Virus record (IMG/VR): IMGVR_UViG_3300008111_000002
Span: 145,837 to 209,836 of that record
DNA length: 64,000 bases
Reading direction: 5' to 3' (one strand)
Part shown: piece after piece, positions 1 to 64,000 of the stretch
How the letters are laid out: every line of letters begins with the position of its first letter
Position numbering within the stretch: the stretch's first letter is position 1
Translations under genes and position numbers: made by a program
Notes under the pieces: generated by a model
Told to the model about the DNA's origin: nothing
Seen by the model: the letters and a program-made list of their open reading frames with translations, nothing else
The model's database searches: none

Positions 1-1
1 C

Positions 2-547
2 AAAGAAATACAACAAGTTCGTCAAATATTTAGACGATCGGTTGGTTCTAGATCGGGTGGCGGCGGGGGTGGCACTGTATTTGAACCGTTCAATTTAGCC
101 TATACAAATACATACTTGTTATCATCTACTAATATGGGCGGACTAGCTACCTATGAACTGTTTGCTGGGTATCAAGAAATGGTCGGAAGAATGTTTGGTG
201 CATTTATGAACTTTCATTGGATTCCTCAAAGTAGAAAACTAGTATTACAACAACGACCTAGAAATAACGAAGAGCTTATGCTTTGGTGTTATAATACTAG
301 GCCCGATAGTTCAATAATCAACGATACCTATGCTAGTCAGTGGATTAAAGATTATAGTTTGGCTAACTGTAAAATGATACTAGGTCAAGCCAGAGAAAAA
401 TTTGCACAAATTGCCGGCCCAGCTGGCGGAACTAGTCTTAATGGCACTACATTAAAAACAGAAGCTCAGACTGAAATGGATAAACTAGTTGATGATTTGA
501 TGAAATTAGTTCCTGGCGGTCACGGCTATACATTTATTATTGGTTGA
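2..547 (+). CDS. neck/head-tail connector protein, T4 gp13-like (5' truncated by window edge)
   Basis: Frame is open from position 2 (KEIQQVRQIFRRSVG...). The C-terminus ..GQAREKFAQIAGPAGGTSLNG.. resembles T4-like neck proteins; structural context. Confidence 0.65.
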   Translation, partial: KEIQQVRQIFRRSVGSRSGGGGGGTVFEPFNLAYTNTYLLSSTNMGGLATYELFAGYQEMVGRMFGAFMNFHWIPQSRKLVLQQRPRNNEELMLWCYNTRPDSSIINDTYASQWIKDYSLANCKMILGQAREKFAQIAGPAGGTSLNGTTLKTEAQTEMDKLVDDLMKLVPGGHGYTFIIG

Positions 548-592
548 TTTTTTACTCTAGATAAATTATAATACTCTAGTCTAGGAGATATT

Positions 593-1291
593 ATGATTAT
601 AGGAATCTGCGGTTTTATTGGCAGCGGTAAAGATACTGTTGCAGACTATCTAGTAAACTTTCATGGCTTTAGACGAGAAAGTTTTGCATCTACACTAAAA
701 GACGCAGTATCCTCGGTATTCGGCTGGGACCGTACGTTATTGGAAGGGCGTACAAAAGCCGCTCGTGAATGGCGAGAACAGGTAGATCCTTGGTGGTCAG
801 AACGCCTTAACATACCCACACTCACTCCTCGCTGGGTACTACAGTATTGGGGCACAGAAGTATGCCGTAAAGGCTTCCACGATGATATTTGGATTGCAAG
901 TTTAGAAAATAAACTTAGAAACTCTAAAGATTCGGTGGTAATTTCAGATTGTCGTTTTCCTAATGAAATTAAATCTATACGAGATGCCGGTGGTATTATT
1001 GTATGGGTAAAACGTGGCGCATTACCTGAATGGTACGAATGGGCATTGAATGCAAATCGGGGCGAGACAGGTAATATGTCTTGGGCAACCAGCAAGCATA
1101 ATTTAGAAAAAGCGAGAATTCATGCTAGTGAAACTGCTTGGGTCGGTACTAAGTTTGATCACGAATTGGATAATGATTCTACTATTGATGAATTATATAG
1201 TAAAATTAGAAATCTGGTACAAGATCCCCCTGACGCCAACGAACGCCCTCTTTATGTAGGACTCTCTGACAGTTTGCACATACAGTCTTAA
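593..1291 (+). CDS. deoxynucleoside monophosphate kinase (T4 gp1-like)
   Basis: N-terminal P-loop GICGFIGSGKDT, FA..LKD, R.LQ..GTEV.R and ISDCRFPNE motifs. Confidence 0.88.
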   Translation: MIIGICGFIGSGKDTVADYLVNFHGFRRESFASTLKDAVSSVFGWDRTLLEGRTKAAREWREQVDPWWSERLNIPTLTPRWVLQYWGTEVCRKGFHDDIWIASLENKLRNSKDSVVISDCRFPNEIKSIRDAGGIIVWVKRGALPEWYEWALNANRGETGNMSWATSKHNLEKARIHASETAWVGTKFDHELDNDSTIDELYSKIRNLVQDPPDANERPLYVGLSDSLHIQS

Positions 1292-1538
1292 GATTATTTG
1301 GCCGACAATTGTTTAAATTTTCGTCTATATGATAAACATCAAACTGTTCTGGATGTTTACTGGTGTAACCACATTTATCACACTTGGATAATTTTTTATA
1401 TCCCGCTCTATACCATTTTGGTATAACATCATCATTGCCGTAAAGACAGGTTTCACACTTACTTCTATAGTAAGTTTTACCATTTTTATGGTAATTAACT
1501 GCTGCGGGCCGTAAACCACACTTACATAAGGGTCTCAT
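1206..1538 (-). CDS. HNH endonuclease with Zn-binding CxxC pairs
   Basis: CKC, CETC, CDKC and H..ENLNNCRPNNLKTVCANC..H (HNH signature). Confidence 0.75.
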   Translation of the reverse strand: MRPLCKCGLRPAAVNYHKNGKTYYRSKCETCLYGNDDVIPKWYRAGYKKLSKCDKCGYTSKHPEQFDVYHIDENLNNCRPNNLKTVCANCQRVLHKEGVRWRQGDLVPDF

Positions 1539-1604
1539 AAAAATATTTACCCTTTTTGGCCCCTTTTCTTCTGGTTGTAAGCTACCGTTTTTTCAAAATG
1601 GCAA

Positions 1605-1610
1605 TAAATA
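1605..1610 (+). promoter_or_regulatory. late-promoter-like TAAATA upstream of tail sheath
   Basis: TAAATA also lies just upstream of starts at 5714, 8150, 11044, 17592, 26314, 33474, 38489, 39556 and 41676; resembles the T4 late promoter TATAAATA. Confidence 0.6.
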
Positions 1611-1643
1611 TATTAGAGTATTTAATACCGGGAGATTTATCAG

Positions 1644-4600
1644 ATGGCAACATTAAATTCACCAGGCGCATCAGTAACCGTCATTGACGAAAGTTTCTAT
1701 ACGCCAGCAGAGCCAGGTACAGTTCCACTAATAGTAGTGGCTACCGGACAGAATAAAACAAATGGCGCAGGCACAGGCACAGCCGTAGCGACCACAAAAG
1801 CAAATGCAGGTAAAGCATTTAAAATTACCAGTCAAAGAGACTTAGTTGATAACTATGGGGTTCCTTTCTTTGAAAAAACAGTAAGTGGAACACCAGTACA
1901 TGGATCTGAAAGAAACGAATACGGTCTTTTATCAGCGTACAGCTTATTAGGTGTATCCAATGCTGCTTTTATTGTAAGAGCAGACATTGATTTAACTCAG
2001 CTTGCTGGAAGCACAACAGCCCCGGGAGCGAACCCTGACAATGGTGACTGGTGGTTAGATACTGCCAACACCGCATGGGGTATTTTTGAATGGAATGGAA
2101 ACGCAGCCAGCACAACAGGCGGTCAGAAATTTGCATCAAAGACTCCAATTGTGTTAACATCAGATGATAACGTTAATCTTGAAAATAGTGGTTCATATGG
2201 TCGTGCTCCAAAATCAAGTGTTGGAGTTCCGGGCGACTATGCTGTAGTTGCAGAAATGAATGAGACCTACACTGTTGATAAAGAATCTGTAAAGATTTTT
2301 TATAAGAGAGATACCACTTTATTAGGTGGCGATGCTTGGGTACTAGTTGGTTCTACTGCATGGGCTGCTAGTCATGCTACAGTAAAAAGTACAGTAACAA
2401 GCCCATCAATTACAGCTGGACAAACATTTTTAATTAACGGTGTAACTGTAACAGCTACTGGCACTGATGCAACATCTTTAGTAACAGCAATTAATGCACT
2501 TAACATCAACGGCGTAACCGCAGCAAAAAGCTTTGATAGAGTATATCTATACACAGATGCTACTAACGACGATAATGTTGGCGATTCTGCTAGATCAAAT
2601 GCAATTATTATTGCCAGTGGCGGCGGAAATTCTGGAACAATCTTAACAGACGTTGGACTTACTGCTGGTACCTACTACGGTCCACAGTTACAAATGAGTC
2701 CACATACACAGGTTCCTGAATTTAGATCAGACGACACAAATCCACGACCAAGCGGTAGTGTATGGATCAAAACAACAGAACCAAATATTGGATCTCGTTG
2801 GAGATTAAAACAATGGAGCAGCGGTACAAGTCTATGGACTGCTAAAGAATCTCCATTATATGCAACAACACATGCAGCTATTTTTAATTTAGATAGAACA
2901 GGCGGTGGCACAAATATTCCGGTCGATACAGCATTTATTCAATATAATTCAACAGAAGATTTTGGATACGATAACACTCCACAGACAGCAACTTTCCGTG
3001 TATGGAAAAGAAAAGTTGCTGGACAAACTAGAGTAGTATCTGCTCCTGTTGCAGCAAATACATTTATAGCTGGAACAAATACTTTTACTATTCGAGAAAT
3101 GGTAAAAGGTCAGTTAGCTCTTGACACAGCAAAAACTGTAACATTTACAGCAACCGCGGGTGCTTCTGATTCTGACAGAATCGCTACTGCAATTAATGCT
3201 TTAGGATTAACACAGGTTGAAGCAAGTGTAACCAGTGCAAATGAAGTTGTAATTGTCCACAAAACAGGTGGAGATATTAGATTCACCGACGGAACGAATG
3301 TTCCATTGGGTAAAATCTTTACAGCATTTAACCAATCGGCATTAACAGGTACAGCTAATTTATATTCTTTAGTTGGTATTGGTACCGGTGGTACTTTCTT
3401 AGCAAGTAACTGGTTACCATTGTTTAACGCATCGAATGATTTTAAATCTAAGAGATCTGCGCCGTTAAACGAGCCAGCTGACGGACAACTATGGTTTAAT
3501 CCTAGTTTCAGCGATGTAGACATTATGACACATAACGGTACATCATGGAAAGGTTACAAAACAGTATTTCCAAATACTGACCCAGCAGGTCCAATTGTTG
3601 CAGCTTCAAAACCAACAACACAAAGTGACGGCACTGCATTAGTAGACAATGATTTATGGATTAGTACAGCAGATGCTGAAAACTTCCCAACTATCTACAG
3701 ATATAATAATAATACTAAGGAATGGGTATTAGTAGATAAAACTGATGATCAATCAGAAGAGGGTGTTGTGTTTGCTGATGCACGTTACGGTTCAAGCGGT
3801 GCTACAGGAAACGTAGCAGCAAGTATTGTGACATTGTTAACAAATGATTTTGTTGATCCAGATGCTCCAGATCCAGCAAACTATCCAAGAAGTATTTTGT
3901 TATACAACACAAGACGTAGCAGTGGCAACGTTAAAAAATACAGAAATAATTATATCGATACAACTAAAGACAACACACGTTATCTAGGTCAATCTATGGC
4001 TGCTTACGCAACTGATCGTTGGGTAACTGCAAGTGGTAATCAAGAAGACGGTAGTGGAACTTTTGGACGCATTGCTCAGCGTCAAGTAGTTGTACAGGCA
4101 CTTAAAGCTGCTGTCGATACAAGTCAAGAAATTCGCGACGAAGAGCGTCGTAACTTTAATTTAATTGCTTGTCCGGGGTATCCTGAGCTATTAAGCAATC
4201 TAGTTAATTTAAATCTTGATCGCGGTGTAACATCATTTGTTCTTGGGGATAGTCCACTAAGACTAACAGCAGATTCAACTAGTTTAACCAACTGGGGAAC
4301 TAATGCTAACGGTGCATTAGACAACGGTGATAAGGGACTAGTAAGCTACGATGAATACAGTGCAGTTTGGTATCCAAACGGATTCACTACAGATCTAAGC
4401 GGTGTGAACGCAGTGGTACCAGCAAGTCACATGATGTTACGTACAATTGCTTTAAGTGATCAAGTAAGTTATCCATGGTTTGCACCAGCTGGTACAAGAC
4501 GTGGCGGTATTACAAATGCAACAGCAGTTGGTTATATTGATAGATCAACTGGAGAATTCCAACAAGTAGCATTAAACGAAGGACAGCGAGATACATTATA

Positions 4601-5000
4601 TGATATTAAAGTAAATCCAATCGCGTTCTTTAACGGCGTTGGGCATGTTGCATATGGTCAAAAAACTCGTGCAAGAAATGCAAGTGCATTAGATAGAATT
4701 AATGTAGCACGTTTAGTAGTTTACCTACGTAGTCAATTAAGTAAATTGGCTCGCCCGTACGTGTTTGAACCAAACGATAAAATTACTCGTGATGAAATCA
4801 AACAAGCATGTGACAGTCTATTACTTGAACTAGTAGGTTTAAGAGCAATCTATGACTTCGCAGTTGTGTGTGATGAATCTAATAACACTCCAACTAGAAT
4901 TGATAGAAATGAGCTTTATGTAGATATTGCAATCGAACCAGTGAAGGCCATTGAGTTTATCTACATTCCATTACGTATCAAAAATACAGGGGAGATTTAA
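1644..5000 (+). CDS. gp18: contractile tail sheath protein
   Basis: N-term SPGASVTVIDES, C-term WFAPAGTRRG, YGQKT, LDRINVARL, FEPND, IAIEPVKAIEFIYI. Confidence 0.93.
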   Translation: MATLNSPGASVTVIDESFYTPAEPGTVPLIVVATGQNKTNGAGTGTAVATTKANAGKAFKITSQRDLVDNYGVPFFEKTVSGTPVHGSERNEYGLLSAYSLLGVSNAAFIVRADIDLTQLAGSTTAPGANPDNGDWWLDTANTAWGIFEWNGNAASTTGGQKFASKTPIVLTSDDNVNLENSGSYGRAPKSSVGVPGDYAVVAEMNETYTVDKESVKIFYKRDTTLLGGDAWVLVGSTAWAASHATVKSTVTSPSITAGQTFLINGVTVTATGTDATSLVTAINALNINGVTAAKSFDRVYLYTDATNDDNVGDSARSNAIIIASGGGNSGTILTDVGLTAGTYYGPQLQMSPHTQVPEFRSDDTNPRPSGSVWIKTTEPNIGSRWRLKQWSSGTSLWTAKESPLYATTHAAIFNLDRTGGGTNIPVDTAFIQYNSTEDFGYDNTPQTATFRVWKRKVAGQTRVVSAPVAANTFIAGTNTFTIREMVKGQLALDTAKTVTFTATAGASDSDRIATAINALGLTQVEASVTSANEVVIVHKTGGDIRFTDGTNVPLGKIFTAFNQSALTGTANLYSLVGIGTGGTFLASNWLPLFNASNDFKSKRSAPLNEPADGQLWFNPSFSDVDIMTHNGTSWKGYKTVFPNTDPAGPIVAASKPTTQSDGTALVDNDLWISTADAENFPTIYRYNNNTKEWVLVDKTDDQSEEGVVFADARYGSSGATGNVAASIVTLLTNDFVDPDAPDPANYPRSILLYNTRRSSGNVKKYRNNYIDTTKDNTRYLGQSMAAYATDRWVTASGNQEDGSGTFGRIAQRQVVVQALKAAVDTSQEIRDEERRNFNLIACPGYPELLSNLVNLNLDRGVTSFVLGDSPLRLTADSTSLTNWGTNANGALDNGDKGLVSYDEYSAVWYPNGFTTDLSGVNAVVPASHMMLRTIALSDQVSYPWFAPAGTRRGGITNATAVGYIDRSTGEFQQVALNEGQRDTLYDIKVNPIAFFNGVGHVAYGQKTRARNASALDRINVARLVVYLRSQLSKLARPYVFEPNDKITRDEIKQACDSLLLELVGLRAIYDFAVVCDESNNTPTRIDRNELYVDIAIEPVKAIEFIYIPLRIKNTGEI

Positions 5001-5003
5001 TAA

Positions 5004-5657
5004 ATGGCAATTACCTCATTAAACAAATACACAGTACCGTTAGCTAGTAATCAATCTAGCTCTACGCAAGGTCTGTTAATGCCAAAACTCAAGTATCGCT
5101 TTAGAGTGATACTACAAGGATTTGGTGCAACTGGTTCTATTTCAACAGAACTGACCAAGCAGGTAATGGACATTACCAGACCAAAAGTTAGTTTTGAAGA
5201 AATGGAAATTCCTGTATACAATTCTAAAGTTTATCTAGCAGGAAAGTATACTTGGGAAACAATGACATTAACTTTAAGAGATGATGCTAGTGGCAACGTT
5301 CAACGTCTAGTTGGCGAGCAAATTCAGAAACAATTTGACTTTATGGAGCAAGCCGCAGCACGTTCTGGTATTGACTATAAGTTTACAACTAAGATTGAAA
5401 TCTTAGATGGCGGCAATGGTGCAAGTGCTCCAACTACTTTAGAAACTTTTGAAGTATACGGTTGCTTTATTCAAAACGCAGATTACGGCGAGATGAATTA
5501 CGGAACTAACGAACCTGCAACAGTAGCATTAACTATTAGATTTGATAATGCCGTACAATACAAAGGCGGTCAGATCGACGGTATTGGTCGTGCAATTGGT
5601 CAGCGTGTTGCTGCTGGCGCTGGAAGTACTGGCGGTGGTTCAGCAACAGTTGGTTAA
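5004..5657 (+). CDS. gp19: tail tube protein
   Basis: Directly follows the sheath; KYRFRV, RPKVSFEE, GKYTWETMTLTLRDD, YGCF tube motifs. Confidence 0.9.
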   Translation: MAITSLNKYTVPLASNQSSSTQGLLMPKLKYRFRVILQGFGATGSISTELTKQVMDITRPKVSFEEMEIPVYNSKVYLAGKYTWETMTLTLRDDASGNVQRLVGEQIQKQFDFMEQAAARSGIDYKFTTKIEILDGGNGASAPTTLETFEVYGCFIQNADYGEMNYGTNEPATVALTIRFDNAVQYKGGQIDGIGRAIGQRVAAGAGSTGGGSATVG

Positions 5658-5675
5658 TTAAGACTGTAGCAATAA

Positions 5676-5708
5676 TAAAAAGCCCAGAGCAACTTCTGGG
5701 CTTTTTTA
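5676..5708. terminator. intrinsic (probably bidirectional) terminator
   Basis: AAAAAGCCCAGAG-caa-CTTCTGGGCTTTTTT hairpin with A/T tails after the tube gene. Confidence 0.85.
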
Positions 5709-5724
5709 TTCAATAAATAAATGT

Positions 5725-6852
5725 ATGGCAAATAAATTCACACGTTTCTTAAATGGTATTGTTAACGGAGCAACAAATCCAAAAGGCAACATGGCCAACT
5801 GGAGGCATGCTACTCGAATCTTTGTTGATAATAACTATGCATTGGCGCCAAGAACAAAATTCATGTTCTTTGTGCAATTTAATATTAGTAATGAAGCAGT
5901 TGGCGCGACCTCATTTAATGAAAGACACAGCGGAGAAGTAGGTCTATTAGTAAAAACTGCAGATTTACCAAAATATGCTTTTGATCAAGTTATTAAAAAT
6001 CAATATAATAGAAAAAAGATTTTATATAAACAAATTAACTATGAACCTATAACTATTACTCTTCACGATGATAATACTGGTGTTGTTAATGCTATGTGGG
6101 CATTATATTACGGAACCCATATTGCTGATAGATTAGCACCGACTGCTGCATATACCACTGATCATTATCGTCCTGCTGCTCAAGACATGGAGAATTATAA
6201 TTATGGAATGGATAATCGATATTTTTCTCCCTTTTTTAATAGTATTTCAATTTATACAATGAGTCGTCGAAGATACAACGGATATACATTAATTAATCCA
6301 AGAATTACAAATTGGTCGCACGGCAATCTTTCCTATGCAGAAAGTGGAACTGCAGAAAGTCAAATGACTCTTTCATATGAAGCTGTTCAATATAGTTCTG
6401 GTCAAGTATTTCAAGATGTTCCAGATGGTTTTGCCAAAGGTGCATACTATGACTTGGTACCTAGTCCGTTAAGTGTTGCTGGCGGTGGCGTCAGTAATTT
6501 GTTTGGCGATGGCGGAGTTTTATCAGGAATGGAATCAGTATTTGGAGATGTATCAAAAGGCAATATTTTTACTAAAAAAGGCGGATTTTTAAATACCGCT
6601 ATTGCCGCAATTAATACTGCAAAAAATCTAAGTAATTTGACTAAAGAAGGTTTAGCAGCAGAATTTGCAAATATTTTATCATCACCCGGAGGATTTGATG
6701 CTGCCGTTAATACCGTAGGAGGTATTGTTGGAACAGTATTTCCTAAAAATGCCGGAACCAGTCCATCAAATAACGACGGAGTAGCATCGCCAAGAACCAT
6801 TGCAACTGCTGCATTTACCGGAGCTCCTGTGACATCACCATCAGGAGAATAA
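5725..6852 (+). CDS. tube-related baseplate protein (gp48/gp54-like tube cap/initiator)
   Basis: Tube-fold motifs KTADLPKY..., YEPITITLHDD, MTLSYE; Gly-rich C-terminus; follows gp19. Confidence 0.55.
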   Translation: MANKFTRFLNGIVNGATNPKGNMANWRHATRIFVDNNYALAPRTKFMFFVQFNISNEAVGATSFNERHSGEVGLLVKTADLPKYAFDQVIKNQYNRKKILYKQINYEPITITLHDDNTGVVNAMWALYYGTHIADRLAPTAAYTTDHYRPAAQDMENYNYGMDNRYFSPFFNSISIYTMSRRRYNGYTLINPRITNWSHGNLSYAESGTAESQMTLSYEAVQYSSGQVFQDVPDGFAKGAYYDLVPSPLSVAGGGVSNLFGDGGVLSGMESVFGDVSKGNIFTKKGGFLNTAIAAINTAKNLSNLTKEGLAAEFANILSSPGGFDAAVNTVGGIVGTVFPKNAGTSPSNNDGVASPRTIATAAFTGAPVTSPSGE

Positions 6853-6853
6853 T

Positions 6854-7222
6854 ATGCCAACTAATTTACCACCAAGACAATATACAGATACTGGTCAAGC
6901 AACAAAATTATTTTTTGATAGTTATGGAAGAGCACCTTTAGAATTCAATGCCAACGAAGTTGGAGCAGCGCAGGCATTTTTTGAAGAAAAAGGATTTGAT
7001 ATCGATGCCGCCGCGTTAACATCGGCTGTTCTTTTAAAACAGGCTAAGATTGATAATGTAAATGTATTTGAAATATTAGATACATTAAAAGGATTGAACA
7101 ATCTTCAGTTAAGTTCAATTGTTGCAGAAATTATTAATAATAATAGACCAGCAACATCCACTCTAGGTTATAGAGCAGTAAAAGTAACTAACGACTCTGT
7201 TAATAGAAATATAATACCATAA
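6854..7222 (+). CDS. hypothetical protein (structural module)
   Basis: 122-aa ORF tightly packed in the structural operon. Confidence 0.6.
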   Translation: MPTNLPPRQYTDTGQATKLFFDSYGRAPLEFNANEVGAAQAFFEEKGFDIDAAALTSAVLLKQAKIDNVNVFEILDTLKGLNNLQLSSIVAEIINNNRPATSTLGYRAVKVTNDSVNRNIIP

Positions 7223-7223
7223 T

Positions 7224-7667
7224 ATGTCGTCAAGATTTGCTCAAGGTAAATTTGAAATGAAAAATCCCGACAAATACATCGGGAAGAAAACTCCGCTAGC
7301 TCGTAGTAGTTGGGAATTTGTTTTTATGAAAATGTTAGATGAACATCCCGGAGTTGAACATTGGGCTAGTGAAAGTATACAAATACCTTATAGAGATCCA
7401 TTAACTGGAAAATATACAATATATGTTCCGGATTTTTTTGTTCAGTATACTGATAAAAGTGGAAAAAAACATGCAGAAGTGGTAGAAGTAAAACCCCAGA
7501 GTCAAACACTAAGAGAACACACTGGTAAGAGTCAATATAATCAAGCGCAATATGTTAAAAACTTAGCCAAGTGGGAAGCTGCCGTTGCTTGGTGTAAACA
7601 AAAAGGTATCAAGTTTAGAGTAGTAAACGAAGGCGATATTTTCCATCAGGGTAAAAAACGTAGATAA
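7224..7667 (+). CDS. head completion nuclease (T4 gp4-like, TnsA-N/PD-(D/E)xK fold)
   Basis: RSSWE, WASE.I.IPY, Y.PDF, EVKP..Q, N.AKW.AA..WC motifs. Confidence 0.82.
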   Translation: MSSRFAQGKFEMKNPDKYIGKKTPLARSSWEFVFMKMLDEHPGVEHWASESIQIPYRDPLTGKYTIYVPDFFVQYTDKSGKKHAEVVEVKPQSQTLREHTGKSQYNQAQYVKNLAKWEAAVAWCKQKGIKFRVVNEGDIFHQGKKRR

Positions 7668-7675
7668 GTATTGAT

Positions 7676-8152
7676 ATGACTAAAAAACTTGAAGACCTTT
7701 TTAACTTACCTGAAAAAAAAGATGAAAAATATGTTTCATCAGTACCTGCCGAACACGAGCAGGTAAAAGATTTAGATCGTAGCTATAAAGAAGTTGAAGA
7801 AATAACCAAATCATTACCTGAAATTAAAGAATTAGAAAATCTTGATGAAAAAGAATTAGACGATCTAGCTCAAAAAGCTGAACAAGCATATGATGATTTA
7901 ATGGATTTGGGCATGAATGTAGAAGTGCGATATGCTAGTAGAATTTTTGAAGTTGCTAGTAGTATGTTAGGACACGCAATTACTGCTAAATCTAATAAAG
8001 TTGAAAAGAAATTAAAAGCTATTGATTTACAGCTTAAAAAGTACAAAATAGACAAAGATACGCCAAGTTCAGAAAACGATGTATTAAATGGACAAGGATT
8101 TATTATTACAGATAGAAATGAGCTGATGAAAAAACTCAGCCAAAAGGAATAA
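7676..8152 (+). CDS. possible terminase small subunit (gp16-like)
   Basis: Helical 158 aa, FEVASSML segment and C-terminal FIITDRNELMKKL resembling the gp16 tail; upstream of terL. Confidence 0.42.
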   Translation: MTKKLEDLFNLPEKKDEKYVSSVPAEHEQVKDLDRSYKEVEEITKSLPEIKELENLDEKELDDLAQKAEQAYDDLMDLGMNVEVRYASRIFEVASSMLGHAITAKSNKVEKKLKAIDLQLKKYKIDKDTPSSENDVLNGQGFIITDRNELMKKLSQKE

Positions 8153-8160
8153 ATATACGT

Positions 8161-8736
8161 ATGAAAACTTTTAAAGAATATCTAGCTGAAAGCAAAAAAA
8201 TGTGGTCCTTTAGGATCAAAGTTGCGGGTGAGCTGCCCGAGGGCTTTCAGTCAACAGTTAAAGATCGTCTCCAAAAATTTGGATGCACACGATTTGATAA
8301 AACAGCTCAAACTCCAATACAGAAAAATGCTATTGATTTTCCGCAATTGGAAAACATAGAAGTTTCGATGTTTGAAGTTGAAACAGCATATCCTGTTACA
8401 CCTCCAGAAATTGCAAGCATTATTAAATCATGTGATTTGATCAAAGAAGAATATGTGTTGGTGAGATACACTACTGAAGAATTGGAACAAACAGTTGCTG
8501 GCGATGAATCTGGTAAATCTTTGTTAACAGACCCGTCATATAGCGAAGTTGCTAAGATTAAACATAAAGATTATTTTGGTGATGATTTTAATAAATCATT
8601 CTTAAAAGATTTAGAGAAAACAGCTAAAGCACGTAAAAAAGAATTGGGACATGACAAAGGTAAACCTGATGTTCTAGGATCAGCTCCCAAAGCTAAAGAA
8701 GATAAAGCCGGTGCTAAAAGCGCCGTGGGGAGTTAA
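8161..8736 (+). CDS. hypothetical protein with T4-type capsid-targeting-like N-terminus
   Basis: Begins MKTFKEYLAE, close to the T4 internal-protein CTS (MKTYQEFIAE); TAAATA at 8150. Confidence 0.6.
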   Translation: MKTFKEYLAESKKMWSFRIKVAGELPEGFQSTVKDRLQKFGCTRFDKTAQTPIQKNAIDFPQLENIEVSMFEVETAYPVTPPEIASIIKSCDLIKEEYVLVRYTTEELEQTVAGDESGKSLLTDPSYSEVAKIKHKDYFGDDFNKSFLKDLEKTAKARKKELGHDKGKPDVLGSAPKAKEDKAGAKSAVGS

Positions 8737-8737
8737 T

Positions 8738-9433
8738 ATGAACTTTAATGAATTATATAGAAAAATTGCAGATTTAGATAAACCGGTTGGCGAGGAGTGC
8801 GGAATGCCATCAGCAATGCCAAGTACACCTCCGGCAAACGAACCACCTCCTAGTATGAGCGTAAATTTAAATGCTCAGGGAATGGATAATATTTCAAATC
8901 TAATGAAATTAATTTCTAAGGTCAATCCAGATGTAGCTGGACCAAAAGTAGATGCTATGGTTGCTCCTCTACAAATTAATAAACCGGATGCAATGAATAA
9001 TGCAGAGTTAGATGACATTGATACCGATGATAACAAATTAGATATTGATGTCGACGGTGATAGTCAGCCAGACATTGCTCTTAAGAAGGGCGAAGCTTAT
9101 AGTAACCAACCTAATGAACAATATGCAGACATAGACGACATTACAGTTAATGCAGGTGGCGGAATGAATGGTCCAAAACATCCAAAAGATCTACGTGTAA
9201 AAGATCCATCACCTTACGAAAATGAAGCATACGAAAACGAGCCAGATGAAAAATATGATGATCATTTAAGAATCATTAAACATCTAGCAGGTGGTATGAA
9301 CAAAGAAAAAACAATGGTTAAGCACAGTTACAAACAAGGCGATAATCCAATGGCTATGCCAGAGAGCGAAGATCCTTTAGCAGCTATTAAAAATGATCTA
9401 CGTGCTCGTTTACAAGAATATAAGAATCAGTAA
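8738..9433 (+). CDS. acidic hypothetical protein, possible internal head/scaffold component
   Basis: ATG at 8738 after GGGAG; two internal repeats EAYSNQPNEQY / EAYENEPDEKY. Confidence 0.55.
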   Translation: MNFNELYRKIADLDKPVGEECGMPSAMPSTPPANEPPPSMSVNLNAQGMDNISNLMKLISKVNPDVAGPKVDAMVAPLQINKPDAMNNAELDDIDTDDNKLDIDVDGDSQPDIALKKGEAYSNQPNEQYADIDDITVNAGGGMNGPKHPKDLRVKDPSPYENEAYENEPDEKYDDHLRIIKHLAGGMNKEKTMVKHSYKQGDNPMAMPESEDPLAAIKNDLRARLQEYKNQ

Positions 9434-9447
9434 TAAGGATTGACCCC

Positions 9448-11037
9448 ATGAGCAAAAGTCTCGACGGGGTCTTAATCAAAAAGGCCCACAAACCTCAGCG
9501 TTACACTCTAGAAGAAATTAAACATCTAGAAGCATGTATGGATCCTATAACTGGTCCATTATACTTCTGTAAAACCTTCTTAAAAATTCAACATCCTGTT
9601 CGTGGTGCTATTGATTTTGTACCCTACGAATATCAAGAAAGATTAATAGACGCATATCATAATAACAAGCAGTGTATTGCTATGCTACCCCGCCAGATGG
9701 GTAAAACAACCTGTGCCACAGGTTACTTATTATGGTATACAATGTTTGTCCCAGAAGCACAGGTACTGATCGCTGCTCACAAGTACGAAGGTGCGCAGGA
9801 CATTATGAACCGTTATCGTTATGGTTACGAAAACTTGCCAGACTTTATCCGTGCTGGTGTGTATTCATATAATAGAAATACAATTGAATATGATAACGGT
9901 GCTCGTATACAAGCAACAACAACTACAGAAAATACCGGCCGTGGTAAATCTCTTTCGTTAATTTACTGTGATGAGTTTGCGTTTGTACAACCTCCTGAAA
10001 AAGCTAAAGAGTTTTGGACTGCACTATCGCCAACATTGTCAACAGGCGGTAAGTGTATTATTACATCAACACCAAACTCAGACGAAGATCAGTTTGCGTT
10101 AATTTGGACAGAAGCTAACAAAAAGTTTGACGAATTTGGAAATGAACAAAAGCTAGGAACTAATGGTTTTTACAGCTACTTTGCACACTGGAACGAACAC
10201 CCGGATCGCGATGACGATTGGGCAAGAGTAGAACGTGCAAAAATTGGTGACGAACGTTTTCGTAGAGAATTTGATTGCGAATTCTTAATCTTTGACGAAA
10301 CATTAATCAACGCAGTACGTCTTGCAGAAATGAAAGGTGTTGATCCTATTATGACAATGGGTCAAACACGTTGGTATAAAGATATTAATCCAAATGCTAC
10401 CTATCTAGTTGCTCTTGATCCTAGCCTAGGAACTGGTGGTGACTATGGTGCTATACAGGTATTTGAAATGCCCAGCATGGAACAGGTAGCAGAATGGCGC
10501 CATAATTTAACTCCTATTCAGCAACAGGTTAAACACCTTAGAGAAATTTGCAAATATATTCACGATCGTGGTGAGGAAAAAGGCGGAGTTCCGCAGCTAT
10601 ACTTTAGTGTTGAAAACAATACATTGGGCGAAGCTGCTCTAATAGTTATTAGAGATATTGGTGAAGAAAACTTTCATGGATTGTTTTTATCAGAACCTAT
10701 GCGTAAAGGACATGTACGCAAGTTTCGCAAGGGATTTAATACCACACACAAAACAAAAATTACAGCGTGTAGTCAACTTAAACACATGATTGAAACACAG
10801 CAAATGAAGTTAAATTCTAAACCTCTAATTTCAGAGTTAAAAACGTTTGTTGCACACGGTGTAGGGTTTGGCGCTAAAACCGGAGAACACGACGATTTAG
10901 TATCTTCAACTTTATTATGTGTGCGTATGGCCGGAGTTTTAGCTGACTGGGATCCACAAATTTACGAAAAAATGACTGAAAAAATTTCGGAAGAACAAAT
11001 GCCCATGCCATTTTATATGAGCACGGGCATATTCTAA
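9448..11037 (+). CDS. gp17: terminase large subunit
   Basis: PRQMGKTT Walker A, IYCDEFAF Walker B, ITSTPN, nuclease domain LDPSLG...HDDLV. Confidence 0.95.
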   Translation: MSKSLDGVLIKKAHKPQRYTLEEIKHLEACMDPITGPLYFCKTFLKIQHPVRGAIDFVPYEYQERLIDAYHNNKQCIAMLPRQMGKTTCATGYLLWYTMFVPEAQVLIAAHKYEGAQDIMNRYRYGYENLPDFIRAGVYSYNRNTIEYDNGARIQATTTTENTGRGKSLSLIYCDEFAFVQPPEKAKEFWTALSPTLSTGGKCIITSTPNSDEDQFALIWTEANKKFDEFGNEQKLGTNGFYSYFAHWNEHPDRDDDWARVERAKIGDERFRREFDCEFLIFDETLINAVRLAEMKGVDPIMTMGQTRWYKDINPNATYLVALDPSLGTGGDYGAIQVFEMPSMEQVAEWRHNLTPIQQQVKHLREICKYIHDRGEEKGGVPQLYFSVENNTLGEAALIVIRDIGEENFHGLFLSEPMRKGHVRKFRKGFNTTHKTKITACSQLKHMIETQQMKLNSKPLISELKTFVAHGVGFGAKTGEHDDLVSSTLLCVRMAGVLADWDPQIYEKMTEKISEEQMPMPFYMSTGIF

Positions 11038-11053
11038 ATTAACTAAATATAAT

Positions 11054-13546
11054 ATGGACTCAATGAAAAGCATTGCTACAGATTTATTTTATAAAATTCG
11101 CAGCCGTTTTACGGGTTTAAAACTTGGCGAAAGTATGGGCGCCATTACAATTAATCCCGAAGAAGCTGTGTTTTTTGATTTTGATTACATTGTTGATGAA
11201 CAGGCATTAGGTCATGTCAGCATTAGTTTAGCTGAACCAAGATCAATGAAAGTATACTTTAGCAATGGTATTACAGAAAATATGGATATCGTACAAAAAG
11301 AAAAATGGTACGATTTTTTAAGAGAATTAAGACAATTTGCAAAGCGTAGATTACTAACCTTTGATACTAGAGACGTTGCTAAAGACAATCTAGATCAAAG
11401 AGATTTTGCATTTTTAAGTCAATACAATCAAACAAAGACCGTCGGAGAATCAATTATGAGTGAAAGCAGCCTGTATGGCTCGAGAACAATTAGCTATCAA
11501 AACTTAATGGATACAAAGTTAATCATTAAACATAGTAAACCTATTCAAGATGAGCAAGTTGGTTCGAGAGCAAGAAACATTTCAGCATTATTTGTTGAAA
11601 ATCAAGACGGTGAAAGATTTAAATATCCGTTCATCCATTTAGCAGGTGCTCGTGCTATGCAACGTCATGTGGCTAACGGCGGAGTGCCGTACGATGAAAT
11701 TGGCAAGCATATTGTAGGAATGAGTGAGCAAATTGCTCAACTTAAAGGCTTTGGAAACTATGTAGTAAGAAACGATCTTTTAAATTCTGATACAAATTCA
11801 ATTTACGAAAAAAGCTCAGATGCATTAAACAGGCTACGCGAAGAACTTTCAAAATTATCAAAGCAAGCATTTTACGAACAATTTAAAACAAATTTTCAAT
11901 TACAAGATTCATTAGAAGTGCCGCAGGATGTTATAGAAGATTTTACAGAAAAATTCACTGTCAAAAATTTCAAAGAGGACATTAAGTCTGTGTTTCCAAT
12001 TTTATACAGACTTATGAAGGAAGAGTCCAAAATAGGCTATGACGACATAGTTGCTATGACAGGTAATGAAGAACTAGAAATAGAAGAAGATTTTGATTCG
12101 AATCTACTTGATCCGTTTGCCAAGTTTGAAAGTTGGGTAGCGTATCTTGGTGAAGACAGTGGAATCTTAAGTCAAGATCCAGATGAGAAAAAAATTGCAA
12201 TCAATGAACTTAACGAACTAACAACACAACATTTTCCTGCAGGCGAAAAGGGGTTAAATGCAATTAAAAGTTTAGAAGGCATAATCGAAGATCCAAGACT
12301 ATTTGCACAAATTAAAGAGGCAGCAGAACAAGACCCCGATACTTGTGTCAGGGGTCTTGTTAAAAATTGGTTAGAAGAAAATGCTCCAGATATACTAGAA
12401 GAATTAGACTTTGGCGATTTTCAAGACGAAGAGGACGTAGAAGATCCAATGCAATATGCTAACGATGCAGCAGATGCAGATGCTGTAGCATATGGACAAC
12501 GTGAAGATATTACTGCCGAAGCATCTAGTTCGGGAGATTACGAATTAGAAGTAAAAACACAAGTTTTCTTTGAAAGAGATGAAAACGGTAAGGCTGTAAT
12601 TTCTAAAATTATGTTAGGAGATACAGATATTACTGCAATTACTTCTCCAGAAGAAACCGCAGATTATATTGAAGACGGTGAAGAAAGTCCAGTAGAAGGT
12701 ATCGAATATATCAATGTTGATATTGATTATAGTGTTCACGGTGAATATCTACCTGCTACTTGGGGATATCATGGCGGATCTCCTGCAGAATATCCAGAAG
12801 TTGAAATTAATGAAATCACAGCGTTTGGTAATGGCAAATCAATAAAGATTGATTTTAATGATCTTGATGGCGATAATCAAAATTATCTACAAGAAAAAGC
12901 TGAAGAAGAAGCTTCAGAAAATGGTTCCGATGACGGCGACTATGATGATTACGATCGCTACGAATCCGTTGAAACATCAAAAGGACTAGAAGAAAAACAA
13001 TCAAATGTAAACGAATTAGCACAATTCATTTATTCATTTTATGACAAAGAGTCAGGCACATTCCCTAAAGGCCCAGAAGGCGTCTGTACTATGGTAGGCA
13101 AGAAGTTTGGTGAGCAAGCAGAAAGTCTAGCAAGACGTTTAGTAGAAAAATTAGCACCGCAGCAACAGTCATCGGTAAATCCAGATTTAGATCGAATTAA
13201 AGAATTATCAGGAATGCACCAACAAGAAGCGGCAGTTGTCGAAGGAAGTGTACATGGCTGGAACGTCGCTAAATGGTATGCAAAAACTGGCGACCAGCTA
13301 AAACTTACCAAGTGGTTGCGTAAAGAAGCAGGGTTAGATAAAAATGCACCTGTATATTTTGACGATGCTGATTTAGTATATATTGATCAAACTATTGTTC
13401 CTGAAGCTTTAGTTAACCCTAAGTTAAAGATGCAAGATCTTTTAGATGCAGTCAAACAAGCAGCCCAATCTCCGAACGAACAAGAATCGATCGAAAATGC
13501 TACTCCTGAATTAGAAAGTATCAAAAGATTAGCAGGCATGCGATAA
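11054..13546 (+). CDS. large acidic hypothetical protein (830 aa)
   Basis: Long ORF after TAAATA (11044); modular, very acidic central part. Confidence 0.7.
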   Translation: MDSMKSIATDLFYKIRSRFTGLKLGESMGAITINPEEAVFFDFDYIVDEQALGHVSISLAEPRSMKVYFSNGITENMDIVQKEKWYDFLRELRQFAKRRLLTFDTRDVAKDNLDQRDFAFLSQYNQTKTVGESIMSESSLYGSRTISYQNLMDTKLIIKHSKPIQDEQVGSRARNISALFVENQDGERFKYPFIHLAGARAMQRHVANGGVPYDEIGKHIVGMSEQIAQLKGFGNYVVRNDLLNSDTNSIYEKSSDALNRLREELSKLSKQAFYEQFKTNFQLQDSLEVPQDVIEDFTEKFTVKNFKEDIKSVFPILYRLMKEESKIGYDDIVAMTGNEELEIEEDFDSNLLDPFAKFESWVAYLGEDSGILSQDPDEKKIAINELNELTTQHFPAGEKGLNAIKSLEGIIEDPRLFAQIKEAAEQDPDTCVRGLVKNWLEENAPDILEELDFGDFQDEEDVEDPMQYANDAADADAVAYGQREDITAEASSSGDYELEVKTQVFFERDENGKAVISKIMLGDTDITAITSPEETADYIEDGEESPVEGIEYINVDIDYSVHGEYLPATWGYHGGSPAEYPEVEINEITAFGNGKSIKIDFNDLDGDNQNYLQEKAEEEASENGSDDGDYDDYDRYESVETSKGLEEKQSNVNELAQFIYSFYDKESGTFPKGPEGVCTMVGKKFGEQAESLARRLVEKLAPQQQSSVNPDLDRIKELSGMHQQEAAVVEGSVHGWNVAKWYAKTGDQLKLTKWLRKEAGLDKNAPVYFDDADLVYIDQTIVPEALVNPKLKMQDLLDAVKQAAQSPNEQESIENATPELESIKRLAGMR

Positions 13547-13564
13547 TATCATTTCCGCCTAGTT

Positions 13565-13590
13565 AAGGACTCTCCGGAGTCCTTTTCTTT
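13565..13590 (+). terminator. intrinsic terminator
   Basis: AAGGACTC-tccg-GAGTCCTT followed by TTCTTT. Confidence 0.8.
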
Positions 13591-13623
13591 TGGCAAAATT
13601 AATCAAAAAAACGTTGTTTTTTA

Positions 13624-13652
13624 TTGACATTGCTAAATAAAAAACGCATAAT
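13624..13652 (+). promoter_or_regulatory. sigma70 promoter for gp32
   Basis: TTGACA-17 bp-CATAAT, with TAAATA embedded in the spacer. Confidence 0.75.
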
Positions 13653-13707
13653 ATATATTGTGCGTAAGGCATACATTTTAAGGCAAAATAATAGGAGGCA
13701 AATTAAA

Positions 13708-14691
13708 ATGGCATCATTAGCAGAAATTCGTGCAAAACTTCAAGAAGCACAAAACAAATCTTCAGGAAACTCCACCGGCGGTGGCGACAACGCAATTTAT
13801 CCACATTGGAACATGCAAGAAGGCAAGGAAGCAGTAGTTCGCTTACTTCCAGACGGCGACAGCTCAAATACTTTCTTTTGGGTTGAACGTGCTATGATCA
13901 AATTAGAGTTCGCTGGTATCAAAGGCGAAACTGATAATAAGAAAATTCAAGTACAAGTACCTTGCGTGGAGATGTACGGTCCAAATGAAACATGCCCAAT
14001 TCTTTCAGAAGTACGTGGCTGGTTTAAGGACAAGAGTCTAGAAGAAATGGGTCGTAAGTACTGGAAAAAACGTTCATACATTTTCCAAGGCTTCGTTGTT
14101 GAAGATCCACTTAAAGAAGATAGTGTACCAGAAAATCCAATCCGTAGATTTATTATTGGTCCTCAAATTTATCAAATCATCCGCAACGGCTTGATTGATC
14201 CAGAAATCAATGAAACACCTACAGATTATCTACGTGGGTTAGATTTCCGTATTGCTAAAACCAGTAAAGGCGGCTTTGCTGATTATTCTACTAGTAAGTA
14301 TAGCCGTAGAGAACGTGCTCTTAGCGATGCAGAAAAAGCAGCAATTGATCAATATGGATTGTTTGATCTTAAGAGCTTCTTACCTAAGAAGCCAGGTGAG
14401 GTCGAACTCAAAGTAATCAAAGAAATGTTTGAAGCAAGTGTTAACGGCGAAGCATATGATCCAACTCGTTGGAGTCAATATTACAAGCCAGCTGGCATTG
14501 GCAGTGCTACTGGAGATCCAGTGGCTAAAGCAGTCAAACCTGCTTCAACAGAAGAAAGCTACGAAGAAGAACCAGCACCAGTAGCACCAGTTAAGGGTGT
14601 TAACGTAGCTGATGCTGCAAATTCTTCAGCAGAAGGTAACAGTCGTGCGCAAGATATTCTTGCCATGATTCGTAACCGTCAAAAGCAATAA
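13708..14691 (+). CDS. gp32: single-stranded DNA-binding protein
   Basis: ATG after AGGAGG (MASLAEIRAKL); VRLLP, CVEMYG...CPIL, YWKKRSYIFQG, G.DFRI.KT.KGGFADYSTS. Confidence 0.88.
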   Translation: MASLAEIRAKLQEAQNKSSGNSTGGGDNAIYPHWNMQEGKEAVVRLLPDGDSSNTFFWVERAMIKLEFAGIKGETDNKKIQVQVPCVEMYGPNETCPILSEVRGWFKDKSLEEMGRKYWKKRSYIFQGFVVEDPLKEDSVPENPIRRFIIGPQIYQIIRNGLIDPEINETPTDYLRGLDFRIAKTSKGGFADYSTSKYSRRERALSDAEKAAIDQYGLFDLKSFLPKKPGEVELKVIKEMFEASVNGEAYDPTRWSQYYKPAGIGSATGDPVAKAVKPASTEESYEEEPAPVAPVKGVNVADAANSSAEGNSRAQDILAMIRNRQKQ

Positions 14692-14703
14692 TAATAAAAT
14701 AAC

Positions 14704-14732
14704 GAGTATGGGTTCACGCCCATACTCTCTTT
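14704..14732 (+). terminator. intrinsic terminator
   Basis: GAGTATGGG-ttcacg-CCCATACTC then TCTTT. Confidence 0.7.
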
Positions 14733-14750
14733 GATTACAGGAAAACAATA

Positions 14751-14939
14751 ATGGCAAAAATAAATTTATCTAAAGTTGGCGAAAGTATCACATTCTATCG
14801 CTACGATAACGGTTTTATGATTGAAATCAGTGGCCGTAACAAAAAAGAAGAGTGGAAAACTCAAAAGATTTTGTGTAATACAGAGGACGAGTTATTGGCA
14901 CTAATTAAAGAAATAAACAGCTTGGAGTTAGATCAATAA
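14751..14939 (+). CDS. hypothetical protein
   Basis: 62 aa, coupled to uvsX (TAATG). Confidence 0.6.
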   Translation: MAKINLSKVGESITFYRYDNGFMIEISGRNKKEEWKTQKILCNTEDELLALIKEINSLELDQ

Positions 14940-16018
14940 TGGCAAAAGCATTTGATATTTCAAAATTTAGAAAATCAATTACTAAATCAATTGAAGGGCT
15001 TAGTATTGGTTTTAATGATCCCACAGATTGGATCTCAACAGGTAATTATGCTTTAAATTATCTAATCAGCGGAGATTTTCATAAAGGTGTTCCGTTAGGT
15101 AAAGTTACAGTATTTGCAGGTGAAAGTGGCGCTGGCAAATCTTATATTTGTTCGGGCAATCTTATCAAGGCAGCACAAGCACAAGGCATCTATCCAATCT
15201 TAATTGATTCAGAAAATGCTCTTGATGAAGATTGGCTAAAAGCACTTGGCGTGGATACTTCAGAAGATAAACTTCTTAAACTCAATATGGCAATGATCGA
15301 TGATGTAGCAAAGACTATTACAGAATTTGTTGCAGAGTATAAAGCAATGCCAGAAGAAACTCGTCCTAAAGTTTTGTTTGTGCTTGATTCACTTGGTATG
15401 TTGCTAACTCCCACTGATGTAAATCAGTTTGAAGCAGGTGACCTTAAAGGTGACATGGGTCGTAAGCCTAAAGCACTAACAGCACTTGTTCGTAACTGTG
15501 TCAATATGTTTGGTTCATTAAACATTGGCCTTGTAGCAACTAATCACACATACGCAAGTCAAGATATGTTTGATCCAGATGATAAAATTTCTGGTGGTCA
15601 GGGTTTTATCTATGCAAGTTCAATTGTAGTAGCAATGCGTAAATTGAAACTTAAAGAAGATGATGACGGCAACAAGATTTCGGAAGTTCGTGGAATTCGT
15701 GCTGCCTGCAAAGTAATGAAAACACGTTACGCAAAGCCTTTTGAATCAGTACAAGTGAAAATTCCTTATGAAACAGGTATGAATCCCTATAGTGGAATGG
15801 TAGACCTGGCAGAAGAAAAAGGTCTTCTAAAGAAAGAAGGTAACAGTCTTGTATATGTAACTAGCGACGGTGAAATTATCAAACAATTCCGCAAAGCGTG
15901 GGAACGCAACGAAAACAATGGTCTTGATAAAATCATGGCAGACGTTTCTAAAAACGGCGAAAATGTCTCATCTGAGATAATTAATAATGTTGAATTAGAA
16001 ACGGAGACATCTCAATGA
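14939..16018 (+). CDS. uvsX: RecA/UvsX-like recombinase
   Basis: FAGESGAGKS Walker A, IDSENALD, LDSLG, GRKPK, GGQGFIYASS. Confidence 0.93.
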   Translation: MAKAFDISKFRKSITKSIEGLSIGFNDPTDWISTGNYALNYLISGDFHKGVPLGKVTVFAGESGAGKSYICSGNLIKAAQAQGIYPILIDSENALDEDWLKALGVDTSEDKLLKLNMAMIDDVAKTITEFVAEYKAMPEETRPKVLFVLDSLGMLLTPTDVNQFEAGDLKGDMGRKPKALTALVRNCVNMFGSLNIGLVATNHTYASQDMFDPDDKISGGQGFIYASSIVVAMRKLKLKEDDDGNKISEVRGIRAACKVMKTRYAKPFESVQVKIPYETGMNPYSGMVDLAEEKGLLKKEGNSLVYVTSDGEIIKQFRKAWERNENNGLDKIMADVSKNGENVSSEIINNVELETETSQ

Positions 16019-16254
16019 AAGAAGACCTAATTGCCGATCTATGGAATGTGATTGTTGAGCACTTACCAGAAAAATCTAAAAGTATTGTTGCAACAGATTT
16101 TGTTAATACTTTATTAGATTATGGTATTAAGGATAGTACTATTGAATCTTTATTAGGAGTAGATCCCCATCTTGATCAAGCAATTGAATATGCAATTGAC
16201 GGTGAAGAAATTGAGGATTCTGAAGAAGAAGATTATTACGAAGATGAGGATTAA
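16015..16254 (+). CDS. acidic hypothetical protein
   Basis: 79 aa between uvsX and uvsY, overlapping starts/stops. Confidence 0.6.
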   Translation: MKEDLIADLWNVIVEHLPEKSKSIVATDFVNTLLDYGIKDSTIESLLGVDPHLDQAIEYAIDGEEIEDSEEEDYYEDED

Positions 16255-16709
16255 TGAACTGGTACGAAGCAGTTTCTAAAGATATCAGTAATATTCCGGA
16301 TGCAGTGGCATTTTTTGAAAAAGAATTGTTAGATGCAAAACTGGAATGTAAAATCTTTGGCAATATAGAAAAAAATAGTGCTGCAATGCCCGGTGTGGTA
16401 GAGAATCGTTTTAATCAATTACAGGAAATTGAAGGTATCCTCGAATATCTTAATATTGAATTAAGACGACTAAAAAGTCAACACTTTCGTAAATATCTTG
16501 AAAGCTATCAACGATCGTTGAGCAGTAGAGACTGTGAAAAGTTTGTAGACGGTGAGGCAGACGTTGTAGACTTTGAAAAAATTATTAACGATTTTGCATT
16601 GTTACGTAACAAATGGCTTGGTATTATTAAAGCACTTGATCAAAAGCAGTGGCACTTGACTAATATTATTAAGTTGCGTGTAGCTGGGTTAGAGGATGCC
16701 ACCTTGTGA
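16254..16709 (+). CDS. uvsY: recombination mediator UvsY-like
   Basis: Helical; FRKYLE.Y.R.LSSRD.EKFVDGEAD, KALD.KQW; position after uvsX. Confidence 0.8.
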   Translation: MNWYEAVSKDISNIPDAVAFFEKELLDAKLECKIFGNIEKNSAAMPGVVENRFNQLQEIEGILEYLNIELRRLKSQHFRKYLESYQRSLSSRDCEKFVDGEADVVDFEKIINDFALLRNKWLGIIKALDQKQWHLTNIIKLRVAGLEDATL

Positions 16710-17552
16710 ATTGTTAAACAATTCATCATGTGGAACTTCGTATGGATGGCCCTGATAAAACAGGGCTTTTTCTTGAGCACTACCGTCGTACCATTCGTCT
16801 AAATTATATTGACACCATGCAATGTGTTCATGCCACACATCTCTGTTAACTGGTTCTAACGGATCTCTCCAATTGTCTAATGTTCTTTCACATGCTATCC
16901 AAGTTGGACACGGGCCTAGACTAATAACTTTTTTTCCGTACCAAAATGCTTCAGCAGTAATTGCAGAACTATAACTGACAACTAAATCTGCCCATTCAAA
17001 ATCGCCGTCGATTCCAAACACGCCTTTAAATCCAACACTAGGATTTCCGTAATGTTGTACTCCCTTTTTACCAACCTTGTATCTAATTTTTACATTTGCA
17101 CCCCGTGATTCAAAAAATGTTTTTAATTTTTCAGACCATTGTGTAATATCAAATCCTGTGAAAATTCCTTGACTTTTTTTACTTGGAGCGATCAATACGT
17201 TTTTAATTTCTTTAACTTTCCAAGGCTGTTTTTCTAATCTAGTAGTGTTCCATCGAGAATAGGGAATTGATTTTAATTTAGTTGGTGCAAAAGAATTTAT
17301 ACTCACCCTGGCTGCTACTCTATGTTTTGAAACCCAAGATCCAAGATAAGGACGATTAATTGCTATATAGGGATTTTTTGCCGTCATCCATGGCCCAATA
17401 AATCCTATAGGATTAGCGGGCACTATTAATGGTATTCCTGGATCAGCAGTTGTTATATCATGTATATGAATTAATCTGCCGGTAAAACGTTCCCAACCTT
17501 TAATAAAAGGTTCGTCAAATTCATTAACGAGTATTTGATATTTTAATGCCAT
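16689..17552 (-). CDS. KpsS/KpsC-like (capsule-synthesis, GT-B) glycosyltransferase-like protein, paralogue 1
   Basis: ADLVVSYSSAITAEAFWYGKKVI motif shared with three other island genes; start chosen after minus-strand TAAATA at 17570-17575. Confidence 0.5.
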   Translation of the reverse strand: MALKYQILVNEFDEPFIKGWERFTGRLIHIHDITTADPGIPLIVPANPIGFIGPWMTAKNPYIAINRPYLGSWVSKHRVAARVSINSFAPTKLKSIPYSRWNTTRLEKQPWKVKEIKNVLIAPSKKSQGIFTGFDITQWSEKLKTFFESRGANVKIRYKVGKKGVQHYGNPSVGFKGVFGIDGDFEWADLVVSYSSAITAEAFWYGKKVISLGPCPTWIACERTLDNWRDPLEPVNRDVWHEHIAWCQYNLDEWYDGSAQEKALFYQGHPYEVPHDELFNNSQGGIL

Positions 17553-17602
17553 TTTTGTCCGCTCTTTAATATTTACCATTAACTGCTCTGATAAATATCA
17601 GC

Positions 17603-18295
17603 ATGAAAAACATTGTTTTAATTACTGGTGGTTTTGATCCAATACACTCCGGACACATATCATATATCAACGCGGCAAGAGAGCTCGGCGATTCGTTAAT
17701 TGTTGGAGTTAATTCTGACGAATGGCTACGTCGAAAGAAAGGGCAGAAGTTTATGCCTTGGGAAGAACGTGCAAGCATTGTAGCTAACTTATACAGTGTT
17801 AGTCGAGTGATAAATTTTGACGATAGCGATAATAGTGCTAAAGATGCTATCCGAAAAGTTAGAGCAATACATCCTAATGCTAATATTATCTTCGCCAACG
17901 GCGGAGATCGAACCAAAGAAAATATTCCAGAAATGGATCTACTTAAAGAAATGTTACACCTAGAATTTGTATTTGGTGTCGGTGGAGTAGATAAAAAAAA
18001 TTCTAGCAGTTGGATTTTACAAGAATGGAAAGCTCCCAAAACTGAACGCCCTTGGGGTTATTATCGTGTACTACACGAAAATGGCAAGGAAGTTAAAGTT
18101 AAAGAATTAACTGTGGAACCAGGACAATGCCTTAGTATGCAACGTCATCAAAACAGAGCAGAACATTGGTTTATTGCAGAAGGTACTGCAGAAATCTACA
18201 CAATTAATAGAAGCACAGATCAAGAATTAGTTGGAATTTTTCATAAACATCAAAGTTTACATATTAAAAAAGACGAATGGCATCAAGGACTGTAA
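17603..18295 (+). CDS. cytidylyltransferase-like (HxGH) domain fused to a C-terminally truncated ManC-type cupin
   Basis: GGFDPIHSGHISY, VGVNSDEWL.RKKG, FANGGDR; then ERPWGYY, LSMQRH.NRAEHW cupin that ends prematurely. Confidence 0.8.
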   Translation: MKNIVLITGGFDPIHSGHISYINAARELGDSLIVGVNSDEWLRRKKGQKFMPWEERASIVANLYSVSRVINFDDSDNSAKDAIRKVRAIHPNANIIFANGGDRTKENIPEMDLLKEMLHLEFVFGVGGVDKKNSSSWILQEWKAPKTERPWGYYRVLHENGKEVKVKELTVEPGQCLSMQRHQNRAEHWFIAEGTAEIYTINRSTDQELVGIFHKHQSLHIKKDEWHQGL

Positions 18296-18316
18296 CGAAA
18301 GTGATATAGAAAGAAA

Positions 18317-19003
18317 ATGAAAGATATAATTCCAGTTTTTATTGGTTACGATCCAAGAGAAGCAATCGCATATCATACATGTGTTAATAGTATTATTCGT
18401 AATTCGTCAAAGCCTGTAAGTATTGTTCCGGTGGCATTAAATTTATTTAAAGATTATTCTGAAACACATACTGATGGTAGTAATCATTTTATCTATACTA
18501 GATTTTTAGTTCCCTGGTTAATGGGTTGGGCTGGCCATGCAATATTCATCGATGGTGACATGATTGTACGTGGTGACATTGCCGAATTATGGGAAATGAG
18601 ACAAATGTCCTACGATGTAATGGTTGTTAAACACGATTACAAAACAAAAATGCCTGTAAAATATTTAGGAGCAAAAAATGAAGACTATCCTCGAAAAAAT
18701 TGGTCTAGTGTTATTCTGTGGAATTGTAATTCTTTTCCTAACCGGAAACTTACTCCCGAGTTTGTCCAACAATCCACCGGCAGTTTCCTCCACCGCTTCT
18801 CGTGGTTAGATGACGAACGTATAGGAGAATTACCTAAAGAGTGGAATTGGTTACCTGACGAATACGGTCCAAATCCAGATGCAAAGTTATTGCATTATAC
18901 GTTAGGAACACCCTGCTTTCATGAGTTTGCTGGTACGCCAATGGGCAATGAATGGCATAAAGAACGAATTCTAACTGAATACTGCCAACAAAGAGATATA
19001 TGA
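18317..19003 (+). CDS. GT-A glycosyltransferase (GT8-like)
   Basis: IFIDGDM DxD motif, RKNWSSVILWN, ELPKEWNWL, HYTLGTP. Confidence 0.75.
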   Translation: MKDIIPVFIGYDPREAIAYHTCVNSIIRNSSKPVSIVPVALNLFKDYSETHTDGSNHFIYTRFLVPWLMGWAGHAIFIDGDMIVRGDIAELWEMRQMSYDVMVVKHDYKTKMPVKYLGAKNEDYPRKNWSSVILWNCNSFPNRKLTPEFVQQSTGSFLHRFSWLDDERIGELPKEWNWLPDEYGPNPDAKLLHYTLGTPCFHEFAGTPMGNEWHKERILTEYCQQRDI

Positions 19004-19800
19004 GTTGGATTTTTTTAAACAACACTAAAAAATCTCAATATATAGAAATCTTTGCTAAAGGTTGCGGCAGTGAAGTAACTTCCTATGAAGATTTTGTATA
19101 CGAAAACAATACTAACCCGTTAGTAATTCGCGGTATACTTAAAGATAAATTAATTAAACGTTGCTGGGAAGATCAACGCACGTTTTATTATTTCGATACT
19201 GGGTATATTGGTAATGACGTATATAATAAAAACCCAAGTGGTTATAAATTTTGGCATAGAATAGTAAAAAATAATTTACAACACAGTGAAATTATTTCCA
19301 GGCCCGATGATCGTTGGCGTCGATTAGGGAAAGAAATAAAACCCTGGAAGACTCCTGGTAAAAGAATAATTATAGCTGCTCCTGACGAGAAACCTTGCAA
19401 GTTTTATGGAATAAATCTAGATCAATGGTTAGAAAATGTTATTAGTATGTTAAAACAATATACCGATAGACCTATTGTTATTAGACAACGACCTGCAGAT
19501 AGAATAGATCGAAAACAAAATATTCCATTAACTCAAGAGTTAGAAAATGATGCATTTGCATTGATAACATTCAATAGTGTTGCAGCAACAGAAGCAATTT
19601 TAAACGGGATTCCGGCATTTACATTAGCACCTGCTAATGCTGCAAGTCCTGTAAGTTTACAAGACTTAACCAAGATAGAAACCCCGTATTACCCTGATAA
19701 GGATAAATTATATTCATGGGTATGCCACATGGCTTATGGTCAATTTCATACTGATGAATTAAGAAACGGTACTGCTAAAAGAATTTTGGAAGAAACATGA
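19000..19800 (+). CDS. KpsS/KpsC-like glycosyltransferase-like protein, paralogue 2
   Basis: IVIRQRP, ITFNSVAATEAILNGIPAF. Confidence 0.5.
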   Translation: MSWIFLNNTKKSQYIEIFAKGCGSEVTSYEDFVYENNTNPLVIRGILKDKLIKRCWEDQRTFYYFDTGYIGNDVYNKNPSGYKFWHRIVKNNLQHSEIISRPDDRWRRLGKEIKPWKTPGKRIIIAAPDEKPCKFYGINLDQWLENVISMLKQYTDRPIVIRQRPADRIDRKQNIPLTQELENDAFALITFNSVAATEAILNGIPAFTLAPANAASPVSLQDLTKIETPYYPDKDKLYSWVCHMAYGQFHTDELRNGTAKRILEET

Positions 19801-20501
19801 AATTACATTTTATTACAAGTATATCAAAAACGTACTGGAACGATACTGCAAGATATTGCATTCCAACTTGGAAATTACCGGGTAAGACAACCATATACAT
19901 CGATCAACACGACGGAGATTTAGATTGGATAGTTGAAGTTCCCTTTCACAAAGAATTACTAAGTGTTCCAGAATTATCAAACAAAGAAGTAGGTAGATCT
20001 AAGGTAAGAAAATTTTGGGGCAAGTCGTGGGCGCAAATAGATGCAATCAGAAATAGGGGCGTAGATGAAAGAATAATCTGGATTGATTCAGATGTTGAAC
20101 AAATTGCAGATGTTGGAGAGGAAGATTTTAATTTTAATTTTTCAGAACCATTTGCAATGATGAATTCTGGTGATAACGAAGATTGTTGGGAAACTGGTTT
20201 AGTAATTTTTAATCAACAATACGGCAAATTAAATGTTGCGACTCGTTTATATGAAAAAGTATGGCGTGATGAGGAACAATTATTTGGTTTATTTAGACCA
20301 TATGATGCACACGTATTAGGTTATGTTGCAGAAGAGAGAACCTTTTTAAATTTATGTAATCAACCTTGTAAAAATATTGATGCGTTATCTAATTCTAGAT
20401 TTAGTAAATTTTTTAAACATTGGATTAATAAAGATAATAAAAAACTGTTGCAAGATCTAAAAACAACACAACCAAGTGAAAACAGTAGCGATATATCATA
20501 A
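19797..20501 (+). CDS. putative GT-A glycosyltransferase
   Basis: IIWIDSD DxD, ETGLVIFN; similar layout to 25094-25903. Confidence 0.5.
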   Translation: MKLHFITSISKTYWNDTARYCIPTWKLPGKTTIYIDQHDGDLDWIVEVPFHKELLSVPELSNKEVGRSKVRKFWGKSWAQIDAIRNRGVDERIIWIDSDVEQIADVGEEDFNFNFSEPFAMMNSGDNEDCWETGLVIFNQQYGKLNVATRLYEKVWRDEEQLFGLFRPYDAHVLGYVAEERTFLNLCNQPCKNIDALSNSRFSKFFKHWINKDNKKLLQDLKTTQPSENSSDIS

Positions 20502-21408
20502 ATCAGTTCCTAACGGAAAAAATTTAGAGAAGATACAACTTTTACAAAATTTTTCTCAAGGAGTTCGTGCAGCAGGTGATACTGTACTTGATGTAGATCA
20601 CTATAGTGTAGTTGCGGCCGATGTTGGAGTAATACAAGGATGGATATCTGGAAAACCAGATGCGCAACACACCATATTAAGAAATAATGTAATAACTCAA
20701 CAAAAATTTCTTAATAGATTTGTTGTATGTGCTGATAGTAATTTATTTCTTTATGCTAATACAGATAATCCATTGCATTATCTAAGATATAGTTTTAATG
20801 ACGTTTTTCCTAATCAAGGAATATATTGTGATACAGAAATAGATCCTATAAGATGGATTAAAATCTCACAAAATCTTAATATACATCTTAAACCATATAG
20901 AGCATACGGCGATCATATTTTAATACTATTACAACGCAACGGTGGTTGGAGTATGTCTGGATATGATGTACAAGATTGGGCTATATCTGTTATTGATACT
21001 ATACGATCTTTTACAGATAGACCCATAGTAATTAGAGCACACCCTGGAGATAAAGCAGCTAGAACTTATCTTAATCCAGACAGTCCGCATTGCAGAATTA
21101 AATTTTCTAAACGTGTAAGATTAAGTAATAATACTAGACTAACTGATGATTTAGTAAATTGTTGGGCTGCTGTAAATTATAATTCAAGTCCAGCAGTCGG
21201 TGCAGCAATTGAAGGAATTCCAATTTTTGTAACTGATCCTATTAGAAGTCAAAGTGCGGAAATTGCTAATAGAGATTTATCACAAATTGAAAACCCAATG
21301 TTACCAGATAGGCAAAAGTGGGTTGAAAGATTATCAATGTTTCATTGGAATTTTAACGAATTAAGATCTGGTGAATGCTGGTCGCATATGAGAAAATTTA
21401 TTTCATAA
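20476..21408 (+). CDS. KpsS/KpsC-like glycosyltransferase-like protein, paralogue 3
   Basis: IVIRAHP, AVNYNSSPAVGAAIEGIPIF. Confidence 0.5.
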   Translation: MKTVAIYHKSVPNGKNLEKIQLLQNFSQGVRAAGDTVLDVDHYSVVAADVGVIQGWISGKPDAQHTILRNNVITQQKFLNRFVVCADSNLFLYANTDNPLHYLRYSFNDVFPNQGIYCDTEIDPIRWIKISQNLNIHLKPYRAYGDHILILLQRNGGWSMSGYDVQDWAISVIDTIRSFTDRPIVIRAHPGDKAARTYLNPDSPHCRIKFSKRVRLSNNTRLTDDLVNCWAAVNYNSSPAVGAAIEGIPIFVTDPIRSQSAEIANRDLSQIENPMLPDRQKWVERLSMFHWNFNELRSGECWSHMRKFIS

Positions 21409-22222
21409 ATTCTTTTAACTCAGCTAATTGAATATCATAATTATTAACATTAAAACTAAAATCAGATCTAGTATTAATTAAAATTTTATTAACTGGTTTA
21501 GGTCCCTGGGTTCTAATTATTGTTTTATTTAAATTAAAGACCGAGTTTATTTTACATAATAAATCATATTTGTTAATTTTAACATTGTTATCAACTAAAT
21601 GGTATATTCCCGTTATTGTCGGATTTTGAATATACTGATCAATACATTTTGCTAATTGAAGAGTAGTAATACCATTCCACCAAGCATTATCCCATCCTTG
21701 TAATTCTTCATTAATATTGTTGTAGATAAAATTAAACAATCCTGTACCGTTCTTTTTTAATTCAGGACCAATTATACTCATTCTAAATGTAATATCTTTA
21801 GAATTGTTAATTTCACCAAAGGATTTTGATTTACCATATGAATTGGTTTCTGTATGTAAATCTGTCTCTATGTAGTTTCCTTGTTTGCCGTCAAACACGC
21901 AATCAGTTGACAAATGAATTAATTTTGTTTTAGAATCTTTAATTTCGTTTTCAATGCAATGGGGAAGCCAGGAATTAATAATTGCTGCTCTATCCGGACG
22001 ATCAATGCTATCCTTGACTAACAGTCCTATGCAGTTAATTATGAAATCAAAATCGTTTTTGGATTCATTAAAAAAAGATTTAGTAATTACAGTGTTTTCA
22101 ATATCTAGTCCATAATCGGCATTATTTCTAGCTAAAGTTTGAACAGTATATCCTTGAGATGTAAGATATTTTTTAATAACATGACCCGCCATGCCATTAG
22201 AGCCAACTATTAAAACTTTCAT
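21398..22222 (-). CDS. RmlD-like NAD(P)-dependent sugar reductase (extended SDR)
   Basis: GSNGMAG, INCIG, HLSTDCVFDG..G.Y.E, YGKSK. Confidence 0.85.
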   Translation of the reverse strand: MKVLIVGSNGMAGHVIKKYLTSQGYTVQTLARNNADYGLDIENTVITKSFFNESKNDFDFIINCIGLLVKDSIDRPDRAAIINSWLPHCIENEIKDSKTKLIHLSTDCVFDGKQGNYIETDLHTETNSYGKSKSFGEINNSKDITFRMSIIGPELKKNGTGLFNFIYNNINEELQGWDNAWWNGITTLQLAKCIDQYIQNPTITGIYHLVDNNVKINKYDLLCKINSVFNLNKTIIRTQGPKPVNKILINTRSDFSFNVNNYDIQLAELKEFMK

Positions 22223-23199
22223 ATAAATTTACCTTTCTCAAGCATATCTTTTATTTGATCTTTGTCCATTATCTTTGTTTTAGAAGAAAATTCAGGATAT
22301 GGAAAATTTTTATGATCTTGGTATCTAGTTGCTAATGCTTGATTATAACCTGCAGGTAGTGTAACAAAGTAATGTTCATCATAACAGTATGTTAATTGAG
22401 ATTCGTGATGTGATATTAACATTTCGTCTAATTTTTCGCCAGGTCTCATTCCAGTTTCAATTACCTGAACTTTTCCATATACATCCATTAATACTTCTGC
22501 AAGATCTTTAATATAACAAGATGGCATATTCATAACGAATGTTTCACCACCTATGCTATCAATAGATGCTTTAAACAATAAAAATATAGCCTCTTCTAAT
22601 GTTAAAAAGAATCTAGTCATTTTCATGTCTGTTATTGTTAACGGCCCACCAGATTTTATTTGTTCAATAAAATAAGGAATAACCGATCCGCTGGATCCCA
22701 TTACGTTACCGCCTCTAATACAAACAAATTTTGTATAATCGTTAAGATCATTTGCTTGGATTATAATTTTTTCGCCAACAGCTTTTGTCATTCCGTAAAG
22801 ATTAATAGGTTCGACTGCTTTATCTGAACTTACATCAATTACTTTCTTTACACGATTTTCAATGGCAGCATTGACTATATTAGTAGTACCGTTGATATTT
22901 GTTTTAATTGTTTCCTGAACATTTTCTTCACACACGGGCACATGTTTTAATGCAGCAAGATGGAAAATGTAATCAACTCCTTTAGTTGCTTGTCTTACTG
23001 TATCATAGTCTCTAACATCTCCTATTACAAATTTTAACTTAGGATTGTTAAATTTTCTTTTCATCAATACTTGTTGTAATTCTCCACGAGAAAAACAAAT
23101 AATTTCTGCAACTTCGTACTTTTTAAGAAGTAAACTGATTAAAGTCTGCCCCCACGATCCTGTTGCCCCACTAACAAAAATTCTAGTTCCGTTAAACAT
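22219..23199 (-). CDS. UDP-GlcNAc 4,6-dehydratase/5-epimerase (PseB/WbjB/CapE family)
   Basis: GATGSWG, FSRGE, HLAALKHVP.CE, SSDKAVEPINLYGMTK, RGGNVMGSSGSVIP, GMRPGEKLDE. Confidence 0.9.
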   Translation of the reverse strand: MFNGTRIFVSGATGSWGQTLISLLLKKYEVAEIICFSRGELQQVLMKRKFNNPKLKFVIGDVRDYDTVRQATKGVDYIFHLAALKHVPVCEENVQETIKTNINGTTNIVNAAIENRVKKVIDVSSDKAVEPINLYGMTKAVGEKIIIQANDLNDYTKFVCIRGGNVMGSSGSVIPYFIEQIKSGGPLTITDMKMTRFFLTLEEAIFLLFKASIDSIGGETFVMNMPSCYIKDLAEVLMDVYGKVQVIETGMRPGEKLDEMLISHHESQLTYCYDEHYFVTLPAGYNQALATRYQDHKNFPYPEFSSKTKIMDKDQIKDMLEKGKFI

Positions 23200-23752
23200 T
23201 ATTGTTCCTTAAAATTTCAATCATTTCGCTGTCATTGTATAGTTTTATAGTATTAATAAATTCTTTAAATTCGTAATATGATATATTTTGATATTCGAGT
23301 GGGGGATTTATTTTAGCCGCCGGTATACGAATAAATGTAAGACCGAAATTGTTATTCATAGTGTATATTTCAAAATTAGTTTCTTTTATAAAATACATTA
23401 GTAATCTAAAAGAATCAGAACAAAATTTTGACGAGGTATGTTTTAGCGATGGAGGAACCATGTCATGCATAATAACCCATTTATTAGCATGGTTAACTGA
23501 ATTATTAAAATCTTTGAGAACATATTCGTAATCATGATTTGCATCAATAAAAATAATATCAAACTTTTTTGAATTATCTATACTAGAAAAATATTCATCA
23601 GTTGTACCGGTAAACAATGCATTGCCGTTAATATCAACTGAAAATTTTTCTTTACAGTTTATAGATCGAAAGTTTTCATTTCTAAAAACACCAAGCTCTA
23701 AATAGGTATATTTTTCTATTTCTGGAATGTTATTAATTATTGAACAAGACAC
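23192..23752 (-). CDS. class I SAM-dependent methyltransferase (Methyltransf_24-like)
   Basis: YLELGV, FDIIFIDANH.YE.V..D, IMHD. Confidence 0.75.
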   Translation of the reverse strand: MSCSIINNIPEIEKYTYLELGVFRNENFRSINCKEKFSVDINGNALFTGTTDEYFSSIDNSKKFDIIFIDANHDYEYVLKDFNNSVNHANKWVIMHDMVPPSLKHTSSKFCSDSFRLLMYFIKETNFEIYTMNNNFGLTFIRIPAAKINPPLEYQNISYYEFKEFINTIKLYNDSEMIEILRNNNV

Positions 23753-24420
23753 TATTTTGCTCCTTTAGTTTGGATCCAACCTCTAGCCTTAGATGGTTGT
23801 ATAACAGAATGAGAAAAATCTAAAAATGTGTCATTGGTAACTGTACCCAAATCATATAAATGAGAATAATTTTCTTCTGCAATTTTTCTTTTAATAAATG
23901 ATGCTGATCGTTTTGCTTGCGGATGCCATTCTGGATGAGATTGATCTACCCATTTTGCCCAAAAATGTGGTCTTGATAGATCGTAATTCCAACTCGAATG
24001 AGACTTGTTATATACTGCTTCTTCGGTAATATACATCGATATATTTGCTTCCTTCATTCTTATATAAAAATCATCATCTTCATAACCGCCACCGACATAT
24101 CTTTCATCTAACATACCAACTCTACGAAATAATTCTTTTTTAAATCCAAAAAATCCAAAGCGATAAAGTGCAACTAGCCCGTACCCTTGCTTAATAAGTT
24201 CTACAATTTTTTGTATTTGTTCTTGAGTTGGACGAACCTTATCACTAAGCACAATTACTATTTCAGATGGACATTGAGATATACAACTATTAACTAATTT
24301 TGAAAACGAAGGATACCCTGTACCATCAAAATAATTAATTTCTTCTGGGGCTGCGCCGGTCTGTATTTCTGGATATATCCAAGGTTTGTTAGATATTACA
24401 TAACAGTTATAATCTTTCAT
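23752..24420 (-). CDS. GT2-like glycosyltransferase
   Basis: FRRVGMLDERYVGGGYEDDDF motif. Confidence 0.65.
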   Translation of the reverse strand: MKDYNCYVISNKPWIYPEIQTGAAPEEINYFDGTGYPSFSKLVNSCISQCPSEIVIVLSDKVRPTQEQIQKIVELIKQGYGLVALYRFGFFGFKKELFRRVGMLDERYVGGGYEDDDFYIRMKEANISMYITEEAVYNKSHSSWNYDLSRPHFWAKWVDQSHPEWHPQAKRSASFIKRKIAEENYSHLYDLGTVTNDTFLDFSHSVIQPSKARGWIQTKGAK

Positions 24421-25103
24421 TGATAGTTATCCCAAAATGTTGTTCTTGTTAAACTCTTTTTTCCATCTTTTTTAATCAATGCAATTCCCATAACATGACT
24501 ATGAATTTCAATAATTACATGATGTTGATTTATAGCATTGTCTGCTGGAAGATAGGTATTTTTATATGTATCCACAAGTTTTTTTGCTGCATGTGGCTTT
24601 AATGCATATCCACAACATCCCGGCATTGAACTTTGAAAATATGGTTCTGCTTTTGGATCTCCTTGTGGATCTTCAAGATACTGCCGATACTTTTCAGTCT
24701 TAGTTGGATGCCCTAATGCTAAAACTAGTACGTCTGTCCAATCAATTGGAATAAATGGTCTTCTTAAAACAATATCATCTTCCCATATAATAATTGGTTC
24801 ATTTAATTCTACACATTTTTGCCATAGTCTATAATGACTATAAAAGCATCCTTTAACACCAGGGGAACTTCCTTTTAAATTAGGAACAGCATCGGGATCA
24901 ATTTCAATATCTGGACCTTTAATGCCAAACGGATGCCAAGTTCTATGTTCAAGTTCCATCATTTTCACAGCATCGGTGCCATATGTTCCTTCAAACAACT
25001 CAACAGGCATATTGTATTCTTCTAATTGTTTTTGTAGGGTTAGTGCTGTTTCAAAAGATGATTGTATTTTAGAAAGACAAATGATAAAACTTTTCATTTC
25101 CAA
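24417..25103 (-). CDS. GT25-family glycosyltransferase
   Basis: FIICL, GVKGCFYSHYRLW, IIIWEDD, GYALKP.AAKKL, PAD. Confidence 0.8.
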   Translation of the reverse strand: MEMKSFIICLSKIQSSFETALTLQKQLEEYNMPVELFEGTYGTDAVKMMELEHRTWHPFGIKGPDIEIDPDAVPNLKGSSPGVKGCFYSHYRLWQKCVELNEPIIIWEDDIVLRRPFIPIDWTDVLVLALGHPTKTEKYRQYLEDPQGDPKAEPYFQSSMPGCCGYALKPHAAKKLVDTYKNTYLPADNAINQHHVIIEIHSHVMGIALIKKDGKKSLTRTTFWDNYQ

Positions 25104-25903
25104 TAATCCTCTTTTCTTTTAATTCTTAGATCTTTTTGATGACTGCGGCCATACTGTTTTCTTTCGCCTTTGAGGTGATCTAAGTATCCACCCCATTCGC
25201 AGTTTATTAACGGGTGACCTTCTCCTGTAATAACACCTTGACTCCAGTTGTGCTGTATTAAAAAAGGAAATCTTTTACGTACATCATCAAATACATAACT
25301 GTCATGCCATTCATCTAAGTTAAAGATTCCCGCTTCGGCTTTGTCATACATCCATTGAAATTGATTTAAAAAATTTCTAGTCATTTCAGAACGTAAATTA
25401 AGAGAATATAAACCACATTCTGAAAATTTGTTGTCTCTACCTAGGTAACACAGATCTTTATCGATTGGTATTAGACGCTGTATCTCACTTAGACTAATCG
25501 GACTATGACAAACCATATCTGCGTCCATCCATATTAACACATCTGCATCACAATTTTTAGCACAATGGAAGATAGTATAAACTTTATGAGCAAATCTTAT
25601 TGCATCCCATTTGAAAGGTTTATGACTGTCTTTTCTAGCAGCCAATCTTGGAAAACTTGAGATGTCTCCACTGGCATGGGGAACATTTTTCCAACGTTCT
25701 TTGAAGGCTGTGAGTTCAGGAACACCGGTATCGAGATCAATTAATTCAACATTAGCGCCTTGCGGTACATATGGGTTAACTCTTTCGGGATACAGGTATA
25801 ACTTTACTTCTTTTGGCCAATTGATCAAAAAAGATTCGATCATTTTTTTAGCATAAGACTTATAACCATCTTCATTAAATGTTGTAACTACTGCATATTT
25901 CAT
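25094..25903 (-). CDS. GT-A glycosyltransferase-like protein
   Basis: VVTTF, RFAHKV, LIWMDAD DxD, SECG, EWHDSYVFD, DHLKG. Confidence 0.6.
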   Translation of the reverse strand: MKYAVVTTFNEDGYKSYAKKMIESFLINWPKEVKLYLYPERVNPYVPQGANVELIDLDTGVPELTAFKERWKNVPHASGDISSFPRLAARKDSHKPFKWDAIRFAHKVYTIFHCAKNCDADVLIWMDADMVCHSPISLSEIQRLIPIDKDLCYLGRDNKFSECGLYSLNLRSEMTRNFLNQFQWMYDKAEAGIFNLDEWHDSYVFDDVRKRFPFLIQHNWSQGVITGEGHPLINCEWGGYLDHLKGERKQYGRSHQKDLRIKRKEDYWK

Positions 25904-26301
25904 TAGTTTGCCTTTTTCCAAAAATTTATACTTTTATGATTACCCAAACTTTCATAATTATATTGCCAAAGATGTTTTAAGATCTTTTTACCCACCGGTT
26001 CACCATGTATTAAAATGATTCCTGCTCTATTAAGGCTGGCAACTGGTGTGAAATTACCAATCTCCCATAGACATGGCTCATCCACTACTAGTAAATTAAA
26101 TTCTGGTAATGTTTTTATATCAGTAAAGTTTAGTCTTGGTATTAAATTTTTACTTTTAATCTCTGGTCGTTGAGTGTCATAGACAAACACCGTGTTGAAT
26201 CCTTCAAGAAGATCTGGAATATTAATAAAATTACTACCTAATACCACAGCGGTATCACGTTTTGTAATAATTGGTTCTATACGTTTTAAAAATTTACTCA
26301 T
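25903..26301 (-). CDS. hypothetical protein (Rossmann-like?)
   Basis: 132-aa ORF coupled to the downstream GT gene. Confidence 0.5.
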   Translation of the reverse strand: MSKFLKRIEPIITKRDTAVVLGSNFINIPDLLEGFNTVFVYDTQRPEIKSKNLIPRLNFTDIKTLPEFNLLVVDEPCLWEIGNFTPVASLNRAGIILIHGEPVGKKILKHLWQYNYESLGNHKSINFWKKAN

Positions 26302-26341
26302 TACGACAAGAATTAAATACTCTGTTATTTATTTTTAAAAA

Positions 26342-27175
26342 ATGCGCATAAAATTATATCGTGAAAATGGTGCTCTTGGCAGTAACGTGGTTTTTGACGC
26401 TTTAGAACAAGGTTTTAAACGTCTTGGACATCAAATTGTTGACAGCAACGAGGACATTCCGGTGATATGGAGTGTACTTTGGTTCGGCCGTATGCAGCCC
26501 AATCAACAAATTTACAATTTTTTTAAAAATAAAAATAAACCGGTAATGATAGTCGAAGTCGGTTCACTGAAAAGGGGAATTTCATGGAAACTTTCATTGG
26601 AAAATATCAACGGTGACGGAAAATTTAATCAAGAAAATCATTTACAAAAAAATAGACAAAAAGTTTTAGGTGTTGAGTTAAAAGATTTTCAAACAAACAG
26701 AAAACCCTCAATCCTATTATTGGGTCAACATGATCGCAGCCTCCAATGGGAAGGACTGCCATCAGTTAGTGACTGGATTTTTCAAAAAATTTCAGAAATT
26801 AGAAAATTTACCGATCGTACAATTGTAGTAAGACCACATCCACGTTGTCGTATTAATTATTTTTCAATACCAAATGTTGTTATCGAAACAACAAATCCAA
26901 TACCTAACACATATTCTGAATTTGATATTAATTTTTCTCATCACTGCGTAATAAATCATAATAGTGGTACCACAGTACAGGCAGCAATTAATGGAGTTCC
27001 ATTAATTTGTGATCCTAGTGCATTAGCACATCCGGTATCCTGTCAACTTAACGAAATAGAGACGCCATACCTCAAAGATAGAACACAGTGGTTTGAATAC
27101 ATTCTTCATACAGAATGGTTGTTGGACGAATTCATCCAGGGAACTCCACAAGAAAGGTTGATTTCATCGATGTGA
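26342..27175 (+). CDS. KpsS/KpsC-like glycosyltransferase-like protein, paralogue 4
   Basis: IVVRPHP, CVINHNSGTTVQAAINGVPLI. Confidence 0.5.
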   Translation: MRIKLYRENGALGSNVVFDALEQGFKRLGHQIVDSNEDIPVIWSVLWFGRMQPNQQIYNFFKNKNKPVMIVEVGSLKRGISWKLSLENINGDGKFNQENHLQKNRQKVLGVELKDFQTNRKPSILLLGQHDRSLQWEGLPSVSDWIFQKISEIRKFTDRTIVVRPHPRCRINYFSIPNVVIETTNPIPNTYSEFDINFSHHCVINHNSGTTVQAAINGVPLICDPSALAHPVSCQLNEIETPYLKDRTQWFEYILHTEWLLDEFIQGTPQERLISSM

Positions 27176-27192
27176 GATGCTATTATTTTAGC

Positions 27193-28392
27193 ATGACCAT
27201 CATCAGATATGTTGAAGACGTATTCATTGAATTTGCTCATGCAGTTGACCTGCGGCAAGTTTCTGTTCAGCCCCAGGACATACCAGCCATTAATAGTTTT
27301 CAGAATGTAATTCTCACAGGCAAACCGTTAACTAGAGCGCAATCTTCGTTTGTGTTGAAAATTTTAACCAAATACAAAATTGGCTCAAAGATGGTCGGTA
27401 TTGACTACCACGACTCAATTGACAATCCCACATGGCGCCATCCGTTTAGAGTTATTGACAACAGTCGAAGTGTATCTGTAGAGCAGGACGAAGATGGTGG
27501 TTTACAAATTTTGATGAAATTTCCATATCAAATTAAAGAACCATTTGAAAAGGAATTACCTAATTTAAAATCAATGTGGGATTCTACGTTAATGTCTAGA
27601 GTTATTAAACTAAAAGATGCTAACGTAATTGCCATTAGAGAATTCTGTGAAAAATACGAATTTGTGTTAGATCAAAGTTTCGTCGATTTGTGCGATTCAG
27701 TGGAAGAAATCTGGAATCAAGAAGAAAATTTTCTTCCACACTCTGTTGTCAAAAATAAGTTTGTAACATTGATTAATGCTAATGAAGATGCAAAAGAATA
27801 TTTTGAAATCAATAAAACAGACAGTTTAGAAGAAAACATGTTCCTAGCAAAGAGCATGAATTTTTGCCTAAAATTGGAAGAAAAAAATCCAACGTTAATT
27901 CAAAAAATTGCCACTGCTCACGACAATTACTTTTATACCAACGACATTAAAAATGTGTTTGAAATTTTAAAATCATTACCAACTGCAAAAGTAGCAGTGC
28001 TTGTTGATCGTACCTCCGAGACTCTAAACTTTGTTAAAAATTTTGTAAATTTTGCAGAAAATACAAATTTTCCAAAAAACAATATTCGTGTATGTTTTAG
28101 GCTAAGTGCCGAAGAGGATAAAGATTTAAAATTTAATCAATGGATCAAAGAAAATCAAATGAATGGTCCTGTGGACTCTGGAAGAATTTATATTTTTCGT
28201 CATAAGCCCGCAAAGTGGTTGTTTGCAGGAAAAGAAAATGTTAAAATTATAGTTACAAACAGTTTATTTACAAACACTAATATGAGCATTAGTCATTGGA
28301 TGGACTCACACCCGTGTGTGATTTTTGTTGGAGAACAAAAACCTGCAATGAGAGCATTGTCAACTAAGGAAAAAAAGATTGTCAACTTGTAA
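27193..28392 (+). CDS. hypothetical protein
   Basis: About 400-aa ORF overlapping the start of uvsW. Confidence 0.65.
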   Translation: MTIIRYVEDVFIEFAHAVDLRQVSVQPQDIPAINSFQNVILTGKPLTRAQSSFVLKILTKYKIGSKMVGIDYHDSIDNPTWRHPFRVIDNSRSVSVEQDEDGGLQILMKFPYQIKEPFEKELPNLKSMWDSTLMSRVIKLKDANVIAIREFCEKYEFVLDQSFVDLCDSVEEIWNQEENFLPHSVVKNKFVTLINANEDAKEYFEINKTDSLEENMFLAKSMNFCLKLEEKNPTLIQKIATAHDNYFYTNDIKNVFEILKSLPTAKVAVLVDRTSETLNFVKNFVNFAENTNFPKNNIRVCFRLSAEEDKDLKFNQWIKENQMNGPVDSGRIYIFRHKPAKWLFAGKENVKIIVTNSLFTNTNMSISHWMDSHPCVIFVGEQKPAMRALSTKEKKIVNL

Positions 28393-29833
28393 GTTAATAA
28401 TAAAAGACGAAGTCAACATAAAAATAGAAGGACTTGCTGTTGAAACTCGTAGAAAGATTGTCAACAAATTAAAATTTGATCTTCCCTACGCTCGTCACAT
28501 GCCTGCTTATAAATTAGGGCGGTGGGACGGAACAAAAACTTACTTTGGCATAGGCGGCAATGGGTATCTTGCACACCTAGATGTTATTCTTCCTATTATT
28601 GAAGAAAGCGGCTACGAGATTGAAGTAGACGACTTACGATTACATAAACAAATTTCTTTTGAAAGAGTCAACAAAAATTACTGGGCTGACAAAGGCAAGA
28701 CCTGGCCCAAAGGTCATCCATCTGCGGGTCAACCTATTGTATTACGTGATTATCAATACGATGTTGTTAATAAATTTTTAGAAAATCCTCAGGCATTACA
28801 GGAAGTAGCAACTGGTGCAGGTAAGACTATTACCACTGCTACACTCAGTCATCTTTGTGAGCCCTATGGTCGTACAATGGTCATTGTTCCTAACAAGTCG
28901 TTAGTTGTTCAGACTGAAGAAGATTATAAAAATCTAGGACTTGATGTTGGTGTGTACTTTGGTGATCGTAAAGAATTAGGAAAGACTCATACTATCTGTA
29001 CATGGCAAAGTTTAAATGTATTAGACAAAAATAGTTATGATGAAGACGTTCTTTCTTTAGCGGAATTTACTGAAGGAGTAGCAGCAATTATTGTCGACGA
29101 AGTTCATCAAGCCAAAGCAGACGTATTAACTAAACTATTAACACAAAATTTTAAAAACTGTGCTATTAGATGGGGACTAACTGGAACTATTCCTAAAGAA
29201 GCATGGGAGTTCCAAGGCATCTTAGCCAGCATCGGGCCAGTAATTAATCAAGTGTCGGCACACGATTTGCAAGAAAAGGGTGTGTTGGCAAATTTGCAAA
29301 TTAATGTTTTACAAACAACCGATGTTCAAGTATTTAGAAGTTTTCAAGAAGAATATAGCTTTTTAGTTACTGATGCAACTAGACTAACGTGGATGGCAAA
29401 TAAAATTAAAGAATTAGCACTAACAGGTAATACGCTGGTATTAATTAATAGGATTGACACAGGCAATCAACTAATTGAAAGAATACCCGAAGCGGTCTTT
29501 GTCAGTGGCGGTATGAAACTAAACGACAGGAAAGAAGAATATGATGAGATTAAGACAGCTGATAACAAGATTATTGTGGCGACTTATGGTGTGGCCGCTG
29601 TGGGTATTAATATTCCAAGGATTTTTAATTTGGTTCTTATTGAGCCCGGAAAGAGCTTTGTCCGCGTTATACAAAGTATTGGGCGAGGCATTAGAAGAGC
29701 GGAAGACAAAGACTTTGTCCAAATTTGGGACATCACGAGCACCTGCAAGTACGCCAAGCGGCATCTTACGGAAAGGAAGAAATATTACAAAGAGGCCAAA
29801 TACCCCTTTACATTAACCAAGGTAACATTATGA
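28379..29833 (+). CDS. uvsW: SF2 DNA helicase UvsW
   Basis: LRDYQ, ATGAGKT, IVDEVH, GLTGT, GINIP, QSIGRGIR. Confidence 0.9.
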   Translation: MSTCKLIIKDEVNIKIEGLAVETRRKIVNKLKFDLPYARHMPAYKLGRWDGTKTYFGIGGNGYLAHLDVILPIIEESGYEIEVDDLRLHKQISFERVNKNYWADKGKTWPKGHPSAGQPIVLRDYQYDVVNKFLENPQALQEVATGAGKTITTATLSHLCEPYGRTMVIVPNKSLVVQTEEDYKNLGLDVGVYFGDRKELGKTHTICTWQSLNVLDKNSYDEDVLSLAEFTEGVAAIIVDEVHQAKADVLTKLLTQNFKNCAIRWGLTGTIPKEAWEFQGILASIGPVINQVSAHDLQEKGVLANLQINVLQTTDVQVFRSFQEEYSFLVTDATRLTWMANKIKELALTGNTLVLINRIDTGNQLIERIPEAVFVSGGMKLNDRKEEYDEIKTADNKIIVATYGVAAVGINIPRIFNLVLIEPGKSFVRVIQSIGRGIRRAEDKDFVQIWDITSTCKYAKRHLTERKKYYKEAKYPFTLTKVTL

Positions 29834-30336
29834 GAATTTTAACATTAAACAACACGGCCTTTGATTTAAATGATCTGCCGGAAGAAGTAGAAGACGATGC
29901 TAGATTTAGCGTACTAGATAATAGCAATCCTTATGAACCAGATTTTTATTTTATGCCTCTTATTTTCTTAGAGTCATTTAACAGTCCAGCAATTCTATTA
30001 CGCATAGGAGAGCACGAAATACAAATGCCATTAGATTGGTGCATGGTAGTTGGAGATAAAGACTGTGGGCAAGACCCAGAAGTATTACCACTGACCAGTA
30101 TTAATGAACGAGGATTTGATGCATTAATCTTTAATCCTATTAAAGGATTTAAAATTGAATACAAGCCCATTGAAATTGTTAATATCTTTCAAGATGTTAG
30201 ATGGTATTTTCCTAAAATGAAAAATGGACAATTACTAACAGTACCAATTAGTGATGATCATAATCCACCTTGCGCATTTTTTGTCAAAGAAGTCAGTCGT
30301 CAAAGCGAAATTATTCAATTAGATAAAATTTTATAA
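29830..30336 (+). CDS. hypothetical beta-rich protein
   Basis: ATG at 29830 overlapping the uvsW stop. Confidence 0.6.
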   Translation: MRILTLNNTAFDLNDLPEEVEDDARFSVLDNSNPYEPDFYFMPLIFLESFNSPAILLRIGEHEIQMPLDWCMVVGDKDCGQDPEVLPLTSINERGFDALIFNPIKGFKIEYKPIEIVNIFQDVRWYFPKMKNGQLLTVPISDDHNPPCAFFVKEVSRQSEIIQLDKIL

Positions 30337-30563
30337 TGCCTATACCGTTTATGGACAACGAAAACTTTAAACGTAGATGTATTGGTTGGAAATTAAAGTA
30401 CAGTTTATGGCCACGACGCTGTCATTATACAAATAAAATATTATGGTTTACAATGGCCTATCACGGTGTTGGAATGATCTGTGGTCCCGGAGAACCTGTA
30501 TTTGAAGATAGATGGTGCGAACGAAAAGAGTATCTTTTTTTAAAGATTAAAGGAACAATATGA
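30336..30563 (+). CDS. hypothetical protein
   Basis: 75 aa, coupled. Confidence 0.5.
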   Translation: MPIPFMDNENFKRRCIGWKLKYSLWPRRCHYTNKILWFTMAYHGVGMICGPGEPVFEDRWCERKEYLFLKIKGTI

Positions 30564-30916
30564 AAGCAGGTAAAATATGGGGAGTAACAAAATTACTCGA
30601 AGCTAACGGTGTATTAGAATTTCATCGCATTGAAGCTAACGCCGGTGGGGTGTGTTCGAAGCACAAGCACAAATATAAATGGAATGGTTTCTTTGTTGAA
30701 AAAGGCAAAATGATCATCCGAGTGTGGAAAAACAACTACGACTTAATTGATGAGACACTACTAGAGGCAGGGCAATATACTAAGGTTGCTCCCGGTGAAT
30801 ATCATCAATTTGAAGCTGTAGAAGACACCGTAGCTTTTGAATTATATTGGGCAGAATTTGATCATGATGATATCGAAAGAGAAACTATAGGATACAAAAA
30901 TCATGGGACAACTTAA
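30560..30916 (+). CDS. cupin-domain protein
   Basis: KIWG, SKHKH, PGEYHQF, DDIER metal-binding cupin motifs. Confidence 0.75.
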   Translation: MKAGKIWGVTKLLEANGVLEFHRIEANAGGVCSKHKHKYKWNGFFVEKGKMIIRVWKNNYDLIDETLLEAGQYTKVAPGEYHQFEAVEDTVAFELYWAEFDHDDIERETIGYKNHGTT

Positions 30917-31157
30917 ACCTGGAGCAACTTATGTTTATGAATCACCGGATGGGGGAGAAACTGTCTATGCTAGAGAAATGGGTAGTACAGAGCGCCGTCT
31001 TATTGGCAAAAGTTACAAAGCAGTTCTTAAAGAAGAACTAAACAGCGAAGTTGAACTGTTCAAAAAAATTCACATGGCTGCAAAGAATGATCCTGTCTTG
31101 AAAGAAGCTGTAGAACGTGTTAAACTATTGTATCACTTAGGTAAAAAAGATGAGTAA
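30903..31157 (+). CDS. hypothetical protein
   Basis: 84 aa, YVYESPDGGETVYARE. Confidence 0.6.
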   Translation: MGQLKPGATYVYESPDGGETVYAREMGSTERRLIGKSYKAVLKEELNSEVELFKKIHMAAKNDPVLKEAVERVKLLYHLGKKDE

Positions 31158-31626
31158 ATTAGACCTATTCAAAGATATCATTCCAGCTGTTGATTCTGGC
31201 ATTAAAGATCTTTGGGACGCTTTAGAAGAGGATCAACAGAAAGAATTAAAAAAACTTTTGTTTGTTCTTGGACGCTGGATCAGCAGCCCAGTCTCTAGTG
31301 ATCCGGATGTTCAAGCTCACTATATTTTAACTGTTAACGAATATTATAATAAAAATTATTATAAGTTTTATAACCATCCTAAACTGTTATGGTTACTGTT
31401 AACTATGTGTGCTAATCCTAAAGGAAAAGTTGTTAGAAGAGAATATATAAAGTTATCTAGAAAGGCAGAAGGTTCTAGTAAAAAACATAAATTTTTATTA
31501 GATAGATATCCTAGCGCCAAGTTAGATGACGTTGAACTATTGGCTAAAATTTTAACTGACGACGAAGTTAAACAAATTGCCAAAGACATGGGACTTGATA
31601 ATAAACAAATCAAAGAACTTCTATAA
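31150..31626 (+). CDS. possible clamp loader small subunit (gp62-like)
   Basis: Size, N-term LDLF.DII.AV, N.YY...HPKL.W.LL, C-terminal LAKILT pattern. Confidence 0.5.
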   Translation: MSKLDLFKDIIPAVDSGIKDLWDALEEDQQKELKKLLFVLGRWISSPVSSDPDVQAHYILTVNEYYNKNYYKFYNHPKLLWLLLTMCANPKGKVVRREYIKLSRKAEGSSKKHKFLLDRYPSAKLDDVELLAKILTDDEVKQIAKDMGLDNKQIKELL

Positions 31627-32297
31627 TGTTTGTTTGTGAATACTGTAAAAAAGAATTTGTCAAAGAAAAGACTCTGTTTGTTCATGTATGTGAACAGAAG
31701 CGTAGACACTTGAACAAAGGAGAAAAACATGTACAGGCTGGGTTTATGGCCTATACCAAGTTCTATGAGGTAGCACAAAAAAATACTAAAAAAACTTTTG
31801 AAGACTTTGTAGAAAGCCCTTACTACACAGCATTTGTAAAGTTTGGCAGTTTTTTCGTTAACACAAATCCAATTTATCCAGAACGATTTATAGAATTTGT
31901 AATACGCAGTAATACAAAATTAGATGCGTGGTGTAGTGATAATTTATATGACATATACATTGCTGAGTTAATCAAACAAGAACCAGCAGATGGTTCTATA
32001 CAAAGAACTATACAAACAATGATGGACTGGGCTGATAAAAATAACTCAACTTGGGAACACTATTTTTTGTATGTGAATTTAAACAGACTAACACATGATA
32101 TAAAAGAAGGATTAATCAGTCCGTGGATGTTGTTAAATATTCAATCAGGAAAAGACGCACTGCAAAAAATGAATGATGAACAGTTGGAAATTATCAGTAC
32201 TATAATTGATCCACAATTTTGGAAACGTAAATTTAAAAACTATCCTGCAGATGTTGAACTAATTAAAGATGTTATCAAAGAAGCGAAAATATTATAA
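31626..32297 (+). CDS. hypothetical protein with N-terminal zinc-finger-like motif
   Basis: FVCEYCKKEF....L..H.C. Confidence 0.6.
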   Translation: MFVCEYCKKEFVKEKTLFVHVCEQKRRHLNKGEKHVQAGFMAYTKFYEVAQKNTKKTFEDFVESPYYTAFVKFGSFFVNTNPIYPERFIEFVIRSNTKLDAWCSDNLYDIYIAELIKQEPADGSIQRTIQTMMDWADKNNSTWEHYFLYVNLNRLTHDIKEGLISPWMLLNIQSGKDALQKMNDEQLEIISTIIDPQFWKRKFKNYPADVELIKDVIKEAKIL

Positions 32298-32524
32298 TGC
32301 CTAAGAAAAAACAAGAACCGGAAGTAGTAGAACAAGATCTAGCAGAAAACGAAGAACCTCTTTCTAGAGATGATTTAGATATCGAAGTTGCTGTTGGTAG
32401 CGAGGAACCTGTTGTATATGTAAAGTTCAGCGGCTTTGAGGACATTGAAGATGCTGAAGAATATGCAGAGTTTCTTGCAGAAACTTTACCACTATTGTTA
32501 TTTGAGTCAACAAGGTTACAGTAA
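32297..32524 (+). CDS. acidic hypothetical protein
   Basis: 75 aa, coupled. Confidence 0.55.
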   Translation: MPKKKQEPEVVEQDLAENEEPLSRDDLDIEVAVGSEEPVVYVKFSGFEDIEDAEEYAEFLAETLPLLLFESTRLQ

Positions 32525-33102
32525 TGCCAGATATTGATATTGACTTTGCAGATAGAACAAAAGCATTGGCTTTGTTCAAACATCACAGAGCCAGCAGAGT
32601 AGAAGATAACAAATTAGTAGTTCATAACACAGGTGTTTATTTTCATCCTGTGCCAATTGATGCAAGAACTAATCTTTCGTCAATACCATATGATCAAGCA
32701 GAAGAACAAGGATTTTTTAAAATTGATTTTCTCAATGTAGGAATCTATAAAAATATCAAAGATGAAAATCATCTTAAGACTTTAATGGAGACTGAACCAC
32801 TATGGGATTTACTGTTACAGGACGACTTCGTGAACTTATTGTTCCATGTGAATGGGCATGGGTCTATTCTAAGAGAGATGGAACCAAAATCTATAGAAGA
32901 ATTGGCAGCAGTACTGGCAATGATAAGACCCGCGAAACGTTATCTGATTGGGAAGCCATGGACTACGGTGATGAACGAGATCTGGACGAAACCAGAGAAT
33001 GACGAATACTACTTTAAAAAGAGTCATGCTACTGCGTATGCTCTTTCAATTATAGTTCAAATGAATCAAATTTGTGAAAGTATTAGTTACGGTTATAGTT
33101 AA
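32524..33102 (+). CDS. minimal family-C (DnaE/Pol III alpha-like) polymerase core
   Basis: MPDIDIDF, HNTGVYF, GFFKIDFL, LAMIRP, YFKKSHATAYAL match DnaE motifs in order. Confidence 0.85.
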   Translation: MPDIDIDFADRTKALALFKHHRASRVEDNKLVVHNTGVYFHPVPIDARTNLSSIPYDQAEEQGFFKIDFLNVGIYKNIKDENHLKTLMETEPLWDLLLQDDFVNLLFHVNGHGSILREMEPKSIEELAAVLAMIRPAKRYLIGKPWTTVMNEIWTKPENDEYYFKKSHATAYALSIIVQMNQICESISYGYS

Positions 33103-33470
33103 CCAGCTTTTCTAATTAATACTATGCTTCTACGTTTAATTCTTTTGGTGATAATTTGATTTAGACTTACGCAAGGCCCAAGCATTAATTTAACATCTTT
33201 GGTACTGAAATTTCTAATAGCGTATCTAAAAGGTTGTATTTCTTTAGCTAGAAAAATACTAATAGGAATTTGTCTATTTGATTCCCACCACCAAGCTTCC
33301 CCTAGTTCTAAAAATCTAGTTTTTTCTTCTTCGCTTTTTAAAGAAGTGTAATCATACATGCTAGTGATACTAGAGTCTTGATTAATAATAATGCCCACAT
33401 ATTCTTTGTCAACGTAGTTTATAACACTTATAAATGGGAAGTTTTGTTGTAAGTTTTCTGTTATTCTCAT
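33099..33470 (-). CDS. hypothetical protein
   Basis: 123-aa ORF convergent with the DnaE-like gene. Confidence 0.6.
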   Translation of the reverse strand: MRITENLQQNFPFISVINYVDKEYVGIIINQDSSITSMYDYTSLKSEEEKTRFLELGEAWWWESNRQIPISIFLAKEIQPFRYAIRNFSTKDVKLMLGPCVSLNQIITKRIKRRSIVLIRKAG

Positions 33471-33500
33471 AGGTAAATATTATTAATCAAAGGACCAATA

Positions 33501-34256
33501 ATGCAATTTAATCCAAGTTATTTATACGCAAACAAAGTGGACGTTTTCAGCGATCTTGGCTCCTGGCAAACTGAGAGGTATCGCAAAGTGTATCAACGCA
33601 CCCTAAAAATTTATCGCGGAGTCGATAATCCTATAGATTTTCAAGTTCGCAACTCTGATCAAAAACCCCAATCCATTGCTGGACAAACTGTGGTATTTAA
33701 TCTTTTTGCTTATGAGTCGCAAGAACTTATTATGTCCAGAGATTGTACAGTTGTAGATGCTGTTAAAGGTAAAGTATCTGTAACTATCAGTGAAGGAGAA
33801 GCATTAACGCTAACTCCTGGATTTTATACATTTTCTTTATATACTCTATCCAATGGTATTAAAAAACCATTGTACGGAGACAGCCAATTTGGCGCACTGG
33901 GTAGATTAGAATTAATTGGTAACGTGTATGGTAATGTTATACCTACAGATATCATAACAACTTTTAATACAGAAAGTACGTATAAAGTCAGCAGCATCAT
34001 TGATGCCAAACCGCATTTGAATAATAATTCTGCACTGCATACTTTTGCGTTCTATGGAACTGCATATAGTGGTAGTGTAGTAATTCAAGCAAGCATGGAC
34101 GAAAATACCACTACTGGAAATTGGATTGATCTAGCAACAATTCCATTAACCAATTCTTCAATATCATATAAAAATATAGAAGGCGTTTGGAGTTGGTTTA
34201 GAATCAAGCATACTCAAACTGCTGGAACACTTGACAAAGTATTGTATAGATATTAA
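33501..34256 (+). CDS. putative structural protein with Ig-like/BppU-N-like domain
   Basis: IYRGVDNPIDFQVRN...GKVSVTIS...LTPGFYTFS; TAAATA at 33474. Confidence 0.45.
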   Translation: MQFNPSYLYANKVDVFSDLGSWQTERYRKVYQRTLKIYRGVDNPIDFQVRNSDQKPQSIAGQTVVFNLFAYESQELIMSRDCTVVDAVKGKVSVTISEGEALTLTPGFYTFSLYTLSNGIKKPLYGDSQFGALGRLELIGNVYGNVIPTDIITTFNTESTYKVSSIIDAKPHLNNNSALHTFAFYGTAYSGSVVIQASMDENTTTGNWIDLATIPLTNSSISYKNIEGVWSWFRIKHTQTAGTLDKVLYRY

Positions 34257-34259
34257 AAT
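34231..34259 (+). promoter_or_regulatory. sigma70 promoter for the primase operon, embedded in the upstream CDS
   Basis: TTGACA-17 bp-TAAAAT. Confidence 0.65.
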
Positions 34260-34265
34260 GTATCT

Positions 34266-35282
34266 ATGACTCTGGTCTTAGATACCCTACGTACATTACT
34301 GCCATATAAAAGAAAGCAAACACCAAGTGGTTGGATTAGCTTTAATGCTCCCTGTTGTCATCATCGTGGTCACAAATCAGATGATAGACTAAGAGGCGGA
34401 GTCACATTTAATGAAGGTTTTGTATATCACTGTTTTAACTGTGGATTTTCTACAGGTTGGCAACCAGGTCGTCCAATATCTTTTAAATTACGAGAATTAT
34501 GTAGTTGGTTGGGTGCGTCAGATGATACTATAAAACGATTAATATTTGAAGCTTTAAAAACCGAACGACCAGATTATGTAAATCAACATTACACCCCTCC
34601 AGTTGAATTTACCAAAAAAGAATTACCAGAAGGTAGTTTGCCGTTAATAGAATGGATGCAGGAAAAATTAGATGTAGAAACTGAACAAAAAATATTGTTA
34701 GTGATACAATATCTTATTGATCGTGGATTTAATCCGTTGGCAGAAAACTTTTATTGGTCACCGTTAGCGGGTTATGACAATAGAGTTATAATTCCGTTTT
34801 TGTATCATGGTCAAACTGTAGGTAGTACTGCAAGACGCATTACACCTGGAAAGCCAAAGTATCTTTCAGATCAGCATCCAAACTTTGTATTCAATATGGA
34901 TGCACAGGCTAATGATAGAAAATATGTAATTGTCTGCGAAGGTCCATTTGATGCACTGGCAATTGGCGGTGTTGCACTTCTCACAAACGAAATTTCTGAA
35001 CAACATGCTAGGATAATTAATAGTCTATCCCGTCAAGTTATTTTCGTTCCAGATCAAGATAAAGCAGGTATAGCAGGTATCGATAAAGCTAGAGAATTGG
35101 GTTGGAGCGTAGCATTCCCTAATTGGAATAGCAGTATCAAAGATTGTGCCGATGCAGTGAAAGAATACGGAAAAATGTTTACTATTGTTGATATTATAAA
35201 GACATCAGTTAGTGGTAATATAAAAATTAATTTGATGAAAAATCAAATGATTAAAAGGATTAAAAATGTTCAGACTAATTGA
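34266..35282 (+). CDS. gp61: DNA primase
   Basis: Zn-binding FNAPCC..H...YHCFNCG; TOPRIM CEGPFDAL, PDQDKAG, KDCAD. Confidence 0.85.
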   Translation: MTLVLDTLRTLLPYKRKQTPSGWISFNAPCCHHRGHKSDDRLRGGVTFNEGFVYHCFNCGFSTGWQPGRPISFKLRELCSWLGASDDTIKRLIFEALKTERPDYVNQHYTPPVEFTKKELPEGSLPLIEWMQEKLDVETEQKILLVIQYLIDRGFNPLAENFYWSPLAGYDNRVIIPFLYHGQTVGSTARRITPGKPKYLSDQHPNFVFNMDAQANDRKYVIVCEGPFDALAIGGVALLTNEISEQHARIINSLSRQVIFVPDQDKAGIAGIDKARELGWSVAFPNWNSSIKDCADAVKEYGKMFTIVDIIKTSVSGNIKINLMKNQMIKRIKNVQTN

Positions 35283-35358
35283 AAAAATAAAAGAATACAT
35301 TAAAAGAAAACGTAGATTAAAAGAACTACGTAAAAGAGATCCGTTTATCTATAAATGA
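35266..35358 (+). CDS. 30-aa basic peptide
   Basis: MFRLIEKIKEYIKRKRRLKELRKRDPFIYK; stop overlaps the next ATG (ATGA). Confidence 0.55.
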   Translation: MFRLIEKIKEYIKRKRRLKELRKRDPFIYK

Positions 35359-36824
35359 TTACTTGGGGGATTTCGGCTAACAGTCACAATGCTGCACTTG
35401 CAGTATTTGATGAAGATCATTTAATATTTGCCAGTGAATCGGAAAGATTTAGCAAAATTAAAAATGATCCGCATCTACATCACGATTTAATTGACTACGC
35501 AAAAACTATTGCGGGCGAACCTGATCTAGTATGTTGGTATGAAAAGCCGTGGCTGAAAACCATGCGTCAAATATTTGCAGGACAAGATTTTGAATACAAT
35601 AGTGTTAAAAAATATTTGTCTAGGTACAGCATTAATGCCCCTATAAAAACATTTAGACATCATCACAGTCATGCAGCAGCAGGTTATTATACCAGTACAT
35701 TTAAAGATGCATGTGTTATTGTTATTGATGCAATTGGAGAATTTGAAACTTTATCAATTTGGAAAGGTCAAGGTAAGAATTTAACAAAAGTATATTCACT
35801 TTCTTATCCTGACAGCATTGGTTTATTTTACTCTGCAATGACACAACGATGTGGTTTAAAACCCAATGAAGAAGAGTACATTCTTATGGGCATGGCCGCA
35901 TATGGTGACTATTCAGTGTTATTGAGAGACGTAACAAAAGATTTTATACATTTTCCAACTGATTATAAACATCCTGTGTTGTTTAAACAAAATTTACATA
36001 GAGGATGCAACTGGTGGAAACCTGAACTACAATCTCCTAAGCAGTTATTTGATATTGCAGCCGCAACACAGAAGATGTATGAAATTTGTTTTGTTAGAAT
36101 TTTACAGTTCGCACAACAACTTGTTGAAAGTGAAAATTTAGTGTTAATGGGAGGCTGTGCTTTAAATTGCTCAGCTAATTCAAAAATCTTTGATTACTTT
36201 AATGATGCATGGATCATGCCTGCACCAGGGGATAGCGGATCAGCCATTGGTGCAGTGTTAGCACACAAAGGAACACGTATTAAATGGACAGGACCGTATT
36301 TAGGTTACGATATTAGTCCACGAAAATTAAACAGAGAAATTGTTGAATACTTACAGATAAACAAAATATGTGGAGTAGCTAGAGGCCCTGCAGAATTTGG
36401 TCCACGTGCATTGGGCAATAGGAGCTTACTGGCAGATCCCAGGGATCCTAGTATAAAAGATCGTGTAAACGAAATAAAGAAAAGAGAAACATTTAGACCA
36501 TTTGCGCCTGCTATATTAGAAGAACATGCCAACAGGTATTTTGTAATGCCTACAAAGAAAAGTCCATATATGCAATACACTGCATATTGTCTACAACCAA
36601 ATTTATTTCCTTCTATTGTTCACAAAGACGGAACCAGTAGAGTTCAAACAGTTGGTCCTAATGATAATCCTAAATTTAGAGAACTGTTAGAAATGTGGTA
36701 TGCTAAAACAGGATGCCCTATGTTGTTGAATACCAGTTTGAATATAAAAGGCGAACCTATAGTAAACGACCTAGCAGATTCAATGACTTGGGCCAGTACC
36801 TATGGTTTACCTGTTTTTAATTAG
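35355..36824 (+). CDS. carbamoyltransferase (NodU/CmcH/TobZ family)
   Basis: SERFSKIKND, HHHSHAAAG, DAIGE, SIGLFY, GGCALN, GDSGSAIG, EFGPRALGNRS, FRPFAP, LNTSLN. Confidence 0.92.
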   Translation: MITWGISANSHNAALAVFDEDHLIFASESERFSKIKNDPHLHHDLIDYAKTIAGEPDLVCWYEKPWLKTMRQIFAGQDFEYNSVKKYLSRYSINAPIKTFRHHHSHAAAGYYTSTFKDACVIVIDAIGEFETLSIWKGQGKNLTKVYSLSYPDSIGLFYSAMTQRCGLKPNEEEYILMGMAAYGDYSVLLRDVTKDFIHFPTDYKHPVLFKQNLHRGCNWWKPELQSPKQLFDIAAATQKMYEICFVRILQFAQQLVESENLVLMGGCALNCSANSKIFDYFNDAWIMPAPGDSGSAIGAVLAHKGTRIKWTGPYLGYDISPRKLNREIVEYLQINKICGVARGPAEFGPRALGNRSLLADPRDPSIKDRVNEIKKRETFRPFAPAILEEHANRYFVMPTKKSPYMQYTAYCLQPNLFPSIVHKDGTSRVQTVGPNDNPKFRELLEMWYAKTGCPMLLNTSLNIKGEPIVNDLADSMTWASTYGLPVFN

Positions 36825-36841
36825 AATGTATAATAATAACT

Positions 36842-38266
36842 ATGATTGACAATTACAGTCCCGAAACACAAAAAATATTCTTAGAAATGATGATGGCTGA
36901 TGCTGAATCTTATTTCAGATGTCAAAGCATCTTTGATCACAGTCTATTTGATCGACGTTATCAAGAATCTGCCGAATTTATTAAAGTATACGTTGATCAA
37001 TATCGAGCAATGCCAGAATATAACATGGTCAATGCTGCCTGTAACACAGATTTTAAAAAGCCAGACAGCGTTAAAGAAGGCCATGTAGATTGGCTATTGG
37101 ATAGTTTTGAAAAATTTGTAAGACACAAAAGTATTGAACGTGCAATCATTAATTCTGCAGATCTATTAGACAAAGGCGATTATGGATCTGTTGAAACTAT
37201 GATTAAAGAAGCAGTACAGATTGGTCTTGCTAAAGATATGGGCACTGACTACTTTGCAGATCCTAAATCACGATTAATGGGATTAAAAGATAAAAACGGA
37301 CAAATATCTACTGGCTGGAAAAATCTTGATAATAGATTGTTTGGCGGTATGAATCGTGGCGAGCTTAATATTTTTGCTGGTGGTAGTGGTGCAGGTAAAT
37401 CATTATTTCTTGCAAACCTTGGTCTTAATTGGGCAATGGCTGGATTAAATGTTGTCTATGTAACATTAGAACTTAGTGAAGCATTAGTTAGTATGCGTAT
37501 TGACAGTATGCTAACAGGAATTCCAACAAAAGAAATTTTTAAAGATATTGAAAACGTTGAAACCAAAGTTAAACTGATTGGAAAGAAGGCAGGTGCATAT
37601 CAGATCAAATATGTACCAAGTGGTAAAAATGTTAACGATCTAAGAGCGTATATTAAAGAATTTGAAATTAAAACAGAACGTAAGGTTGATGTTATCTTAG
37701 TTGACTACTTAGACTTACTAATGCCAATCAGCAGAAAGATTAGTCCTGCAGATTTGTTCATCAAAGACAAATATGTTTCTGAAGAACTGCGTAACTTTGC
37801 AGTTGAACGTAAAGCTATTCTAGTCACAGCCGCACAGTTGAATCGAGGTGCTGTAGAAGAAGTAGAATATGATCACAGTCATATCTCAGGAGGACTTAGT
37901 AAGATTCAAACTGCAGATAATGTGTTTGGTATTTTTACATCACGTGCTATGAGAGAGCGAGGACGTTATCAATTACAATTAATGAAAACTAGATCATCAA
38001 GCGGTGTAGGAATGAAAGTAGATCTAGAATTTAATTTAGAAAGTCTAAGGATCAGCGATCTACCCGAAGATGAACAAGAATCCAGTGGAGGTATGCGTCC
38101 TACTTCTGGAATATTAGATGACATAAAACGCAAAGCCACAGTAAAGGCCCATCAAGAGGACTCTGAACCAAATCCATTCCAAGGTGCTGCTGTACCTAAA
38201 GTAAGAGCCAATGTTGAGAGCACGAAACTGCGGGATCTGCTGAACAATATTGGTAATGAAGAATAG
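36842..38266 (+). CDS. gp41: replicative DNA helicase (DnaB/gp41-like)
   Basis: AGGSGAGKS, VTLELSE, VDYLDL, AAQLNR, QLMKTR. Confidence 0.9.
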   Translation: MIDNYSPETQKIFLEMMMADAESYFRCQSIFDHSLFDRRYQESAEFIKVYVDQYRAMPEYNMVNAACNTDFKKPDSVKEGHVDWLLDSFEKFVRHKSIERAIINSADLLDKGDYGSVETMIKEAVQIGLAKDMGTDYFADPKSRLMGLKDKNGQISTGWKNLDNRLFGGMNRGELNIFAGGSGAGKSLFLANLGLNWAMAGLNVVYVTLELSEALVSMRIDSMLTGIPTKEIFKDIENVETKVKLIGKKAGAYQIKYVPSGKNVNDLRAYIKEFEIKTERKVDVILVDYLDLLMPISRKISPADLFIKDKYVSEELRNFAVERKAILVTAAQLNRGAVEEVEYDHSHISGGLSKIQTADNVFGIFTSRAMRERGRYQLQLMKTRSSSGVGMKVDLEFNLESLRISDLPEDEQESSGGMRPTSGILDDIKRKATVKAHQEDSEPNPFQGAAVPKVRANVESTKLRDLLNNIGNEE

Positions 38267-38495
38267 AAGAGTAAAACTTTGTGATTGGACCCAAAGTCGT
38301 AGTATCGATACTGTTGATTTAAATTGGGTTAGAATAAGACAACTAATAGGATCGCCTAAAGTAGATTGGTTGTTAGATCAACCGCAAACTAAATGTCAAT
38401 TAGTAGTTGATAAACTCAACGAAAATATATCCTTAGTAGCTGAATTTTACGATGATGCTACATTAGTGCTTTACCATTTAACTTGGGCTAAATAA
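38256..38495 (+). CDS. small hypothetical protein (F/Y-x-L-x-W C-terminal family)
   Basis: Ends AEFYDDATLVLYHLTWAK. Confidence 0.5.
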   Translation: MKNRRVKLCDWTQSRSIDTVDLNWVRIRQLIGSPKVDWLLDQPQTKCQLVVDKLNENISLVAEFYDDATLVLYHLTWAK

Positions 38496-38498
38496 TGG

Positions 38499-38843
38499 AT
38501 GCGAGCAAAAGAGTTTATTTTTGAAAGAGAATTTTCTAAAAGAAAAAGTGCTACTCTAAGTACTACTTACGAGTATCCTTCTATGCCCAGTGCCGATGCC
38601 TATAGAATTTATAGATTTGGTATGGCTATGGCAAATCATACTATGGCCAATAAAGAAGGACCTACTGGTAATCATGCTGTTATTGTTGCTTATACCGATG
38701 GTGACGATGAGATTATCAAAGGTGCTGAAAAAACTACCGGACATAAAGGAAATCTAGCTGCGGATCGTGGAAGTCACGAACCAACAGATACCAACAACGT
38801 AAGTCCGGTATCTAAACTAAAACGTAACAAATACGGAGTTTAA
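38499..38843 (+). CDS. hypothetical protein with CTS-like N-terminus
   Basis: MRAKEFIFE start; TAAATA at 38489. Confidence 0.6.
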   Translation: MRAKEFIFEREFSKRKSATLSTTYEYPSMPSADAYRIYRFGMAMANHTMANKEGPTGNHAVIVAYTDGDDEIIKGAEKTTGHKGNLAADRGSHEPTDTNNVSPVSKLKRNKYGV

Positions 38844-38844
38844 T

Positions 38845-39558
38845 ATGTGGTTACGTGAGTTTGATTCTTCTAATAAAATTGTTACTGTTAACAAACGATT
38901 AAATCCTAAAATTTGGAATGATAGTGAACTTAATTCTGAAGTAACTAAAAAGCTATTAGAAATTGCTCGTGCATTTGAAGAATTTATTGGTATTGATCTT
39001 GATGTAATTGATTATACTATTACAGGATCTAATGCCAATTATACTTGGACTGAATACAGTGATTTGGACCTACATCTTATCATTCCGGGTACGCCCTCGG
39101 AAGAACAACGTGAACTTTTCAATGCTAAGAAAGCTCTTTGGGGCGAGCAACACAACATCACAATAAAAGGGTTACCTGTAGAATGCTACGTACAGGGCCA
39201 AGACGAACCTCATCACAGCACAGGCGTGTATAGCATTGCTCAAAATCAATGGTTGGTTGAGCCAAAGAAAGTCAAACCAAAAGTAGATGATGCTGCTGTT
39301 GAGGCCAAAAAAGATGCAGTCATGCATGATATCGAAACAGCTATGTTAAGCAAAGATCTCAACAAGCTACGTATAGTTAAAGAGAAAATTACCAAGATGC
39401 GTAAAGCAGGACTTGAACGTGCTGGCGAATGGTCAGTGGAAAACTTGGTATTTAAAATTCTACGTAATCTAGGCCTTATTGATCAAATCACAGAAAAGAT
39501 TCGTGAACTAGAAGATCAAGAACTCAGCCTGGAACAACAAACAAATATTCTAAACTAA
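38845..39558 (+). CDS. Pol-beta-superfamily nucleotidyltransferase
   Basis: TGSNANYTWTEYSDLDLH (GS...DxD) plus a downstream acidic residue in PVECYVQ. Confidence 0.75.
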   Translation: MWLREFDSSNKIVTVNKRLNPKIWNDSELNSEVTKKLLEIARAFEEFIGIDLDVIDYTITGSNANYTWTEYSDLDLHLIIPGTPSEEQRELFNAKKALWGEQHNITIKGLPVECYVQGQDEPHHSTGVYSIAQNQWLVEPKKVKPKVDDAAVEAKKDAVMHDIETAMLSKDLNKLRIVKEKITKMRKAGLERAGEWSVENLVFKILRNLGLIDQITEKIRELEDQELSLEQQTNILN

Positions 39559-39616
39559 ATATTTCTGCGTGTGAGGCGATCTGAGCTAGGCCTAAATCAA
39601 CTTTAAGGAGATTTAG

Positions 39617-40480
39617 ATGGCCAGAGGCAAAAAGCAAGAACAGGCAGCAACCCCTGAAAAGTCCGAAATGGACATGATTAAAGAGTTGCAGGATGAACTA
39701 CGCTTTCTAAGAGAACAGCGTACAGCCAAATCTGCTGATCCAGAGCAGGTGGCTAAACAACAAGATCTTATTGCTAAGAATACTCGTAGAGCCTGGGACT
39801 CAGAAGCTCTAGTGCAGTTCAATGTGGCTCAAGTTCAAGTAGCTCGTAGTATTGTTGAAGAAAACGTTACAGATGCCATGCAAAGTTACACTATTAATGC
39901 AGGCGGTAATCGTGAACTGATCATGCGTACTACAGACGATGTTTATCGCAATCGTATGATGATGTTGACACAATTACAACCTGCAACACCTATGCAGGCG
40001 TTATTCCAAGATTCAATGATTACCAAAACTAAGCTAGAATATCTGCATCATCGTAATCATGTTAATCAAGAAATGGTTACTATTATTCAAGAAATGGCCG
40101 CAGCTATTCGTGCAATTGGGGATGTGTCAGAGCGGTTCTATGCTATCAATGAATATATGGTTGAGCACTGTGACGAAGTCAGCGATGAAAATGCATTATG
40201 GTTTGATGGTGAATTACAGAACATGATGCAGTCAGCCACACAAGATGGTAACAGTCAGCGTGTAGAATTATCAGAAACAGAAACTGATATCCTTCTAAAA
40301 GCAGCAGAACTAAACCGTTTAGAAATTCGTGCTCTAGCAGGATTGGCTGATAGTTTAGGTGAACACCTACAAGAATGTCAGGATCACGGTAATGAACTAC
40401 GTGATGAAGTTATTAACTTGCGTGAAAAAGTTGACGGTACACAAAAACGTATCGCTAATCGTATTGCACCTTCAAAATGA
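39617..40480 (+). CDS. alpha-helical/coiled-coil hypothetical protein
   Basis: 287 aa, strong SD AAGGAG, heptad-rich. Confidence 0.65.
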   Translation: MARGKKQEQAATPEKSEMDMIKELQDELRFLREQRTAKSADPEQVAKQQDLIAKNTRRAWDSEALVQFNVAQVQVARSIVEENVTDAMQSYTINAGGNRELIMRTTDDVYRNRMMMLTQLQPATPMQALFQDSMITKTKLEYLHHRNHVNQEMVTIIQEMAAAIRAIGDVSERFYAINEYMVEHCDEVSDENALWFDGELQNMMQSATQDGNSQRVELSETETDILLKAAELNRLEIRALAGLADSLGEHLQECQDHGNELRDEVINLREKVDGTQKRIANRIAPSK

Positions 40481-40677
40481 TATTTCCAGACAAGCCTAGG
40501 CCTCCGTGGCAGTACGCCAAACCTAAGTCGACTACGGGCAAGGTCCCAGTGATCCTGCCTGTAGAAAAACCTAAAAAAGAACCTAAGCCTGCGGGGTATT
40601 ATCGTGAACGTATTGAATTTGCTGCAATTGTTATTGGCATGTATTTTTGGATACAATATTGGATTCAGTATCAATAG
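40477..40677 (+). CDS. small membrane-anchored protein
   Basis: Pro/Lys-rich N-terminus, hydrophobic aromatic C-terminus. Confidence 0.5.
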   Translation: MIFPDKPRPPWQYAKPKSTTGKVPVILPVEKPKKEPKPAGYYRERIEFAAIVIGMYFWIQYWIQYQ

Positions 40678-40901
40678 TATTTGATCGTTTGACACCTGAC
40701 TTGGTGTTGCCTTTTAGACGTTGGAGTCGTATTAGACGTATAAGAAATGCACTAAGAGGAATTCAAAGGTGTCATCCGGCGATCAAATTTAAAACTATAC
40801 GCAAGGATAATATTATTACTGTAGAATTTGAAACTGGGTCGATGTTGACCCAGTTTGCACTTTTGTGGCGAGCTGATTTGCCCGCTTGGCGTAGACTTTA
40901 G
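40647..40901 (+). CDS. small hypothetical protein (F-x-L-x-W family)
   Basis: VEFETGSMLTQFALLW. Confidence 0.45.
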   Translation: MDTILDSVSIVFDRLTPDLVLPFRRWSRIRRIRNALRGIQRCHPAIKFKTIRKDNIITVEFETGSMLTQFALLWRADLPAWRRL

Positions 40902-41584
40902 TCGTTACGTTGACCAAATAGCTGTAGAAGGCTAAGAAAGATATTGATAAAGTTCAAGTACAGACTTAGTGCGCCCCATACTTCCATCTTACCGTCATTT
41001 TCATAGCTGATCATCTGGCGAATGTTCTGTGTGTCGTAGGCAGTTAGTCCTAGAAAGATCACAATGGCAATTGCCGAAATCACCATCTGCATTACCGAGC
41101 TGCCAATAAAAATGTTAATAATGCTGGCAATGACAATGGCAATCAAACCCACAAACATAAACTGACCCATACTGGTCAAATCACGTTTGGTAAAATAACC
41201 ATAACCACTCATAACACCAAACAACACTGCTGCGGCCATGAATGCTGACACAATTGACCCCATGTTATAGACCACAAAGATCGTGGCAAAACTCAGACCC
41301 ATGATGGCAGCAAAACCATGTAGGAAAATCTGTAGGGTACTTTTGCTCATACGCTCGTAGGCAAAGCCTGCGGCCAAAATAGCTACCAGCGGAGCAAACA
41401 TCACTAGCCATTTTAAGGGTGTGCCAAACAGCAGAGCCATCAATGCAGGACTGCCAGCTACCAGAGCACTGACAATCATACTGGTCAACACAGCCAATCC
41501 CATGTGACCATAGACTCGACCCATGGCTGAATTGATTTCTCTAGCGGAACGGTAGATTCCCGTACCTAGTGTAGCGTCAAACAT
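40898..41584 (-). CDS. Bax inhibitor-1/YccA family membrane protein
   Basis: Seven hydrophobic segments, TKRDL..MG, YDTQ.I, AL.LYL.FINIF.SLL. Confidence 0.9.
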   Translation of the reverse strand: MFDATLGTGIYRSAREINSAMGRVYGHMGLAVLTSMIVSALVAGSPALMALLFGTPLKWLVMFAPLVAILAAGFAYERMSKSTLQIFLHGFAAIMGLSFATIFVVYNMGSIVSAFMAAAVLFGVMSGYGYFTKRDLTSMGQFMFVGLIAIVIASIINIFIGSSVMQMVISAIAIVIFLGLTAYDTQNIRQMISYENDGKMEVWGALSLYLNFINIFLSLLQLFGQRND

Positions 41585-41704
41585 AAAAAGACTCCTTGAA
41601 GTTAATGTAAGTATAGTTTAGCAGAAATATTTATAGTTGTCAATTGCAGATCAGGCAATTTTCTTGTAAAATTATTAAATACGCATATAACCAAAGGTAA
41701 CATC

Positions 41705-42142
41705 ATGTTAAGCATCATTACACAAATCACAGAAGAAATACAGGAACTGATCAAGGACGATCCAGTTCGTCCGGAAATTCCTCTAGAGCAGCGCATCAAT
41801 CAACAGAGTAAAATCTACGTGTTAAAAGACGACGGTACCGGTAAGGCCAGTGCTGTGGTATGTGTGAAATTTTTACCCAAAATCCCCGAATCAGTTGATG
41901 AACTGTTGAACACCATGAATGGCAGTTCTACCGCAGTGTTCTATACCATTTGGTCATATGCACAGGGTGCCGGACGAACATTGATAGAACAAGCTCAAGC
42001 AGAAATCAAACAGCACAATCCCGAAGTAACTACCTTTGTGACCCTAAGCCCCAAAACAGAAATGGCCCGCAAATTCCACCACAAAAACGGTGCCACTACC
42101 TACAGAGAAAATGCTGACTCAGTTAACTATCTTTACAAATAA
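41705..42142 (+). CDS. GNAT-fold protein resembling the malonyl-CoA decarboxylase catalytic domain
   Basis: AVFYTIWS..GAG..LI....P.V.TFVTLSP. Confidence 0.55.
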   Translation: MLSIITQITEEIQELIKDDPVRPEIPLEQRINQQSKIYVLKDDGTGKASAVVCVKFLPKIPESVDELLNTMNGSSTAVFYTIWSYAQGAGRTLIEQAQAEIKQHNPEVTTFVTLSPKTEMARKFHHKNGATTYRENADSVNYLYK

Positions 42143-42371
42143 CTAGACTGTGTTCGGGCCACTGCATGATCCACTGCAGACCGCAAAACTGATTGTGAAA
42201 CAGCAGATACCAATCTAAAGCAGTAGCTGATTCCATACCCCTCATGCTGACACTTCTGGGCCAATAGTCCACCCAAGACTGCCAGGAAATCAACAGCTCT
42301 TGTTGTGGTACAGCTAATTGTTGTGTATAGACAACTAACATAAAAATATTTACGCAGAAGTCTAAAAAAGA

Positions 42372-42408
42372 GCGCGAAGCGCCGCTAGATTTTTTTCTAG
42401 AGCGAAGC
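42372..42408 (+). other. two GAA-triloop mini-hairpins in non-coding DNA
   Basis: GCGC-GAA-GCGC at 42372-42382 and GCGAAGC at 42402-42408. Confidence 0.5.
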
Positions 42409-42518
42409 GACAGCGGTAGCGCAAGATCGGTAAAAGGTTTTTTAACTGGGAGTTATCAGAGTAGTTTATTCTACGCCGTGATCGTCAATCCAGCGTAGAG
42501 TCCACACTAGGCGAAATT

Positions 42519-42725
42519 CTATATGTAGTCTAGATTATGCTGCCTAACTAGATCTGGATAGGCTAATAGCATTAAAGACAGATACTGAGCAGGTATCCAA
42601 AAGTCTATGACATCGTTGCGTATGCTCATATAACCACCATGGCGCTGCACAAACTCCCATACGTCTTCATCATCGTAGGGTTCGTATACTGTGAGCCTAT
42701 AACAGTAATAAGTGGTGTCAATCAC
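42519..42725 (-). CDS. hypothetical protein
   Basis: 68-aa ORF preceded by minus-strand TAAATA. Confidence 0.5.
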   Translation of the reverse strand: MIDTTYYCYRLTVYEPYDDEDVWEFVQRHGGYMSIRNDVIDFWIPAQYLSLMLLAYPDLVRQHNLDYI

Positions 42726-42759
42726 ATGAATATTTAATGATAATTTTAAATACTAGTAT

Positions 42760-42990
42760 ATGCATATTGAGTTCATGTTGCCAACTGGAGCGGGTGGACA
42801 ATCAGCTCTATACTATAACACTGTACTGGATCAACATCTAGTAGAGTGGAGTCAATATTACCATTGCACATATACCAAAACACTGACCTATTATAGAGCT
42901 AGTATACAGCTGAACAGTGAGCAGGCGTATACACTGTTTGCACTGACTTGGACATGGTCTACACCCAAGTGGATTATCAAAGAAGATTAA
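42760..42990 (+). CDS. small hypothetical protein (F-x-L-x-W family)
   Basis: IQLNSEQAYTLFALTW. Confidence 0.5.
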   Translation: MHIEFMLPTGAGGQSALYYNTVLDQHLVEWSQYYHCTYTKTLTYYRASIQLNSEQAYTLFALTWTWSTPKWIIKED

Positions 42991-43030
42991 AGTCTTGCAG
43001 CTGAAAAAGGCTACAGCCCAAAAAAAATCT

Positions 43031-43265
43031 GCTGCGCAAAAATTTTTGAGGAGTACTTGAGTAGCCCAGCTGGCTGCTTTTTAACCCGCAAATAACATGT
43101 ATACTGCTGCTGAAAAAAGAGCCACTACAGAAATGACTACAAACAGTTGTATACAGATATACAAATACTTGAAAAAACCCTGGTCCATAAGCTGACTAGT
43201 ATACTAGAGAAAAGGCTGCAGGTCAAGTGTAAACCAGCTGCGCAAAAAATTTAGGTGGAGTACTT
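43031..43265. repeat. imperfect direct repeat pair
   Basis: GCTGCGCAAAAA(A)TTT..GGAGTACTT at 43031-43058 and 43237-43265. Confidence 0.65.
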
Positions 43266-43328
43266 TTCATTTCAGGGTGGTGATTTTGCTACCCCAGCTC
43301 CAAAATGTTGCGTATAAACAACACTATG

Positions 43329-43371
43329 CCCCCCATGCCCCTCGACTGAACCTCCCCACCACCGGCCCCCC
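43329..43371 (-). other. G-quadruplex-capable sequence
   Basis: Minus strand G6-8nt-G4-12nt-G4-3nt-G6. Confidence 0.5.
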
Positions 43372-43406
43372 TAGATTCCTCTCGAGTTCCTCAGAATCCT
43401 AAAGTC

Positions 43407-43435
43407 AAAAAAAATCCTACCTCTGGGGTAGGATT
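43407..43435 (-). terminator. terminator closing the leftward early region
   Basis: AATCCTACC/GGTAGGATT stem followed by poly-T on the minus strand. Confidence 0.8.
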
Positions 43436-43452
43436 CTCTGGTTCAGGCCACC

Positions 43453-43656
43453 TTATCTCAGTGCTGCCTCTAGCGCAGCTAGGACCTCTGTGCGCGGTGC
43501 GCTTTTGCGTAGCCCTAGCTCGTCACGTGCTATAGCTGTTGCTGACCTGCCCCTGCTGCTGCGGCGCAGTCCCATCAGCTCTAACTTGACTGCGGCCTTC
43601 AGTGCTGCTATGCGGAACAGTGCAATCTGCTCTGGTGTATTCAGTACAGTCATCAT
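43453..43656 (-). CDS. small basic hypothetical protein
   Basis: SD AAGGAG, 67 aa. Confidence 0.6.
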   Translation of the reverse strand: MMTVLNTPEQIALFRIAALKAAVKLELMGLRRSSRGRSATAIARDELGLRKSAPRTEVLAALEAALR

Positions 43657-43663
43657 CGTCTCC

Positions 43664-43741
43664 TTAGTAGGGGTATGCTGCGATGGCTATCATTACCATT
43701 GCTGTCAAGTACAACCAACCAATGCTTATACGCTTTTGCAT
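43664..43741 (-). CDS. 25-aa hydrophobic peptide
   Basis: MQKRISIGWLYLTAMVMIAIAAYPY, SD AAGGAG, directly under the promoter at 43783-43811. Confidence 0.5.
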   Translation of the reverse strand: MQKRISIGWLYLTAMVMIAIAAYPY

Positions 43742-43816
43742 TCTATCGCTCCTTGGTGTCACTGCGTTGTTGCAGTGTTTATAGTATACCCTCAGCTGCC
43801 CAAAATGTCAACCAAT

Positions 43817-44050
43817 TTACTCCGGTTTGAACACTAGATATTTGTGCTGTTTCAACAGCTGGATTGCCGCTCGGACCTCCCTGGCTCTGAGTTCCTGATA
43901 CTCTAGGTTCTCACGTGCGGCCTTCAGAGTCTGCTCCTCGTCCTGATGATTAAAGAAGTGGTGTGTGCTGATGTACCACCTCTTACCCTCGTCTATGATC
44001 ATCTTTATGGTGCCAAGGTTCTTGTACTGCTGGATCTCATTGACTTTCAT
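43817..44050 (-). CDS. hypothetical protein
   Basis: 77-aa ORF. Confidence 0.55.
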   Translation of the reverse strand: MKVNEIQQYKNLGTIKMIIDEGKRWYISTHHFFNHQDEEQTLKAARENLEYQELRAREVRAAIQLLKQHKYLVFKPE

Positions 44051-44127
44051 AGTGGCTTCTTTCTAGAATAAAAAAGCCCGGGGAGTCCCCTCAACCCGGG
44101 CAAGGGGATCCAATCCCCGGAGCAACC

Positions 44128-44310
44128 TTAACGATATCCCTTTTGACGTATCATCAGCGTGGCCACCCACATCAAGGCCACACCCACTAGGCTGACTGCT
44201 AGACTGCACAGCAGATCGTAATCCGTAGTGCTCTGCTCAATGCCGCCTACCCCGCCTGCGGCTAGGATGATACCCATGAATACAAAAAATGCTATGACTC
44301 GATCTGACAT
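44128..44310 (-). CDS. small two-TM membrane protein
   Basis: SD AAGGAG, own promoter, two hydrophobic helices. Confidence 0.6.
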   Translation of the reverse strand: MSDRVIAFFVFMGIILAAGGVGGIEQSTTDYDLLCSLAVSLVGVALMWVATLMIRQKGYR

Positions 44311-44547
44311 GTTCTGCTCCTTTGTTTAACTGTTTACAGTATAGCTTCTCCGGCCCAACCTGTCAACCAAAATTTAATTTAATCTGATTGATCTCTCGGA
44401 CCCGGCCCCGAGGTTTCTTCTGCAGATAGAACGCGAATCCTACGCGAAAGATCTTAACGAAATGCAGTCCGCCTACTCGCTTGTATGAAATCATCTGATC
44501 GCTCCTTGATTGAAAGGGGACTTACGCTGTCGCTGCCCCGAAACTGT

Positions 44548-44844
44548 TTAATAAACTTCGTCTGCGTAACCGTAGTCTTCGTCTGTGCCGTAGCCTGCGC
44601 TGGCCATTGCTGAATCAAAATCTCCGTCCATGCTTTCGTCCGGAGCACCCCAGGCGCACTCACGTTCCTGTGCGTTGGTCAACTCCCAATCTTCCTGAAT
44701 CTTTGCCTTGGCCAACTCCACGTCCCCGCCGCACAGTTCCAGCACATCGTTATAATCTGCTGCGTCCCAGCACTCGGCAACCCAGTGGCCGCCTGCTTCG
44801 TAGTTGTCCATTGCGAACTGTTGCAGTTGTTGGATTTTGCTCAT
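44548..44844 (-). CDS. acidic hypothetical protein
   Basis: SD AAGGAG, promoter with leader hairpin. Confidence 0.65.
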   Translation of the reverse strand: MSKIQQLQQFAMDNYEAGGHWVAECWDAADYNDVLELCGGDVELAKAKIQEDWELTNAQERECAWGAPDESMDGDFDSAMASAGYGTDEDYGYADEVY

Positions 44845-44923
44845 TTTGGGCTCCTTTGTTTAGTTCACTGCGTTTGTGCAGTGTCTAAAGTATAGCGCAG
44901 GTTGTCCAATTTGTCAACCAAAA

Positions 44924-45211
44924 TCAGCAGCGATTTGTCTGGTAGGGTTTTCTTTGATTTTTAGGGAGGTGTCCCGCGCACATCTTTTCAGCGGCACGAT
45001 CCCAGTGCGGAACCTGAGCGATCAAACTTTCTCCAGGCTTTGGATCCCACGGGCGGTCACGAGGATCTCTACGATTCTCTGCCACGATGGTTTCTAAGGC
45101 TGCACAGCCTGTTAATGCACAGAGGATGAGTGCTGTACCGCACCACCTGCCTGCTGATGATCCCAAAGTAGCTTTCTGGTTACCAGCGTGTTGACCTTGT
45201 TCTCTAGCCAT
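44924..45211 (-). CDS. possible lipoprotein (start uncertain)
   Basis: ALILCALTGC lipobox-like segment. Confidence 0.35.
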   Translation of the reverse strand: MAREQGQHAGNQKATLGSSAGRWCGTALILCALTGCAALETIVAENRRDPRDRPWDPKPGESLIAQVPHWDRAAEKMCAGHLPKNQRKPYQTNRC

Positions 45212-45375
45212 TTCAGTTCCTCTTCTGTGAGTGTGTCAGTGTCCTGCTCGCCCTGCAGTACCTTAATTATAGCTTGGGTTTGATCCTGTGTCAAGCTGTG
45301 ATATTCACTTTCAACCCACTGAGTCAACTGCCGTCCCAGCTGCTGAGTTCTTCCTATCTTGCGCCAATCATTCAT
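45112..45375 (-). CDS. hypothetical protein
   Basis: 87 aa, coupled to upstream gene. Confidence 0.5.
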   Translation of the reverse strand: MNDWRKIGRTQQLGRQLTQWVESEYHSLTQDQTQAIIKVLQGEQDTDTLTEEELKWLENKVNTLVTRKLLWDHQQAGGAVQHSSSVH

Positions 45376-45745
45376 TTGAGGTTGCCTTGATTAATTCATT
45401 GCCCTCGACTATGACCAAACGCACATTGTTCATCTTGCTCTTGAGATCATCTATAAGGCTGTCACGATCACGGCCTTGGCCAAGGAATGAATCATCATCC
45501 TTGCGAAAGGCGTAGAGCTGACCTTGGTGCTGCTCTAGAGTTACTTCAATGACTGTGAGTTCATCTTCGGGGGTGGGTTCTGTCTCGAGTTCATACTTCT
45601 TCATCTGAGCCTTGAGCTGCTGCTCAGTGATGCCCATGTCTCGCATTATGGACAACATGGTGAAACGAGAAAATGCGGCATGTAGTCTCCATCCTATTGC
45701 TACGCCCAGGACCAAGACCAAAATCGTTAGAGTTGCATCATCCAT
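45368..45745 (-). CDS. N-terminally membrane-anchored hypothetical protein
   Basis: MDDATLTILVLVLGVAIGW; TAAATA upstream on the minus strand. Confidence 0.6.
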   Translation of the reverse strand: MDDATLTILVLVLGVAIGWRLHAAFSRFTMLSIMRDMGITEQQLKAQMKKYELETEPTPEDELTVIEVTLEQHQGQLYAFRKDDDSFLGQGRDRDSLIDDLKSKMNNVRLVIVEGNELIKATSNE

Positions 45746-45806
45746 AATATTATTTAATCTATTTGTGTGTATAGTGCGGGCAGCGGGGCCTTGGGCCCCA
45801 ACTGCC

Positions 45807-46151
45807 TCAATCCAGCCTAGAACCAGCGTAGGCTTGGAATCCGTATTTCTTAAACACCTGTGCTGCGGCCTCTGCGCCTGCTTCCAGTGTGTCCACATTC
45901 TGGCAACCAAACTTACTTGGGTTCCACATCTGCAGTCCCCCTGAGTAGGCTGGGCGGATATCGCATTCTTTCAAGGCCTTGCCCAACTTGGTATTTCCCT
46001 TGACGCCGTGGATGGTAACCCAGGCGAAGCCACAGGCAAACTGATCCTGACCGCCCAACCTCTCTTGGAAGAACTTGGCTGCTGCCTGATGGGCTGCGGT
46101 CTGTGCCTCTTGAACCACTGCAGGGATCTGCTCTGGAGTTACTGTGATCAT
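45807..46151 (-). CDS. conserved-looking phage hypothetical protein
   Basis: CGFAWV...Q.V...EAGAEAAA.V...GSRLD pattern. Confidence 0.65.
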   Translation of the reverse strand: MITVTPEQIPAVVQEAQTAAHQAAAKFFQERLGGQDQFACGFAWVTIHGVKGNTKLGKALKECDIRPAYSGGLQMWNPSKFGCQNVDTLEAGAEAAAQVFKKYGFQAYAGSRLD

Positions 46152-46273
46152 TGTGCGGTCTCCTTCATGATGGTCTGTGTCTTGCCCACGGCCTTGTCAA
46201 TTGCTGAGGCCACGCCCGAGATACCAACTGTGGCCACGAACATGCCTGCCACGAACGCTATCAAGATTTTCAT
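46148..46273 (-). CDS. 41-aa signal/TM peptide
   Basis: MKILIAFVAGMFVATVG...; ATGA overlap with next gene. Confidence 0.55.
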   Translation of the reverse strand: MKILIAFVAGMFVATVGISGVASAIDKAVGKTQTIMKETAQ

Positions 46274-46371
46274 CGCTCACTCCTTGTTGTCTAAGTGTTT
46301 ACAGTATACTACCTTGCCTGCCCTTTGTCAACCAAAATAAAGACCCTGCTGTGTGCAGGGCCTTTGCTTAG

Positions 46372-46626
46372 TTAATTTACAATTATAATGTTATTTGTTG
46401 CTAGTTGCTGTTTTGCTGATTGTAATGCTTTGTTAATTGCTTGTGCTTTTTGTTGTGCAGTGTCTGTAATATTGCAAATGTCCCCGGTAGCGTAAACTGC
46501 GCTGCGTTGTGTTATGTGACTGTTATTGCAGAAGCTTACTAAAATGCGTAGTGTTTTTAGCTTTTTGTTTTGTACAATTTTAGCAAAAGCTTTTTGTGCA
46601 AGTATTGCGTTAGCGTAAGTTTGCAT
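46372..46626 (-). CDS. hypothetical protein, compositionally biased (Q/A/K/N/I; no Glu, Pro or Trp)
   Basis: SD AAGGAG, own promoter and terminator. Confidence 0.6.
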   Translation of the reverse strand: MQTYANAILAQKAFAKIVQNKKLKTLRILVSFCNNSHITQRSAVYATGDICNITDTAQQKAQAINKALQSAKQQLATNNIIIVN

Positions 46627-46698
46627 TGTTGCGCTCCTTTTTGTTTAACAGTGTGTATATAATAGCACCAGCTGTCCAAAAAGTCAACCAAAATGTTC

Positions 46699-46725
46699 AA
46701 TAACCCGGCACTGCGCCGGGTTATT
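46699..46725. terminator. intrinsic terminator
   Basis: AATAACCCGGC-actgc-GCCGGGTTATT perfect 11-bp stem. Confidence 0.75.
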
Positions 46726-46733
46726 GCTAACAG

Positions 46734-47009
46734 TTACGCATACAAGTAATTGTCGGTGCAATAGTGTACAGTTTTATAAAACTTGCTTTGTGCGTCGGTG
46801 TACATGTGCATAATTGTGTCGCAAAGTTGGACTGCATTTTTATTTTGCATAAACTGTACAAGTGCTGCGTAAATTGTAACAATGTCGGTGTGTTGCTCGG
46901 CGCAGACAGTGTTGTCGGCGTTGACGTCGACAGTGCGTAAGTATTTTGCAATGTCGGCTTGCAAAAGTTGTACAATAATTGCTACGTCGGCGTTAGTAAC
47001 TTTTTGCAT
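46734..47009 (-). CDS. hypothetical protein, compositionally biased
   Basis: ATG after GGAG (MQKVTNADV...). Confidence 0.6.
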   Translation of the reverse strand: MQKVTNADVAIIVQLLQADIAKYLRTVDVNADNTVCAEQHTDIVTIYAALVQFMQNKNAVQLCDTIMHMYTDAQSKFYKTVHYCTDNYLYA

Positions 47010-47139
47010 TGTTAGCTCCGGTAGTTGCACTGCGTTTTGCAGTGTTTAAATTATAGTACCAAAACGCCGGACTGTCAACCAAAAAATTAGTTGTTAAAAA
47101 AGCAACCGGGTCAGTTGGGGGGCGTGTGCCCCCCTCCCC

Positions 47140-47619
47140 TTACTCTGCAGTTACCACGCTGCCTAGTTTGATGTTAAACACAATGCTGTCGTCCCCCGCC
47201 CTAAACTCGCTTGCCAGTGCCGCTGCCTGCGCCTCATCCCTAGTAATCTCTACACCGTTGCGTGTGTAGCGTGGCGCTTTGCGTTCCGCAGTCTTGTCCA
47301 TTGTGCATCGCACATAGTATTCGCCCTTGTGTGCGATAATGTAGGGGAATACAGCCCACTCGCCCCATGGCAAACCTGCATTCTCTGCTGGCAGTTCGCC
47401 AGTTGCTCGCTTCTCAATCACTTCCTCAATCTCGTCGTATACCTGTCCGATGATTGCGGTAAACTCTGAACGCTTAACAATAGCGTCCTGTCCCTTGCGT
47501 ACCTTCAACATACGCTCCGTGACAAACTTGACTGGCTGTTGCTTCTTGCTCAACACCAAGTCCAACAGTTGTTGTGTGTTGTTGTCTGTGCCCTGAACTA
47601 CTAGTTGTGCTATTTGCAT
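47140..47619 (-). CDS. hypothetical protein
   Basis: 159 aa, SD AAGGAG, promoter. Confidence 0.65.
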   Translation of the reverse strand: MQIAQLVVQGTDNNTQQLLDLVLSKKQQPVKFVTERMLKVRKGQDAIVKRSEFTAIIGQVYDEIEEVIEKRATGELPAENAGLPWGEWAVFPYIIAHKGEYYVRCTMDKTAERKAPRYTRNGVEITRDEAQAAALASEFRAGDDSIVFNIKLGSVVTAE

Positions 47620-47843
47620 TTGTTGCTCCTTAGTTGCCTGCGTATCGCAGTATCATTAGTATATGGCCAGCACACCAAAATGTCAACCAAAATATCAAAT
47701 GTCCCATCAGTCCGTAGGGTTATTCATCATGTTCGTTCATCGTCATCATGCAGACATTCTAACACCGTTCGTCCATTTGGTCAAGCCAAAAAAAAGCCCT
47801 GAGCACGTAGCCCAGGGCCTGCCAATCCCGGGAGCGAATCGGG

Positions 47844-48140
47844 TTAGGCAGCAACAGTTGCCGCAGCAGCAGTACTTGCTGTAGCTGTGGCAGGGTTCTT
47901 CTTCGCGGTGTAGGCGATCGCAGCTTCCACAGCAGCATTGCCAGCACCAAAGCCACGAGCCACGAGTTCTTGAACGATCTCACCTTTGGTCATTGGCTTG
48001 CCAAGATCAACCAGCTCAACACCAGTGTGTCCGTTCTTGGCCAGAATCTTGATACGCATCTGGTCATTGGCGAAACGCAGCTTGGTCTTGCCGTTAAGGG
48101 TTGAAACACCTGCTACACTAAAACGCTTGTCAGTCGACAT
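47844..48140 (-). CDS. hypothetical protein with Ala/Thr-rich tail
   Basis: 98 aa, SD GAGAGG, promoter and terminator. Confidence 0.65.
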   Translation of the reverse strand: MSTDKRFSVAGVSTLNGKTKLRFANDQMRIKILAKNGHTGVELVDLGKPMTKGEIVQELVARGFGAGNAAVEAAIAYTAKKNPATATASTAAAATVAA

Positions 48141-48385
48141 AATAATTACCTCTCTGTGTGTGAATAAAAACTACCAACCAATTTGATAGCATTTTGAGTA
48201 TACTACCAAACCATTTGTCCGTCAACCAATTATTTTTCCAAATTGTTTGGAATTGGCAACAATTGCAATAGTTCTTCCACCCTGCGATGATCTGCATCGC
48301 CCGCCCCACCGCATTCGATGGAGAAGGCAAAATTAAATGTTCTTGCCATGCTGTTTCCCTATATAGTCGTATATAGCAGCGGGGC

Positions 48386-49012
48386 CTACTGGTCCACTAA
48401 CTTCAAGGCCTCGCCGCCTTCTTTGGTCCAGCGATAGAGATCCTCATCCATACGCTCTTCCTCTTCGTATTCAGCCAGGCTCTCGCTGATGGCAAAGAAC
48501 TCATCTAGATCTTCGGGCAAGGTATCCTTGGCACCCTGACTGTCACCCCAATCTGAGTAGCAGTCATCACAGCCGTTGTCCCATACACCAGCAAAGCACA
48601 TACCTGGTTCGTAGTAGTATGCACGAACTGTGTAGCCCTGTTCAACCAACTCCTCATAGACTCCTGTGGGAGGTGCCCAGGCTGAATCAAAACTTGCAGT
48701 CATCAAGTTACCATCAGGATGAATATCCAAGGTGCCATCCTGGCCACCTACATCCCATTTAGTTCCCCAACGGCCAGACTGGAATGAATACCAATCACTG
48801 TGACCAAACTTCTCTATGTTGCTCTTAACTCGTGCTTCGTGTGCGGCCTGTTCGTCTCCTCCCACACTGCCTGCCACGGTTTCAGTCAACTCCTTGGGTG
48901 TAGGAATCACATGGTGACAGAACTCGCCACGCTCGTAGGCTTCAGCCAGCGCCTTGATCTTGGCAGGATCCTCATGACCAATTTCTATAAAGTTGTTGCA
49001 CCAATTAGGCAT
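48386..49012 (-). CDS. DUF1281/YubB-like protein
   Basis: MPNWCNN, WY......WGTKWD, FDSAWAPP, YYEPG..FAG. Confidence 0.75.
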   Translation of the reverse strand: MPNWCNNFIEIGHEDPAKIKALAEAYERGEFCHHVIPTPKELTETVAGSVGGDEQAAHEARVKSNIEKFGHSDWYSFQSGRWGTKWDVGGQDGTLDIHPDGNLMTASFDSAWAPPTGVYEELVEQGYTVRAYYYEPGMCFAGVWDNGCDDCYSDWGDSQGAKDTLPEDLDEFFAISESLAEYEEEERMDEDLYRWTKEGGEALKLVDQ

Positions 49013-49013
49013 A

Positions 49014-49241
49014 CTAGGCTCCTCGAATCATGTTTAACAAACGATCGTTCTGTGCGTCTTGATATTGACGTTGCATCACTGTGTCGAAGCGATCAATCAT
49101 ACGATCCTCAATCCTCTGTGCATTCATGTCAAAGATCTGACTCACGGTCTTGTAGATCTTGTGCTGTGCCCACGGAGTAGTCTCGGGGTCCTCTAGCACG
49201 GCCATTGCACGACGAATGTAATCAAACTCTTGAGGTGTCAT
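49014..49241 (-). CDS. hypothetical protein
   Basis: ATG after GGAGCGAAC. Confidence 0.6.
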   Translation of the reverse strand: MTPQEFDYIRRAMAVLEDPETTPWAQHKIYKTVSQIFDMNAQRIEDRMIDRFDTVMQRQYQDAQNDRLLNMIRGA

Positions 49242-49306
49242 AGTTCGCTCCTGTTTAGTTAGTGTGTATATAATAACACACACTAACCAAACTGTCAACC
49301 AAAATC

Positions 49307-49666
49307 TTATACAACCTTGACCTTGCTATAGCCTGCGGACAACAATGCCAGAGCATCTTGTGCAGTTGCTGCCATAGTCACTACACGCTTACGGTTAATA
49401 TGGCCAGTAGTTGGATAGTAACGACCACCGCCATTGCCGATGGCATTGAAGTTACCACTACCAGGATTGAATCGATTATTGTTTCCCAGAATCCAACGAT
49501 TGAGGCGACCGTCCTTGATTGATCGAAGGTGATCACTGTTTTCGAGAATGTTCATTCTCTTAGACATATCCTCGCTCCAGTAACCAAGAGCGTTGGCCAC
49601 GTCTTTAGTATAGCACAGGGGATGAGCAGCGACGTATTCGCAAATCATCTGATTTTGACTTTTCAT
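49307..49666 (-). CDS. hypothetical protein, possible N-terminal winged HTH
   Basis: ICEYVAAHP..YTKDVANALG...SKRMNILE. Confidence 0.5.
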   Translation of the reverse strand: MKSQNQMICEYVAAHPLCYTKDVANALGYWSEDMSKRMNILENSDHLRSIKDGRLNRWILGNNNRFNPGSGNFNAIGNGGGRYYPTTGHINRKRVVTMAATAQDALALLSAGYSKVKVV

Positions 49667-49732
49667 GGGTTCTCCATAAAGTGTTGTTTAGTTCAAACAG
49701 TATAACAGGGGGTTGCCCCCCTGTCAACCAAT

Positions 49733-50086
49733 TTATGCCTCTGCAAATGCCTCCAACGCTGCCTGTGCCGCACCGTCCAGCATTACGCCATCTTGTGCTT
49801 TAATCTTGTCTGCAGTTACCTTTATGCGGTATGCGTCCATCTCTGCAGTCTTTGCTTCCATAGCAGGCCACACTACGTCTTGCGGGTTAAGGTAAGCACC
49901 TGTGTAGTCTACCTTGTCCTCTTTCAGTGTAATCTCGCCTGCCTTAATGCCTTCAAACACCATGCCCCATGTAGGCTGTTGCGGACGGCCAGTAGGGCCA
50001 AACAGTTCCACTGCCTTTGCCTGCAGTTTCTCTGTTGCAATTTCATTCAAGCGACGGAGAAAGTAATTGCGTTGTTCCTGTTCCAT
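49733..50086 (-). CDS. hypothetical protein
   Basis: 117 aa, SD AGGAG, hairpin promoter. Confidence 0.65.
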   Translation of the reverse strand: MEQEQRNYFLRRLNEIATEKLQAKAVELFGPTGRPQQPTWGMVFEGIKAGEITLKEDKVDYTGAYLNPQDVVWPAMEAKTAEMDAYRIKVTADKIKAQDGVMLDGAAQAALEAFAEA

Positions 50087-50108
50087 AATACGCTCCTAAA
50101 AAGTCTGT

Positions 50109-50160
50109 CACTGCAAAATTGCAGTGTGTGTATATTAACACACACTGCCCAATCTGTCAA
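50109..50160 (-). promoter_or_regulatory. promoter with -10 inside a 10-bp inverted repeat, plus leader hairpin
   Basis: CACTGC-aaaatt-GCAGTGTGTG-tatattaa-CACACACTGC...TGTCAA. Confidence 0.85.
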
Positions 50161-50165
50161 CCGTT

Positions 50166-50477
50166 TTATGCCTCAAAATTTTCTACAATCATAATACGTC
50201 CAGCCAGCAAGTCTTCTACCAGTTGCACTGCTCGCCGCTCTGTGCCGCCAATGTGCCAGTCATAGTGCCCCATGGGAGTGCCATACTCTTTCCAGTCGTA
50301 AATCGTTGCTACTGTGCCGTCGCTAAACTCAATGCACCACTCCTGCGTGGTCTTGTCGCCACCGCCCATCCCCTCCCCCAGCAAGTCCTGCAGCTTTGCA
50401 AAGGTGGTTCCTACATAGCCCTGCAGATGTGTGCCGTTGAACTTTTCTGCAAAGTAATCGTAAACTCGTGCTTCCAT
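50166..50477 (-). CDS. conserved-looking phage hypothetical protein
   Basis: LQGY..T..KL..LLG....DKT..EW.IEF.DG.VATIYDWK.....WHIGG. Confidence 0.65.
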   Translation of the reverse strand: MEARVYDYFAEKFNGTHLQGYVGTTFAKLQDLLGEGMGGGDKTTQEWCIEFSDGTVATIYDWKEYGTPMGHYDWHIGGTERRAVQLVEDLLAGRIMIVENFEA

Positions 50478-50495
50478 GTTGCGCTCCTAGTATGT

Positions 50496-50547
50496 CACTG
50501 CGTTATTGCAGTGTGTGTATAGTAACACACACTGCCCAAAATGTCAA
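50496..50547 (-). promoter_or_regulatory. promoter with -10 inside a 10-bp inverted repeat, plus leader hairpin
   Basis: CACTGC-gttatt-GCAGTGTGTG-tatagtaa-CACACACTGC...TGTCAA. Confidence 0.85.
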
Positions 50548-50550
50548 GTG

Positions 50551-50766
50551 TTAAATTGTGCTGTACTTTCTGTATTCCTTGCCGCCCACGTTGCTGTACC
50601 ACAGCCCGTTAGTTTTTTTGTAATAACCCTGCTTGTACCAGTTTTTAATCTGTGTTGCGTGTTGCTGTCTGCCCTGCTCTGCAATAGCTTGTTCCAACGT
50701 CATTGTAGCACCTGCTGCGTCTTGTGCTGCCTGCTGTGCTTGTTGTTGTGCGTGTAGTGCTAGCAT
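50551..50766 (-). CDS. hypothetical protein (no Pro)
   Basis: SD AAGGAG; Gln/Ala-rich. Confidence 0.6.
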   Translation of the reverse strand: MLALHAQQQAQQAAQDAAGATMTLEQAIAEQGRQQHATQIKNWYKQGYYKKTNGLWYSNVGGKEYRKYSTI

Positions 50767-50783
50767 AGCTTGCTCCTTAGTTG

Positions 50784-50835
50784 CACTGCGTTATTGCAGT
50801 GTGTGTATATTAACACACACTGCCCAAAATGTCAA
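50784..50835 (-). promoter_or_regulatory. promoter with -10 inside a 10-bp inverted repeat, plus leader hairpin
   Basis: CACTGC-gttatt-GCAGTGTGTG-tatattaa-CACACACTGC...TGTCAA. Confidence 0.85.
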
Positions 50836-50844
50836 CCAAAATGT

Positions 50845-51168
50845 TTATACTTCCATGCTTGCAAGTTCGTCTTCTTGCATACCCTGCTCTGTAAAGCGCA
50901 CACCAAACCCTAGTGCATCACTAATAGCACTTTCAAATGCACTGTCTGTGTATATGTCCCATGTGCTGTTGTGCGTTACATTAACCATAACGCTTACATT
51001 GTCGTCATAAGCATTTGTCACAATGCTAATGCCTGTCACACGCACTTGCCTGTCAGCCTCGCAGCCCCACAAGCCGTCGCCAGCTGTCCAAACAGTAAAG
51101 TCGCAGTCAAAGTCTTGTGCAGTGTAGTCGCCGTCAACCTCAAACCGTGTAAGTGTAAGTTTTTGCAT
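50845..51168 (-). CDS. acidic hypothetical protein (no Pro)
   Basis: SD AGGAG; 107 aa. Confidence 0.65.
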   Translation of the reverse strand: MQKLTLTRFEVDGDYTAQDFDCDFTVWTAGDGLWGCEADRQVRVTGISIVTNAYDDNVSVMVNVTHNSTWDIYTDSAFESAISDALGFGVRFTEQGMQEDELASMEV

Positions 51169-51242
51169 TGTGTGCTCCTGTGTGTCACTGCGTTAGTGCA
51201 GTGTGTATATAATAGCACCAGCTGTTCAAAATGTCAACCAAA

Positions 51243-51401
51243 TTATTCTGCGTAACCGTCTTCTTCCCAGCCCTCGTAGGTGGCATTAACTCCCGCAGAG
51301 TTTACATCAGTCATCCCAGCAATCTCGTCTGCTGCTTCTGCTGTGTCTGCTTCAACCTGTAAAGTATATGTTACAGTCTGTGTGTAATAAAATTTAGGCA
51401 T
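51243..51401 (-). CDS. small hypothetical protein
   Basis: ATG after AGGAGCGAG (MPKFYY...). Confidence 0.55.
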   Translation of the reverse strand: MPKFYYTQTVTYTLQVEADTAEAADEIAGMTDVNSAGVNATYEGWEEDGYAE

Positions 51402-51422
51402 CTCTCGCTCCTGTAAAATTAA

Positions 51423-51462
51423 ACAGCGTGTGTATAGTAACACACGCTGTCCAAACTGTCAA
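51423..51462 (-). promoter_or_regulatory. promoter with a covaried inverted repeat around -10
   Basis: ACAGCGTGTG-tatagtaa-CACACGCTGT...TGTCAA. Confidence 0.85.
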
Positions 51463-51467
51463 CCAAT

Positions 51468-51686
51468 TTAGGCAGGCTCTCCTGAGCGACCTTGATGAAC
51501 TCGGGCAGGTCCGCCGGCAGGCAGGTGGAGTTCGAGATCAGCTTCCATGACCACGTAATAGGCTTTGAGAACTTCTAGATTGTATTCATCGGGATTGGCC
51601 TTGATCGCCATCAGCTGCTCTGAAAAGGACTGATCTTTGGCATAGGCTTGAATTCTAATGATTTCGCTGGCTTTGGAAATGTCCAT
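51468..51686 (-). CDS. hypothetical protein
   Basis: SD AAGGAG, promoter. Confidence 0.55.
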   Translation of the reverse strand: MDISKASEIIRIQAYAKDQSFSEQLMAIKANPDEYNLEVLKAYYVVMEADLELHLPAGGPARVHQGRSGEPA

Positions 51687-51753
51687 TTGTTCGCTCCTTT
51701 GTTGCTATGTGTGTATTATAGCACTATGTGTCCAAAATGTCAACCAAAATAAA

Positions 51754-51779
51754 AGCTGTGGCATTTCTGCCACAGCTTC
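51754..51779. terminator. intrinsic terminator
   Basis: AAGCTGTGGCA-tttc-TGCCACAGCTT. Confidence 0.75.
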
Positions 51780-51838
51780 CTTAGTTGCTAAATCTTAATT
51801 AAAACTGTAAATTACGCCCTGTGCGCTCTCGCTTTTTA

Positions 51839-52090
51839 CTACGACTGTCGCAGCTCCTTGCGCTTGCGGATAATGGGCTTGTCTACTTTAACTGCAATTT
51901 TAGTCTTGCGGTAGTTAATGTGTATGCCTTGTGCGCTAAACACTTCCCCCAGCACTAGCTTCATACGCTCTGCGCGGAGTTTTTGCTTGTCTGTATACAA
52001 GCTAGCGTTGGCAATATTGCGCATACTTGCATCCTGCGCTGCCCACCACTTAACAGTTGCTTCTTTAGTATCCAGTTGCTTATAACGCAT
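51839..52090 (-). CDS. basic hypothetical protein
   Basis: SD AAGGAG, promoter with leader hairpin. Confidence 0.55.
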   Translation of the reverse strand: MRYKQLDTKEATVKWWAAQDASMRNIANASLYTDKQKLRAERMKLVLGEVFSAQGIHINYRKTKIAVKVDKPIIRKRKELRQS

Positions 52091-52265
52091 AACACGCTCC
52101 TTGGGTTACACTGCACATCGCAGTATCAATACTATAACACCAGTTGTCCAATCTGTCAACCAATAAAAACCCAGTAGGCAGTAAGGACAACGGCGTAGAT
52201 CACAAGTGCGGGGATGACCTGTGACATTGTGTCACTAACAATCCATTCCGCGTATTCTTTATCGT

Positions 52266-52718
52266 TCATGTGGGGATATCTCCTGTATGTATAGATTTAA
52301 GAAATGCAGTTAGTGTCCTACTACGTCCAACCATTAACTTCACTGGCCAGTTGTAGTTGACATGATAGTCCGTAAGGGTCATGACCACACTGTGTTTGAC
52401 TCCACCTTTGGGGCCAAGTACCTTTACTTCGTAGCGTTCGCGATGATTCCACGTTTCTTTCTTATTGGCTGACTTAACTTTAGTGGCAATGATAGTTTTG
52501 CCATTGTGAGTTGCTTGATACCCGCTAGAGGTAACCTCATGTGGAATCTGGTGCAGCATCTCACTGAGAGTGATCAGAGCAGCACGTTCTTGCTGCCTCT
52601 TGAGACGACCACCGATGCTGACTAGATCACTGGCTGTTAGGCCGCTGAGTAAGGCCATTGTGAGTATGCGCTCACGTGCATCTTTTTGCTGTTCAGTTAA
52701 ACGTGCCATCGTGTTCAT
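52266..52718 (-). CDS. hypothetical protein
   Basis: 150 aa in operon. Confidence 0.6.
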   Translation of the reverse strand: MNTMARLTEQQKDARERILTMALLSGLTASDLVSIGGRLKRQQERAALITLSEMLHQIPHEVTSSGYQATHNGKTIIATKVKSANKKETWNHRERYEVKVLGPKGGVKHSVVMTLTDYHVNYNWPVKLMVGRSRTLTAFLKSIHTGDIPT

Positions 52719-53001
52719 CCAATAAACGTGTTACTACTTTGTTCTTTCTAGTATATGTCTTTTTGACTTTCTTGTCAACCTTTTTGGTCTTAGGTTCAAA
52801 TTCTCTAAAGACATAATACTCTATCAAACAGTTGCGAATCATAATCGTGAGATCCAGGCCGCTGTTCTCAGGGACAATGAATCTGACCGGACATTTACCC
52901 CAACCTCCATATTCTAGAAAGTCGTAGTACCACTTCCTATGCTGCTTGTTAGCGGGGTCAAAGGCCACAAGCGGCCGGGCGAGGTATTCTAGTTTGCTCA
53001 T
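52693..53001 (-). CDS. hypothetical protein
   Basis: RPLVAFDPANKQHR.WY..F...WG.CP.RF. Confidence 0.6.
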   Translation of the reverse strand: MSKLEYLARPLVAFDPANKQHRKWYYDFLEYGGWGKCPVRFIVPENSGLDLTIMIRNCLIEYYVFREFEPKTKKVDKKVKKTYTRKNKVVTRLLDEHDGTFN

Positions 53002-53186
53002 GCGCCCCAGAATGGACTATATGGTTCGTCACATTCTACCTTAAAGTTCAGACCAGTATCTGAAATCAGCTGCTGTACGTGGGGCATGTCGTAGTCGTTC
53101 ATGACATGAATAGTTTCGCCATTCATATAGACATCATAGATGCCCATGTCCTCAAGCGAAGATAGGATCTCTTTGGGTTTGATCAT
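52998..53186 (-). CDS. hypothetical protein
   Basis: 62 aa, coupled. Confidence 0.5.
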   Translation of the reverse strand: MIKPKEILSSLEDMGIYDVYMNGETIHVMNDYDMPHVQQLISDTGLNFKVECDEPYSPFWGA

Positions 53187-53505
53187 TTGTACCTTTCAAT
53201 GCATTCATAATTCGTAGACGATCAAGATGTTCCCTAGTCGTCATTGGTTCAACCACCTCACGGACTGCTGCGCTAGTTGCCAACATGCCCTTGAGGAACT
53301 GTTGCATCTCCTTGGCCACCAGATGCTGCGATAAGTTGTTGCCTCCGTTGTAAAGGCAGTACAATCGCTGATAGCCAGGGCGATAACTCTCTATGTGATA
53401 GTTGGTCCCCAGGCTATCGTTCACCTGGGTAACCATCTCACGTATACCGTACTTGTTAATCCTCATGGTCATACCAGTTGCGAGGAAGCTTGTCTTCTTG
53501 CTCAT
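53152..53505 (-). CDS. hypothetical protein
   Basis: 117 aa. Confidence 0.5.
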   Translation of the reverse strand: MSKKTSFLATGMTMRINKYGIREMVTQVNDSLGTNYHIESYRPGYQRLYCLYNGGNNLSQHLVAKEMQQFLKGMLATSAAVREVVEPMTTREHLDRLRIMNALKGTNDQTQRDPIFA

Positions 53506-53940
53506 CCAAGTAGTCGTTGTACTCTTGCTCGTACTCCTGCCACTCTTCGTCCGTCATATCGTAGGTTTCAGGGTTGTTGAAGCCATCCATATTAGTCTCC
53601 TAGACTGTGTTGAACATGATCACAGTATACGACAGAGTCACGACTCTGTCAACCTATTTCACTTAGAAATCCCTGCAGCTTGTTCTCGGGAACATTGCGC
53701 AGCAGTTCTTCGATCGCAGTGAGGTCACCGCTCTCAACGTCAATGAGGATCTGCTCGAGGGCAGCATCAATCAAACCTTGATCTAGTTCCATGATGATTC
53801 CTTTCAGTCTGTGTGTGGAGGAAGGTCGTAGTCCGCTGGGTCTGCGGGAAACCTAGGTATGTTGTTGGGGTCCTTCATACAAACTCCTATGTTGTTTAGT
53901 GTTCGTATTATATGATAGAGTCACGACTCTGTCAAGAACT

Positions 53941-54513
53941 TTATTTGAAGCCCATGACCATGTAACGGTTAAAGCCCCAGTCAGGATATTGAAATCGTTT
54001 AGTACCTGTGAACAGTTGTTCCTTCAAAGGCCATGCAGCAGCAAAAGCCTCGTCTGACTCATAGCTGGCCACGTGATCTTCATGAGGCATATCGTTCCCT
54101 TGCAGCACTGTGAATGTATTCTCAGGGATGTTGTCGAACCACTGACGTGACTCTATGTGCTCTACGCTGGTGTTGATTATAATACTAGGCTGATGTCCCA
54201 ATGCCCACCAGTTGATGTTGTTGACGTCGTGCGTAACAGCTGAGAACTCTCCCTGCCAGTGCCACAGACGATTAACGTGTACCGCGATAGATTCGCATTC
54301 AGGATCTATGTCCCAACTGCGAACATGCTGGATGGGGATTCTACTTTGTGTGCGTAGGATGAAATTGGTAAGTGCATACCAGCCTGCGAAGATCTCTATC
54401 CTATGGCCCTGCAGCGGGGCCTGTATGTCATTGATGGAGAGTACCTGACTCAGCTTCTCAGCCAGCCAAATCTTACTGCCAATTTGACCGGATGAGAAGC
54501 TGTCCCAATTCAT
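53941..54513 (-). CDS. class I SAM-dependent methyltransferase-like protein
   Basis: GQI.SK.WL, IFAGWY, SWDIDP, INTSVEH. Confidence 0.6.
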   Translation of the reverse strand: MNWDSFSSGQIGSKIWLAEKLSQVLSINDIQAPLQGHRIEIFAGWYALTNFILRTQSRIPIQHVRSWDIDPECESIAVHVNRLWHWQGEFSAVTHDVNNINWWALGHQPSIIINTSVEHIESRQWFDNIPENTFTVLQGNDMPHEDHVASYESDEAFAAAWPLKEQLFTGTKRFQYPDWGFNRYMVMGFK

Positions 54514-55712
54514 TAGGCCTTCTCGTCGTAGATAACAGTCTGACCAAAGGGTGCTTCGTTATTACTGCCCTTGACAATGAACAAGGTATCGCAGTAGTCT
54601 TCATCACCCCAACCACCGCAGGGGTAGCCGTCTGTAAACATAATGAACTTCTTGGGCTGGATGTCGTTCTCTTTCATAAACTGCCAGTTGGCTTCAAAGT
54701 CCGTACCACCACCGCCTTGGAGATCATAAGTCAACAGTTCGTCGCCGTTGTCCTGCGTAATCTTCTGCGGATTGTAAACGTCTGTGTCAAAGCACCAGAT
54801 GTGAATGTTGTAGTCTGAATATTGATCCATGATGCCCTTGACTTCACTCAAGAACACCTTAGCATCAGCATCGCCAATTGAACCACTCATATCCAATGCA
54901 ATGGCCACGTCAATGGTCTCATCGTTCTTCATGCCTGGAAGGATAGCGCCACTGTGCATTGACTTACGATTAGGGCGAGTAAAGGAGTAGTCGTTGCGGA
55001 TGATGCTTTGAATGTTCATACGGATCAACTCACGCCAGTTCATCTTAGGCTCAGTGAGGTCTTTGATCAAACGCTGAATGCCCAACGGAGTCTTACCTGC
55101 ACCTGCGGCCGCGGCACTCTGAACCATAGCCTGCTTGATCTCATCGCGAATAGCCTGTGCTTCTTCTTTGGTAAGAACTGGAGCACCCTTGCCATCCTTA
55201 CCATCTTTGCCTGCACCCTGACCTTCGTGCTCTTGCTCGTTGATATGCTGGTCCAACAATTCGCCCAACTGATCCAGACTAATGGTCTTGACGTTCTTCA
55301 TCAGGTCGTCGTAGATCTCTTCCCAGGCCATGCCGCGATACTTGTTGTCTTGGCAAATCTTAACTTCAGTGATACGCTCGCCAATGCGGTCGTCTACAAG
55401 GATCTGGTTCACTGCGAAGTCTTGTGCGATGTTAGACATCTGACGATCACGCGAACCTACACGACCAAAGTGATCAAACACACAATGGCAAATCTCATGT
55501 GCGAACAAGAACTCTAGTTTCTTAACGCTGAGCTTCTCAACGAACTTGGTGTTGTAGTAGAAGTTGCGTCCGTCAGTTGCGGCTGTAGGGCACCAGTCGT
55601 CTGCACACTTGATCTGCATACGAGTTGCCATGTTACCAAAGAACGGTTGCTTCAGCAGAAGCCCTACACGAGCGGTAATGAGCTTTTCAACGATTGCGGG
55701 ATCTTCTTTCAT
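54513..55712 (-). CDS. DUF2201-type protein: N-terminal HExxH metallopeptidase-like domain plus C-terminal vWA domain
   Basis: TAATDG, AHEICH; MIDAS DMSGS, GGGGTDF, FTDG. Confidence 0.88.
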   Translation of the reverse strand: MKEDPAIVEKLITARVGLLLKQPFFGNMATRMQIKCADDWCPTAATDGRNFYYNTKFVEKLSVKKLEFLFAHEICHCVFDHFGRVGSRDRQMSNIAQDFAVNQILVDDRIGERITEVKICQDNKYRGMAWEEIYDDLMKNVKTISLDQLGELLDQHINEQEHEGQGAGKDGKDGKGAPVLTKEEAQAIRDEIKQAMVQSAAAAGAGKTPLGIQRLIKDLTEPKMNWRELIRMNIQSIIRNDYSFTRPNRKSMHSGAILPGMKNDETIDVAIALDMSGSIGDADAKVFLSEVKGIMDQYSDYNIHIWCFDTDVYNPQKITQDNGDELLTYDLQGGGGTDFEANWQFMKENDIQPKKFIMFTDGYPCGGWGDEDYCDTLFIVKGSNNEAPFGQTVIYDEKA

Positions 55713-55826
55713 ATGGGCTCCTTTGTCTAAGTATGTATATTATATGGCCTAGTGCCTATTCTGTCAACCAAAAAAGGTGAGTGAGGGACCCTGAACAAGT
55801 CCCCCACTCTAGCCATGGTGGAGGTC

Positions 55827-56903
55827 TTAATTCTCCATGGCCTTCAAAACATACTTACCGTATTTCTTGTGGAACTCATCAAAGTTCTTCATCTTTGTTG
55901 CGTCCAACGGCAAGTTGTAGTTAGTAAGGGCAGTCTTAGCACCCATCACAACCAACTCTGTTGGGAAGTTATCCATCATGTAGCGGAAGAAGCAGTCCGC
56001 CTGACTGTCCCAATTAGTAGCCTTCTTGTCTGCTTGATCTTTGAGCTCGTAGCACAAGCTCACAGTCAAGGAATACATGGCTGACACTTCCTTAATCTGC
56101 AGGTCCTTAACCTTGCCGCTAAGGATGTCGGGAGCCTTAGGCAGTTTACCAGCAATCTTACGATGTGCCATAAACTTAACAGCCAAGCCGTCACCAATAG
56201 CACCTGCAACCAAGTCAGTGAGCGTGTCAGTGTCAGTGTCATCGTCCTGCAGGAGATCGCTGACGAACACCCATGAACGAGGAGTTGCAAAAGCCTTAGA
56301 GCTGGACTTGGGATCAAAGTCATACAAGTCCTGCTTGGCAAAGCCTACATAACCAACAACCTCAGGATGGATCTTGTTAGCAGTAGCCCACTCTTGGAAA
56401 TCGTCAAAGTCAACTTTGGCTTCCAAGTGCAGGAAGCGGTTGGCCAACGGAGCAGGCATACGATAGGTAACACCCTTGTCGCCATCGCGGTTACCAGCCG
56501 CTACAATGTCCACGCCCTTGGGCAGGATGTATTGTCCTACACGACGGTTCAGAACCAACTGGTAGGCGGCCGCTTGGACTGCGGGAGGAGCGGAGTTGAG
56601 CTCGTCCAAGAAGATGATTGCACGGCTGTCTGGGTCAGTGGGCAATTCTGCTGGGGGTGCCCAAACCATTGTGCCTTGTTCTGCGTTGTAATAAGGGATA
56701 CCTTTGATGTCTGTAGGTTCCCAGAGTGGTAGACGAATATCAATTACTTCTCTCCCCTCGGAGTCGCCAATCTGCTTGACGATGTCACTCTTACCAATAC
56801 CGGGCGGGCCCCACAGGAACACCGGACGGCGCTTTTGAATTGCTTTTTGAATTGCCTTCTTGGCCTTCTTAGGACCAACCTGGCGAATAGAATTATCAGA
56901 CAT
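55827..56903 (-). CDS. MoxR-like AAA+ ATPase
   Basis: GPPGIGKS, FLDELN, AAGNR, LANRF, TPRSW. Confidence 0.9.
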   Translation of the reverse strand: MSDNSIRQVGPKKAKKAIQKAIQKRRPVFLWGPPGIGKSDIVKQIGDSEGREVIDIRLPLWEPTDIKGIPYYNAEQGTMVWAPPAELPTDPDSRAIIFLDELNSAPPAVQAAAYQLVLNRRVGQYILPKGVDIVAAGNRDGDKGVTYRMPAPLANRFLHLEAKVDFDDFQEWATANKIHPEVVGYVGFAKQDLYDFDPKSSSKAFATPRSWVFVSDLLQDDDTDTDTLTDLVAGAIGDGLAVKFMAHRKIAGKLPKAPDILSGKVKDLQIKEVSAMYSLTVSLCYELKDQADKKATNWDSQADCFFRYMMDNFPTELVVMGAKTALTNYNLPLDATKMKNFDEFHKKYGKYVLKAMEN

Positions 56904-56972
56904 TTAAGACCTCCAAAAAAAGTGTTTTGCTACTTGCTACTGACTGTGTCGTTCAGTTCATATATTATGCGT

Positions 56973-57623
56973 TCAAACTGCTGTCTTGTCAACGACAATC
57001 TTCACATAATTCAACTGTGTTGTATTGTCGCCACGCACGTTCTTGATCTTGCCCTTGATGGTATACTCACCGCCCACAGGCAGCTCTTTGTTGAACCAGA
57101 AGTCCACGAAGCTGTTGTTCATACGAGCGGTGATATGATATTTGTTGTAGTGAATGCTATAGCGTTGTTTGATTACCTGAATGTCACCCTCCACACGCTG
57201 ACCATCAGTGCCTGTTAGCTGATCGCTTTCACGGATCTGATCCATGAGCTGCTTGTTGGCATGATCCTTGAGCATGACGTAGGGGAGGCAGCTGACCACG
57301 CTGAGCTGATAGCTGTCTTTGGCCGAATCAAACTCCTCACGCTGAGTCAGCTTGAGCGCAGTGGTCTGAAAGTCGTTGATCTTGCCACTGAGCTGCAACA
57401 GAAGGTAACCAGTGAAGTGACGGCGAACTTCGCGGCCTTCAATGATATCATTCTCAGTTACGGGATTGGGTTCTTTGCCCATCAACCAGAACTTGACCAA
57501 GACCTTGTTGCAGCGAGTCTCGATCTTCTGAGTCTCAGTGTTGTAGACGTCGCTCTTGAAGTAGCCGCCGTTGATACGGTGTGCTGCAACTGCTGTACCC
57601 CAAACAAGATCTGCTGTTAGCAT
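56973..57623 (-). CDS. hypothetical protein, possible C-terminal OB fold
   Basis: C-terminal beta pattern ...YTIKGKIK...TTQLNYVKI. Confidence 0.5.
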   Translation of the reverse strand: MLTADLVWGTAVAAHRINGGYFKSDVYNTETQKIETRCNKVLVKFWLMGKEPNPVTENDIIEGREVRRHFTGYLLLQLSGKINDFQTTALKLTQREEFDSAKDSYQLSVVSCLPYVMLKDHANKQLMDQIRESDQLTGTDGQRVEGDIQVIKQRYSIHYNKYHITARMNNSFVDFWFNKELPVGGEYTIKGKIKNVRGDNTTQLNYVKIVVDKTAV

Positions 57624-57757
57624 TATCGCTCCTTGTGTCTAAGTATGTATATTATATGACCTCTTTTGGATTTTGTCAACCAAAAGAAAAGCCGCACTAG
57701 GCGGCTCAAAGAAATTCCCCGGGAGCGAATCGGATCTTTTACTTTGTGTAGTTCCTC

Positions 57758-58003
57758 TTAGGCGAACACGTTAGCGCGGCTACCAGTGATGTCACGAGCA
57801 GAAACGCTGTACTGAGCGCGGCCGTCTTTGTTCTTGTGCTTGCGAACAACAAGACCTGCTTGACGGAACTCAGTCATACGAGCGCGGAGATTCTTGATAC
57901 CGTAGGTGCTGTCAGCTTGCAAAGAGCTGAGGCTGTTACCTGTACCGCGGAGATGTGACTCCAAGAATTCCTTTTGAGTAGTTTTGATAGTTGTAAATGG
58001 CAT
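57758..58003 (-). CDS. small winged-HTH-like DNA-binding protein
   Basis: LESHLRGTG.SLS..QA...YGIKNLRARMTEFRQAGLVV. Confidence 0.55.
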   Translation of the reverse strand: MPFTTIKTTQKEFLESHLRGTGNSLSSLQADSTYGIKNLRARMTEFRQAGLVVRKHKNKDGRAQYSVSARDITGSRANVFA

Positions 58004-58095
58004 TTTAAGTTTCCTTTGTTAAATGGCTAACATTCGTTAGCGTCCTGTTATTATGCACTCTTGACCATCCCTGATCAAGAGTGCATTTTGCCAAT

Positions 58096-58284
58096 TTACT
58101 TCTTAACAGTAATATCTGAACGAATAAACATACCAATTACCAAAACAGCCAACCACGTCCAGAAGGTGAACGGAATGGCCAGAGTGGGGAACAGTGTGTT
58201 CAATGCCCAAATAACTGCCCAGGGGAACAGTACTATCAGAACCAATAGGGCAATAATAAACCCTGCGACACCAAGCTTGATCAT
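58096..58284 (-). CDS. small membrane protein
   Basis: Two hydrophobic helices, SD AAGGAG. Confidence 0.6.
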   Translation of the reverse strand: MIKLGVAGFIIALLVLIVLFPWAVIWALNTLFPTLAIPFTFWTWLAVLVIGMFIRSDITVKK

Positions 58285-58286
58285 AA

Positions 58287-59369
58287 TTAACTCCTTTTCA
58301 TAACAGTGACTTCTGCCATGCTCTTCCAATTAGTAGGAAAGCTCTTGCGCAGATCTGCACATTTTAGCACAGTTCTAAGGCTGAGTTCACGCAGACGATT
58401 CTTGTTCACGTGAATAAATTCTAGGATCTCGTCCTTGACACAGTCTTCAAACTCATAACTATCTAGCATTCCGTCCTGCGTGATCTGCTTGATCCTGAGC
58501 ACTTTCTCACGCTCAGTATCCATTTGGAGATCAATATAGTGACAGCGTGACTCTAGTGCCGCCAAGTGATCCTGAAGCTTCTTAGAGCGAACATTCTCAA
58601 ACTTGATGTTAGTGATAAAGATAGCGCCTGCTTTGAACTCAAACTTGTCCGGCACTCCCTCTGTGCGCAGTACACGGCTGTCAGTGTTCCACGAAATGGT
58701 TCGCTTACTGCCACTGTCCAAAGCCGCTTTGAGGATGTTCAAGCTCAAGTCATCTAGTAGCACTGAGTCGCAGTCATCAAACACCACGACATTGCCCTTC
58801 TCACTGTACTTGTAGAGCTTGCTATATAGACCCACTGCTGACATTGCGCCCTTGACAATCTCGTACTTGGGCTTGCGTTGTCCCATCATGTCAAACAGAT
58901 CGTCCTTGCTCAGTACTTCTTCAACACCAAACGATTTGCCTACACCCGGAGGGCCTGTAACAATCATTGCGCGAACTGTGCCTTCTTTCACGGCTTTGGT
59001 CATCTCTTTCAGTACATCAAAGCGACCCCGTAGGCGTTCAATGATCTGTTCATCAGTCTCGTGTGCAATCACTGCATCTGGAACTGAGTTCTGCACCAAG
59101 CTCATAACACCCTCTGGCTCTGTGCTCTTGACGGGTTCTGTAATAGCAGGCAGTTCACCCTCTACTACAGTATACGAACGTGGACCCTGGCAACGGATGC
59201 GGATATTACGCTCTGGGAATCCCTCACAGCTAGCACCGTTGACAGTAACATAGCCTGTGCCGTCACTGCCCACGCGAAACTGCTCTACCAATTCAAATCG
59301 CCGACCCGCAACTGAAGTGTCCTGTCCGCGGATTTTGTAAGTACCTTCTAGTATTTCAATAACAGCCAT
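58287..59369 (-). CDS. AAA+ ATPase with N-terminal extension
   Basis: TGPPGVGKS, VVFDDCD, LKAALD, FITN, ALESRC. Confidence 0.8.
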   Translation of the reverse strand: MAVIEILEGTYKIRGQDTSVAGRRFELVEQFRVGSDGTGYVTVNGASCEGFPERNIRIRCQGPRSYTVVEGELPAITEPVKSTEPEGVMSLVQNSVPDAVIAHETDEQIIERLRGRFDVLKEMTKAVKEGTVRAMIVTGPPGVGKSFGVEEVLSKDDLFDMMGQRKPKYEIVKGAMSAVGLYSKLYKYSEKGNVVVFDDCDSVLLDDLSLNILKAALDSGSKRTISWNTDSRVLRTEGVPDKFEFKAGAIFITNIKFENVRSKKLQDHLAALESRCHYIDLQMDTEREKVLRIKQITQDGMLDSYEFEDCVKDEILEFIHVNKNRLRELSLRTVLKCADLRKSFPTNWKSMAEVTVMKRS

Positions 59370-59435
59370 GCTCGCTCTCCTGTGTGTGTAAAGTCATTAT
59401 TATAGGGCCACTAGGGCCCTATGTCAACCAAAACC

Positions 59436-59903
59436 TTACCAGCTGCTACAGTATTCAAAATCCCAAGCTTCTGGCAGTTCCAAACAGTCGTTGACAATTT
59501 GGACTGTGGTCTCTAGATCATCGTAGTAGTATTGATCGTAGTCAGTGCTGCCAAAGAAGAATCCGCTGGCTGAGGGCAACAGAGTTGCTGCACGATCTCT
59601 GTTGGCCAGTACTTCTTCACAGAGCTGCTTGAGCTTGATCAACTGCTCCCTGCTGACGTAGTGAGGCTTACATTCGTCCTCGCCCCCCTGCACGTTGTCA
59701 ACGAACCATTGATGAATAGCATTGGCCTTGCGCCAGTAGCCGGCCTCAATGCGTACTTCTTTGACGCAGCTGTCTGCACCCGATCGATCCCGGCCCTTGA
59801 GTTCTGGGAACTGCTCTTGAATAGCTTCTGCACGTTCCTTGTCTGCTTCATCCATGTAACCGCTGATGTAGCGTTTACCGCTGAGATACATGTCTAAACC
59901 CAT
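59436..59903 (-). CDS. conserved-looking phage hypothetical protein
   Basis: MGLDMYL, GYWRKANAIH.WF, GFFFGSTDYD..YY. Confidence 0.7.
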   Translation of the reverse strand: MGLDMYLSGKRYISGYMDEADKERAEAIQEQFPELKGRDRSGADSCVKEVRIEAGYWRKANAIHQWFVDNVQGGEDECKPHYVSREQLIKLKQLCEEVLANRDRAATLLPSASGFFFGSTDYDQYYYDDLETTVQIVNDCLELPEAWDFEYCSSW

Positions 59904-59946
59904 GATTCGCTCCTAAGTAGTTTAAAGGAAGTACTAGTATACGATC

Positions 59947-60438
59947 TCAGCTGCCCGTTGTCAATCGGAGAACGCCTGGGCGGCCCTTGACCGGTTCAAA
60001 ACCTTCAATAAACATGTGATGAAGGTCGCCTGAATTTGTGATCAGATTGTTGGCCAACATGTACATGGTTCCCCAGGTACGACCCTGCAGTTCAGCTTCC
60101 ACAGGCTCAGGGCCCCAATGACCGTCATAGATCACAGTGTGATAGTCTTGATAGGGATGCTCTTGGTAGAGATCATCAACTTCGTAGATGCTCCAAACTG
60201 AGCCCAAATCAAATTCAACAGCAAACGAACGATAGTTCTCGTACTTGCGATCAAATGCTTCAGTGTCCTGATCATAGGCATGCTTTAGCCCCTGTTCAAA
60301 ACCCCTGATCACAGCCTGCAGCTGATCAGCGAGATTATTGTTGATCACTCCCGTGAGCTTTTGCTGCACTGTGCGCAGCTGGCAGAGAGTGTTGTGTACC
60401 GTGGTAAAGTCTTCGCCCTTGAGTGTAACAGTTTGCAT
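59947..60438 (-). CDS. hypothetical protein
   Basis: 163 aa. Confidence 0.6.
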   Translation of the reverse strand: MQTVTLKGEDFTTVHNTLCQLRTVQQKLTGVINNNLADQLQAVIRGFEQGLKHAYDQDTEAFDRKYENYRSFAVEFDLGSVWSIYEVDDLYQEHPYQDYHTVIYDGHWGPEPVEAELQGRTWGTMYMLANNLITNSGDLHHMFIEGFEPVKGRPGVLRLTTGS

Positions 60439-60439
60439 A

Positions 60440-60814
60440 TTAGACCTCTACAGTGTGTGAATGACGCAGCGACAGCATGAACAGACGTTGGCTTAACTGT
60501 GCTGCTGCCTGTTTGGCCTGCTGTAGCGCAGTACCGATTATATCCTCAGCTGTGCCATCTGTCAATACCTCGCGGGCATCACCATAGCAACAGCCACCTA
60601 GATACTCTGAGGCCAGCTCGTGATCATCTATCAGTACACGAACACGCAGCATGAACCAGTCATAGTAGCCCGTGTCAATCTGCTCACAGAGCTGACTGAT
60701 ATCAGTAACTGAGTCATCGAAACAGTCCCGAGGATGCATGTCTTCCCAGGTCTTGTCCACTATGATGTCAAAGCCATCCCGCTCCATGCGGGCCAATTGA
60801 TCAAAATGTCGCAT
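60440..60814 (-). CDS. hypothetical protein
   Basis: MRHFDQL..., EYLGGC.Y. Confidence 0.6.
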   Translation of the reverse strand: MRHFDQLARMERDGFDIIVDKTWEDMHPRDCFDDSVTDISQLCEQIDTGYYDWFMLRVRVLIDDHELASEYLGGCCYGDAREVLTDGTAEDIIGTALQQAKQAAAQLSQRLFMLSLRHSHTVEV

Positions 60815-61058
60815 ACAGTTCCACCTTTGGATCAAGCTTGAACAATTCGCCCTCAGCACCCTTTAACAGTGTGTAGCGGCGCTGTACTTCAGATCTGCTG
60901 AGTTCACCATCGCAGGTAAGATTCTCGGGACTCAGTGCTGCTGCAATGTGATCAGCAACACGTTGACGATCTTCAAAGGTCTCTAAGGTTAACAATTGCT
61001 GCTGGAAGATCTCGCGGAAGCGATTCTCCTGAGCCAAGTACTTGTTGAGGTATTTCAC
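60801..61058 (-). CDS. hypothetical protein
   Basis: GTG start after GGAGCGAAC; LSPENLTCDGELS. Confidence 0.6.
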   Translation of the reverse strand: MKYLNKYLAQENRFREIFQQQLLTLETFEDRQRVADHIAAALSPENLTCDGELSRSEVQRRYTLLKGAEGELFKLDPKVELYATF

Positions 61059-61134
61059 AGTTCGCTCCTGTAAACACTGCACATCGCAGTCTTAACAGTA
61101 TACGATCACAGATCCAAACTGTCAACCACAAAAA

Positions 61135-61156
61135 AACCCTACTGTACAGTAGGGTT
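61135..61156. terminator. perfect 22-bp palindrome/terminator
   Basis: AACCCTACTGTACAGTAGGGTT with poly-A on the left. Confidence 0.7.
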
Positions 61157-61167
61157 ATTCAAGCCCA

Positions 61168-61479
61168 TCAGCCGCGATCTATTTCAAGGTCGGGTTCATC
61201 GTCTAGGATCTTGTAGTCTGAAACGCGATCCCAGCGGAAACTGCGCCACTCGCCTTTGTCTAGATCCCACACGGGCTGCACATCAGGATTGGGTTCTTTG
61301 ATGCCTCGAGGATGCTGCGATCCTGGCACGTAGTCCAAATTTGTAGTGCCGCGCAGCACACGTTGCGACCCATCTGCTTTGGTAAACGTTACAGCAACTT
61401 CTCCAGCAGCCAATGCACGTCTAACCTGATCTTTAAATTCAGCTGCTTCTGCTAGCTGCATGTCTTCTACTACTCGCAT
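61168..61479 (-). CDS. WYL_2-like (Sm/SH3-fold) protein
   Basis: VTFTKADGSQR.LRGT, VWDLDKGEWRSFRWDRV. Confidence 0.75.
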   Translation of the reverse strand: MRVVEDMQLAEAAEFKDQVRRALAAGEVAVTFTKADGSQRVLRGTTNLDYVPGSQHPRGIKEPNPDVQPVWDLDKGEWRSFRWDRVSDYKILDDEPDLEIDRG

Positions 61480-61508
61480 AGTTATTCTCCAATTATATAT
61501 TTAACTGT

Positions 61509-61595
61509 TGGTGCCCGGAGCCGGAATCGAACCGGCACGCTGTCGCCAGCGAGAGATTTTAAGTCTCTTGTGTCTACCTATTTCACCATCCGGGC
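61509..61595 (-). tRNA. tRNA-Leu (anticodon UAA)
   Basis: GCCCGGATGGTGAAATAGGTAGACAC...AGAGA-CT-TAA-AA-TCTCT, long variable arm, GGTTCGATTCC, 3' CCA. Confidence 0.95.
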
Positions 61596-61598
61596 ATT

Positions 61599-61675
61599 TG
61601 GTGGGCCCCCCGGGACTTGAACCCGGACTCAACGGATTATGAGTCCGCTGCTTTAACCAATTAAGCTAAAGGCCC
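61599..61675 (-). tRNA. tRNA with CAU anticodon, probably Ile2 (lysidine type)
   Basis: GGGCCTTTAGC...GCGGA-CT-CAT-AA-TCCGT...GGTTCAAGTCC...CCA; no initiator C1:A72 or GGG:CCC stem; C4 and overall resemblance to Ile2. Confidence 0.85.
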
Positions 61676-61687
61676 TCAACAGCAGCA

Positions 61688-61716
61688 ACTATACAGTGTT
61701 AAAGGTCTTTTGTCAA
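61688..61716 (-). promoter_or_regulatory. sigma70 promoter for the tRNA pair
   Basis: TTGACA-17 bp-TATAGT. Confidence 0.75.
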
Positions 61717-61971
61717 TGGATTATTTGAGTCGTTCGCTCGGTCTTTGCTCACGACAAATTCTACGAATGTATCTAGACGATGCGCAACGATGTCAGGTGC
61801 AGCACGACATAAACAATCCAGATCAAAATCAGTGGGATAGTGACGCAGCAGTGCAGCAGCTTGTGTACGTATGATCTTGGGCACACCAGGTGTATTAATG
61901 CCCGCAGCTAGATCACTGAGAAATCGTCGCGATTCACGTATAGCACGATAGCGTTCGTCAGGTAATGTCAT
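61699..61971 (-). CDS. BPSL0761-like protein
   Basis: MTLPDERYRA......FL..L....TP.VPK.IR..A..LLRHYP. Confidence 0.65.
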   Translation of the reverse strand: MTLPDERYRAIRESRRFLSDLAAGINTPGVPKIIRTQAAALLRHYPTDFDLDCLCRAAPDIVAHRLDTFVEFVVSKDRANDSNNPLTKDL

Positions 61972-61977
61972 ATATGT

Positions 61978-62157
61978 TTATGTTGATAGGTATGTAGCAG
62001 CGGGGCCTTTGCGTGGCTTGATGTCATTGTCTCGTTCCCAGTGTATTTCTTCACGTAGTTGACCGTAGAAGTCACTGAGAGCCTGCAGGTATCCCACGTT
62101 ATAGCTCAGTATATTAGTAGCTATGAACACTAGTGTAATTAGAATTTTAGTTAACAC
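61978..62157 (-). CDS. 59-aa N-terminally hydrophobic protein
   Basis: GTG start, MLTKILITLVFIATNILSY...; TTGACA-18-TATAAT at 62186-62215. Confidence 0.45.
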   Translation of the reverse strand: MLTKILITLVFIATNILSYNVGYLQALSDFYGQLREEIHWERDNDIKPRKGPAATYLST

Positions 62158-62457
62158 GGTGGGATCCTAAGGTAGAGATACTGTTATTATATACGCATAT
62201 TTATGTGTGTGTCAATATTATGAATAGATATCTACATATATGTGTAGTATATACACAACACAGCAGCGGGGCCAGTTGACAGTGTGCGTATACTGTGTTA
62301 AACCCCCCTGAGTTGTGACTCTACGTTAAGAAATAGTCCAGGGAACCGTGGGAAAAAATAGGTCTTATGGTCCGTTATAGTGGGGTCCCTACTGTGAATT
62401 TTAGGCTATTTACAGCGTGTATAATGGTGGAGTGAGGGGTATACAAAAAATGGTCCC

Positions 62458-62507
62458 CTCTATAATTCTCTATAATTCTCTATAATTCTCTATAGTTCGC
62501 TATAATT
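62458..62507 (+). repeat. tandem 10-bp repeat, 5 copies
   Basis: CTCTATAATT x3, CTCTATAGTT, CGCTATAATT. Confidence 0.9.
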
Positions 62508-62810
62508 GTCTACTGTGCGTATACAGTTATAACTGTTGCAGCGGGGCCTAAGCAGAGTTCGTAGAACGAGCCTCCTATCGTCTTGGTTGATCTTGACAGT
62601 GTTTGTGCTGTTCTGCATTAGGTTTCTTGCACAGTTCTCGTATCTGTTGTTCTAACCTAATTCTCTTTGGTTCGTGTACAGTGTGATACATTACTATGTG
62701 TGCTGTAAAGTACATGACTGTGAATACCACAAGTGTTATAGTGTATTGATTCATATATTGCAGCGGGGCCTATACATGTTTTGGGTTTTATACTGGTTAG
62801 TGTTAACACT

Positions 62811-62839
62811 ATTATAACAGTTAACCAGTACTAGGTCAA
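62811..62839 (-). promoter_or_regulatory. sigma70 promoter firing into the ORF-poor repeat region
   Basis: TTGACC-17 bp-TATAAT, with the -10 flanked by ACTGGTTA/TAACCAGT. Confidence 0.65.
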
Positions 62840-62847
62840 TCAGTGAA

Positions 62848-63066
62848 TTATTTTGGTGTATAGCTGCCGTTGTGTGTGCTGTCGTAGTATTTGACATATA
62901 CACAGCGAGGACTTACTCTATATTGATCTATGTACCATGTGTGTTTAACGCGATCTCGCTCTCTAGTGCAGGCTTCATAGGATGAAAATGGTGCTTGTAT
63001 AACACCTTTGCTCTGTACTTGTCCCAGGGGTTCGTGTACATATAAGCTGATCAGTAGTACCCACAT
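62848..63066 (-). CDS. small secreted-like hypothetical protein
   Basis: MWVLLISL..., two Cys (ACT, RCV). Confidence 0.5.
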   Translation of the reverse strand: MWVLLISLYVHEPLGQVQSKGVIQAPFSSYEACTRERDRVKHTWYIDQYRVSPRCVYVKYYDSTHNGSYTPK

Positions 63067-63204
63067 CAGTATGTGCCCTCCAGTTGTTCCAGCCAGGTGA
63101 TCAGTGCTGCTGCTATTAATGCTAGGGGGATCACGAACTCTGCTTGATCAGTACGCATGGCCACAACCATCAACACTGCAAAGTATGACACTATCTGCCA
63201 CATG

Positions 63205-63423
63205 TTACTTTACTCCTTTCTTTCGATTTTTTTCTTCTATGCCTGACTGTATCATCTTCTTAAACAGCAGGACCACACGCTGTCGTTCCTTGTCTGCTAG
63301 GATCTGTATCAGCATCTGTTTCTCTTCGTAGCTGTTGGCGCCGTCAAGGAAGCCTTCGGGTACTGTGGGTTTGGGTTTTTTGGGCTTTAACTTGTTGAGT
63401 TTTTTTTGGAGATCTTCATCCAT
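63205..63423 (-). CDS. small basic hypothetical protein
   Basis: MDEDLQKKL... Confidence 0.55.
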   Translation of the reverse strand: MDEDLQKKLNKLKPKKPKPTVPEGFLDGANSYEEKQMLIQILADKERQRVVLLFKKMIQSGIEEKNRKKGVK

Positions 63424-63525
63424 GATTAACCTAAATCTCCTAGGGTTTCCAGCCAGTATATGGCCAGAGCTGTCAGTGCTGCCGTAGACCAAATCACTGT
63501 CTGTACAGCCCAAAACTGTGGCCAA

Positions 63526-63756
63526 CTATTCACTGCTCTTGTTGGGCAAGAACTCTGGGGTTGTTACGTCTATTTCAGTACGGGGCCATTCGTGTGCATA
63601 GTCTGTGATACGGTGCAGATCACGACTGCTGTTTGCTGGCTCCCGCAAGGGTATCAGCGTGTTGCGTACCTGCCCATTTTGAGTCTGCTGTATCTGTAGA
63701 TTCTTTCTAGTTGAGTCTAGACTGACACGCTGTTTGATAGTAATTGGACTGGCCAT
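63526..63756 (-). CDS. hypothetical protein
   Basis: TAAATA and GGGG SD upstream. Confidence 0.5.
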   Translation of the reverse strand: MASPITIKQRVSLDSTRKNLQIQQTQNGQVRNTLIPLREPANSSRDLHRITDYAHEWPRTEIDVTTPEFLPNKSSE

Positions 63757-63762
63757 GGTAAT

Positions 63763-63999
63763 TTACCCCTTTTGGGTATTTATCATAAACTTGGCTGCTT
63801 CTGCGTCCACTACACGCTGCCTTAATTCTGTGGTGCTGAACGTGTGATCTCTGCGGTTGTAGTAAAATTGGATATTGCGATCCATGCAGATTTTGCGTCC
63901 CGTGAACTCGCTATGCTCGTACTCTTGTCCCAGAATACGTATGTCTATGTCCGTGCTGAGTAGGATGTCTTCTAGTTCTCGCTCTGTGGCATAGGGTAT
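63763..63999 (-). CDS. TagD-like cytidylyltransferase, C-terminal part (5' end outside the window)
   Basis: IPYATERELEDIL...DIRILGQEY...FTGR.IC...YNRRDH.FSTTELR. Confidence 0.8.
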   Translation of the reverse strand: MPYATERELEDILLSTDIDIRILGQEYEHSEFTGRKICMDRNIQFYYNRRDHTFSTTELRQRVVDAEAAKFMINTQKG

Positions 64000-64000
64000 G

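What the first reader, a model, noticed from the sequence alone, without database searches (positions are those of the whole stretch)
43760..61090. Conserved 5'-leader hairpin (C)ACUGC-N5/6-GCAGU(G) on about ten early mRNAs
Seen: copies at 43760, 44866, 47028, 47638 (short), 50109, 50496, 50784, 51186, 52110 and 61076. Each lies between the predicted TSS and the SD, with a fixed stem sequence and variable loop. Inference: a 5'-end stabiliser or a binding site for a phage regulator (translation control or nut-like antitermination). The fixed stem sequence suggests recognition rather than stability alone.
Basis: partly seen in the sequence, partly recalled or inferred. Interest (0 to 1): 0.6.

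Follow-up and report, generated by a model that had tools for sequence, protein, structure and literature searches.

The report
Hairpin at start of phage early mRNAs
Ten strong host-type early promoters of an uncultivated freshwater jumbo phage are each followed, exactly at the predicted first transcribed base, by the same small RNA hairpin, most likely a built-in cap-like fold that shields the 5' end of these short mRNAs from decay; a real but fairly ordinary kind of element in an unusual multi-copy form.

Summary
ACTGC-N5/6-GCAGT occurs 9 times in the early block against 0.23 expected, and there is one slipped copy at 47638.

All ten copies lie on the minus strand, the strand of the genes. 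Each follows a near-consensus sigma70 promoter. In every copy the A of ACUGC is the 7th base after the -10 hexamer, which is the predicted +1. The hairpin is therefore 5'-terminal with no overhang, not just somewhere in the leader. The SD stays unpaired.

The window is the right end of a 209.8 kb lake jumbo myophage. Its 48% GC early block carries about 27 such promoters.

Related phages mostly have unstructured leaders before the same genes (8 of 597 promoters have a +1 hairpin), so this is a lineage-specific expansion.

Other stems occupy the same position: in the leader of a conserved 98-aa gene (12 of 14 variants, with differing stem sequences) and in unrelated phages.

My best reading is a cis-acting 5'-end protective stem-loop carried on shuffling promoter cassettes (0.55).

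A sequence-specific binder remains possible (0.2). The stem never varies, the fold is weak (-6 kcal/mol), and an identical hairpin occurs in unrelated phages.

A nut-like role is not supported. No TSS data could be obtained.

The parts
43739..43811 (-). Promoter (-35 at 43811-43806, -10 at 43788-43783), predicted +1 at 43776, hairpin 43776-43761 (loop AACAAC), free SD, ATG at 43741-43739 of a 25-codon ORF
44842..44917 (-). Promoter 44917-44889, +1 at 44882, hairpin 44882-44867 (loop ACAAAC), SD, ATG of the 98-aa ORFan 44844-44548
47007..47078 (-). Promoter 47078-47050 (preceded by a terminator at 47117-47103), +1 at 47043, hairpin 47043-47029 (5-nt loop AAAAC), ATG of the 91-aa ORFan
47617..47686 (-). 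Promoter 47686-47658, +1 at 47651, slipped 'short' hairpin 47650-47638 (CUGCG-AUA-CGCAG), ATG of the 159-aa ORFan
50084..50160 (-). Promoter 50160-50132, +1 at 50125, hairpin 50125-50110 (loop AAUUUU), ATG of the 117-aa gene; an 11-bp inverted repeat also brackets the -10
50475..50547 (-). Promoter 50547-50519, +1 at 50512, hairpin 50512-50497 (loop AAUAAC), ATG of the 103-aa gene; inverted repeat around the -10
50764..50835 (-). Promoter 50835-50807, +1 at 50800, hairpin 50800-50785 (loop AAUAAC), ATG of the 71-aa ORFan; inverted repeat around the -10
51166..51237 (-). Promoter 51237-51209, +1 at 51202, hairpin 51202-51187 (loop ACUAAC), ATG of the 107-aa gene; a recombination joint to the hairpin-less twin promoter at 46687 is seen in a lake DNA run
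52088..52159 (-). Promoter 52159-52131, +1 at 52124, hairpin 52124-52110 (loop GAUGU), ATG of the 83-aa ORFan
61056..61125 (-). Promoter 61125-61097 (terminator 61156-61135 just upstream), +1 at 61090, hairpin 61090-61076 (loop GAUGU), GTG start of the 85-aa gene; the orthologous promoter in L070 keeps the identical hairpin
48138..48225 (-). Comparison element: promoter 48225-48197, +1 at 48190, a different 8-bp 5'-terminal hairpin at 48190-48170 followed by a U-run, in the leader of the conserved 98-aa gene 48140-47844

Best explanation
The element is a 5-bp (sometimes 6-bp) RNA stem-loop that forms the very 5' end of ten short early mRNAs made by the host sigma70 RNA polymerase. Because the initiating pppA is itself base-paired, the transcript offers no single-stranded 5' tail. 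Established bacterial work names that tail as what the pyrophosphohydrolase RppH and the 5'-end-dependent nucleases (RNase E, or RNase J in other hosts) need. The hairpin would therefore lengthen the life, and so raise the yield, of these small monocistronic early messages, while leaving the CA-rich leader and the SD open for ribosomes. It is one module of a compact cassette: terminator or promoter-embedded stem-loop, then consensus promoter, then +1 hairpin, then leader and SD. This cassette has multiplied in front of ORFan genes in this phage lineage and is reshuffled by recombination between copies. That history, plus the preferred ACU start of these promoters, keeps the stem sequence uniform. 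Shown here: the motif, its excess over chance, its strand, its fixed register to the -10, its fold, the free SD, its lineage-specific spread, other stems at the same site, and the recombination joints. Inferred: the TSS, the formation of the fold in vivo, and the protective effect.
For: Nine exact copies against 0.23 expected. All ten copies have exactly 6 nt between the -10 and ACUGC, with Y at -1 in 9 of 10 and A at +1. The hairpin is the minimum-energy fold of every leader and the SD is unpaired in it, except in the 52124 and 61090 leaders, where a second weak helix forms around the SD or start codon; hairpin-less leaders are 23-30 nt and unstructured, hairpin leaders are 35-42 nt. The slipped copy at 47638 keeps the 5' arm and re-pairs in another register, so pairing is what is preserved. 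Loop length varies (3, 5 or 6 nt), which suits an RNA fold and not a dimeric DNA site. In G000, 11 of 23 promoters that have an SD carry a 5'-terminal hairpin at that offset (the ten family copies plus the look-alike at 45294, which I did not count as a family member) and none do at offsets 8-14. In relatives the figure is 8 of 597, no more than at control offsets. The leader of the 98-aa gene has a hairpin within 2 nt of the predicted +1 in 12 of 14 distinct orthologous leaders, with differing stem sequences, which supports both the TSS register and an RNA-level role. Contig L166 carries three different stems at +1 before one conserved leader, and other phage groups use ACUGG/CCAG and ACAGC/GCUG stems there. 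Established knowledge, as reviewed in PMC3997798: 5'-terminal stem-loops and 5'-terminal base pairing stabilise E. coli mRNAs, and RppH needs at least two unpaired 5' nucleotides.
Against: No TSS or half-life data exist; the two metatranscriptome runs gave only a few contigs that cross promoters and say nothing about 5' ends. The fold is weak (-5.8 to -7.0 kcal/mol at 37 C), and whole-leader energies do not differ from dinucleotide shuffles (z from +0.2 to -1.9). The case therefore rests on recurrence and register, not on stability. The stem never shows a compensatory change across about 15 copies in G000, G001, L070, L169 and L187, although the spacers, discriminators and flanks differ and the downstream proteins are only 40-70% identical. 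The 98-aa-gene hairpin does covary over the same set of genomes. The host, and so its RNase set, is unknown.
Confidence: 0.55

Rival explanations
1. The hairpin is a sequence-specific binding site for a trans-acting regulator, either a phage early or middle protein or a host RNA-binding protein. The regulator recognises the ACUGC/GCAGU stem on the RNA (or on both DNA and RNA, as Aca1 and Aca2 do) and co-regulates a regulon of early ORFan genes, for example by translational shut-off or titration.
For: The stem is invariant while everything around it varies. The GAUGU class is identical over 15-16 nt in G000, G001 and L070, in front of diverged or different genes. The fold is too weak to be an impressive stand-alone stabiliser. 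The exact hairpin with loop AAUGUC stands at the same register in three phage groups without detectable homology to one another's loci. There is a precedent: Aca regulators bind conserved 5' UTR hairpins that start right after the TSS, and one regulator can serve several operons (bioRxiv 10.64898/2026.07.27.740549).
Against: No candidate binder was found. The only early protein with a DNA-binding signature (window 49307-49666, weak MarR-like hit) is absent from the hairpin-bearing records G001, L070 and L050, though these are incomplete. The loop, the usual determinant for RNA-hairpin readers, is variable. Other stems occupy the same site. The hairpin lies 8-20 nt from the SD and does not occlude it. 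Control stems give comparable raw counts in IMG/VR (45 loci against 39 and 24).
Confidence: 0.2
2. The repeat has no RNA function of its own. It is a hitch-hiking part of a promoter cassette that spreads and is homogenised by recombination (PeSL-like), or it serves mainly as a patch of homology for cassette shuffling.
For: Promoters 50160, 50547 and 50835 are near-identical over their whole length. Lake DNA runs show joints and foreign sequence attached at the promoter repeats, including a contig that joins 46619-46648 to 51199 onward through the shared promoter. PeSL cassettes behave this way in T4-type phages (PMC2839356, PMC4122927).
Against: In the more diverged copies only the two arms are conserved, and the rest of the cassette is not. 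The register to the -10 is exact in every copy. The slipped copy preserves pairing. Twin promoters 51237 and 46687 differ precisely by the presence or absence of the hairpin.
Confidence: 0.12
3. The inverted repeat is a double-stranded DNA operator overlapping +1, bound by a dimeric repressor that shuts off a subset of early promoters.
For: The site is palindromic and sits at +1 to +16, a classic roadblock position. Three promoters have a third GCAGTG copy in the spacer.
Against: Half-site spacing varies (3, 5 or 6 bp), which dimeric operators rarely tolerate. The slipped copy has lost one half-site yet keeps its pairing. The inverted repeats around the -10 covary between promoters (49298 and 51462 use other sequences), which points to structure rather than a fixed DNA word. 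No repressor gene co-occurs.
Confidence: 0.07
4. The hairpin acts on transcription elongation: either as a nut/put-like antitermination signal on the sense RNA, or as a weak terminator for antisense (+ strand) transcription entering from the late region.
For: On the + strand three copies score as terminator-like, because the complement of the -10 supplies a T-rich tail. boxB is also a 5-bp stem with a small loop (from general knowledge).
Against: Almost every early gene has its own promoter, and several have their own terminator, so antitermination has little to act on. The loop is not conserved and there is no boxA. The antisense stems are short and weak, and ten copies would be redundant. 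Rfam finds nothing here.
Confidence: 0.04

Closest known systems
5'-terminal stabilising stem-loops of bacterial mRNAs (ompA and papA type; Emory, Bouvet and Belasco 1992, as reviewed in PMC3997798)
   Same: A small hairpin at or within a nucleotide or two of the 5' end, upstream of an open ribosome-binding site. It acts in cis, and the stem sequence is in principle arbitrary.
   Different: Here the element is a multi-copy family with one fixed stem, fused at an exact register to consensus phage early promoters. It is only 5 bp and about -6 kcal/mol. Stabilisation has not been measured.
PeSL cassettes of T4-type phages (PMC2839356, PMC4122927)
   Same: Repeated near-consensus sigma70 early promoters combined with a stem-loop, clustered before ORFans in a plastic region, with recombination between copies. 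This phage also places terminator-type stem-loops just upstream of, or inside, many promoters.
   Different: The PeSL stem-loop lies upstream of the promoter and works as a terminator. The element studied here lies downstream, begins at +1, has no U-tract, and becomes the 5' end of the cassette's own mRNA.
Aca1/Aca2 RNA motifs in acr-aca 5' UTRs (bioRxiv 10.64898/2026.07.27.740549)
   Same: Sequence-conserved hairpins that start directly after the TSS of early phage genes of unknown or anti-defence function, sometimes at several operons.
   Different: Those motifs come with an adjacent aca HTH gene and a DNA inverted repeat in the promoter, and binding blocks the RBS. No such gene, paired DNA site or RBS overlap is seen here.
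Lambda-type nut sites (boxA plus boxB)
   Same: A short 5-bp stem-loop in an early leader.
   Different: boxB is read through its conserved loop and works with boxA, once per early operon. Here the loop varies, boxA is absent, and there are ten copies on monocistronic units.
N4 virion-RNAP early promoter hairpins
   Same: A small conserved hairpin tied to phage early promoters.
   Different: N4 hairpins are DNA structures upstream of the start, read by a phage polymerase. These follow a textbook sigma70 promoter and lie in the transcript.

Membership tests
5'-terminal stabilising stem-loop | Stem-loop begins within about 0-2 nt of the transcript's 5' end | tested here: inconclusive
   Met for the predicted TSS: the A of ACUGC is the 7th nt after the -10 in 10 of 10 copies, with Y at -1 in 9 of 10 and R at +1. 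The same register holds for the covarying hairpin of the 98-aa gene. No experimental TSS; the RNA contigs were uninformative.
5'-terminal stabilising stem-loop | Stable fold that leaves the ribosome-binding site accessible | tested here: met
   The hairpin is the MFE and centroid structure of all ten leaders. The SD is unpaired except in the 52124 and 61090 leaders, where a second weak helix forms around it. Stability is only -5.8 to -7.0 kcal/mol and does not differ from shuffles.
5'-terminal stabilising stem-loop | Function depends on structure, not stem sequence | tested here: inconclusive
   Other stems occupy the site elsewhere, but within this family no compensatory change is seen.
5'-terminal stabilising stem-loop | Lengthens mRNA half-life through RppH / RNase E (or RNase J) avoidance | not testable with these tools
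   Needs rifampicin-chase or reporter assays. The host is unknown.
PeSL cassette | Repeated sigma70-like early promoter in a plastic ORFan-rich region | tested here: met
   27 exact TTGACA-N16-18-TAnnnT sites on the minus strand between 43.7 and 62.2 kb, part of 34 in the whole window against 4.06 expected. The downstream genes have no Pfam or PHROG family.
PeSL cassette | Stem-loop is a terminator placed upstream of the promoter | tested here: not met
   The hairpin studied lies downstream of the -10, at +1, without a U-tract. Separate upstream or promoter-embedded stem-loops do exist.
PeSL cassette | Recombination between copies reshuffles genes | tested here: met
   Joints and foreign ends lie at promoter repeats in two lake DNA runs. 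One contig links 46619-46648 to 51199 onward. These are contig-level data only.
Aca-type DNA/RNA regulatory motif | Adjacent HTH or RHH regulator gene that co-occurs with the motif | tested here: not met
   The only wHTH-like early gene (49307-49666, PHROG E=1.6e-4) has no homologue in G001, L070 or L050, or in any fetched locus. Those records are incomplete.
Aca-type DNA/RNA regulatory motif | Hairpin binding occludes the RBS | tested here: not met
   The 3' arm ends 8-20 nt before the SD.
nut site (boxA/boxB) | Conserved loop and an accompanying boxA | tested here: not met
   Eight different loops occur in ten copies. The 35-42 nt leaders hold only the hairpin, a CA-rich stretch and the SD.
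Intrinsic terminator | GC-rich stem followed by a U-tract on the transcribed strand | tested here: not met
   No sense-strand terminator call falls on any copy. Only the antisense strand scores weakly at three copies.
Any Rfam family (including CRISPR repeat models) | Covariance-model match | tested here: not met
   Only the two tRNAs pass. Nothing at the hairpins has E of 1 or less.

The most novel reading that the evidence does not exclude
The ACUGC/GCAGU hairpin is a shared recognition tag. A phage or host factor reads this specific 5'-terminal stem and thereby co-ordinates (times, titrates or protects) a regulon of early ORFan, possibly anti-defence, genes. The tag travels between unrelated lake phages on promoter cassettes because it plugs into the same host machinery.
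Probability: 0.17. Interest if true: 0.75.

Novelty: new variant of a known kind. Interest (0 to 1): 0.45.

Why it matters
If the reading is right, uncultivated jumbo phages build mRNA 5'-end protection directly into portable early-promoter cassettes. That is a third module beside the promoter and terminator of PeSL-type cassettes. It would explain how newly acquired ORFans get strong, durable early expression at once.

It also offers a natural, minimal (16-nt) 5' UTR part fused at an exact register to a consensus sigma70 promoter.

Finally, it gives a clean natural experiment for the question of structure against sequence: the same genes with and without the hairpin in sister phages, and different stems at the same site.

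If instead the stem is a recognition tag, it marks a co-regulated early gene set and would point to an unknown regulator.

Tried and rejected
1. Near-identity DNA search of the region against GenBank phages found no match. The phage was placed only through its terminase, about 54% identical to Pseudomonas phage PA5oct.

2. The Rfam scan at E of 1 or less gave only tRNAs.

3. RNA evidence for the TSS could not be obtained. Two lake metatranscriptome runs hold small parts of the region, but only as contigs. These cross promoters and cannot show 5' ends.

4. RNAalifold on a MAFFT alignment of the 98-aa-gene leaders predicted no structure, because the loops misalign. I used the individual folds instead.

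5. Look-alikes at promoter-like sites 45294 and 60565 were dropped: 45294 is inside an ORF, and 60565 has no SD or start within reach.

6. The MarR-like early protein does not co-occur with the hairpin, so it is not a supported candidate binder.

7. A partial resemblance of CACUGC...GCAG to type I-F CRISPR repeats (recalled from memory) has no support. There is no CRISPR-repeat model hit and no flanking handle sequences.

8. Contigs L002 and L004, which have the same stem, proved unrelated to this phage.

9. The scan of bacterial genomes gave 13 scattered hits against about 9 expected by my rough estimate. It gives no host clue and no sign of a host-wide motif.

10. A T7-promoter-like word at about 48360-48385 is unique in the genome and was dropped.

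11. The large protein searches, structure prediction and complex prediction were not used, because no claim here rests on them.
Full report
**Context**

The window is the last 64 kb of a 209,836-bp virus record. It encodes a very long tail sheath, a large terminase about 54% identical to that of Pseudomonas jumbo phage PA5oct, a UvsX-like recombinase and a DnaB-like helicase. So this is a jumbo myophage.

Near-identical DNA is held by 18 freshwater-lake and 'fungus metagenome' runs from many studies. It is an abundant, uncultivated lake phage of unknown host.

G+C jumps from about 35% to about 48% at roughly 42 kb and stays high to the end of the record. That block is read on the minus strand. 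It contains 27 exact TTGACA-N16-18-TAnnnT promoters between 43.7 and 62.2 kb (34 in the whole window against 4.06 expected). Most have TTTGG just upstream, and each stands before a small ORF with an AGGAG-type SD.

**The observation**

ACTGC-N4-7-GCAGT occurs 10 times in the window against 0.23 expected. The tenth, and three looser matches elsewhere in the genome, are inside genes without any promoter. The 'short' copy at 47638 is a slipped version: the same 5' arm pairs as CUGCG/CGCAG over a 3-nt loop.

The new fact is the register. In all ten copies exactly six bases separate the -10 hexamer from the A of ACUGC. The base before it is a pyrimidine in 9 of 10 copies. By the usual geometry of sigma70 promoters (general knowledge) that A is +1. 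The RNA would then begin with the stem, with no unpaired 5' nucleotide.

The hairpin is the MFE and centroid fold of every leader. The rest of the leader is CA-rich and open, and the SD is free in eight of the ten; in the 52124 and 61090 leaders a second weak helix forms around the SD or start codon. Leaders with the hairpin are 35-42 nt long, against 23-30 nt without it.

**Caveats on the observation**

The stems are weak (-5.8 to -7.0 kcal/mol). Whole-leader energies do not differ from dinucleotide shuffles. The significance comes from recurrence and position, not from thermodynamics.

No transcription start data could be obtained. The only RNA runs are contigs that cross promoters.

**Distribution among relatives**

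A MoxR-like AAA gene of the early block has about 600 relatives in IMG/VR, and a 117-aa early gene has 65.

I collected 597 distinct promoters with an SD from 143 related loci. Only 8 have any 5'-terminal hairpin at the predicted +1, no more than at control offsets. In this genome the figure is 11 of 23, and none occur at offsets 8-14. The eleven are the ten family copies plus the look-alike at 45294, which lies inside an ORF and which I did not count as a family member.

Orthologues of the hairpin-led genes in other phages have plain CA-rich leaders. The family appears in:
- the partial relative G001, with three copies at the same register;
- L070, at the orthologous promoter of window 61125, with an identical 16-nt hairpin although the spacer and leader differ;
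- L169 and L187, plus the more distant L189 and L194.

It is thus an add-on that expanded in one lineage and is not tied to particular genes. One gene has the AAUUUU-loop form here and the GAUGU form in G001. Another has the hairpin in G001 but not here.

**Evidence that the position matters as RNA structure**

The leader of the conserved 98-aa gene (promoter at 48225) carries a different hairpin. It starts within 2 nt of the predicted +1 in 12 of 14 distinct orthologous leaders, exactly at +1 in nine of them, and the stem sequences differ between them.

An unrelated contig (L166) has three promoters with three different +1 stems before the same downstream leader.

Control scans with two other stems (ACTGG/CCAG and ACAGC/GCTG) also recover genuine-looking promoter, +1 hairpin and SD units in other phage families.

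A hairpin placed exactly at +1 of strong sigma70-type phage promoters is therefore a recurrent design whose stem can differ. This matches the established role of 5'-terminal stem-loops and 5'-terminal base pairing in protecting E. coli mRNAs, and the need of RppH for unpaired 5' nucleotides (review PMC3997798).

**Why the stem is nevertheless fixed here**

Three things reduce the force of 'fixed, therefore recognised':
- Seven of the 15 hairpin-less leaders also start ACU, so part of the 5' arm is the promoters' own preferred start.
- Several copies are recent whole-promoter duplicates.
- Lake DNA runs show joints and foreign sequence at the promoter repeats. One contig links 46619-46648 to 51199 onward through the promoter shared by 46687 and 51237. 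This is the behaviour described for PeSL cassettes in T4-type phages.

Points that remain in favour of recognition:
- In the diverged copies only the arms are conserved.
- No compensatory change is seen, although the 98-aa-gene hairpin covaries over the same genomes.
- The fold is weak.
- The exact hairpin with loop AAUGUC stands at the same register in three phage groups that share no detectable homology.
- Aca regulators give a precedent for proteins that read such 5' UTR hairpins.

No binder candidate emerged. The weakly MarR-like early protein does not co-occur with the hairpin.

**Rejected readings**

A duplex-DNA operator is unlikely. Arm spacing varies (3, 5 or 6 bp), and the slipped copy keeps its pairing but not the palindrome.

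A nut-like role is unsupported: the loops vary, there is no boxA, and the genes are monocistronic with their own promoters. Sense-strand termination is excluded because there is no U-tract.

**Verdict**

This is a real, lineage-expanded family of 5'-terminal leader hairpins fused to early promoter cassettes. It is most probably a cis-acting 5'-end protector (0.55), with a sequence-specific binder as the main open alternative (0.2).

The reads call used 5,401 letters. No alternative genetic code, toxin gene or animal virus was involved. The costly protein searches were not used.

Noticed in passing
window 42000-64000 against 1-42000 (genome 188-209.8 kb): The early block has about 48% G+C against about 35% for the rest of the 209.8 kb genome. 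The relative G001 shows the same jump. The early region is compositionally a different world from the structural and replication genes.
   Followed up: partly
window 50132-50160, 50519-50547, 50807-50835, 49270-49298, 51434-51462; also 49699-49727, 53624-53652, 53907-53935, 59399-59427: Many promoters contain an inverted repeat inside the spacer or bracketing the -10, with an 11-bp stem whose loop is the -10 hexamer. The arm sequences differ between promoters but stay complementary. In read-through RNA this long hairpin (about -20 kcal/mol) would capture the 5' arm of the +1 hairpin. It is probably the terminator or 3'-end module of the upstream gene overlapping the next promoter.
   Followed up: partly
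window 48138-48225 (-) and orthologues in L009, L018, L020, L032, L039, L044, L066, L074, L113, L126: The leader of the conserved 98-aa early gene has a 5'-terminal hairpin followed by a U-run and a CACACAGAGAGG-type SD region. The stem covaries widely. It might be an attenuator rather than only a 5' cap-like fold. One RNA contig (run X20) covers this gene.
   Followed up: partly
window 46619-46700 / 51180-51245; 48265; 50843; 51691-51724; 52163: Lake DNA runs carry alternative gene cassettes joined at the promoter repeats: deletions, insertions of sequence absent from this genome, and a 75-nt insertion at 48265. This indicates population-level shuffling of the early ORFan block.
   Followed up: partly
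window 61509-61716 (-): tRNA-Met(CAT) and tRNA-Leu(TAA) lie directly behind a consensus early promoter (61716-61688), so they would be expressed as early transcripts.
   Followed up: no
window 54513-56903 (-): A MoxR-like AAA ATPase and a DUF2201 metallopeptidase/VWA protein form a conserved early pair (78-88% identical in G001). About 600 IMG/VR contigs encode the ATPase.
   Followed up: partly
window 49307-49666 (-): An early 119-aa protein gives a weak MarR-family winged-helix signal (PHROG E=1.6e-4). It has no homologue in any fetched relative.
   Followed up: partly
L165, L163, L171, L185, L186, L190, L192, L196, L197, L199; L166, L264, L265, L268; L202-L234 group: Unrelated phage contigs carry a single strong promoter with a +1 hairpin. 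One 33-36 kb group and one 53-56% GC group use the same ACUGC stem (often with loop AAUGUC). Another family uses ACUGG/CCAG with varying loops. The design seems widespread in uncultivated phages.
   Followed up: partly
window 43.7-62.2 kb promoters: TTTGG recurs both just upstream of the -35 and at spacer positions 2-6 (TTTGG-TTGACA-nTTTGG) in this phage and its relatives. It may be an extra promoter element.
   Followed up: no

What the first reader, a model, noticed from the sequence alone, without database searches (positions are those of the whole stretch)
43760..62215. Early region built as terminator-promoter-RBS-ORF cassettes with a near-identical promoter repeated more than 25 times
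Seen: nearly every 1-3 genes has TTGGTTGACA-17-TAnnnT, often directly after an intrinsic terminator, at a few-hundred-bp spacing between 43.8 and 53.9 kb. Established: PeSL (promoter early stem-loop) cassettes in T4-type phages mediate modular shuffling and minicircle formation by recombination. Inference: a shufflable library of host-takeover or anti-defence genes.
Basis: partly seen in the sequence, partly recalled or inferred. Interest (0 to 1): 0.62.

Follow-up and report, generated by a model that had tools for sequence, protein, structure and literature searches.

The report
Shuffling promoter cassettes in jumbo phage
A 19-kb stretch of a freshwater jumbo phage carries about 30 copies of a near-consensus bacterial promoter, each in front of one to three small unknown genes; related phages have swapped, lost or reordered these gene cassettes at the promoter copies, as described earlier for T4-type phages.

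Summary
Between window 43.2 and 62.2 kb, all on the minus strand, there are 27 exact TTGACA-N17/18-TAnnnT sites and 30-31 if one -35 mismatch is allowed. Chance predicts about 4 in the whole window. The other 190 kb of the 210-kb record holds almost none.

The record is a PA5oct-related jumbo myovirus found in many lake metagenomes. The repeat is longer than a promoter: TTTTGG-TTGACA-N17-TATAcT, often a hairpin starting at the predicted transcript start, then AGGAGCG and ATG. The downstream genes are unrelated ORFans.

A terminator sits directly upstream of only about a quarter of the promoters. Several others carry a hairpin inside the promoter.

In relatives the backbone is collinear, but this block is scrambled and only about 59% shared. 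In two pairs of 95-98% identical contigs, cassette replacements, an insertion and an order swap have edges at the -35 box, the -10 box, the Shine-Dalgarno sequence or the ATG.

The PeSL-like shuffling reading is therefore supported for the lineage. Minicircles and any host-takeover or anti-defence role remain untested.

The block is also a codon-usage island: GC3 is 0.53 against 0.23 elsewhere. The record's only two tRNA genes lie at its head.

Verdict: a new member of a known kind, of moderate interest.

The parts
43198..62215 (-). Promoter-dense, GC3-rich block of about 48 small genes, all transcribed leftwards; a hyperplastic early-type region
62186..62215 (-). First promoter of the block: TTGACA-N18-TATAAT
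61688..61716 (-). Promoter in front of the two tRNA genes
61509..61675 (-). tRNA-Met(CAU) and tRNA-Leu(UAA), the only tRNA genes in the 210-kb record
61097..61156 (-). Terminator hairpin (61135-61156) followed by promoter P61125, with an ACTGC..GCAG hairpin at the predicted transcript start
59399..59964 (-). Promoters P59964 and P59427 (P59427 has a hairpin in its spacer) flanking a 155-aa ORFan
57651..57707 (-). Terminator (57689-57707) followed by promoter P57679; shares 23 nt exactly with P55767
54513..57623 (-). Conserved core inside the block: 216-aa protein, MoxR-type AAA ATPase (55827-56903), terminator plus P55767, and a DUF2201 metallopeptidase/VWA protein (54513-55712)
58287..59369 (-). 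Conserved 360-aa AAA protein (phrog_1250)
53624..53935 (-). Promoters P53935 and P53652, which share a GACAGAGTC-GTG-ACTCTGTC hairpin in the spacer
49224..52163 (-). Densest run: P52159, terminator plus P51743, P51462, P51237, P50835, P50547, P50160, P49727 and P49298, each in front of one 52-119 aa ORFan. Five have the -10 hexamer as the loop of an 11-17 bp stem
47756..48225 (-). P48225 (TTGACG), the conserved 98-aa gene 47844-48140, then terminator plus P47784 (TTGACC)
46303..47686 (-). P47686; terminator plus P47078; hairpin plus P46687; terminator plus P46331
43783..44917 (-). P44917, P44366 and P43811, the last strong promoters of the block
43409..43439 (-). Strong terminator-like hairpin near the end of the block
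48386..49012 (-). 208-aa DUF1281/Api92-like protein, a virus-wide family of unknown function

Best explanation
The block is the host-RNA-polymerase-read (presumably early) hyperplastic region of a PA5oct-related freshwater jumbo myovirus.

Each cassette has the same layout. A T-rich tract plus GG comes first and often doubles as the U-tract of an upstream terminator. Then come a consensus sigma-70 promoter (TTGACA-N17-TATAcT), a 25-40 nt leader that often starts with a hairpin, a strong AGGAGCG ribosome-binding site, and one to three small ORFans.

Because the same 30-90 nt regulatory module stands in front of unrelated genes in one orientation, it offers short homologies of up to 35 nt exact. 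The phage's own recombination system includes a RecA/UvsX-like protein at 14939-16018. I infer that recombination between these modules deletes, replaces, inserts and reorders cassettes, and homogenises the modules within a genome.

Shown: the repeats; the lack of paralogy among the cargo genes; the scrambled and half-unshared gene content in relatives; the cassette exchanges bounded by the module in close pairs; and the genome-specific form of the module.

Inferred: promoter activity and early timing; recombination at the repeats as the cause rather than a correlate; any circular intermediates; the function of the cargo.
For: Enrichment and strand bias of the promoter pattern.

Extended repeat families: 12 copies of 61 nt and 6 copies of 90 nt.

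No blastp hit among 47 block proteins, so the repeats are not tandem gene duplications.

About 93% of backbone genes have collinear homologues in G001/G003. In the block about 59% do, and in scrambled order. Individual cassettes sit at different places in different relatives.

L044 and L053 (95.8% identical, from different samples) differ by four cassette replacements whose two edges lie at -35, at -10, in the spacer or at the ATG, plus one small ORF inserted between two SD copies. L090 and L091 (about 97% identical) show an A-B versus B-A order swap that begins exactly at a promoter.

Of 46 internal homology ends, 20 fall inside promoter windows that cover 11% of the sequence (p = 2e-8). For L044/L053 it is 10 of 12, p about 0.02 even against an intergenic-only null.

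Concerted evolution: ACTGC-N4-8-GCAG follows 12 of 31 window promoters, starting 6 nt after the -10 box in 11 of the 12. It follows 1 of 666 promoters in relatives, including those in front of orthologous genes.

Contigs from three lake samples leave the window's sequence at promoter edges: 50843, 52163, 49287 and 51695/51707.

The relative PA5oct lacks its own RNA polymerase, is blocked by rifampicin, and has 32 TTGAC/TATAATA promoters (PMC7318152).
Against: Promoter windows make up about half of all intergenic sequence. Every cassette carries the shared motif, so an alignment will run into it wherever the true crossover was. The coincidence of breakpoints with promoters is therefore only modestly stronger than 'breakpoints are intergenic'.

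One indel in L044/L053 lies at an ATGA stop/start overlap with no promoter.

The only near-identical contig of the window's own strain (L139, 99.7-99.9%) is collinear over 15 kb.

Exact identities between copies are short, mostly under 20 nt.

No transcription data with defined 5' ends exist for this phage, and no raw reads were available to look for circles.
Confidence: 0.7

Rival explanations
1. The repeats are only regulatory signals kept alike by selection for maximal early expression (convergence on the sigma-70 consensus and a strong SD). Cassette turnover happens by illegitimate recombination anywhere between genes. The promoters mark the junctions only because intergenic space is mostly promoter.
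For: Promoter windows are 45-57% of intergenic sequence. Most exact identities between copies are under 20 nt. One indel lies at an ATGA gene junction without a promoter. The window's own strain is structurally stable at 99.7% identity.
Against: Similarity extends into parts with no known constraint for sigma-70: spacer sequence, leader hairpin, and the CG after AGGAG. It comes in genome-specific forms (12/31 versus 1/666), which points to copying or homogenisation within a genome rather than convergence. In L044/L053, 10 of 12 ends lie inside the module, p about 0.02 against the intergenic null. Homology ends flush at -35, -10, SD or ATG.
Confidence: 0.2
2. The promoter-leader module is itself a small mobile element (MITE-like, or spread by a homing or transposase activity) that inserts in front of genes. 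On this view it is not a passive recombination substrate.
For: The same gene has a promoter directly upstream in the window but none in relatives: gene 49241-49014 versus its homologues. The module has a genome-specific form at fixed register.
Against: No terminal inverted repeats or target-site duplications are visible around the modules. No transposase or integrase was found among the block proteins scanned. Module edges are graded rather than sharp.
Confidence: 0.05
3. The block is foreign: a chimeric assembly, or a recently acquired island from a higher-GC phage, so the contrast with the rest of the record is an artefact or a single transfer event.
For: GC is 0.46-0.50 against 0.30-0.39 elsewhere, and the block lies at the end of the contig.
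Against: The DUF2201 protein inside the block and the terminase outside it both have PA5oct as best cultured match. In the 138-kb relative G001 the same GC-rich, promoter-dense block lies inside the contig, flanked on both sides by lower-GC DNA. G003 has it too, 48 kb from an 80%-identical terminase. The vertically inherited MoxR and DUF2201 genes share the block's GC3. The junction is present in an independent metagenome contig and in many runs.
Confidence: 0.03

Closest known systems
PeSL (promoter-early stem-loop) cassettes of T4-like phages RB49/phi1, PST/T4 and nt-1/KVP40 (Arbiol et al. 2010, PMC2839356; Comeau et al. 2014, PMC4122927)
   Same: Near-perfect sigma-70 promoters (TTGACA-N17-TATAAT, as in RB49/phi1) repeated in one orientation in a hyperplastic region full of ORFans. 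Upstream A/T-rich tract. Stem-loops that can act as terminators. Insertions, deletions and replacements between close relatives bounded by the motifs, with crossovers spread from the stem-loop to the SD. A lineage-specific form of the motif.
   Different: The host phage is a PA5oct-related jumbo myovirus, not a T4-like phage. Only about a quarter of the promoters have an upstream stem-loop. Others carry the hairpin inside the promoter (in the spacer, or with the -10 box as loop) or at the transcript start. Minicircles are not shown here. The region is also a sharp codon-usage island, which I did not find reported for PeSL regions in the two PeSL papers read here.
Host-takeover module of Bacillus phage SPO1 (Stewart et al. 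1998; from memory, not checked here)
   Same: A compact cluster of about two dozen small early genes in many short operons, each with a very strong host-sigma promoter and a very strong ribosome-binding site.
   Different: SPO1's module lies in the terminal redundancy and has not, to my knowledge, been described as shuffling at its promoters. Its cargo has known host shut-off roles, whereas this block's cargo is unknown.
Pseudomonas phage PA5oct (Arenbergviridae), the closest cultured relative (Lood et al. 2020, PMC7318152)
   Same: Jumbo myovirus. Terminase 54% and DUF2201 protein 46% identical. PA5oct depends on host RNA polymerase, has 32 TTGAC/TATAATA promoters, and carries tRNA-Met(CAT) and tRNA-Leu(TAA).
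   Different: In PA5oct, and in the more distant 'group B' metagenome relatives, the MoxR-DUF2201 pair sits among replication-type genes in long operons, with no dense promoter array or GC rise around it. The promoter-dense GC3-rich block is a trait of the window's subclade.

Membership tests
PeSL regulatory cassettes (Arbiol 2010; Comeau 2014) | Repeated strong sigma-70-like early promoter with an A/T-rich tract upstream of the -35 box | tested here: met
   27-31 sites with consensus tattTtGG-TTGACA-N17-TATAaT. This is sequence only; activity was not measured.
PeSL regulatory cassettes (Arbiol 2010; Comeau 2014) | A stem-loop able to terminate upstream transcription as part of the same motif | tested here: inconclusive
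   An upstream terminator-like hairpin is present at 7-8 of 31 window promoters, and at 11% of 664 promoters in relatives against 3% of random sites. Another 9 window promoters have a hairpin inside the promoter. The rest have none.
PeSL regulatory cassettes (Arbiol 2010; Comeau 2014) | Concentrated in hyperplastic regions rich in non-conserved ORFans | tested here: met
   About 59% of block genes have a homologue in G001/G003, in scrambled order, against about 93% collinear for the backbone. Most cargo has no Pfam or PHROG function.
PeSL regulatory cassettes (Arbiol 2010; Comeau 2014) | Insertions, deletions and replacements between closely related genomes have their edges in the motifs | tested here: met
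   Met in relatives of the window: L044/L053 and L090/L091. Not seen in the window's own strain, where the only near-identical contig is collinear.
PeSL regulatory cassettes (Arbiol 2010; Comeau 2014) | Excised minicircles joined within the motif | not testable with these tools
   All runs were served as assembled contigs. The chimeric-promoter joints have 4-15 times the phage's depth and short sides, as expected from repeat collapse.
PeSL regulatory cassettes (Arbiol 2010; Comeau 2014) | Carried by a T4-like (Tevenvirinae-type) myovirus | tested here: not met
   Best cultured relatives are PA5oct, Phosso, Atu_ph07 and Rak2-like jumbo phages. This is a feature of where PeSLs were described, not of how they work.

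The most novel reading that the evidence does not exclude
The block is more than a PeSL-type region. It may be a separately maintained expression compartment of the genome.

It is written in a host-like codon dialect: GC3 is 0.53 against 0.23, TTA makes up 6% of Leu codons against 49%, and AGA 7% of Arg codons against 53%. It is driven by consensus host promoters. At its head it carries tRNA-Leu(UAA), whose cognate codon TTA the later AT-rich genes use heavily, beside a tRNA with anticodon CAU. That would let it be expressed before the phage has remodelled translation.

Its composition holds (GC3 0.57-0.62) across relatives whose backbones differ in GC. Genes that moved into it (MoxR, DUF2201) have taken on its composition.

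Its promoters have evolved built-in hairpins. In five, the -10 hexamer is the loop of an 11-17 bp stem kept by compensatory changes. These may act as overlapping terminator/promoter units or as structure-sensitive promoters.
Probability: 0.3. Interest if true: 0.7.

Novelty: new member of a known kind. Interest (0 to 1): 0.5.

Why it matters
It extends promoter-mediated modular shuffling, described so far for T4-like phages, to a different and environmentally abundant jumbo-phage lineage. More than 590 IMG/VR contigs carry a relative of the block's ATPase, and the window's own sequence is in 18 lake or freshwater runs from at least 13 studies.

That gives many natural close pairs in which cassette gain, loss and reordering can be mapped to the base. 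It also marks a set of about 40 ORFans per genome as the fast-turnover, presumably early-expressed accessory genes. This is where counter-defence or host-takeover functions would be sought, although nothing here shows such functions.

The codon-usage island and the promoter-embedded hairpins are testable leads on how an AT-rich phage starts expression in its host.

Tried and rejected
Searches that found little:
- Megablast of the block and of the structural region against 50,697 phage records: no match.
- Exact-pattern scan of IMG/VR with TTGGTTGACANNTTGGNCAG: 31 loci with one exact match each. Several proved to be relatives, but the protein-based search was far more useful.
- Pfam and PHROGs on about 30 cargo proteins: only WYL_2, a winged HTH, a weak MarR-like match, DUF1281-like and unnamed PHROGs.
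- PDB sequence search for two cargo proteins: nothing.
- Rfam: only the two tRNAs.

Ideas rejected:
- Tandem duplication: no paralogy among the block proteins.
- Chimeric assembly or a single foreign island.

Reads. Only contigs were served. The 'joints' that link two promoters (for example 51722 to 52146, and 51724 back to 49287) have depths of 26-188 against about 12 for the phage. I take these as collapsed repeat k-mers, not as evidence of deletions or circles.

Metagenome scan for a close relative of the window: one contig, collinear, so no breakpoints could be mapped in the window itself.

Group B relatives were searched for another repeated promoter motif, and none was found.

Full report
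**Observation.** The pattern TTGACA-N16-18-TAnnnT occurs 34 times in the window, against 4.06 +/- 2.17 in dinucleotide-preserving shuffles. Of these, 27 lie on the minus strand between 43783 and 62215. Allowing one mismatch in the -35 box adds four more. The longer word TTGGTTGACA occurs 16 times exactly, and 22 times with at most one mismatch, in the block, always on the minus strand. The window is the last 64 kb of a 209,836-bp IMG/VR virus record that CheckV rates about 60% complete. In the whole record 26 of 37 consensus sites fall in the last 20 kb on one strand. The copies are identical only in a 10-16 nt core and 60-85% alike over 61-90 nt. An upstream terminator is present at about a quarter of them. 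Three sites lie inside ORFs. The phage is not T4-type.

**What genome this is.** The window encodes a tail sheath, a T4-type large terminase, a RecA/UvsX-like protein, a DnaB-like helicase and a carbamoyltransferase. The terminase is closest to Pseudomonas phage PA5oct (54% aa), then Sinorhizobium phage Phosso, Agrobacterium phage Atu_ph07 and the Rak2-like jumbo phages. A DUF2201 metallopeptidase/VWA protein inside the promoter block has the same ranking of relatives, so the block belongs to the phage. PA5oct has no RNA polymerase of its own, is blocked by rifampicin and has 32 TTGAC/TATAATA promoters (PMC7318152). The window's exact sequence is held by 18 lake or freshwater runs from at least 13 studies.

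**Anatomy of the repeat.** The consensus over 30 copies is tattTtGG-TTGACA-nnTTGGnCA...-TATAcT-ata-ACACTG..., then AGGAGCG 5-8 nt before the ATG. Where a terminator precedes the promoter, its T-run is the same T-tract that precedes GG-TTGACA. Three kinds of hairpin occur:
- At P51462, P50835, P50547, P50160 and P49298 the -10 hexamer is the six-base loop of an 11-17 bp stem made from the spacer and the first transcribed bases. In an alignment of these five with one copy from a relative, 4 of 11 pairs show compensatory changes and none is broken.
- At P49727, P53935, P53652 and P59427 the hairpin lies within the spacer. P49727 has G6-CAA-C5, the polyG/polyC type described for RB49 PeSLs (PMC2839356).
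- At 12 of 31 promoters ACTGC-N4-8-GCAG follows, starting 6 nt after the -10 box in 11 of them, which is at the predicted transcript start.
I infer that the third kind gives the mRNAs a 5'-terminal stem-loop. Such stem-loops are known to stabilise E. coli mRNAs; this is established knowledge and was not tested here.

**Cargo.** About 48 minus-strand genes, mostly 40-160 aa, lie in the block. No two of 47 are detectably related, so the repeats did not arise by duplicating gene plus promoter. Recognisable proteins are few:
- a MoxR-type AAA ATPase and its DUF2201 partner
- a second AAA protein (phrog_1250)
- a WYL_2 protein
- a winged-helix protein
- a weak MarR-like match
- a DUF1281/Api92-like protein
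The rest have no family. Nothing ties them to host takeover or anti-defence.

**Relatives.** A search of IMG/VR with the MoxR-type protein found 596 related loci, of which 80 were kept. They fall into two groups. Group A (79-88% aa) has GC 0.44-0.53 around the gene and about 1.1 consensus promoters per kb, all on the gene's strand: 666 promoters in 584 kb. Group B (73-76% aa) has GC 0.35-0.40, only 1-4 such sites per 21 kb, and no other repeated motif. In group B and in PA5oct the MoxR-DUF2201 pair lies in another genomic neighbourhood, in long operons. The dense array is therefore a derived trait of the window's subclade. In the 138-kb relative G001 the block (about 26 kb, GC 0.50-0.52) is internal and flanked by DNA of GC 0.40-0.43. 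This rules out an end-of-contig or chimeric artefact.

**Shuffling.** Against group A contigs the window keeps a backbone: the tRNAs, the 59-kb AAA gene, the 57.1-54.5 kb operon, the 48.1-kb gene and 43.3 kb. Individual cassettes, however, sit elsewhere. The gene at 50086-49733 lies upstream of the AAA gene in L097, L068 and L041 but far downstream in L065. The gene at 46273-46148 follows the DUF2201 operon directly in L044, L053, L062 and L097. Outside the block about 93% of genes have collinear homologues in G001/G003. Inside it about 59% do, with at least seven changes of position.

Two close pairs allow base-level mapping. L044 and L053 (95.8% identical, different samples) differ in the block by four replacements: 207 vs 409 bp, 586 vs 445 bp, 1517 vs 253 bp, and 191 vs 98 bp. 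Their left edges are at the -35 box, the end of the -10 box (twice) or the ATG. Their right edges are at the TTTTGG-TTGACA of the next promoter or within its spacer/-10. A fifth difference is a small ORF inserted between two copies of AGGAGCGA. A sixth is an insertion at an ATGA stop/start overlap with no promoter. L090 and L091 (88-99% identical over the shared segments) carry two cassettes in opposite order, and one segment begins exactly at a promoter.

Over all close pairs, 20 of 46 internal homology ends have both coordinates within -15 to +75 of a -35 start, and that window covers 11% of the sequence (p = 2e-8). The stricter null matters. Promoter windows are about half of all intergenic sequence, and against that null the 10 of 12 ends in L044/L053 give p of about 0.02. 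This is the pattern reported for PeSLs, where crossovers were mapped from the stem-loop to between the -10 box and the SD (PMC2839356).

**Concerted evolution.** The ACTGC..GCAG leader follows 12 of 31 promoters in the window but 1 of 666 in relatives (Fisher p = 7e-17). Orthologues of the same cargo genes in relatives are preceded by promoters with other leaders that recur within those genomes. The -10-in-loop hairpin is likewise nearly confined to the window, with 1-2 cases in 666. Modules within a genome resemble each other more than they resemble the modules in front of orthologous genes elsewhere. That is what copying or conversion among the repeats would produce, and what convergence on a promoter consensus would not.

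**Population data.** Only assembled contigs were available. Contigs break at the promoters. In three lake samples, contigs at least 90% like the window leave it at 50843 and 52163 (the upstream edge of a -35 element, continuing into a terminator-like hairpin), at 49287 (a spacer), at 51695/51707 (a leader) and at 49013 (a gene start). The same cassettes therefore have other neighbours in related genomes in these samples. The short 'joints' between two promoters have much higher depth than the phage, and I do not count them. An RNA library holds five short contigs of the region, which does not show transcription. One metagenome contig (L139) is 99.7-99.9% identical to 58817-43947 and collinear apart from a 75-nt in-frame insert. 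At that distance the structure is stable.

**Composition.** The block has GC 0.46-0.50 against 0.30-0.39 elsewhere. The difference is almost all synonymous: GC1/GC2/GC3 are 0.54/0.39/0.525 in the block and 0.46/0.38/0.23 in the rest. TTA is 6% against 49% of Leu codons, AGA 7% against 53% of Arg codons, and AAA 32% against 82% of Lys codons. The record's only tRNA genes, Leu(UAA) and Met(CAU), lie at the head of the block behind one of its promoters. Block GC3 is 0.57-0.62 in G001 and G003 although their backbones are GC-richer than the window's. The vertically inherited MoxR and DUF2201 genes share it, whereas their group B orthologues have 0.44-0.45. My reading is an inference: the block is tuned to the host's translation apparatus and supplies tRNA-Leu(UAA), whose cognate codon TTA the AT-rich later genes use heavily. 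GC-biased conversion in a recombination-prone region is an alternative. I could not separate the two without knowing the host.

**Mechanism and rivals.** Best explanation (confidence 0.7): a host-polymerase-read hyperplastic region whose repeated promoter-leader-SD modules both drive expression and serve as short homologies for cassette exchange and for homogenising the modules. Main rival (0.2): the modules are only signals, and the junctions coincide with them because intergenic space is mostly promoter. Minor rivals: a mobile promoter element (0.05), and a foreign island or chimera (0.03, largely refuted).

**Comparison and novelty.** This works like the PeSL regions of T4-like phages, and it meets the tests for promoter, hyperplastic setting and motif-bounded exchanges. 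The stem-loop criterion is met only in part, minicircles are untested, and the carrier is a different phage family. A full-text search found no paper that applies PeSLs to jumbo phages beyond a reference-list entry. I file it as a new member of a known kind. It has two unusual side features worth follow-up: the codon-usage island and the promoter-embedded hairpins.

Noticed in passing
window 43200-62200 versus the rest of the 210-kb record: A sharp codon-usage island. GC3 is 0.525 against 0.23. TTA is 6% against 49% of Leu codons, AGA 7% against 53% of Arg codons, AAA 32% against 82% of Lys codons. GC2 is unchanged. The same block GC3 (0.57-0.62) is found in relatives whose backbones differ in GC.
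   Followed up: partly
window 61509-61675 (-): The only two tRNA genes of the record, Leu(UAA) and Met(CAU), lie at the head of the block behind promoter P61716. The Leu(UAA) tRNA matches TTA, a codon that the rest of the genome uses heavily and the block avoids.
   Followed up: partly
window 49239-51462 (-): P51462, P50835, P50547, P50160, P49298: The -10 hexamer is the loop of an 11-17 bp stem. Four of 11 pairs show compensatory changes and none is broken. Only P51462 is followed by a T-rich tail. This form is almost absent from 666 promoters of relatives.
   Followed up: partly
window 48265/48266: The window lacks 75 nt (25 codons, in frame) of a small gene. These 75 nt are present in the near-identical metagenome contig L139 and in contigs of all four runs laid. 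This is either a deletion variant or an assembly slip in the record.
   Followed up: yes
window 51843: Contigs of all three DNA runs carry 25 extra bases behind 51843, at the 3' end of gene 52090-51839. The end of that protein may therefore differ from what the window gives.
   Followed up: no
window 47844-48140 (-): This 98-aa protein with no family match is kept in nearly all group A relatives. Its DNA has 10-fold higher summed contig depth than its neighbours in lake samples, so many co-occurring phages share it.
   Followed up: no
window 54513-56903 (-); G004; PA5oct 234-239 kb: The MoxR-type ATPase and DUF2201 (metallopeptidase/VWA) pair lies in the promoter block in the window's subclade, but among replication-type genes in group B relatives and in PA5oct. 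In PA5oct records the DUF2201 protein is annotated variously as HNH endonuclease, homing endonuclease or Zn-dependent hydrolase.
   Followed up: partly
window 48386-49012 (-) and 61168-61479 (-): A DUF1281/Api92-like protein and a WYL_2 protein are separate genes here. The ESM Atlas has a viral cluster in which the two domains are fused.
   Followed up: no
window 35355-36824 (+): A carbamoyltransferase (Carbam_trans_N/C, E 1e-43 to 1e-51) lies next to the DnaB-like helicase. It may belong to a nucleotide or DNA modification pathway.
   Followed up: no
G001 (relative, 138 kb) 128-136 kb: A second, smaller cluster of five consensus promoters on the plus strand, with slightly raised GC (0.45-0.46).
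   Followed up: no
L044, L053 and other group A loci: Many promoters in these relatives are preceded by a GACCCTA-loop-TAGGGTC hairpin plus a T-run. This lineage-specific stem-loop form also occurs once in the window, at 61135-61156.
   Followed up: no

What the first reader, a model, noticed from the sequence alone, without database searches (positions are those of the whole stretch)
44111..57735. 3'-UTR elements exposing sequence complementary to the phage's own early RBSs
Seen: between stop codon and terminator of two genes the mRNA reads CCG-AUUCGCUCC-CGGG (16-nt identity at 47827-47842 and 57718-57733), a short stem with a 9-nt loop. A third reads GUUGCUCC-GGGGAUU (44111-44127). These pair with early RBS contexts GGAGCGAA(UC) (49244, 51690, 59904 with 10 nt, 61061) and GGAGCAAC (47622). 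Established: C-rich loop-seeded antisense RNAs repress translation at SD sites. Inference: 3'-UTR-derived sRNAs that shut down other early mRNAs.
Basis: inference. Interest (0 to 1): 0.7.

Follow-up and report, generated by a model that had tools for sequence, protein, structure and literature searches.

The report
Conserved phage hairpin complementary to early ribosome sites
Two early genes of this uncultured freshwater jumbo phage, and their counterparts in over a hundred related phage contigs, end in a conserved RNA hairpin whose invariant 9-base loop is the exact complement of the unusual ribosome-binding sequence shared by the phage's other early genes, which suggests, without proof, an RNA switch that turns early protein synthesis down.

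Summary
The 16-nt repeat is real, at 47827-47842 and 57718-57733 on the minus (sense) strand. Each copy lies between a stop codon and an intrinsic terminator. The third site (44111-44127) is not the same thing: it forms no hairpin and is not conserved.

The two copies belong to a larger element: outer stem P1, 3x3 internal loop, short stem CCG/CGG and 9-nt loop AUUCGCUCC.
- The exact 16-mer occurs in at least 119 IMG/VR contigs.
- In loci chosen by a neighbouring protein, 42 of 45 distinct regions downstream of the winged-helix gene carry it.
- Five large relatives also carry the second copy, after the 98-aa gene.
- The stems covary and contain G-U pairs, so the structure is RNA of the sense strand. 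The loop is invariant.

The early ribosome-binding sites have the extended consensus AAGGAGCGAA, which is the loop's complement. In this genome GGAG is followed by CG at 12 of 30 early sites against 3 of 58 elsewhere. The figure is 48% in relatives with the hairpin and 5% in a sister clade without it. The two carrier genes never have this site.

Best reading (confidence about 0.5): an antisense-type hairpin that pairs with early ribosome-binding sites. No stable small RNA and no repression has been shown. It matches no Rfam family and no cultured phage.

The parts
47819..47851 (-). Hairpin element, copy 1, after the 98-aa gene. P1 is CUGCC (47851-47847) paired with GGCAG (47823-47819). The stop codon UAA (47846-47844) lies in the internal loop. 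P2 is CCCG (47843-47840) paired with CGGG (47830-47827). The loop AUUCGCUCC is 47839-47831.
   Evidence: Sequence. The unconstrained minimum-energy fold gives exactly this structure (z = -2.8). The covariance model hits it. Orthologous copies in relatives have different but still pairing P1 sequences.
47786..47820 (-). Intrinsic terminator of the 98-aa gene transcript, directly 3' of copy 1: an 11-bp G+C-rich stem followed by a U run.
57707..57746 (-). Hairpin element, copy 2, after the winged-helix gene. P1 is CAAAGUAAA (57746-57738) paired with UUUCUUUG (57714-57707), with one mismatch. The internal loop is AGA opposite GAA. P2 is UCCG (57734-57731) paired with CGGG (57721-57718). The loop AUUCGCUCC is 57730-57722.
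   Evidence: Sequence. Constrained fold. Best covariance-model hit in the genome (26 bits). The orthologous element is present in 42 of 45 distinct unbiased relatives.
57680..57706 (-). Intrinsic terminator of the winged-helix gene transcript, directly 3' of copy 2.
   Evidence: No metatranscriptome contig crosses it.
57758..58003 (-). Carrier gene 2: 81-aa winged helix-turn-helix protein (Pfam HTH_39). Its own ribosome-binding site, AAGGAAAC, is not of the GGAGCG type.
47844..48140 (-). Carrier gene 1: 98-aa protein of unknown family. Its own ribosome-binding site, AGAGGUAA, is not of the GGAGCG type.
59904..59913 (-). Candidate target: ribosome-binding site GGAGCGAAUC of the 155-aa gene (59436-59903). 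It has 9 nt complementary to the loop, 10 nt counting the adjoining stem base.
   Evidence: (-13.7 kcal/mol).
61061..61068 (-). Candidate target: ribosome-binding site GGAGCGAA of the gene starting at 61058 (GUG start).
51690..51697 (-). Candidate target: ribosome-binding site GGAGCGAA of the 72-aa gene (51468-51686).
49244..49251 (-). Candidate target: ribosome-binding site GGAGCGAA of the 75-aa gene (49014-49241).
57626..57632 (-). Candidate target: ribosome-binding site GGAGCGA of the 216-aa gene (56973-57623), the gene immediately downstream of copy 2.
43746..52100 (-). Span that holds the remaining early start sites with GGAGCG in the Shine-Dalgarno position. CGCTCC on the + strand is at 43747, 44500, 46632, 49573, 50091, 50482, 51406 and 52095, giving 6-7 nt complementary to the loop.

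Best explanation
Shown.
- The two 16-nt repeats are the tips of a conserved RNA element of about 33-41 nt, carried in the 3' untranslated region of two early mRNAs directly in front of their terminators.
- The element is an outer stem of variable sequence, a small internal loop, a 3-4 bp G+C stem and an invariant 9-nt loop, AUUCGCUCC.
- The loop is the exact complement of the extended ribosome-binding signature (AA)GGAGCGAA that marks many early genes of this phage clade and not its other genes.

Inferred.
- The loop pairs with GGAGCG(AA) on other early mRNAs, covering the Shine-Dalgarno sequence and the spacer. A 6-9 bp G+C-rich helix would be stronger than the 4-6 bp helix with 16S rRNA, so 30S binding would be blocked.
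- The loop begins with UUCG, which fits the YUNR U-turn pattern of fast-pairing antisense loops. That turn would stack the following bases, CGCUCC, ready for pairing.
- The hairpin sits beside a terminator hairpin, so it would be the most nuclease-resistant part of its mRNA. It would be expected to accumulate as infection proceeds.
- That would give delayed, dose-dependent shut-down of early translation.
- The two carrier genes lack the target signature and would escape.

Open. Whether the active form is the whole mRNA, a decay remnant or a processed small RNA is not known.
For: Structure.
- Native flanks fold better than chimeric flanks: -12.5 against -8.8 kcal/mol, p = 2e-21.
- Six P1 pairs change on both sides, over 35 cells, and 0 of 500 shuffles reach this. 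Versions with the 3' partner slid by 1-3 columns collapse.
- P1 holds many U-G pairs, which pair only on the sense strand.
- Copies after the 98-aa gene have unrelated P1 sequences that still pair, and one relative has P2 as UCG/CGA.

Conservation.
- The 16-mer is in at least 119 viral contigs.
- 42 of 45 distinct regions, chosen without reference to the motif, carry the exact hairpin. Two have the loop UAGUCGCUCC.
- Both positions are conserved in five large relatives, 7-9 kb apart.
- Tandem double hairpins with the same loop on different stems occur.

Target signature.
- In this genome GGAG is followed by CG at 12 of 30 early sites against 3 of 58 elsewhere.
- In relatives 456 of 953 and 245 of 514 sites have GGAGCG, and AAGGAGCGAA is the top 10-mer.
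- A sister clade without the winged-helix gene and hairpin has 3 of 63.
- Distant orthologues of the 98-aa gene have a plain terminator, and their loci lack the GGAGCG consensus (at most one such site each).
- Loop-to-start-site duplex energy averages -7.2 for early genes against -4.0 for the rest, p = 1e-7. 12 of 40 early sites reach -10 kcal/mol against 5 of 213.

Other.
- None of about 64 winged-helix and about 18 98-aa orthologues has a GGAGCG site.
- The YUNR U-turn is described in PMC6562991.
- The loop is mostly unpaired in ensemble folds, mean 0.77.
Against: - There is no direct evidence of pairing, repression or a stable 3' fragment. The only RNA data are sparse metatranscriptome contigs.
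- Against random loops that keep CUCC, the mean duplex energy is not exceptional: 40 of 300 do as well. The argument therefore rests on the exact match to the top-ranked extension, roughly 1 in 64 to 1 in 256.
- Co-occurrence of the hairpin and the signature across clades may be a single evolutionary event.
- The two relatives with a changed loop show no compensating change in their ribosome-binding sites.
- Only about 12-20 of 40 early genes in this genome carry the signature.
- Two carrier transcripts would have to titrate many mRNAs made from consensus promoters.
- Copy 2 in this genome has a weak P1 and is not the minimum-energy fold.
- Nested cofolding cannot model loop-to-strand kissing, so the energetics are crude.
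Confidence: 0.5

Rival explanations
1. The hairpin is a protein-binding site. A phage or host RNA-binding protein recognises the invariant loop on a variable stem and controls stability, 3'-end formation or localisation of the two carrier mRNAs. The match to the ribosome-binding signature would be incidental, or reflect some indirect link.
For: An invariant loop on variable stems, sometimes in tandem, is also the hallmark of protein-binding hairpins and protein sponges. The semi-conserved purine-rich internal loop could be a protein contact. One carrier encodes a winged-helix protein.
Against: It does not explain why the loop is the exact complement of the clade-specific early signature, nor why the two are present and absent together. 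A protein cannot read both a sequence and its complement. No candidate protein was identified.
Confidence: 0.2
2. The hairpin acts in cis only. On transcripts that read through the terminator, the loop pairs with the ribosome-binding site of the next gene about 95-200 nt downstream. Only transcripts started at that gene's own promoter would then be translated.
For: The gene downstream of the winged-helix copy has GGAGCGA(A) in this genome and in most relatives, with 7-8 nt matches in about 40 of 60 callable cases.
Against: The gene downstream of copy 1 has only GGAGC, a 5-nt match, here and in relatives. A strong terminator and a consensus promoter lie in between. No RNA contig crosses the terminator. 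The signature is spread over a dozen unlinked early genes.
Confidence: 0.1
3. The pairing is real but has a positive or protective role. The hairpin would shield early ribosome-binding sites from a nuclease that cuts at the Shine-Dalgarno sequence, as T4 RegB does at GGAG followed by an extended consensus, or would otherwise stabilise early mRNAs.
For: T4 shows that early genes can share an extended Shine-Dalgarno signature read by a dedicated factor, and that secondary structure protects against RegB (PMC3014915). The complementarity evidence is the same as for the main explanation.
Against: No RegB or RegA homologue was found in the record, although it is only about 60% complete and the control genomes could not validate the search. 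Covering the Shine-Dalgarno sequence would itself block initiation.
Confidence: 0.08
4. The hairpin is an antitermination or termination-modulating signal of the nut or put kind. It would load a factor onto RNA polymerase just before the terminator.
For: It always lies immediately upstream of an intrinsic terminator. The loop core CGCUC resembles the start of the boxA consensus CGCUCUUA. That resemblance is recalled from established lambda biology and was not tested here.
Against: The loop lacks the U-rich half of boxA. The element sits at the ends of genes rather than in promoter-proximal leaders. In some relatives the loop is on the terminator hairpin itself. The ribosome-binding-site complementarity is left unexplained.
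Confidence: 0.05
5. The shared 8-9 bp is a double-stranded DNA operator, for example for the winged-helix protein, present at early gene starts and, inverted, after the two carrier genes.
For: The same 8-mer occurs in both orientations in the early region only. One carrier encodes a DNA-binding-type fold.
Against: A duplex operator does not need flanking stems that covary, change length and use G-U pairs. The orientation is rigidly tied to the transcribed strand in every copy. At gene starts the motif keeps Shine-Dalgarno spacing to the start codon rather than a fixed distance from the promoter.
Confidence: 0.05

Closest known systems
Loop-seeded antisense RNAs of plasmids, phages and toxin-antitoxin systems (CopA, RNA I, Sok, pIP501 RNAIII, P1/P7 c4 RNA)
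   Same: A hairpin loop of 6-9 nt begins with a YUNR pattern (here UUCG). The upper stem is interrupted by an internal loop. The loop is complementary to a ribosome-binding region. Like c4, it is phage-encoded and made from the same early transcription as its proposed targets.
   Different: It is encoded in trans, so complementarity is limited to 6-10 nt. It is aimed at a shared signature on many genes rather than one cognate mRNA. It has no sequence or model similarity to the Rfam C4 family or any other.
3'-UTR-derived small RNAs of bacteria (CpxQ, SroC, DapZ type) and 3'-UTR-derived non-coding RNA candidates in virulent Pseudomonas phages (PMC10914365)
   Same: It lies between a stop codon and the mRNA's own terminator, so any stable 3' remnant would carry the seed plus a terminator hairpin and U tail.
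   Different: No processed species has been shown here. The seed is in a hairpin loop rather than a single-stranded 5' stretch. Dependence on a chaperone is unknown.
C-rich-loop regulators that mask Shine-Dalgarno sequences (Staphylococcus RNAIII, RsaE; alpha-proteobacterial anti-SD loop RNAs)
   Same: A pyrimidine-rich loop containing CUCC is presented for pairing with GGAG-type Shine-Dalgarno sequences. There is a weak, sub-threshold Rfam resemblance to the suhB/mmgR model (24 bits against a cut-off of 41).
   Different: The loop extends 4-5 nt beyond the anti-Shine-Dalgarno core to match a phage-specific spacer, CGAA(U). That would discriminate phage early genes from host genes. It is not a member of those families by model score.
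T4 RegB and RegA shut-off of early gene expression (PMC3014915)
   Same: Proposed outcome: early genes carry a recognisable ribosome-binding signature (in T4, GGAG followed by RAYARAA) that a phage factor uses to silence them after the early phase.
   Different: There the factor is a protein, a nuclease or a repressor. Here the candidate factor is an RNA loop. No RegA or RegB homologue was detected.

Membership tests
3'-UTR-derived small RNA | Encoded between the stop codon and the terminator of an mRNA, and shares that terminator | tested here: met
   Both copies, and the orthologous copies in relatives.
3'-UTR-derived small RNA | Accumulates as a discrete stable RNA, made by processing or from an internal promoter | tested here: inconclusive
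   Only assembled metatranscriptome contigs were available. They cover the carrier genes, end at 57719 or 57721 in two studies, and do not cross the terminator. No small-RNA library exists. No consensus promoter is visible just upstream of the element.
3'-UTR-derived small RNA | Regulates targets through a conserved seed | not testable with these tools
   Complementarity and conservation of the seed are shown. Regulation needs an experiment.
Loop-seeded (kissing-type) antisense RNA | Recognition loop of about 5-9 nt on a stable stem, with a YUNR motif | tested here: met
   The 9-nt loop AUUCGCUCC contains UUCG at positions 2-5. The stem is supported by covariation. The motif definition is from PMC6562991. 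U-turn geometry itself was not tested.
Loop-seeded (kissing-type) antisense RNA | Transcribed from the strand opposite its target, giving full complementarity | tested here: not met
   The element and its candidate targets are on the same strand at different loci. Complementarity is 6-10 nt.
P1/P7 C4 antisense RNA and all other Rfam 15 families | Score at or above the family's gathering threshold | tested here: not met
   Only two tRNAs pass in the window. Permissive scans of three loci containing the element gave only sub-threshold small-RNA look-alikes with E of at least 0.09.
nut-type antitermination site (boxA plus boxB) | Linear boxA consensus CGCUCUU(U)A followed by a boxB hairpin, in a promoter-proximal leader | tested here: not met
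   The loop has CGCUCC without the U-rich half. The motif lies inside the hairpin loop rather than upstream of it, and the element sits at 3' ends of genes. The consensus was taken from general knowledge of lambda.
Intrinsic terminator | G+C-rich hairpin immediately followed by a U run | tested here: not met
   In the window the element is separate from, and upstream of, the terminator hairpin. In two relatives (L083, L084) the loop does sit on a terminator-like hairpin.

The most novel reading that the evidence does not exclude
A whole clade of abundant freshwater jumbo phages may tag its early genes with an 8-nt 'address' in the ribosome-binding site, GGAGCGAA. The phages would read that address with an RNA hairpin carried at the 3' end of two early mRNAs. 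Early translation would then be switched off globally by RNA-RNA pairing, an RNA-only counterpart of T4 RegA and RegB. The hairpin and the address would have evolved together.
Probability: 0.4. Interest if true: 0.8.

Novelty: new variant of a known kind. Interest (0 to 1): 0.66.

Why it matters
Temporal shut-off of early genes in large virulent phages is understood mainly through proteins. Regulatory RNAs of virulent phages are only beginning to be catalogued, and almost none has a known target.

Here comparative sequence alone gives three things:
- a well-defined, structurally supported RNA motif;
- a specific predicted target set;
- a simple testable rule of loop against ribosome-binding-site complementarity.

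The phage family is uncultured but very common in lakes: at least 596 related loci were found with one neighbouring protein.

If the rule holds, it would show that a phage can distinguish its own early messages from host messages with a short extension of the Shine-Dalgarno sequence. It would also supply a compact, orthogonal translational off-switch.

If it fails, the element remains a new conserved phage RNA motif that needs another explanation.

Tried and rejected
- **Known RNA families.** Rfam at gathering threshold on the window, and at permissive threshold on three loci with the element, gave no family.
- **tRNA remnant idea.** Only two true tRNAs are present, far from the elements. The hit at 2021 lies inside coding sequence.
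- **Cultured relatives.** No near DNA match exists in 50,697 phage records, and the element plus terminator finds nothing. The closest cultured phages are PA5oct-like, at 46-54% protein identity. Their genes are tightly packed, so no comparison was possible.
- **Third element.** It was rejected.
- **Self-pairing.** The hairpin does not match its own gene's ribosome-binding site, because the carriers lack the signature.
- **Compensatory evolution.** The only loop variant found, UAGUCGCUCC in two loci, comes with unchanged ribosome-binding sites, so this was uninformative.
- **MAFFT plus RNAalifold** on unequal-length flanks recovered only the invariant short stem. P1 had to be tested with equal-geometry sequences and with chimeric-flank controls.
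- **Nested cofolding.** It cannot represent a loop-to-strand kiss. It gave sensible gains for the weakly folded copy 2 and none for the stable copy 1.
- **Random-loop control.** The mean duplex energy was not significant, with 40 of 300 random loops doing as well.
- **RNA data.** Two read-laying runs on metatranscriptome contigs were too sparse to map ends.
- **Protein families.** Pfam and PHROGs gave no function for the 98-aa protein or for most candidate target genes.
- **Phage translation factors.** No bS21, RegB or RegA gene was found in the record. It is about 60% complete, and the RegA and RegB control searches rang nowhere, so this is weak.
- **Literature.** Searches by sequence and by concept found no description of this motif.

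Full report
**What is in the window**

The window is the last 64 kb of a 209,836-bp virus record with 36.8% G+C. CheckV rates it about 60% complete. Its DNA occurs in many lake and freshwater metagenomes.

From about 43 kb to the end, every gene is on the minus strand. The region is a classic early region:
- dozens of small genes;
- at least 24 near-consensus sigma-70 promoters of the form TTGGTTGACA-N17-TATAAT;
- frequent intrinsic terminators.

There is no near relative among 50,697 deposited phage genomes. The closest cultured phages are PA5oct-like jumbo phages, at 46-54% protein identity.

**Checking the observation**

The minus strand reads CCGATTCGCTCCCGGG exactly at 47827-47842 and 57718-57733.
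- Copy 1 begins one base after the stop codon of a 98-aa gene (47844-48140).
- Copy 2 lies 24 nt after the stop of an 81-aa winged-helix gene (57758-58003; Pfam HTH_39).
- Each copy is followed at once by a G+C-rich hairpin and a U run.

The third proposed element (44111-44127) fails. GUUGCUCC is not displayed in a hairpin loop, and the region folds no better than shuffled sequence. The orthologues of the preceding 60-aa gene in relatives have nothing similar downstream.

**The element is larger than 16 nt and widely conserved**

Nearly all show the same layout:
- the stop codon of an orthologue of the winged-helix gene;
- an outer stem P1;
- a 3x3 purine-rich internal loop;
- the short stem CCG/CGG;
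- the loop AUUCGCUCC;
- the return strand of P1, then a terminator and a consensus promoter.

Gene order around it is the same as in the window: AAA ATPase, small membrane protein, winged-helix gene, element, 216-aa gene, MoxR-type ATPase.

To avoid selecting on the motif, I fetched 80 loci through the MoxR-type protein; at least 596 such loci exist. Among 45 distinct regions downstream of the winged-helix gene, 42 carry the exact hairpin. Two have the loop UAGUCGCUCC, and one was a mis-aligned hit.

A covariance model built from 19 equal-geometry copies finds exactly two copies in this genome. It also finds two good copies in each of five large related contigs, 7-9 kb apart. The second copy always follows the orthologue of the 98-aa gene. 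Both positions in the window are therefore orthologously conserved.

**It is an RNA structure of the sense strand**

- With the short stem imposed, native 5' and 3' flanks fold to -12.5 kcal/mol on average. Chimeras of flanks from different phages reach -8.8 (p = 2e-21).
- On the equal-geometry alignment, six of ten P1 pairs change on both sides, over 35 cells. No shuffle out of 500 reaches this. Sliding the partner column by one to three positions destroys the signal.
- That alignment was selected for at least six P1 pairs, which inflates the percentage paired. The covariation and the chimera test do not depend on that choice.
- The copies after the 98-aa gene are the clearest case. Their P1 strands are unrelated in sequence between phages (CUGCC/GGCAG, CAGCUUA/UAAGCUG, GUUACCG/CGGUAAC, GCUAUGGC/GCUGUAGC, GUUGCCG/CGGCAAC) yet always pair.
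- In those copies the 5' strand overlaps the last codons, and the stop codon sits in the internal loop. One relative changes P2 to UCG/CGA.
- P1 contains many U-G pairs, which would be C-A mismatches on the other strand.
- Other hairpins with the same loop on quite different stems occur in tandem with the standard one. In two relatives they form the terminator-like hairpin itself.

In short, the loop is invariant, and the stems are free to change as long as they pair.

**The loop matches a clade-specific signature of early ribosome-binding sites**

In this genome I took every GGAG that lies 4-10 nt before a start codon of an open frame of at least 40 codons.
- GGAG is followed by CG at 12 of 30 sites in the early region, against 3 of 58 elsewhere. 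G+C content is only 37%.
- Thirteen early start sites carry GGAGCG. Nine extend to at least GGAGCGA, four to GGAGCGAA, and one to GGAGCGAAUC.

In relatives that have the hairpin:
- 456 of 953 and 245 of 514 distinct GGAG sites are GGAGCG;
- the commonest 10-mers are AAGGAGCGAA and UAGGAGCGAA.

The loop AUUCGCUCC is therefore the reverse complement of the top-ranked extension of the Shine-Dalgarno sequence. The conserved 3' end of 16S rRNA would favour GGAGGU, so it cannot explain that extension (established knowledge).

A sister clade lacks the winged-helix gene and the hairpin; its MoxR protein is 73-76% identical. It has GGAGCG at only 3 of 63 sites. Two distant orthologues of the 98-aa gene are followed by a plain terminator, in loci without the GGAGCG consensus.

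The two carrier genes themselves never use the signature. About 64 winged-helix orthologues have AAGGAAAC-type sites. About 18 orthologues of the 98-aa gene have AGAGGUAA-type sites.

Duplex energies between the loop and 25-nt start regions average -7.2 kcal/mol for 40 early genes and -4.0 for 213 others (p = 1e-7). Twelve of 40 early genes reach -10 kcal/mol, against 5 of 213.

**Cautions**

- Random loops that keep CUCC reach the same mean energy in 40 of 300 trials. The statistical weight therefore lies in the exact match to the commonest extension, not in energies.
- The presence and absence pattern across clades may be a single event.
- The only loop variant found is not accompanied by changed ribosome-binding sites.
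- Copy 2 in this genome has a mismatched P1 and is not the minimum-energy fold.
- Across 121 distinct elements, the loop is fully open in 74 minimum-energy folds, and its bases have a mean unpaired probability of 0.77.

**RNA evidence**

Two lake metatranscriptomes hold 7-14% of the sampled words of a 5-kb early stretch but 42-51% of the winged-helix gene stretch. A third holds 25% of the winged-helix stretch.

Their contigs cover the winged-helix gene and the 98-aa gene. In two independent studies a contig ends at 57719 or 57721, the 3' edge of the short stem. None crosses the terminator or covers the next gene.

This shows uneven coverage that peaks on the two carrier genes in RNA libraries, and it is compatible with a 3' end at the element or the terminator. 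Depths of 3-6 and assembled contigs cannot show a processed small RNA.

**Mechanism**

The most economical reading is a trans-acting hairpin of the antisense type. The loop nucleates on GGAGCG(AA) of early mRNAs and occludes the Shine-Dalgarno sequence and spacer.

The loop starts with UUCG, a YUNR pattern. In characterised antisense systems that pattern forms a U-turn that pre-stacks the following bases for rapid pairing (PMC6562991). Here those bases are CGCUCC. A short upper stem above an internal loop is also typical of such RNAs.

Because the element abuts the terminator hairpin, it should survive 3'-to-5' decay and build up during the early phase. That would give delayed negative feedback on early translation.

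This parallels in outcome, but not in mechanism, the T4 proteins RegB and RegA. RegB cuts GGAG followed by an extended early-gene consensus, and RegA is a translational repressor (PMC3014915). No RegA, RegB or bS21 homologue was found in this incomplete record.

What is shown: the structure, its conservation, the complementarity, and the restriction of the signature to early genes. What is inferred: pairing, repression, accumulation and timing.

**Rivals**

- **Protein-binding hairpin.** It fits the invariant loop and the tandem copies, but not the complementarity.
- **Purely cis action on the next gene.** It fits copy 2 but not copy 1.
- **Protective pairing.** It uses the same evidence with the opposite sign.
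- **nut-like antitermination and a duplex-DNA operator.** Both fit poorly with the placement, the G-U pairs and the covarying stems.
- **Chance.** It is excluded by the conservation.

**Comparison with what is known, and novelty**

The element scores with no Rfam family. It is absent from cultured phages. Full-text searches by sequence or by concept did not find it.

It works like loop-seeded antisense RNAs and like C-rich-loop regulators that mask the Shine-Dalgarno sequence. It sits where 3'-UTR-derived small RNAs sit, and such candidates have recently been listed for virulent Pseudomonas phages without targets (PMC10914365).

It differs from these in three ways:
- it is encoded in trans;
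- it is aimed at a shared signature on many early genes;
- it pairs beyond the generic anti-Shine-Dalgarno core with a phage-specific spacer.

I rate it a new variant of a known kind. It is well supported as a conserved RNA motif and moderately supported as an anti-ribosome-binding-site regulator.

Noticed in passing
window 45789, 48385, 54420, 62006, 62272, 62547, 62769 (minus strand): The G+C-rich 10-mer GCCCCGCTGC, usually preceded by AG, occurs seven times exactly. All copies are on the minus strand and inside the early region, and there are none elsewhere in the 210-kb record. Several sit 10-35 nt before start codons that lack a Shine-Dalgarno sequence, and are followed by TATA-rich sequence. 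The same motif follows the terminator of the 98-aa gene in relatives L121 and L212. It is a candidate phage-specific promoter or operator.
   Followed up: partly
window 49699-49727, 53624-53652, 53907-53935, 59399-59427; also 50121-50148, 50508-50535, 50796-50823: Many of the consensus early promoters have a perfect or near-perfect palindrome in the 17-nt spacer. Three have a 28-nt palindrome centred on the -10 box. These may be repressor operators or hairpins at the 5' end of the transcript.
   Followed up: no
window about 43759-52167, repeat family D1: At least eight early transcription units share a hairpin of the form CACUGC-loop-GCAGUG. It lies directly after the promoter and before the ribosome-binding site, within a repeated promoter-leader cassette of 60-90 nt. 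This recalls the promoter-stem-loop cassettes of T4-type phages.
   Followed up: no
window 62458-62507: Five tandem copies of the 10-bp unit CTCTATAATT lie inside a 417-nt gene-free gap (62158-62574).
   Followed up: no
window 58056-58085: A perfect 10-bp inverted repeat, GCACTCTTGA ... TCAAGAGTGC, lies just upstream of the winged-helix gene and overlaps a weak promoter-like site. It may be an operator for autoregulation.
   Followed up: no
window 61509-61675 (minus strand): tRNA-Leu(UAA) and tRNA-Met(CAU) genes lie side by side within the early region.
   Followed up: no
window 54513-59369: A conserved early gene block encodes an AAA ATPase (360 aa), a MoxR/AAA_5-type ATPase (358 aa) and a DUF2201 metallopeptidase-like plus VWA-like protein (399 aa). 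Homologues occur in PA5oct-, Atu_ph07- and Rak2-like jumbo phages, where they are variously annotated as hydrolase or homing endonuclease.
   Followed up: partly
L003, L038, L083/L172, L084 (relatives): Some relatives carry two anti-ribosome-binding-site hairpins in tandem after the winged-helix gene. In two of them the same loop sits on the terminator-like hairpin itself. This suggests selection for loop dosage.
   Followed up: partly
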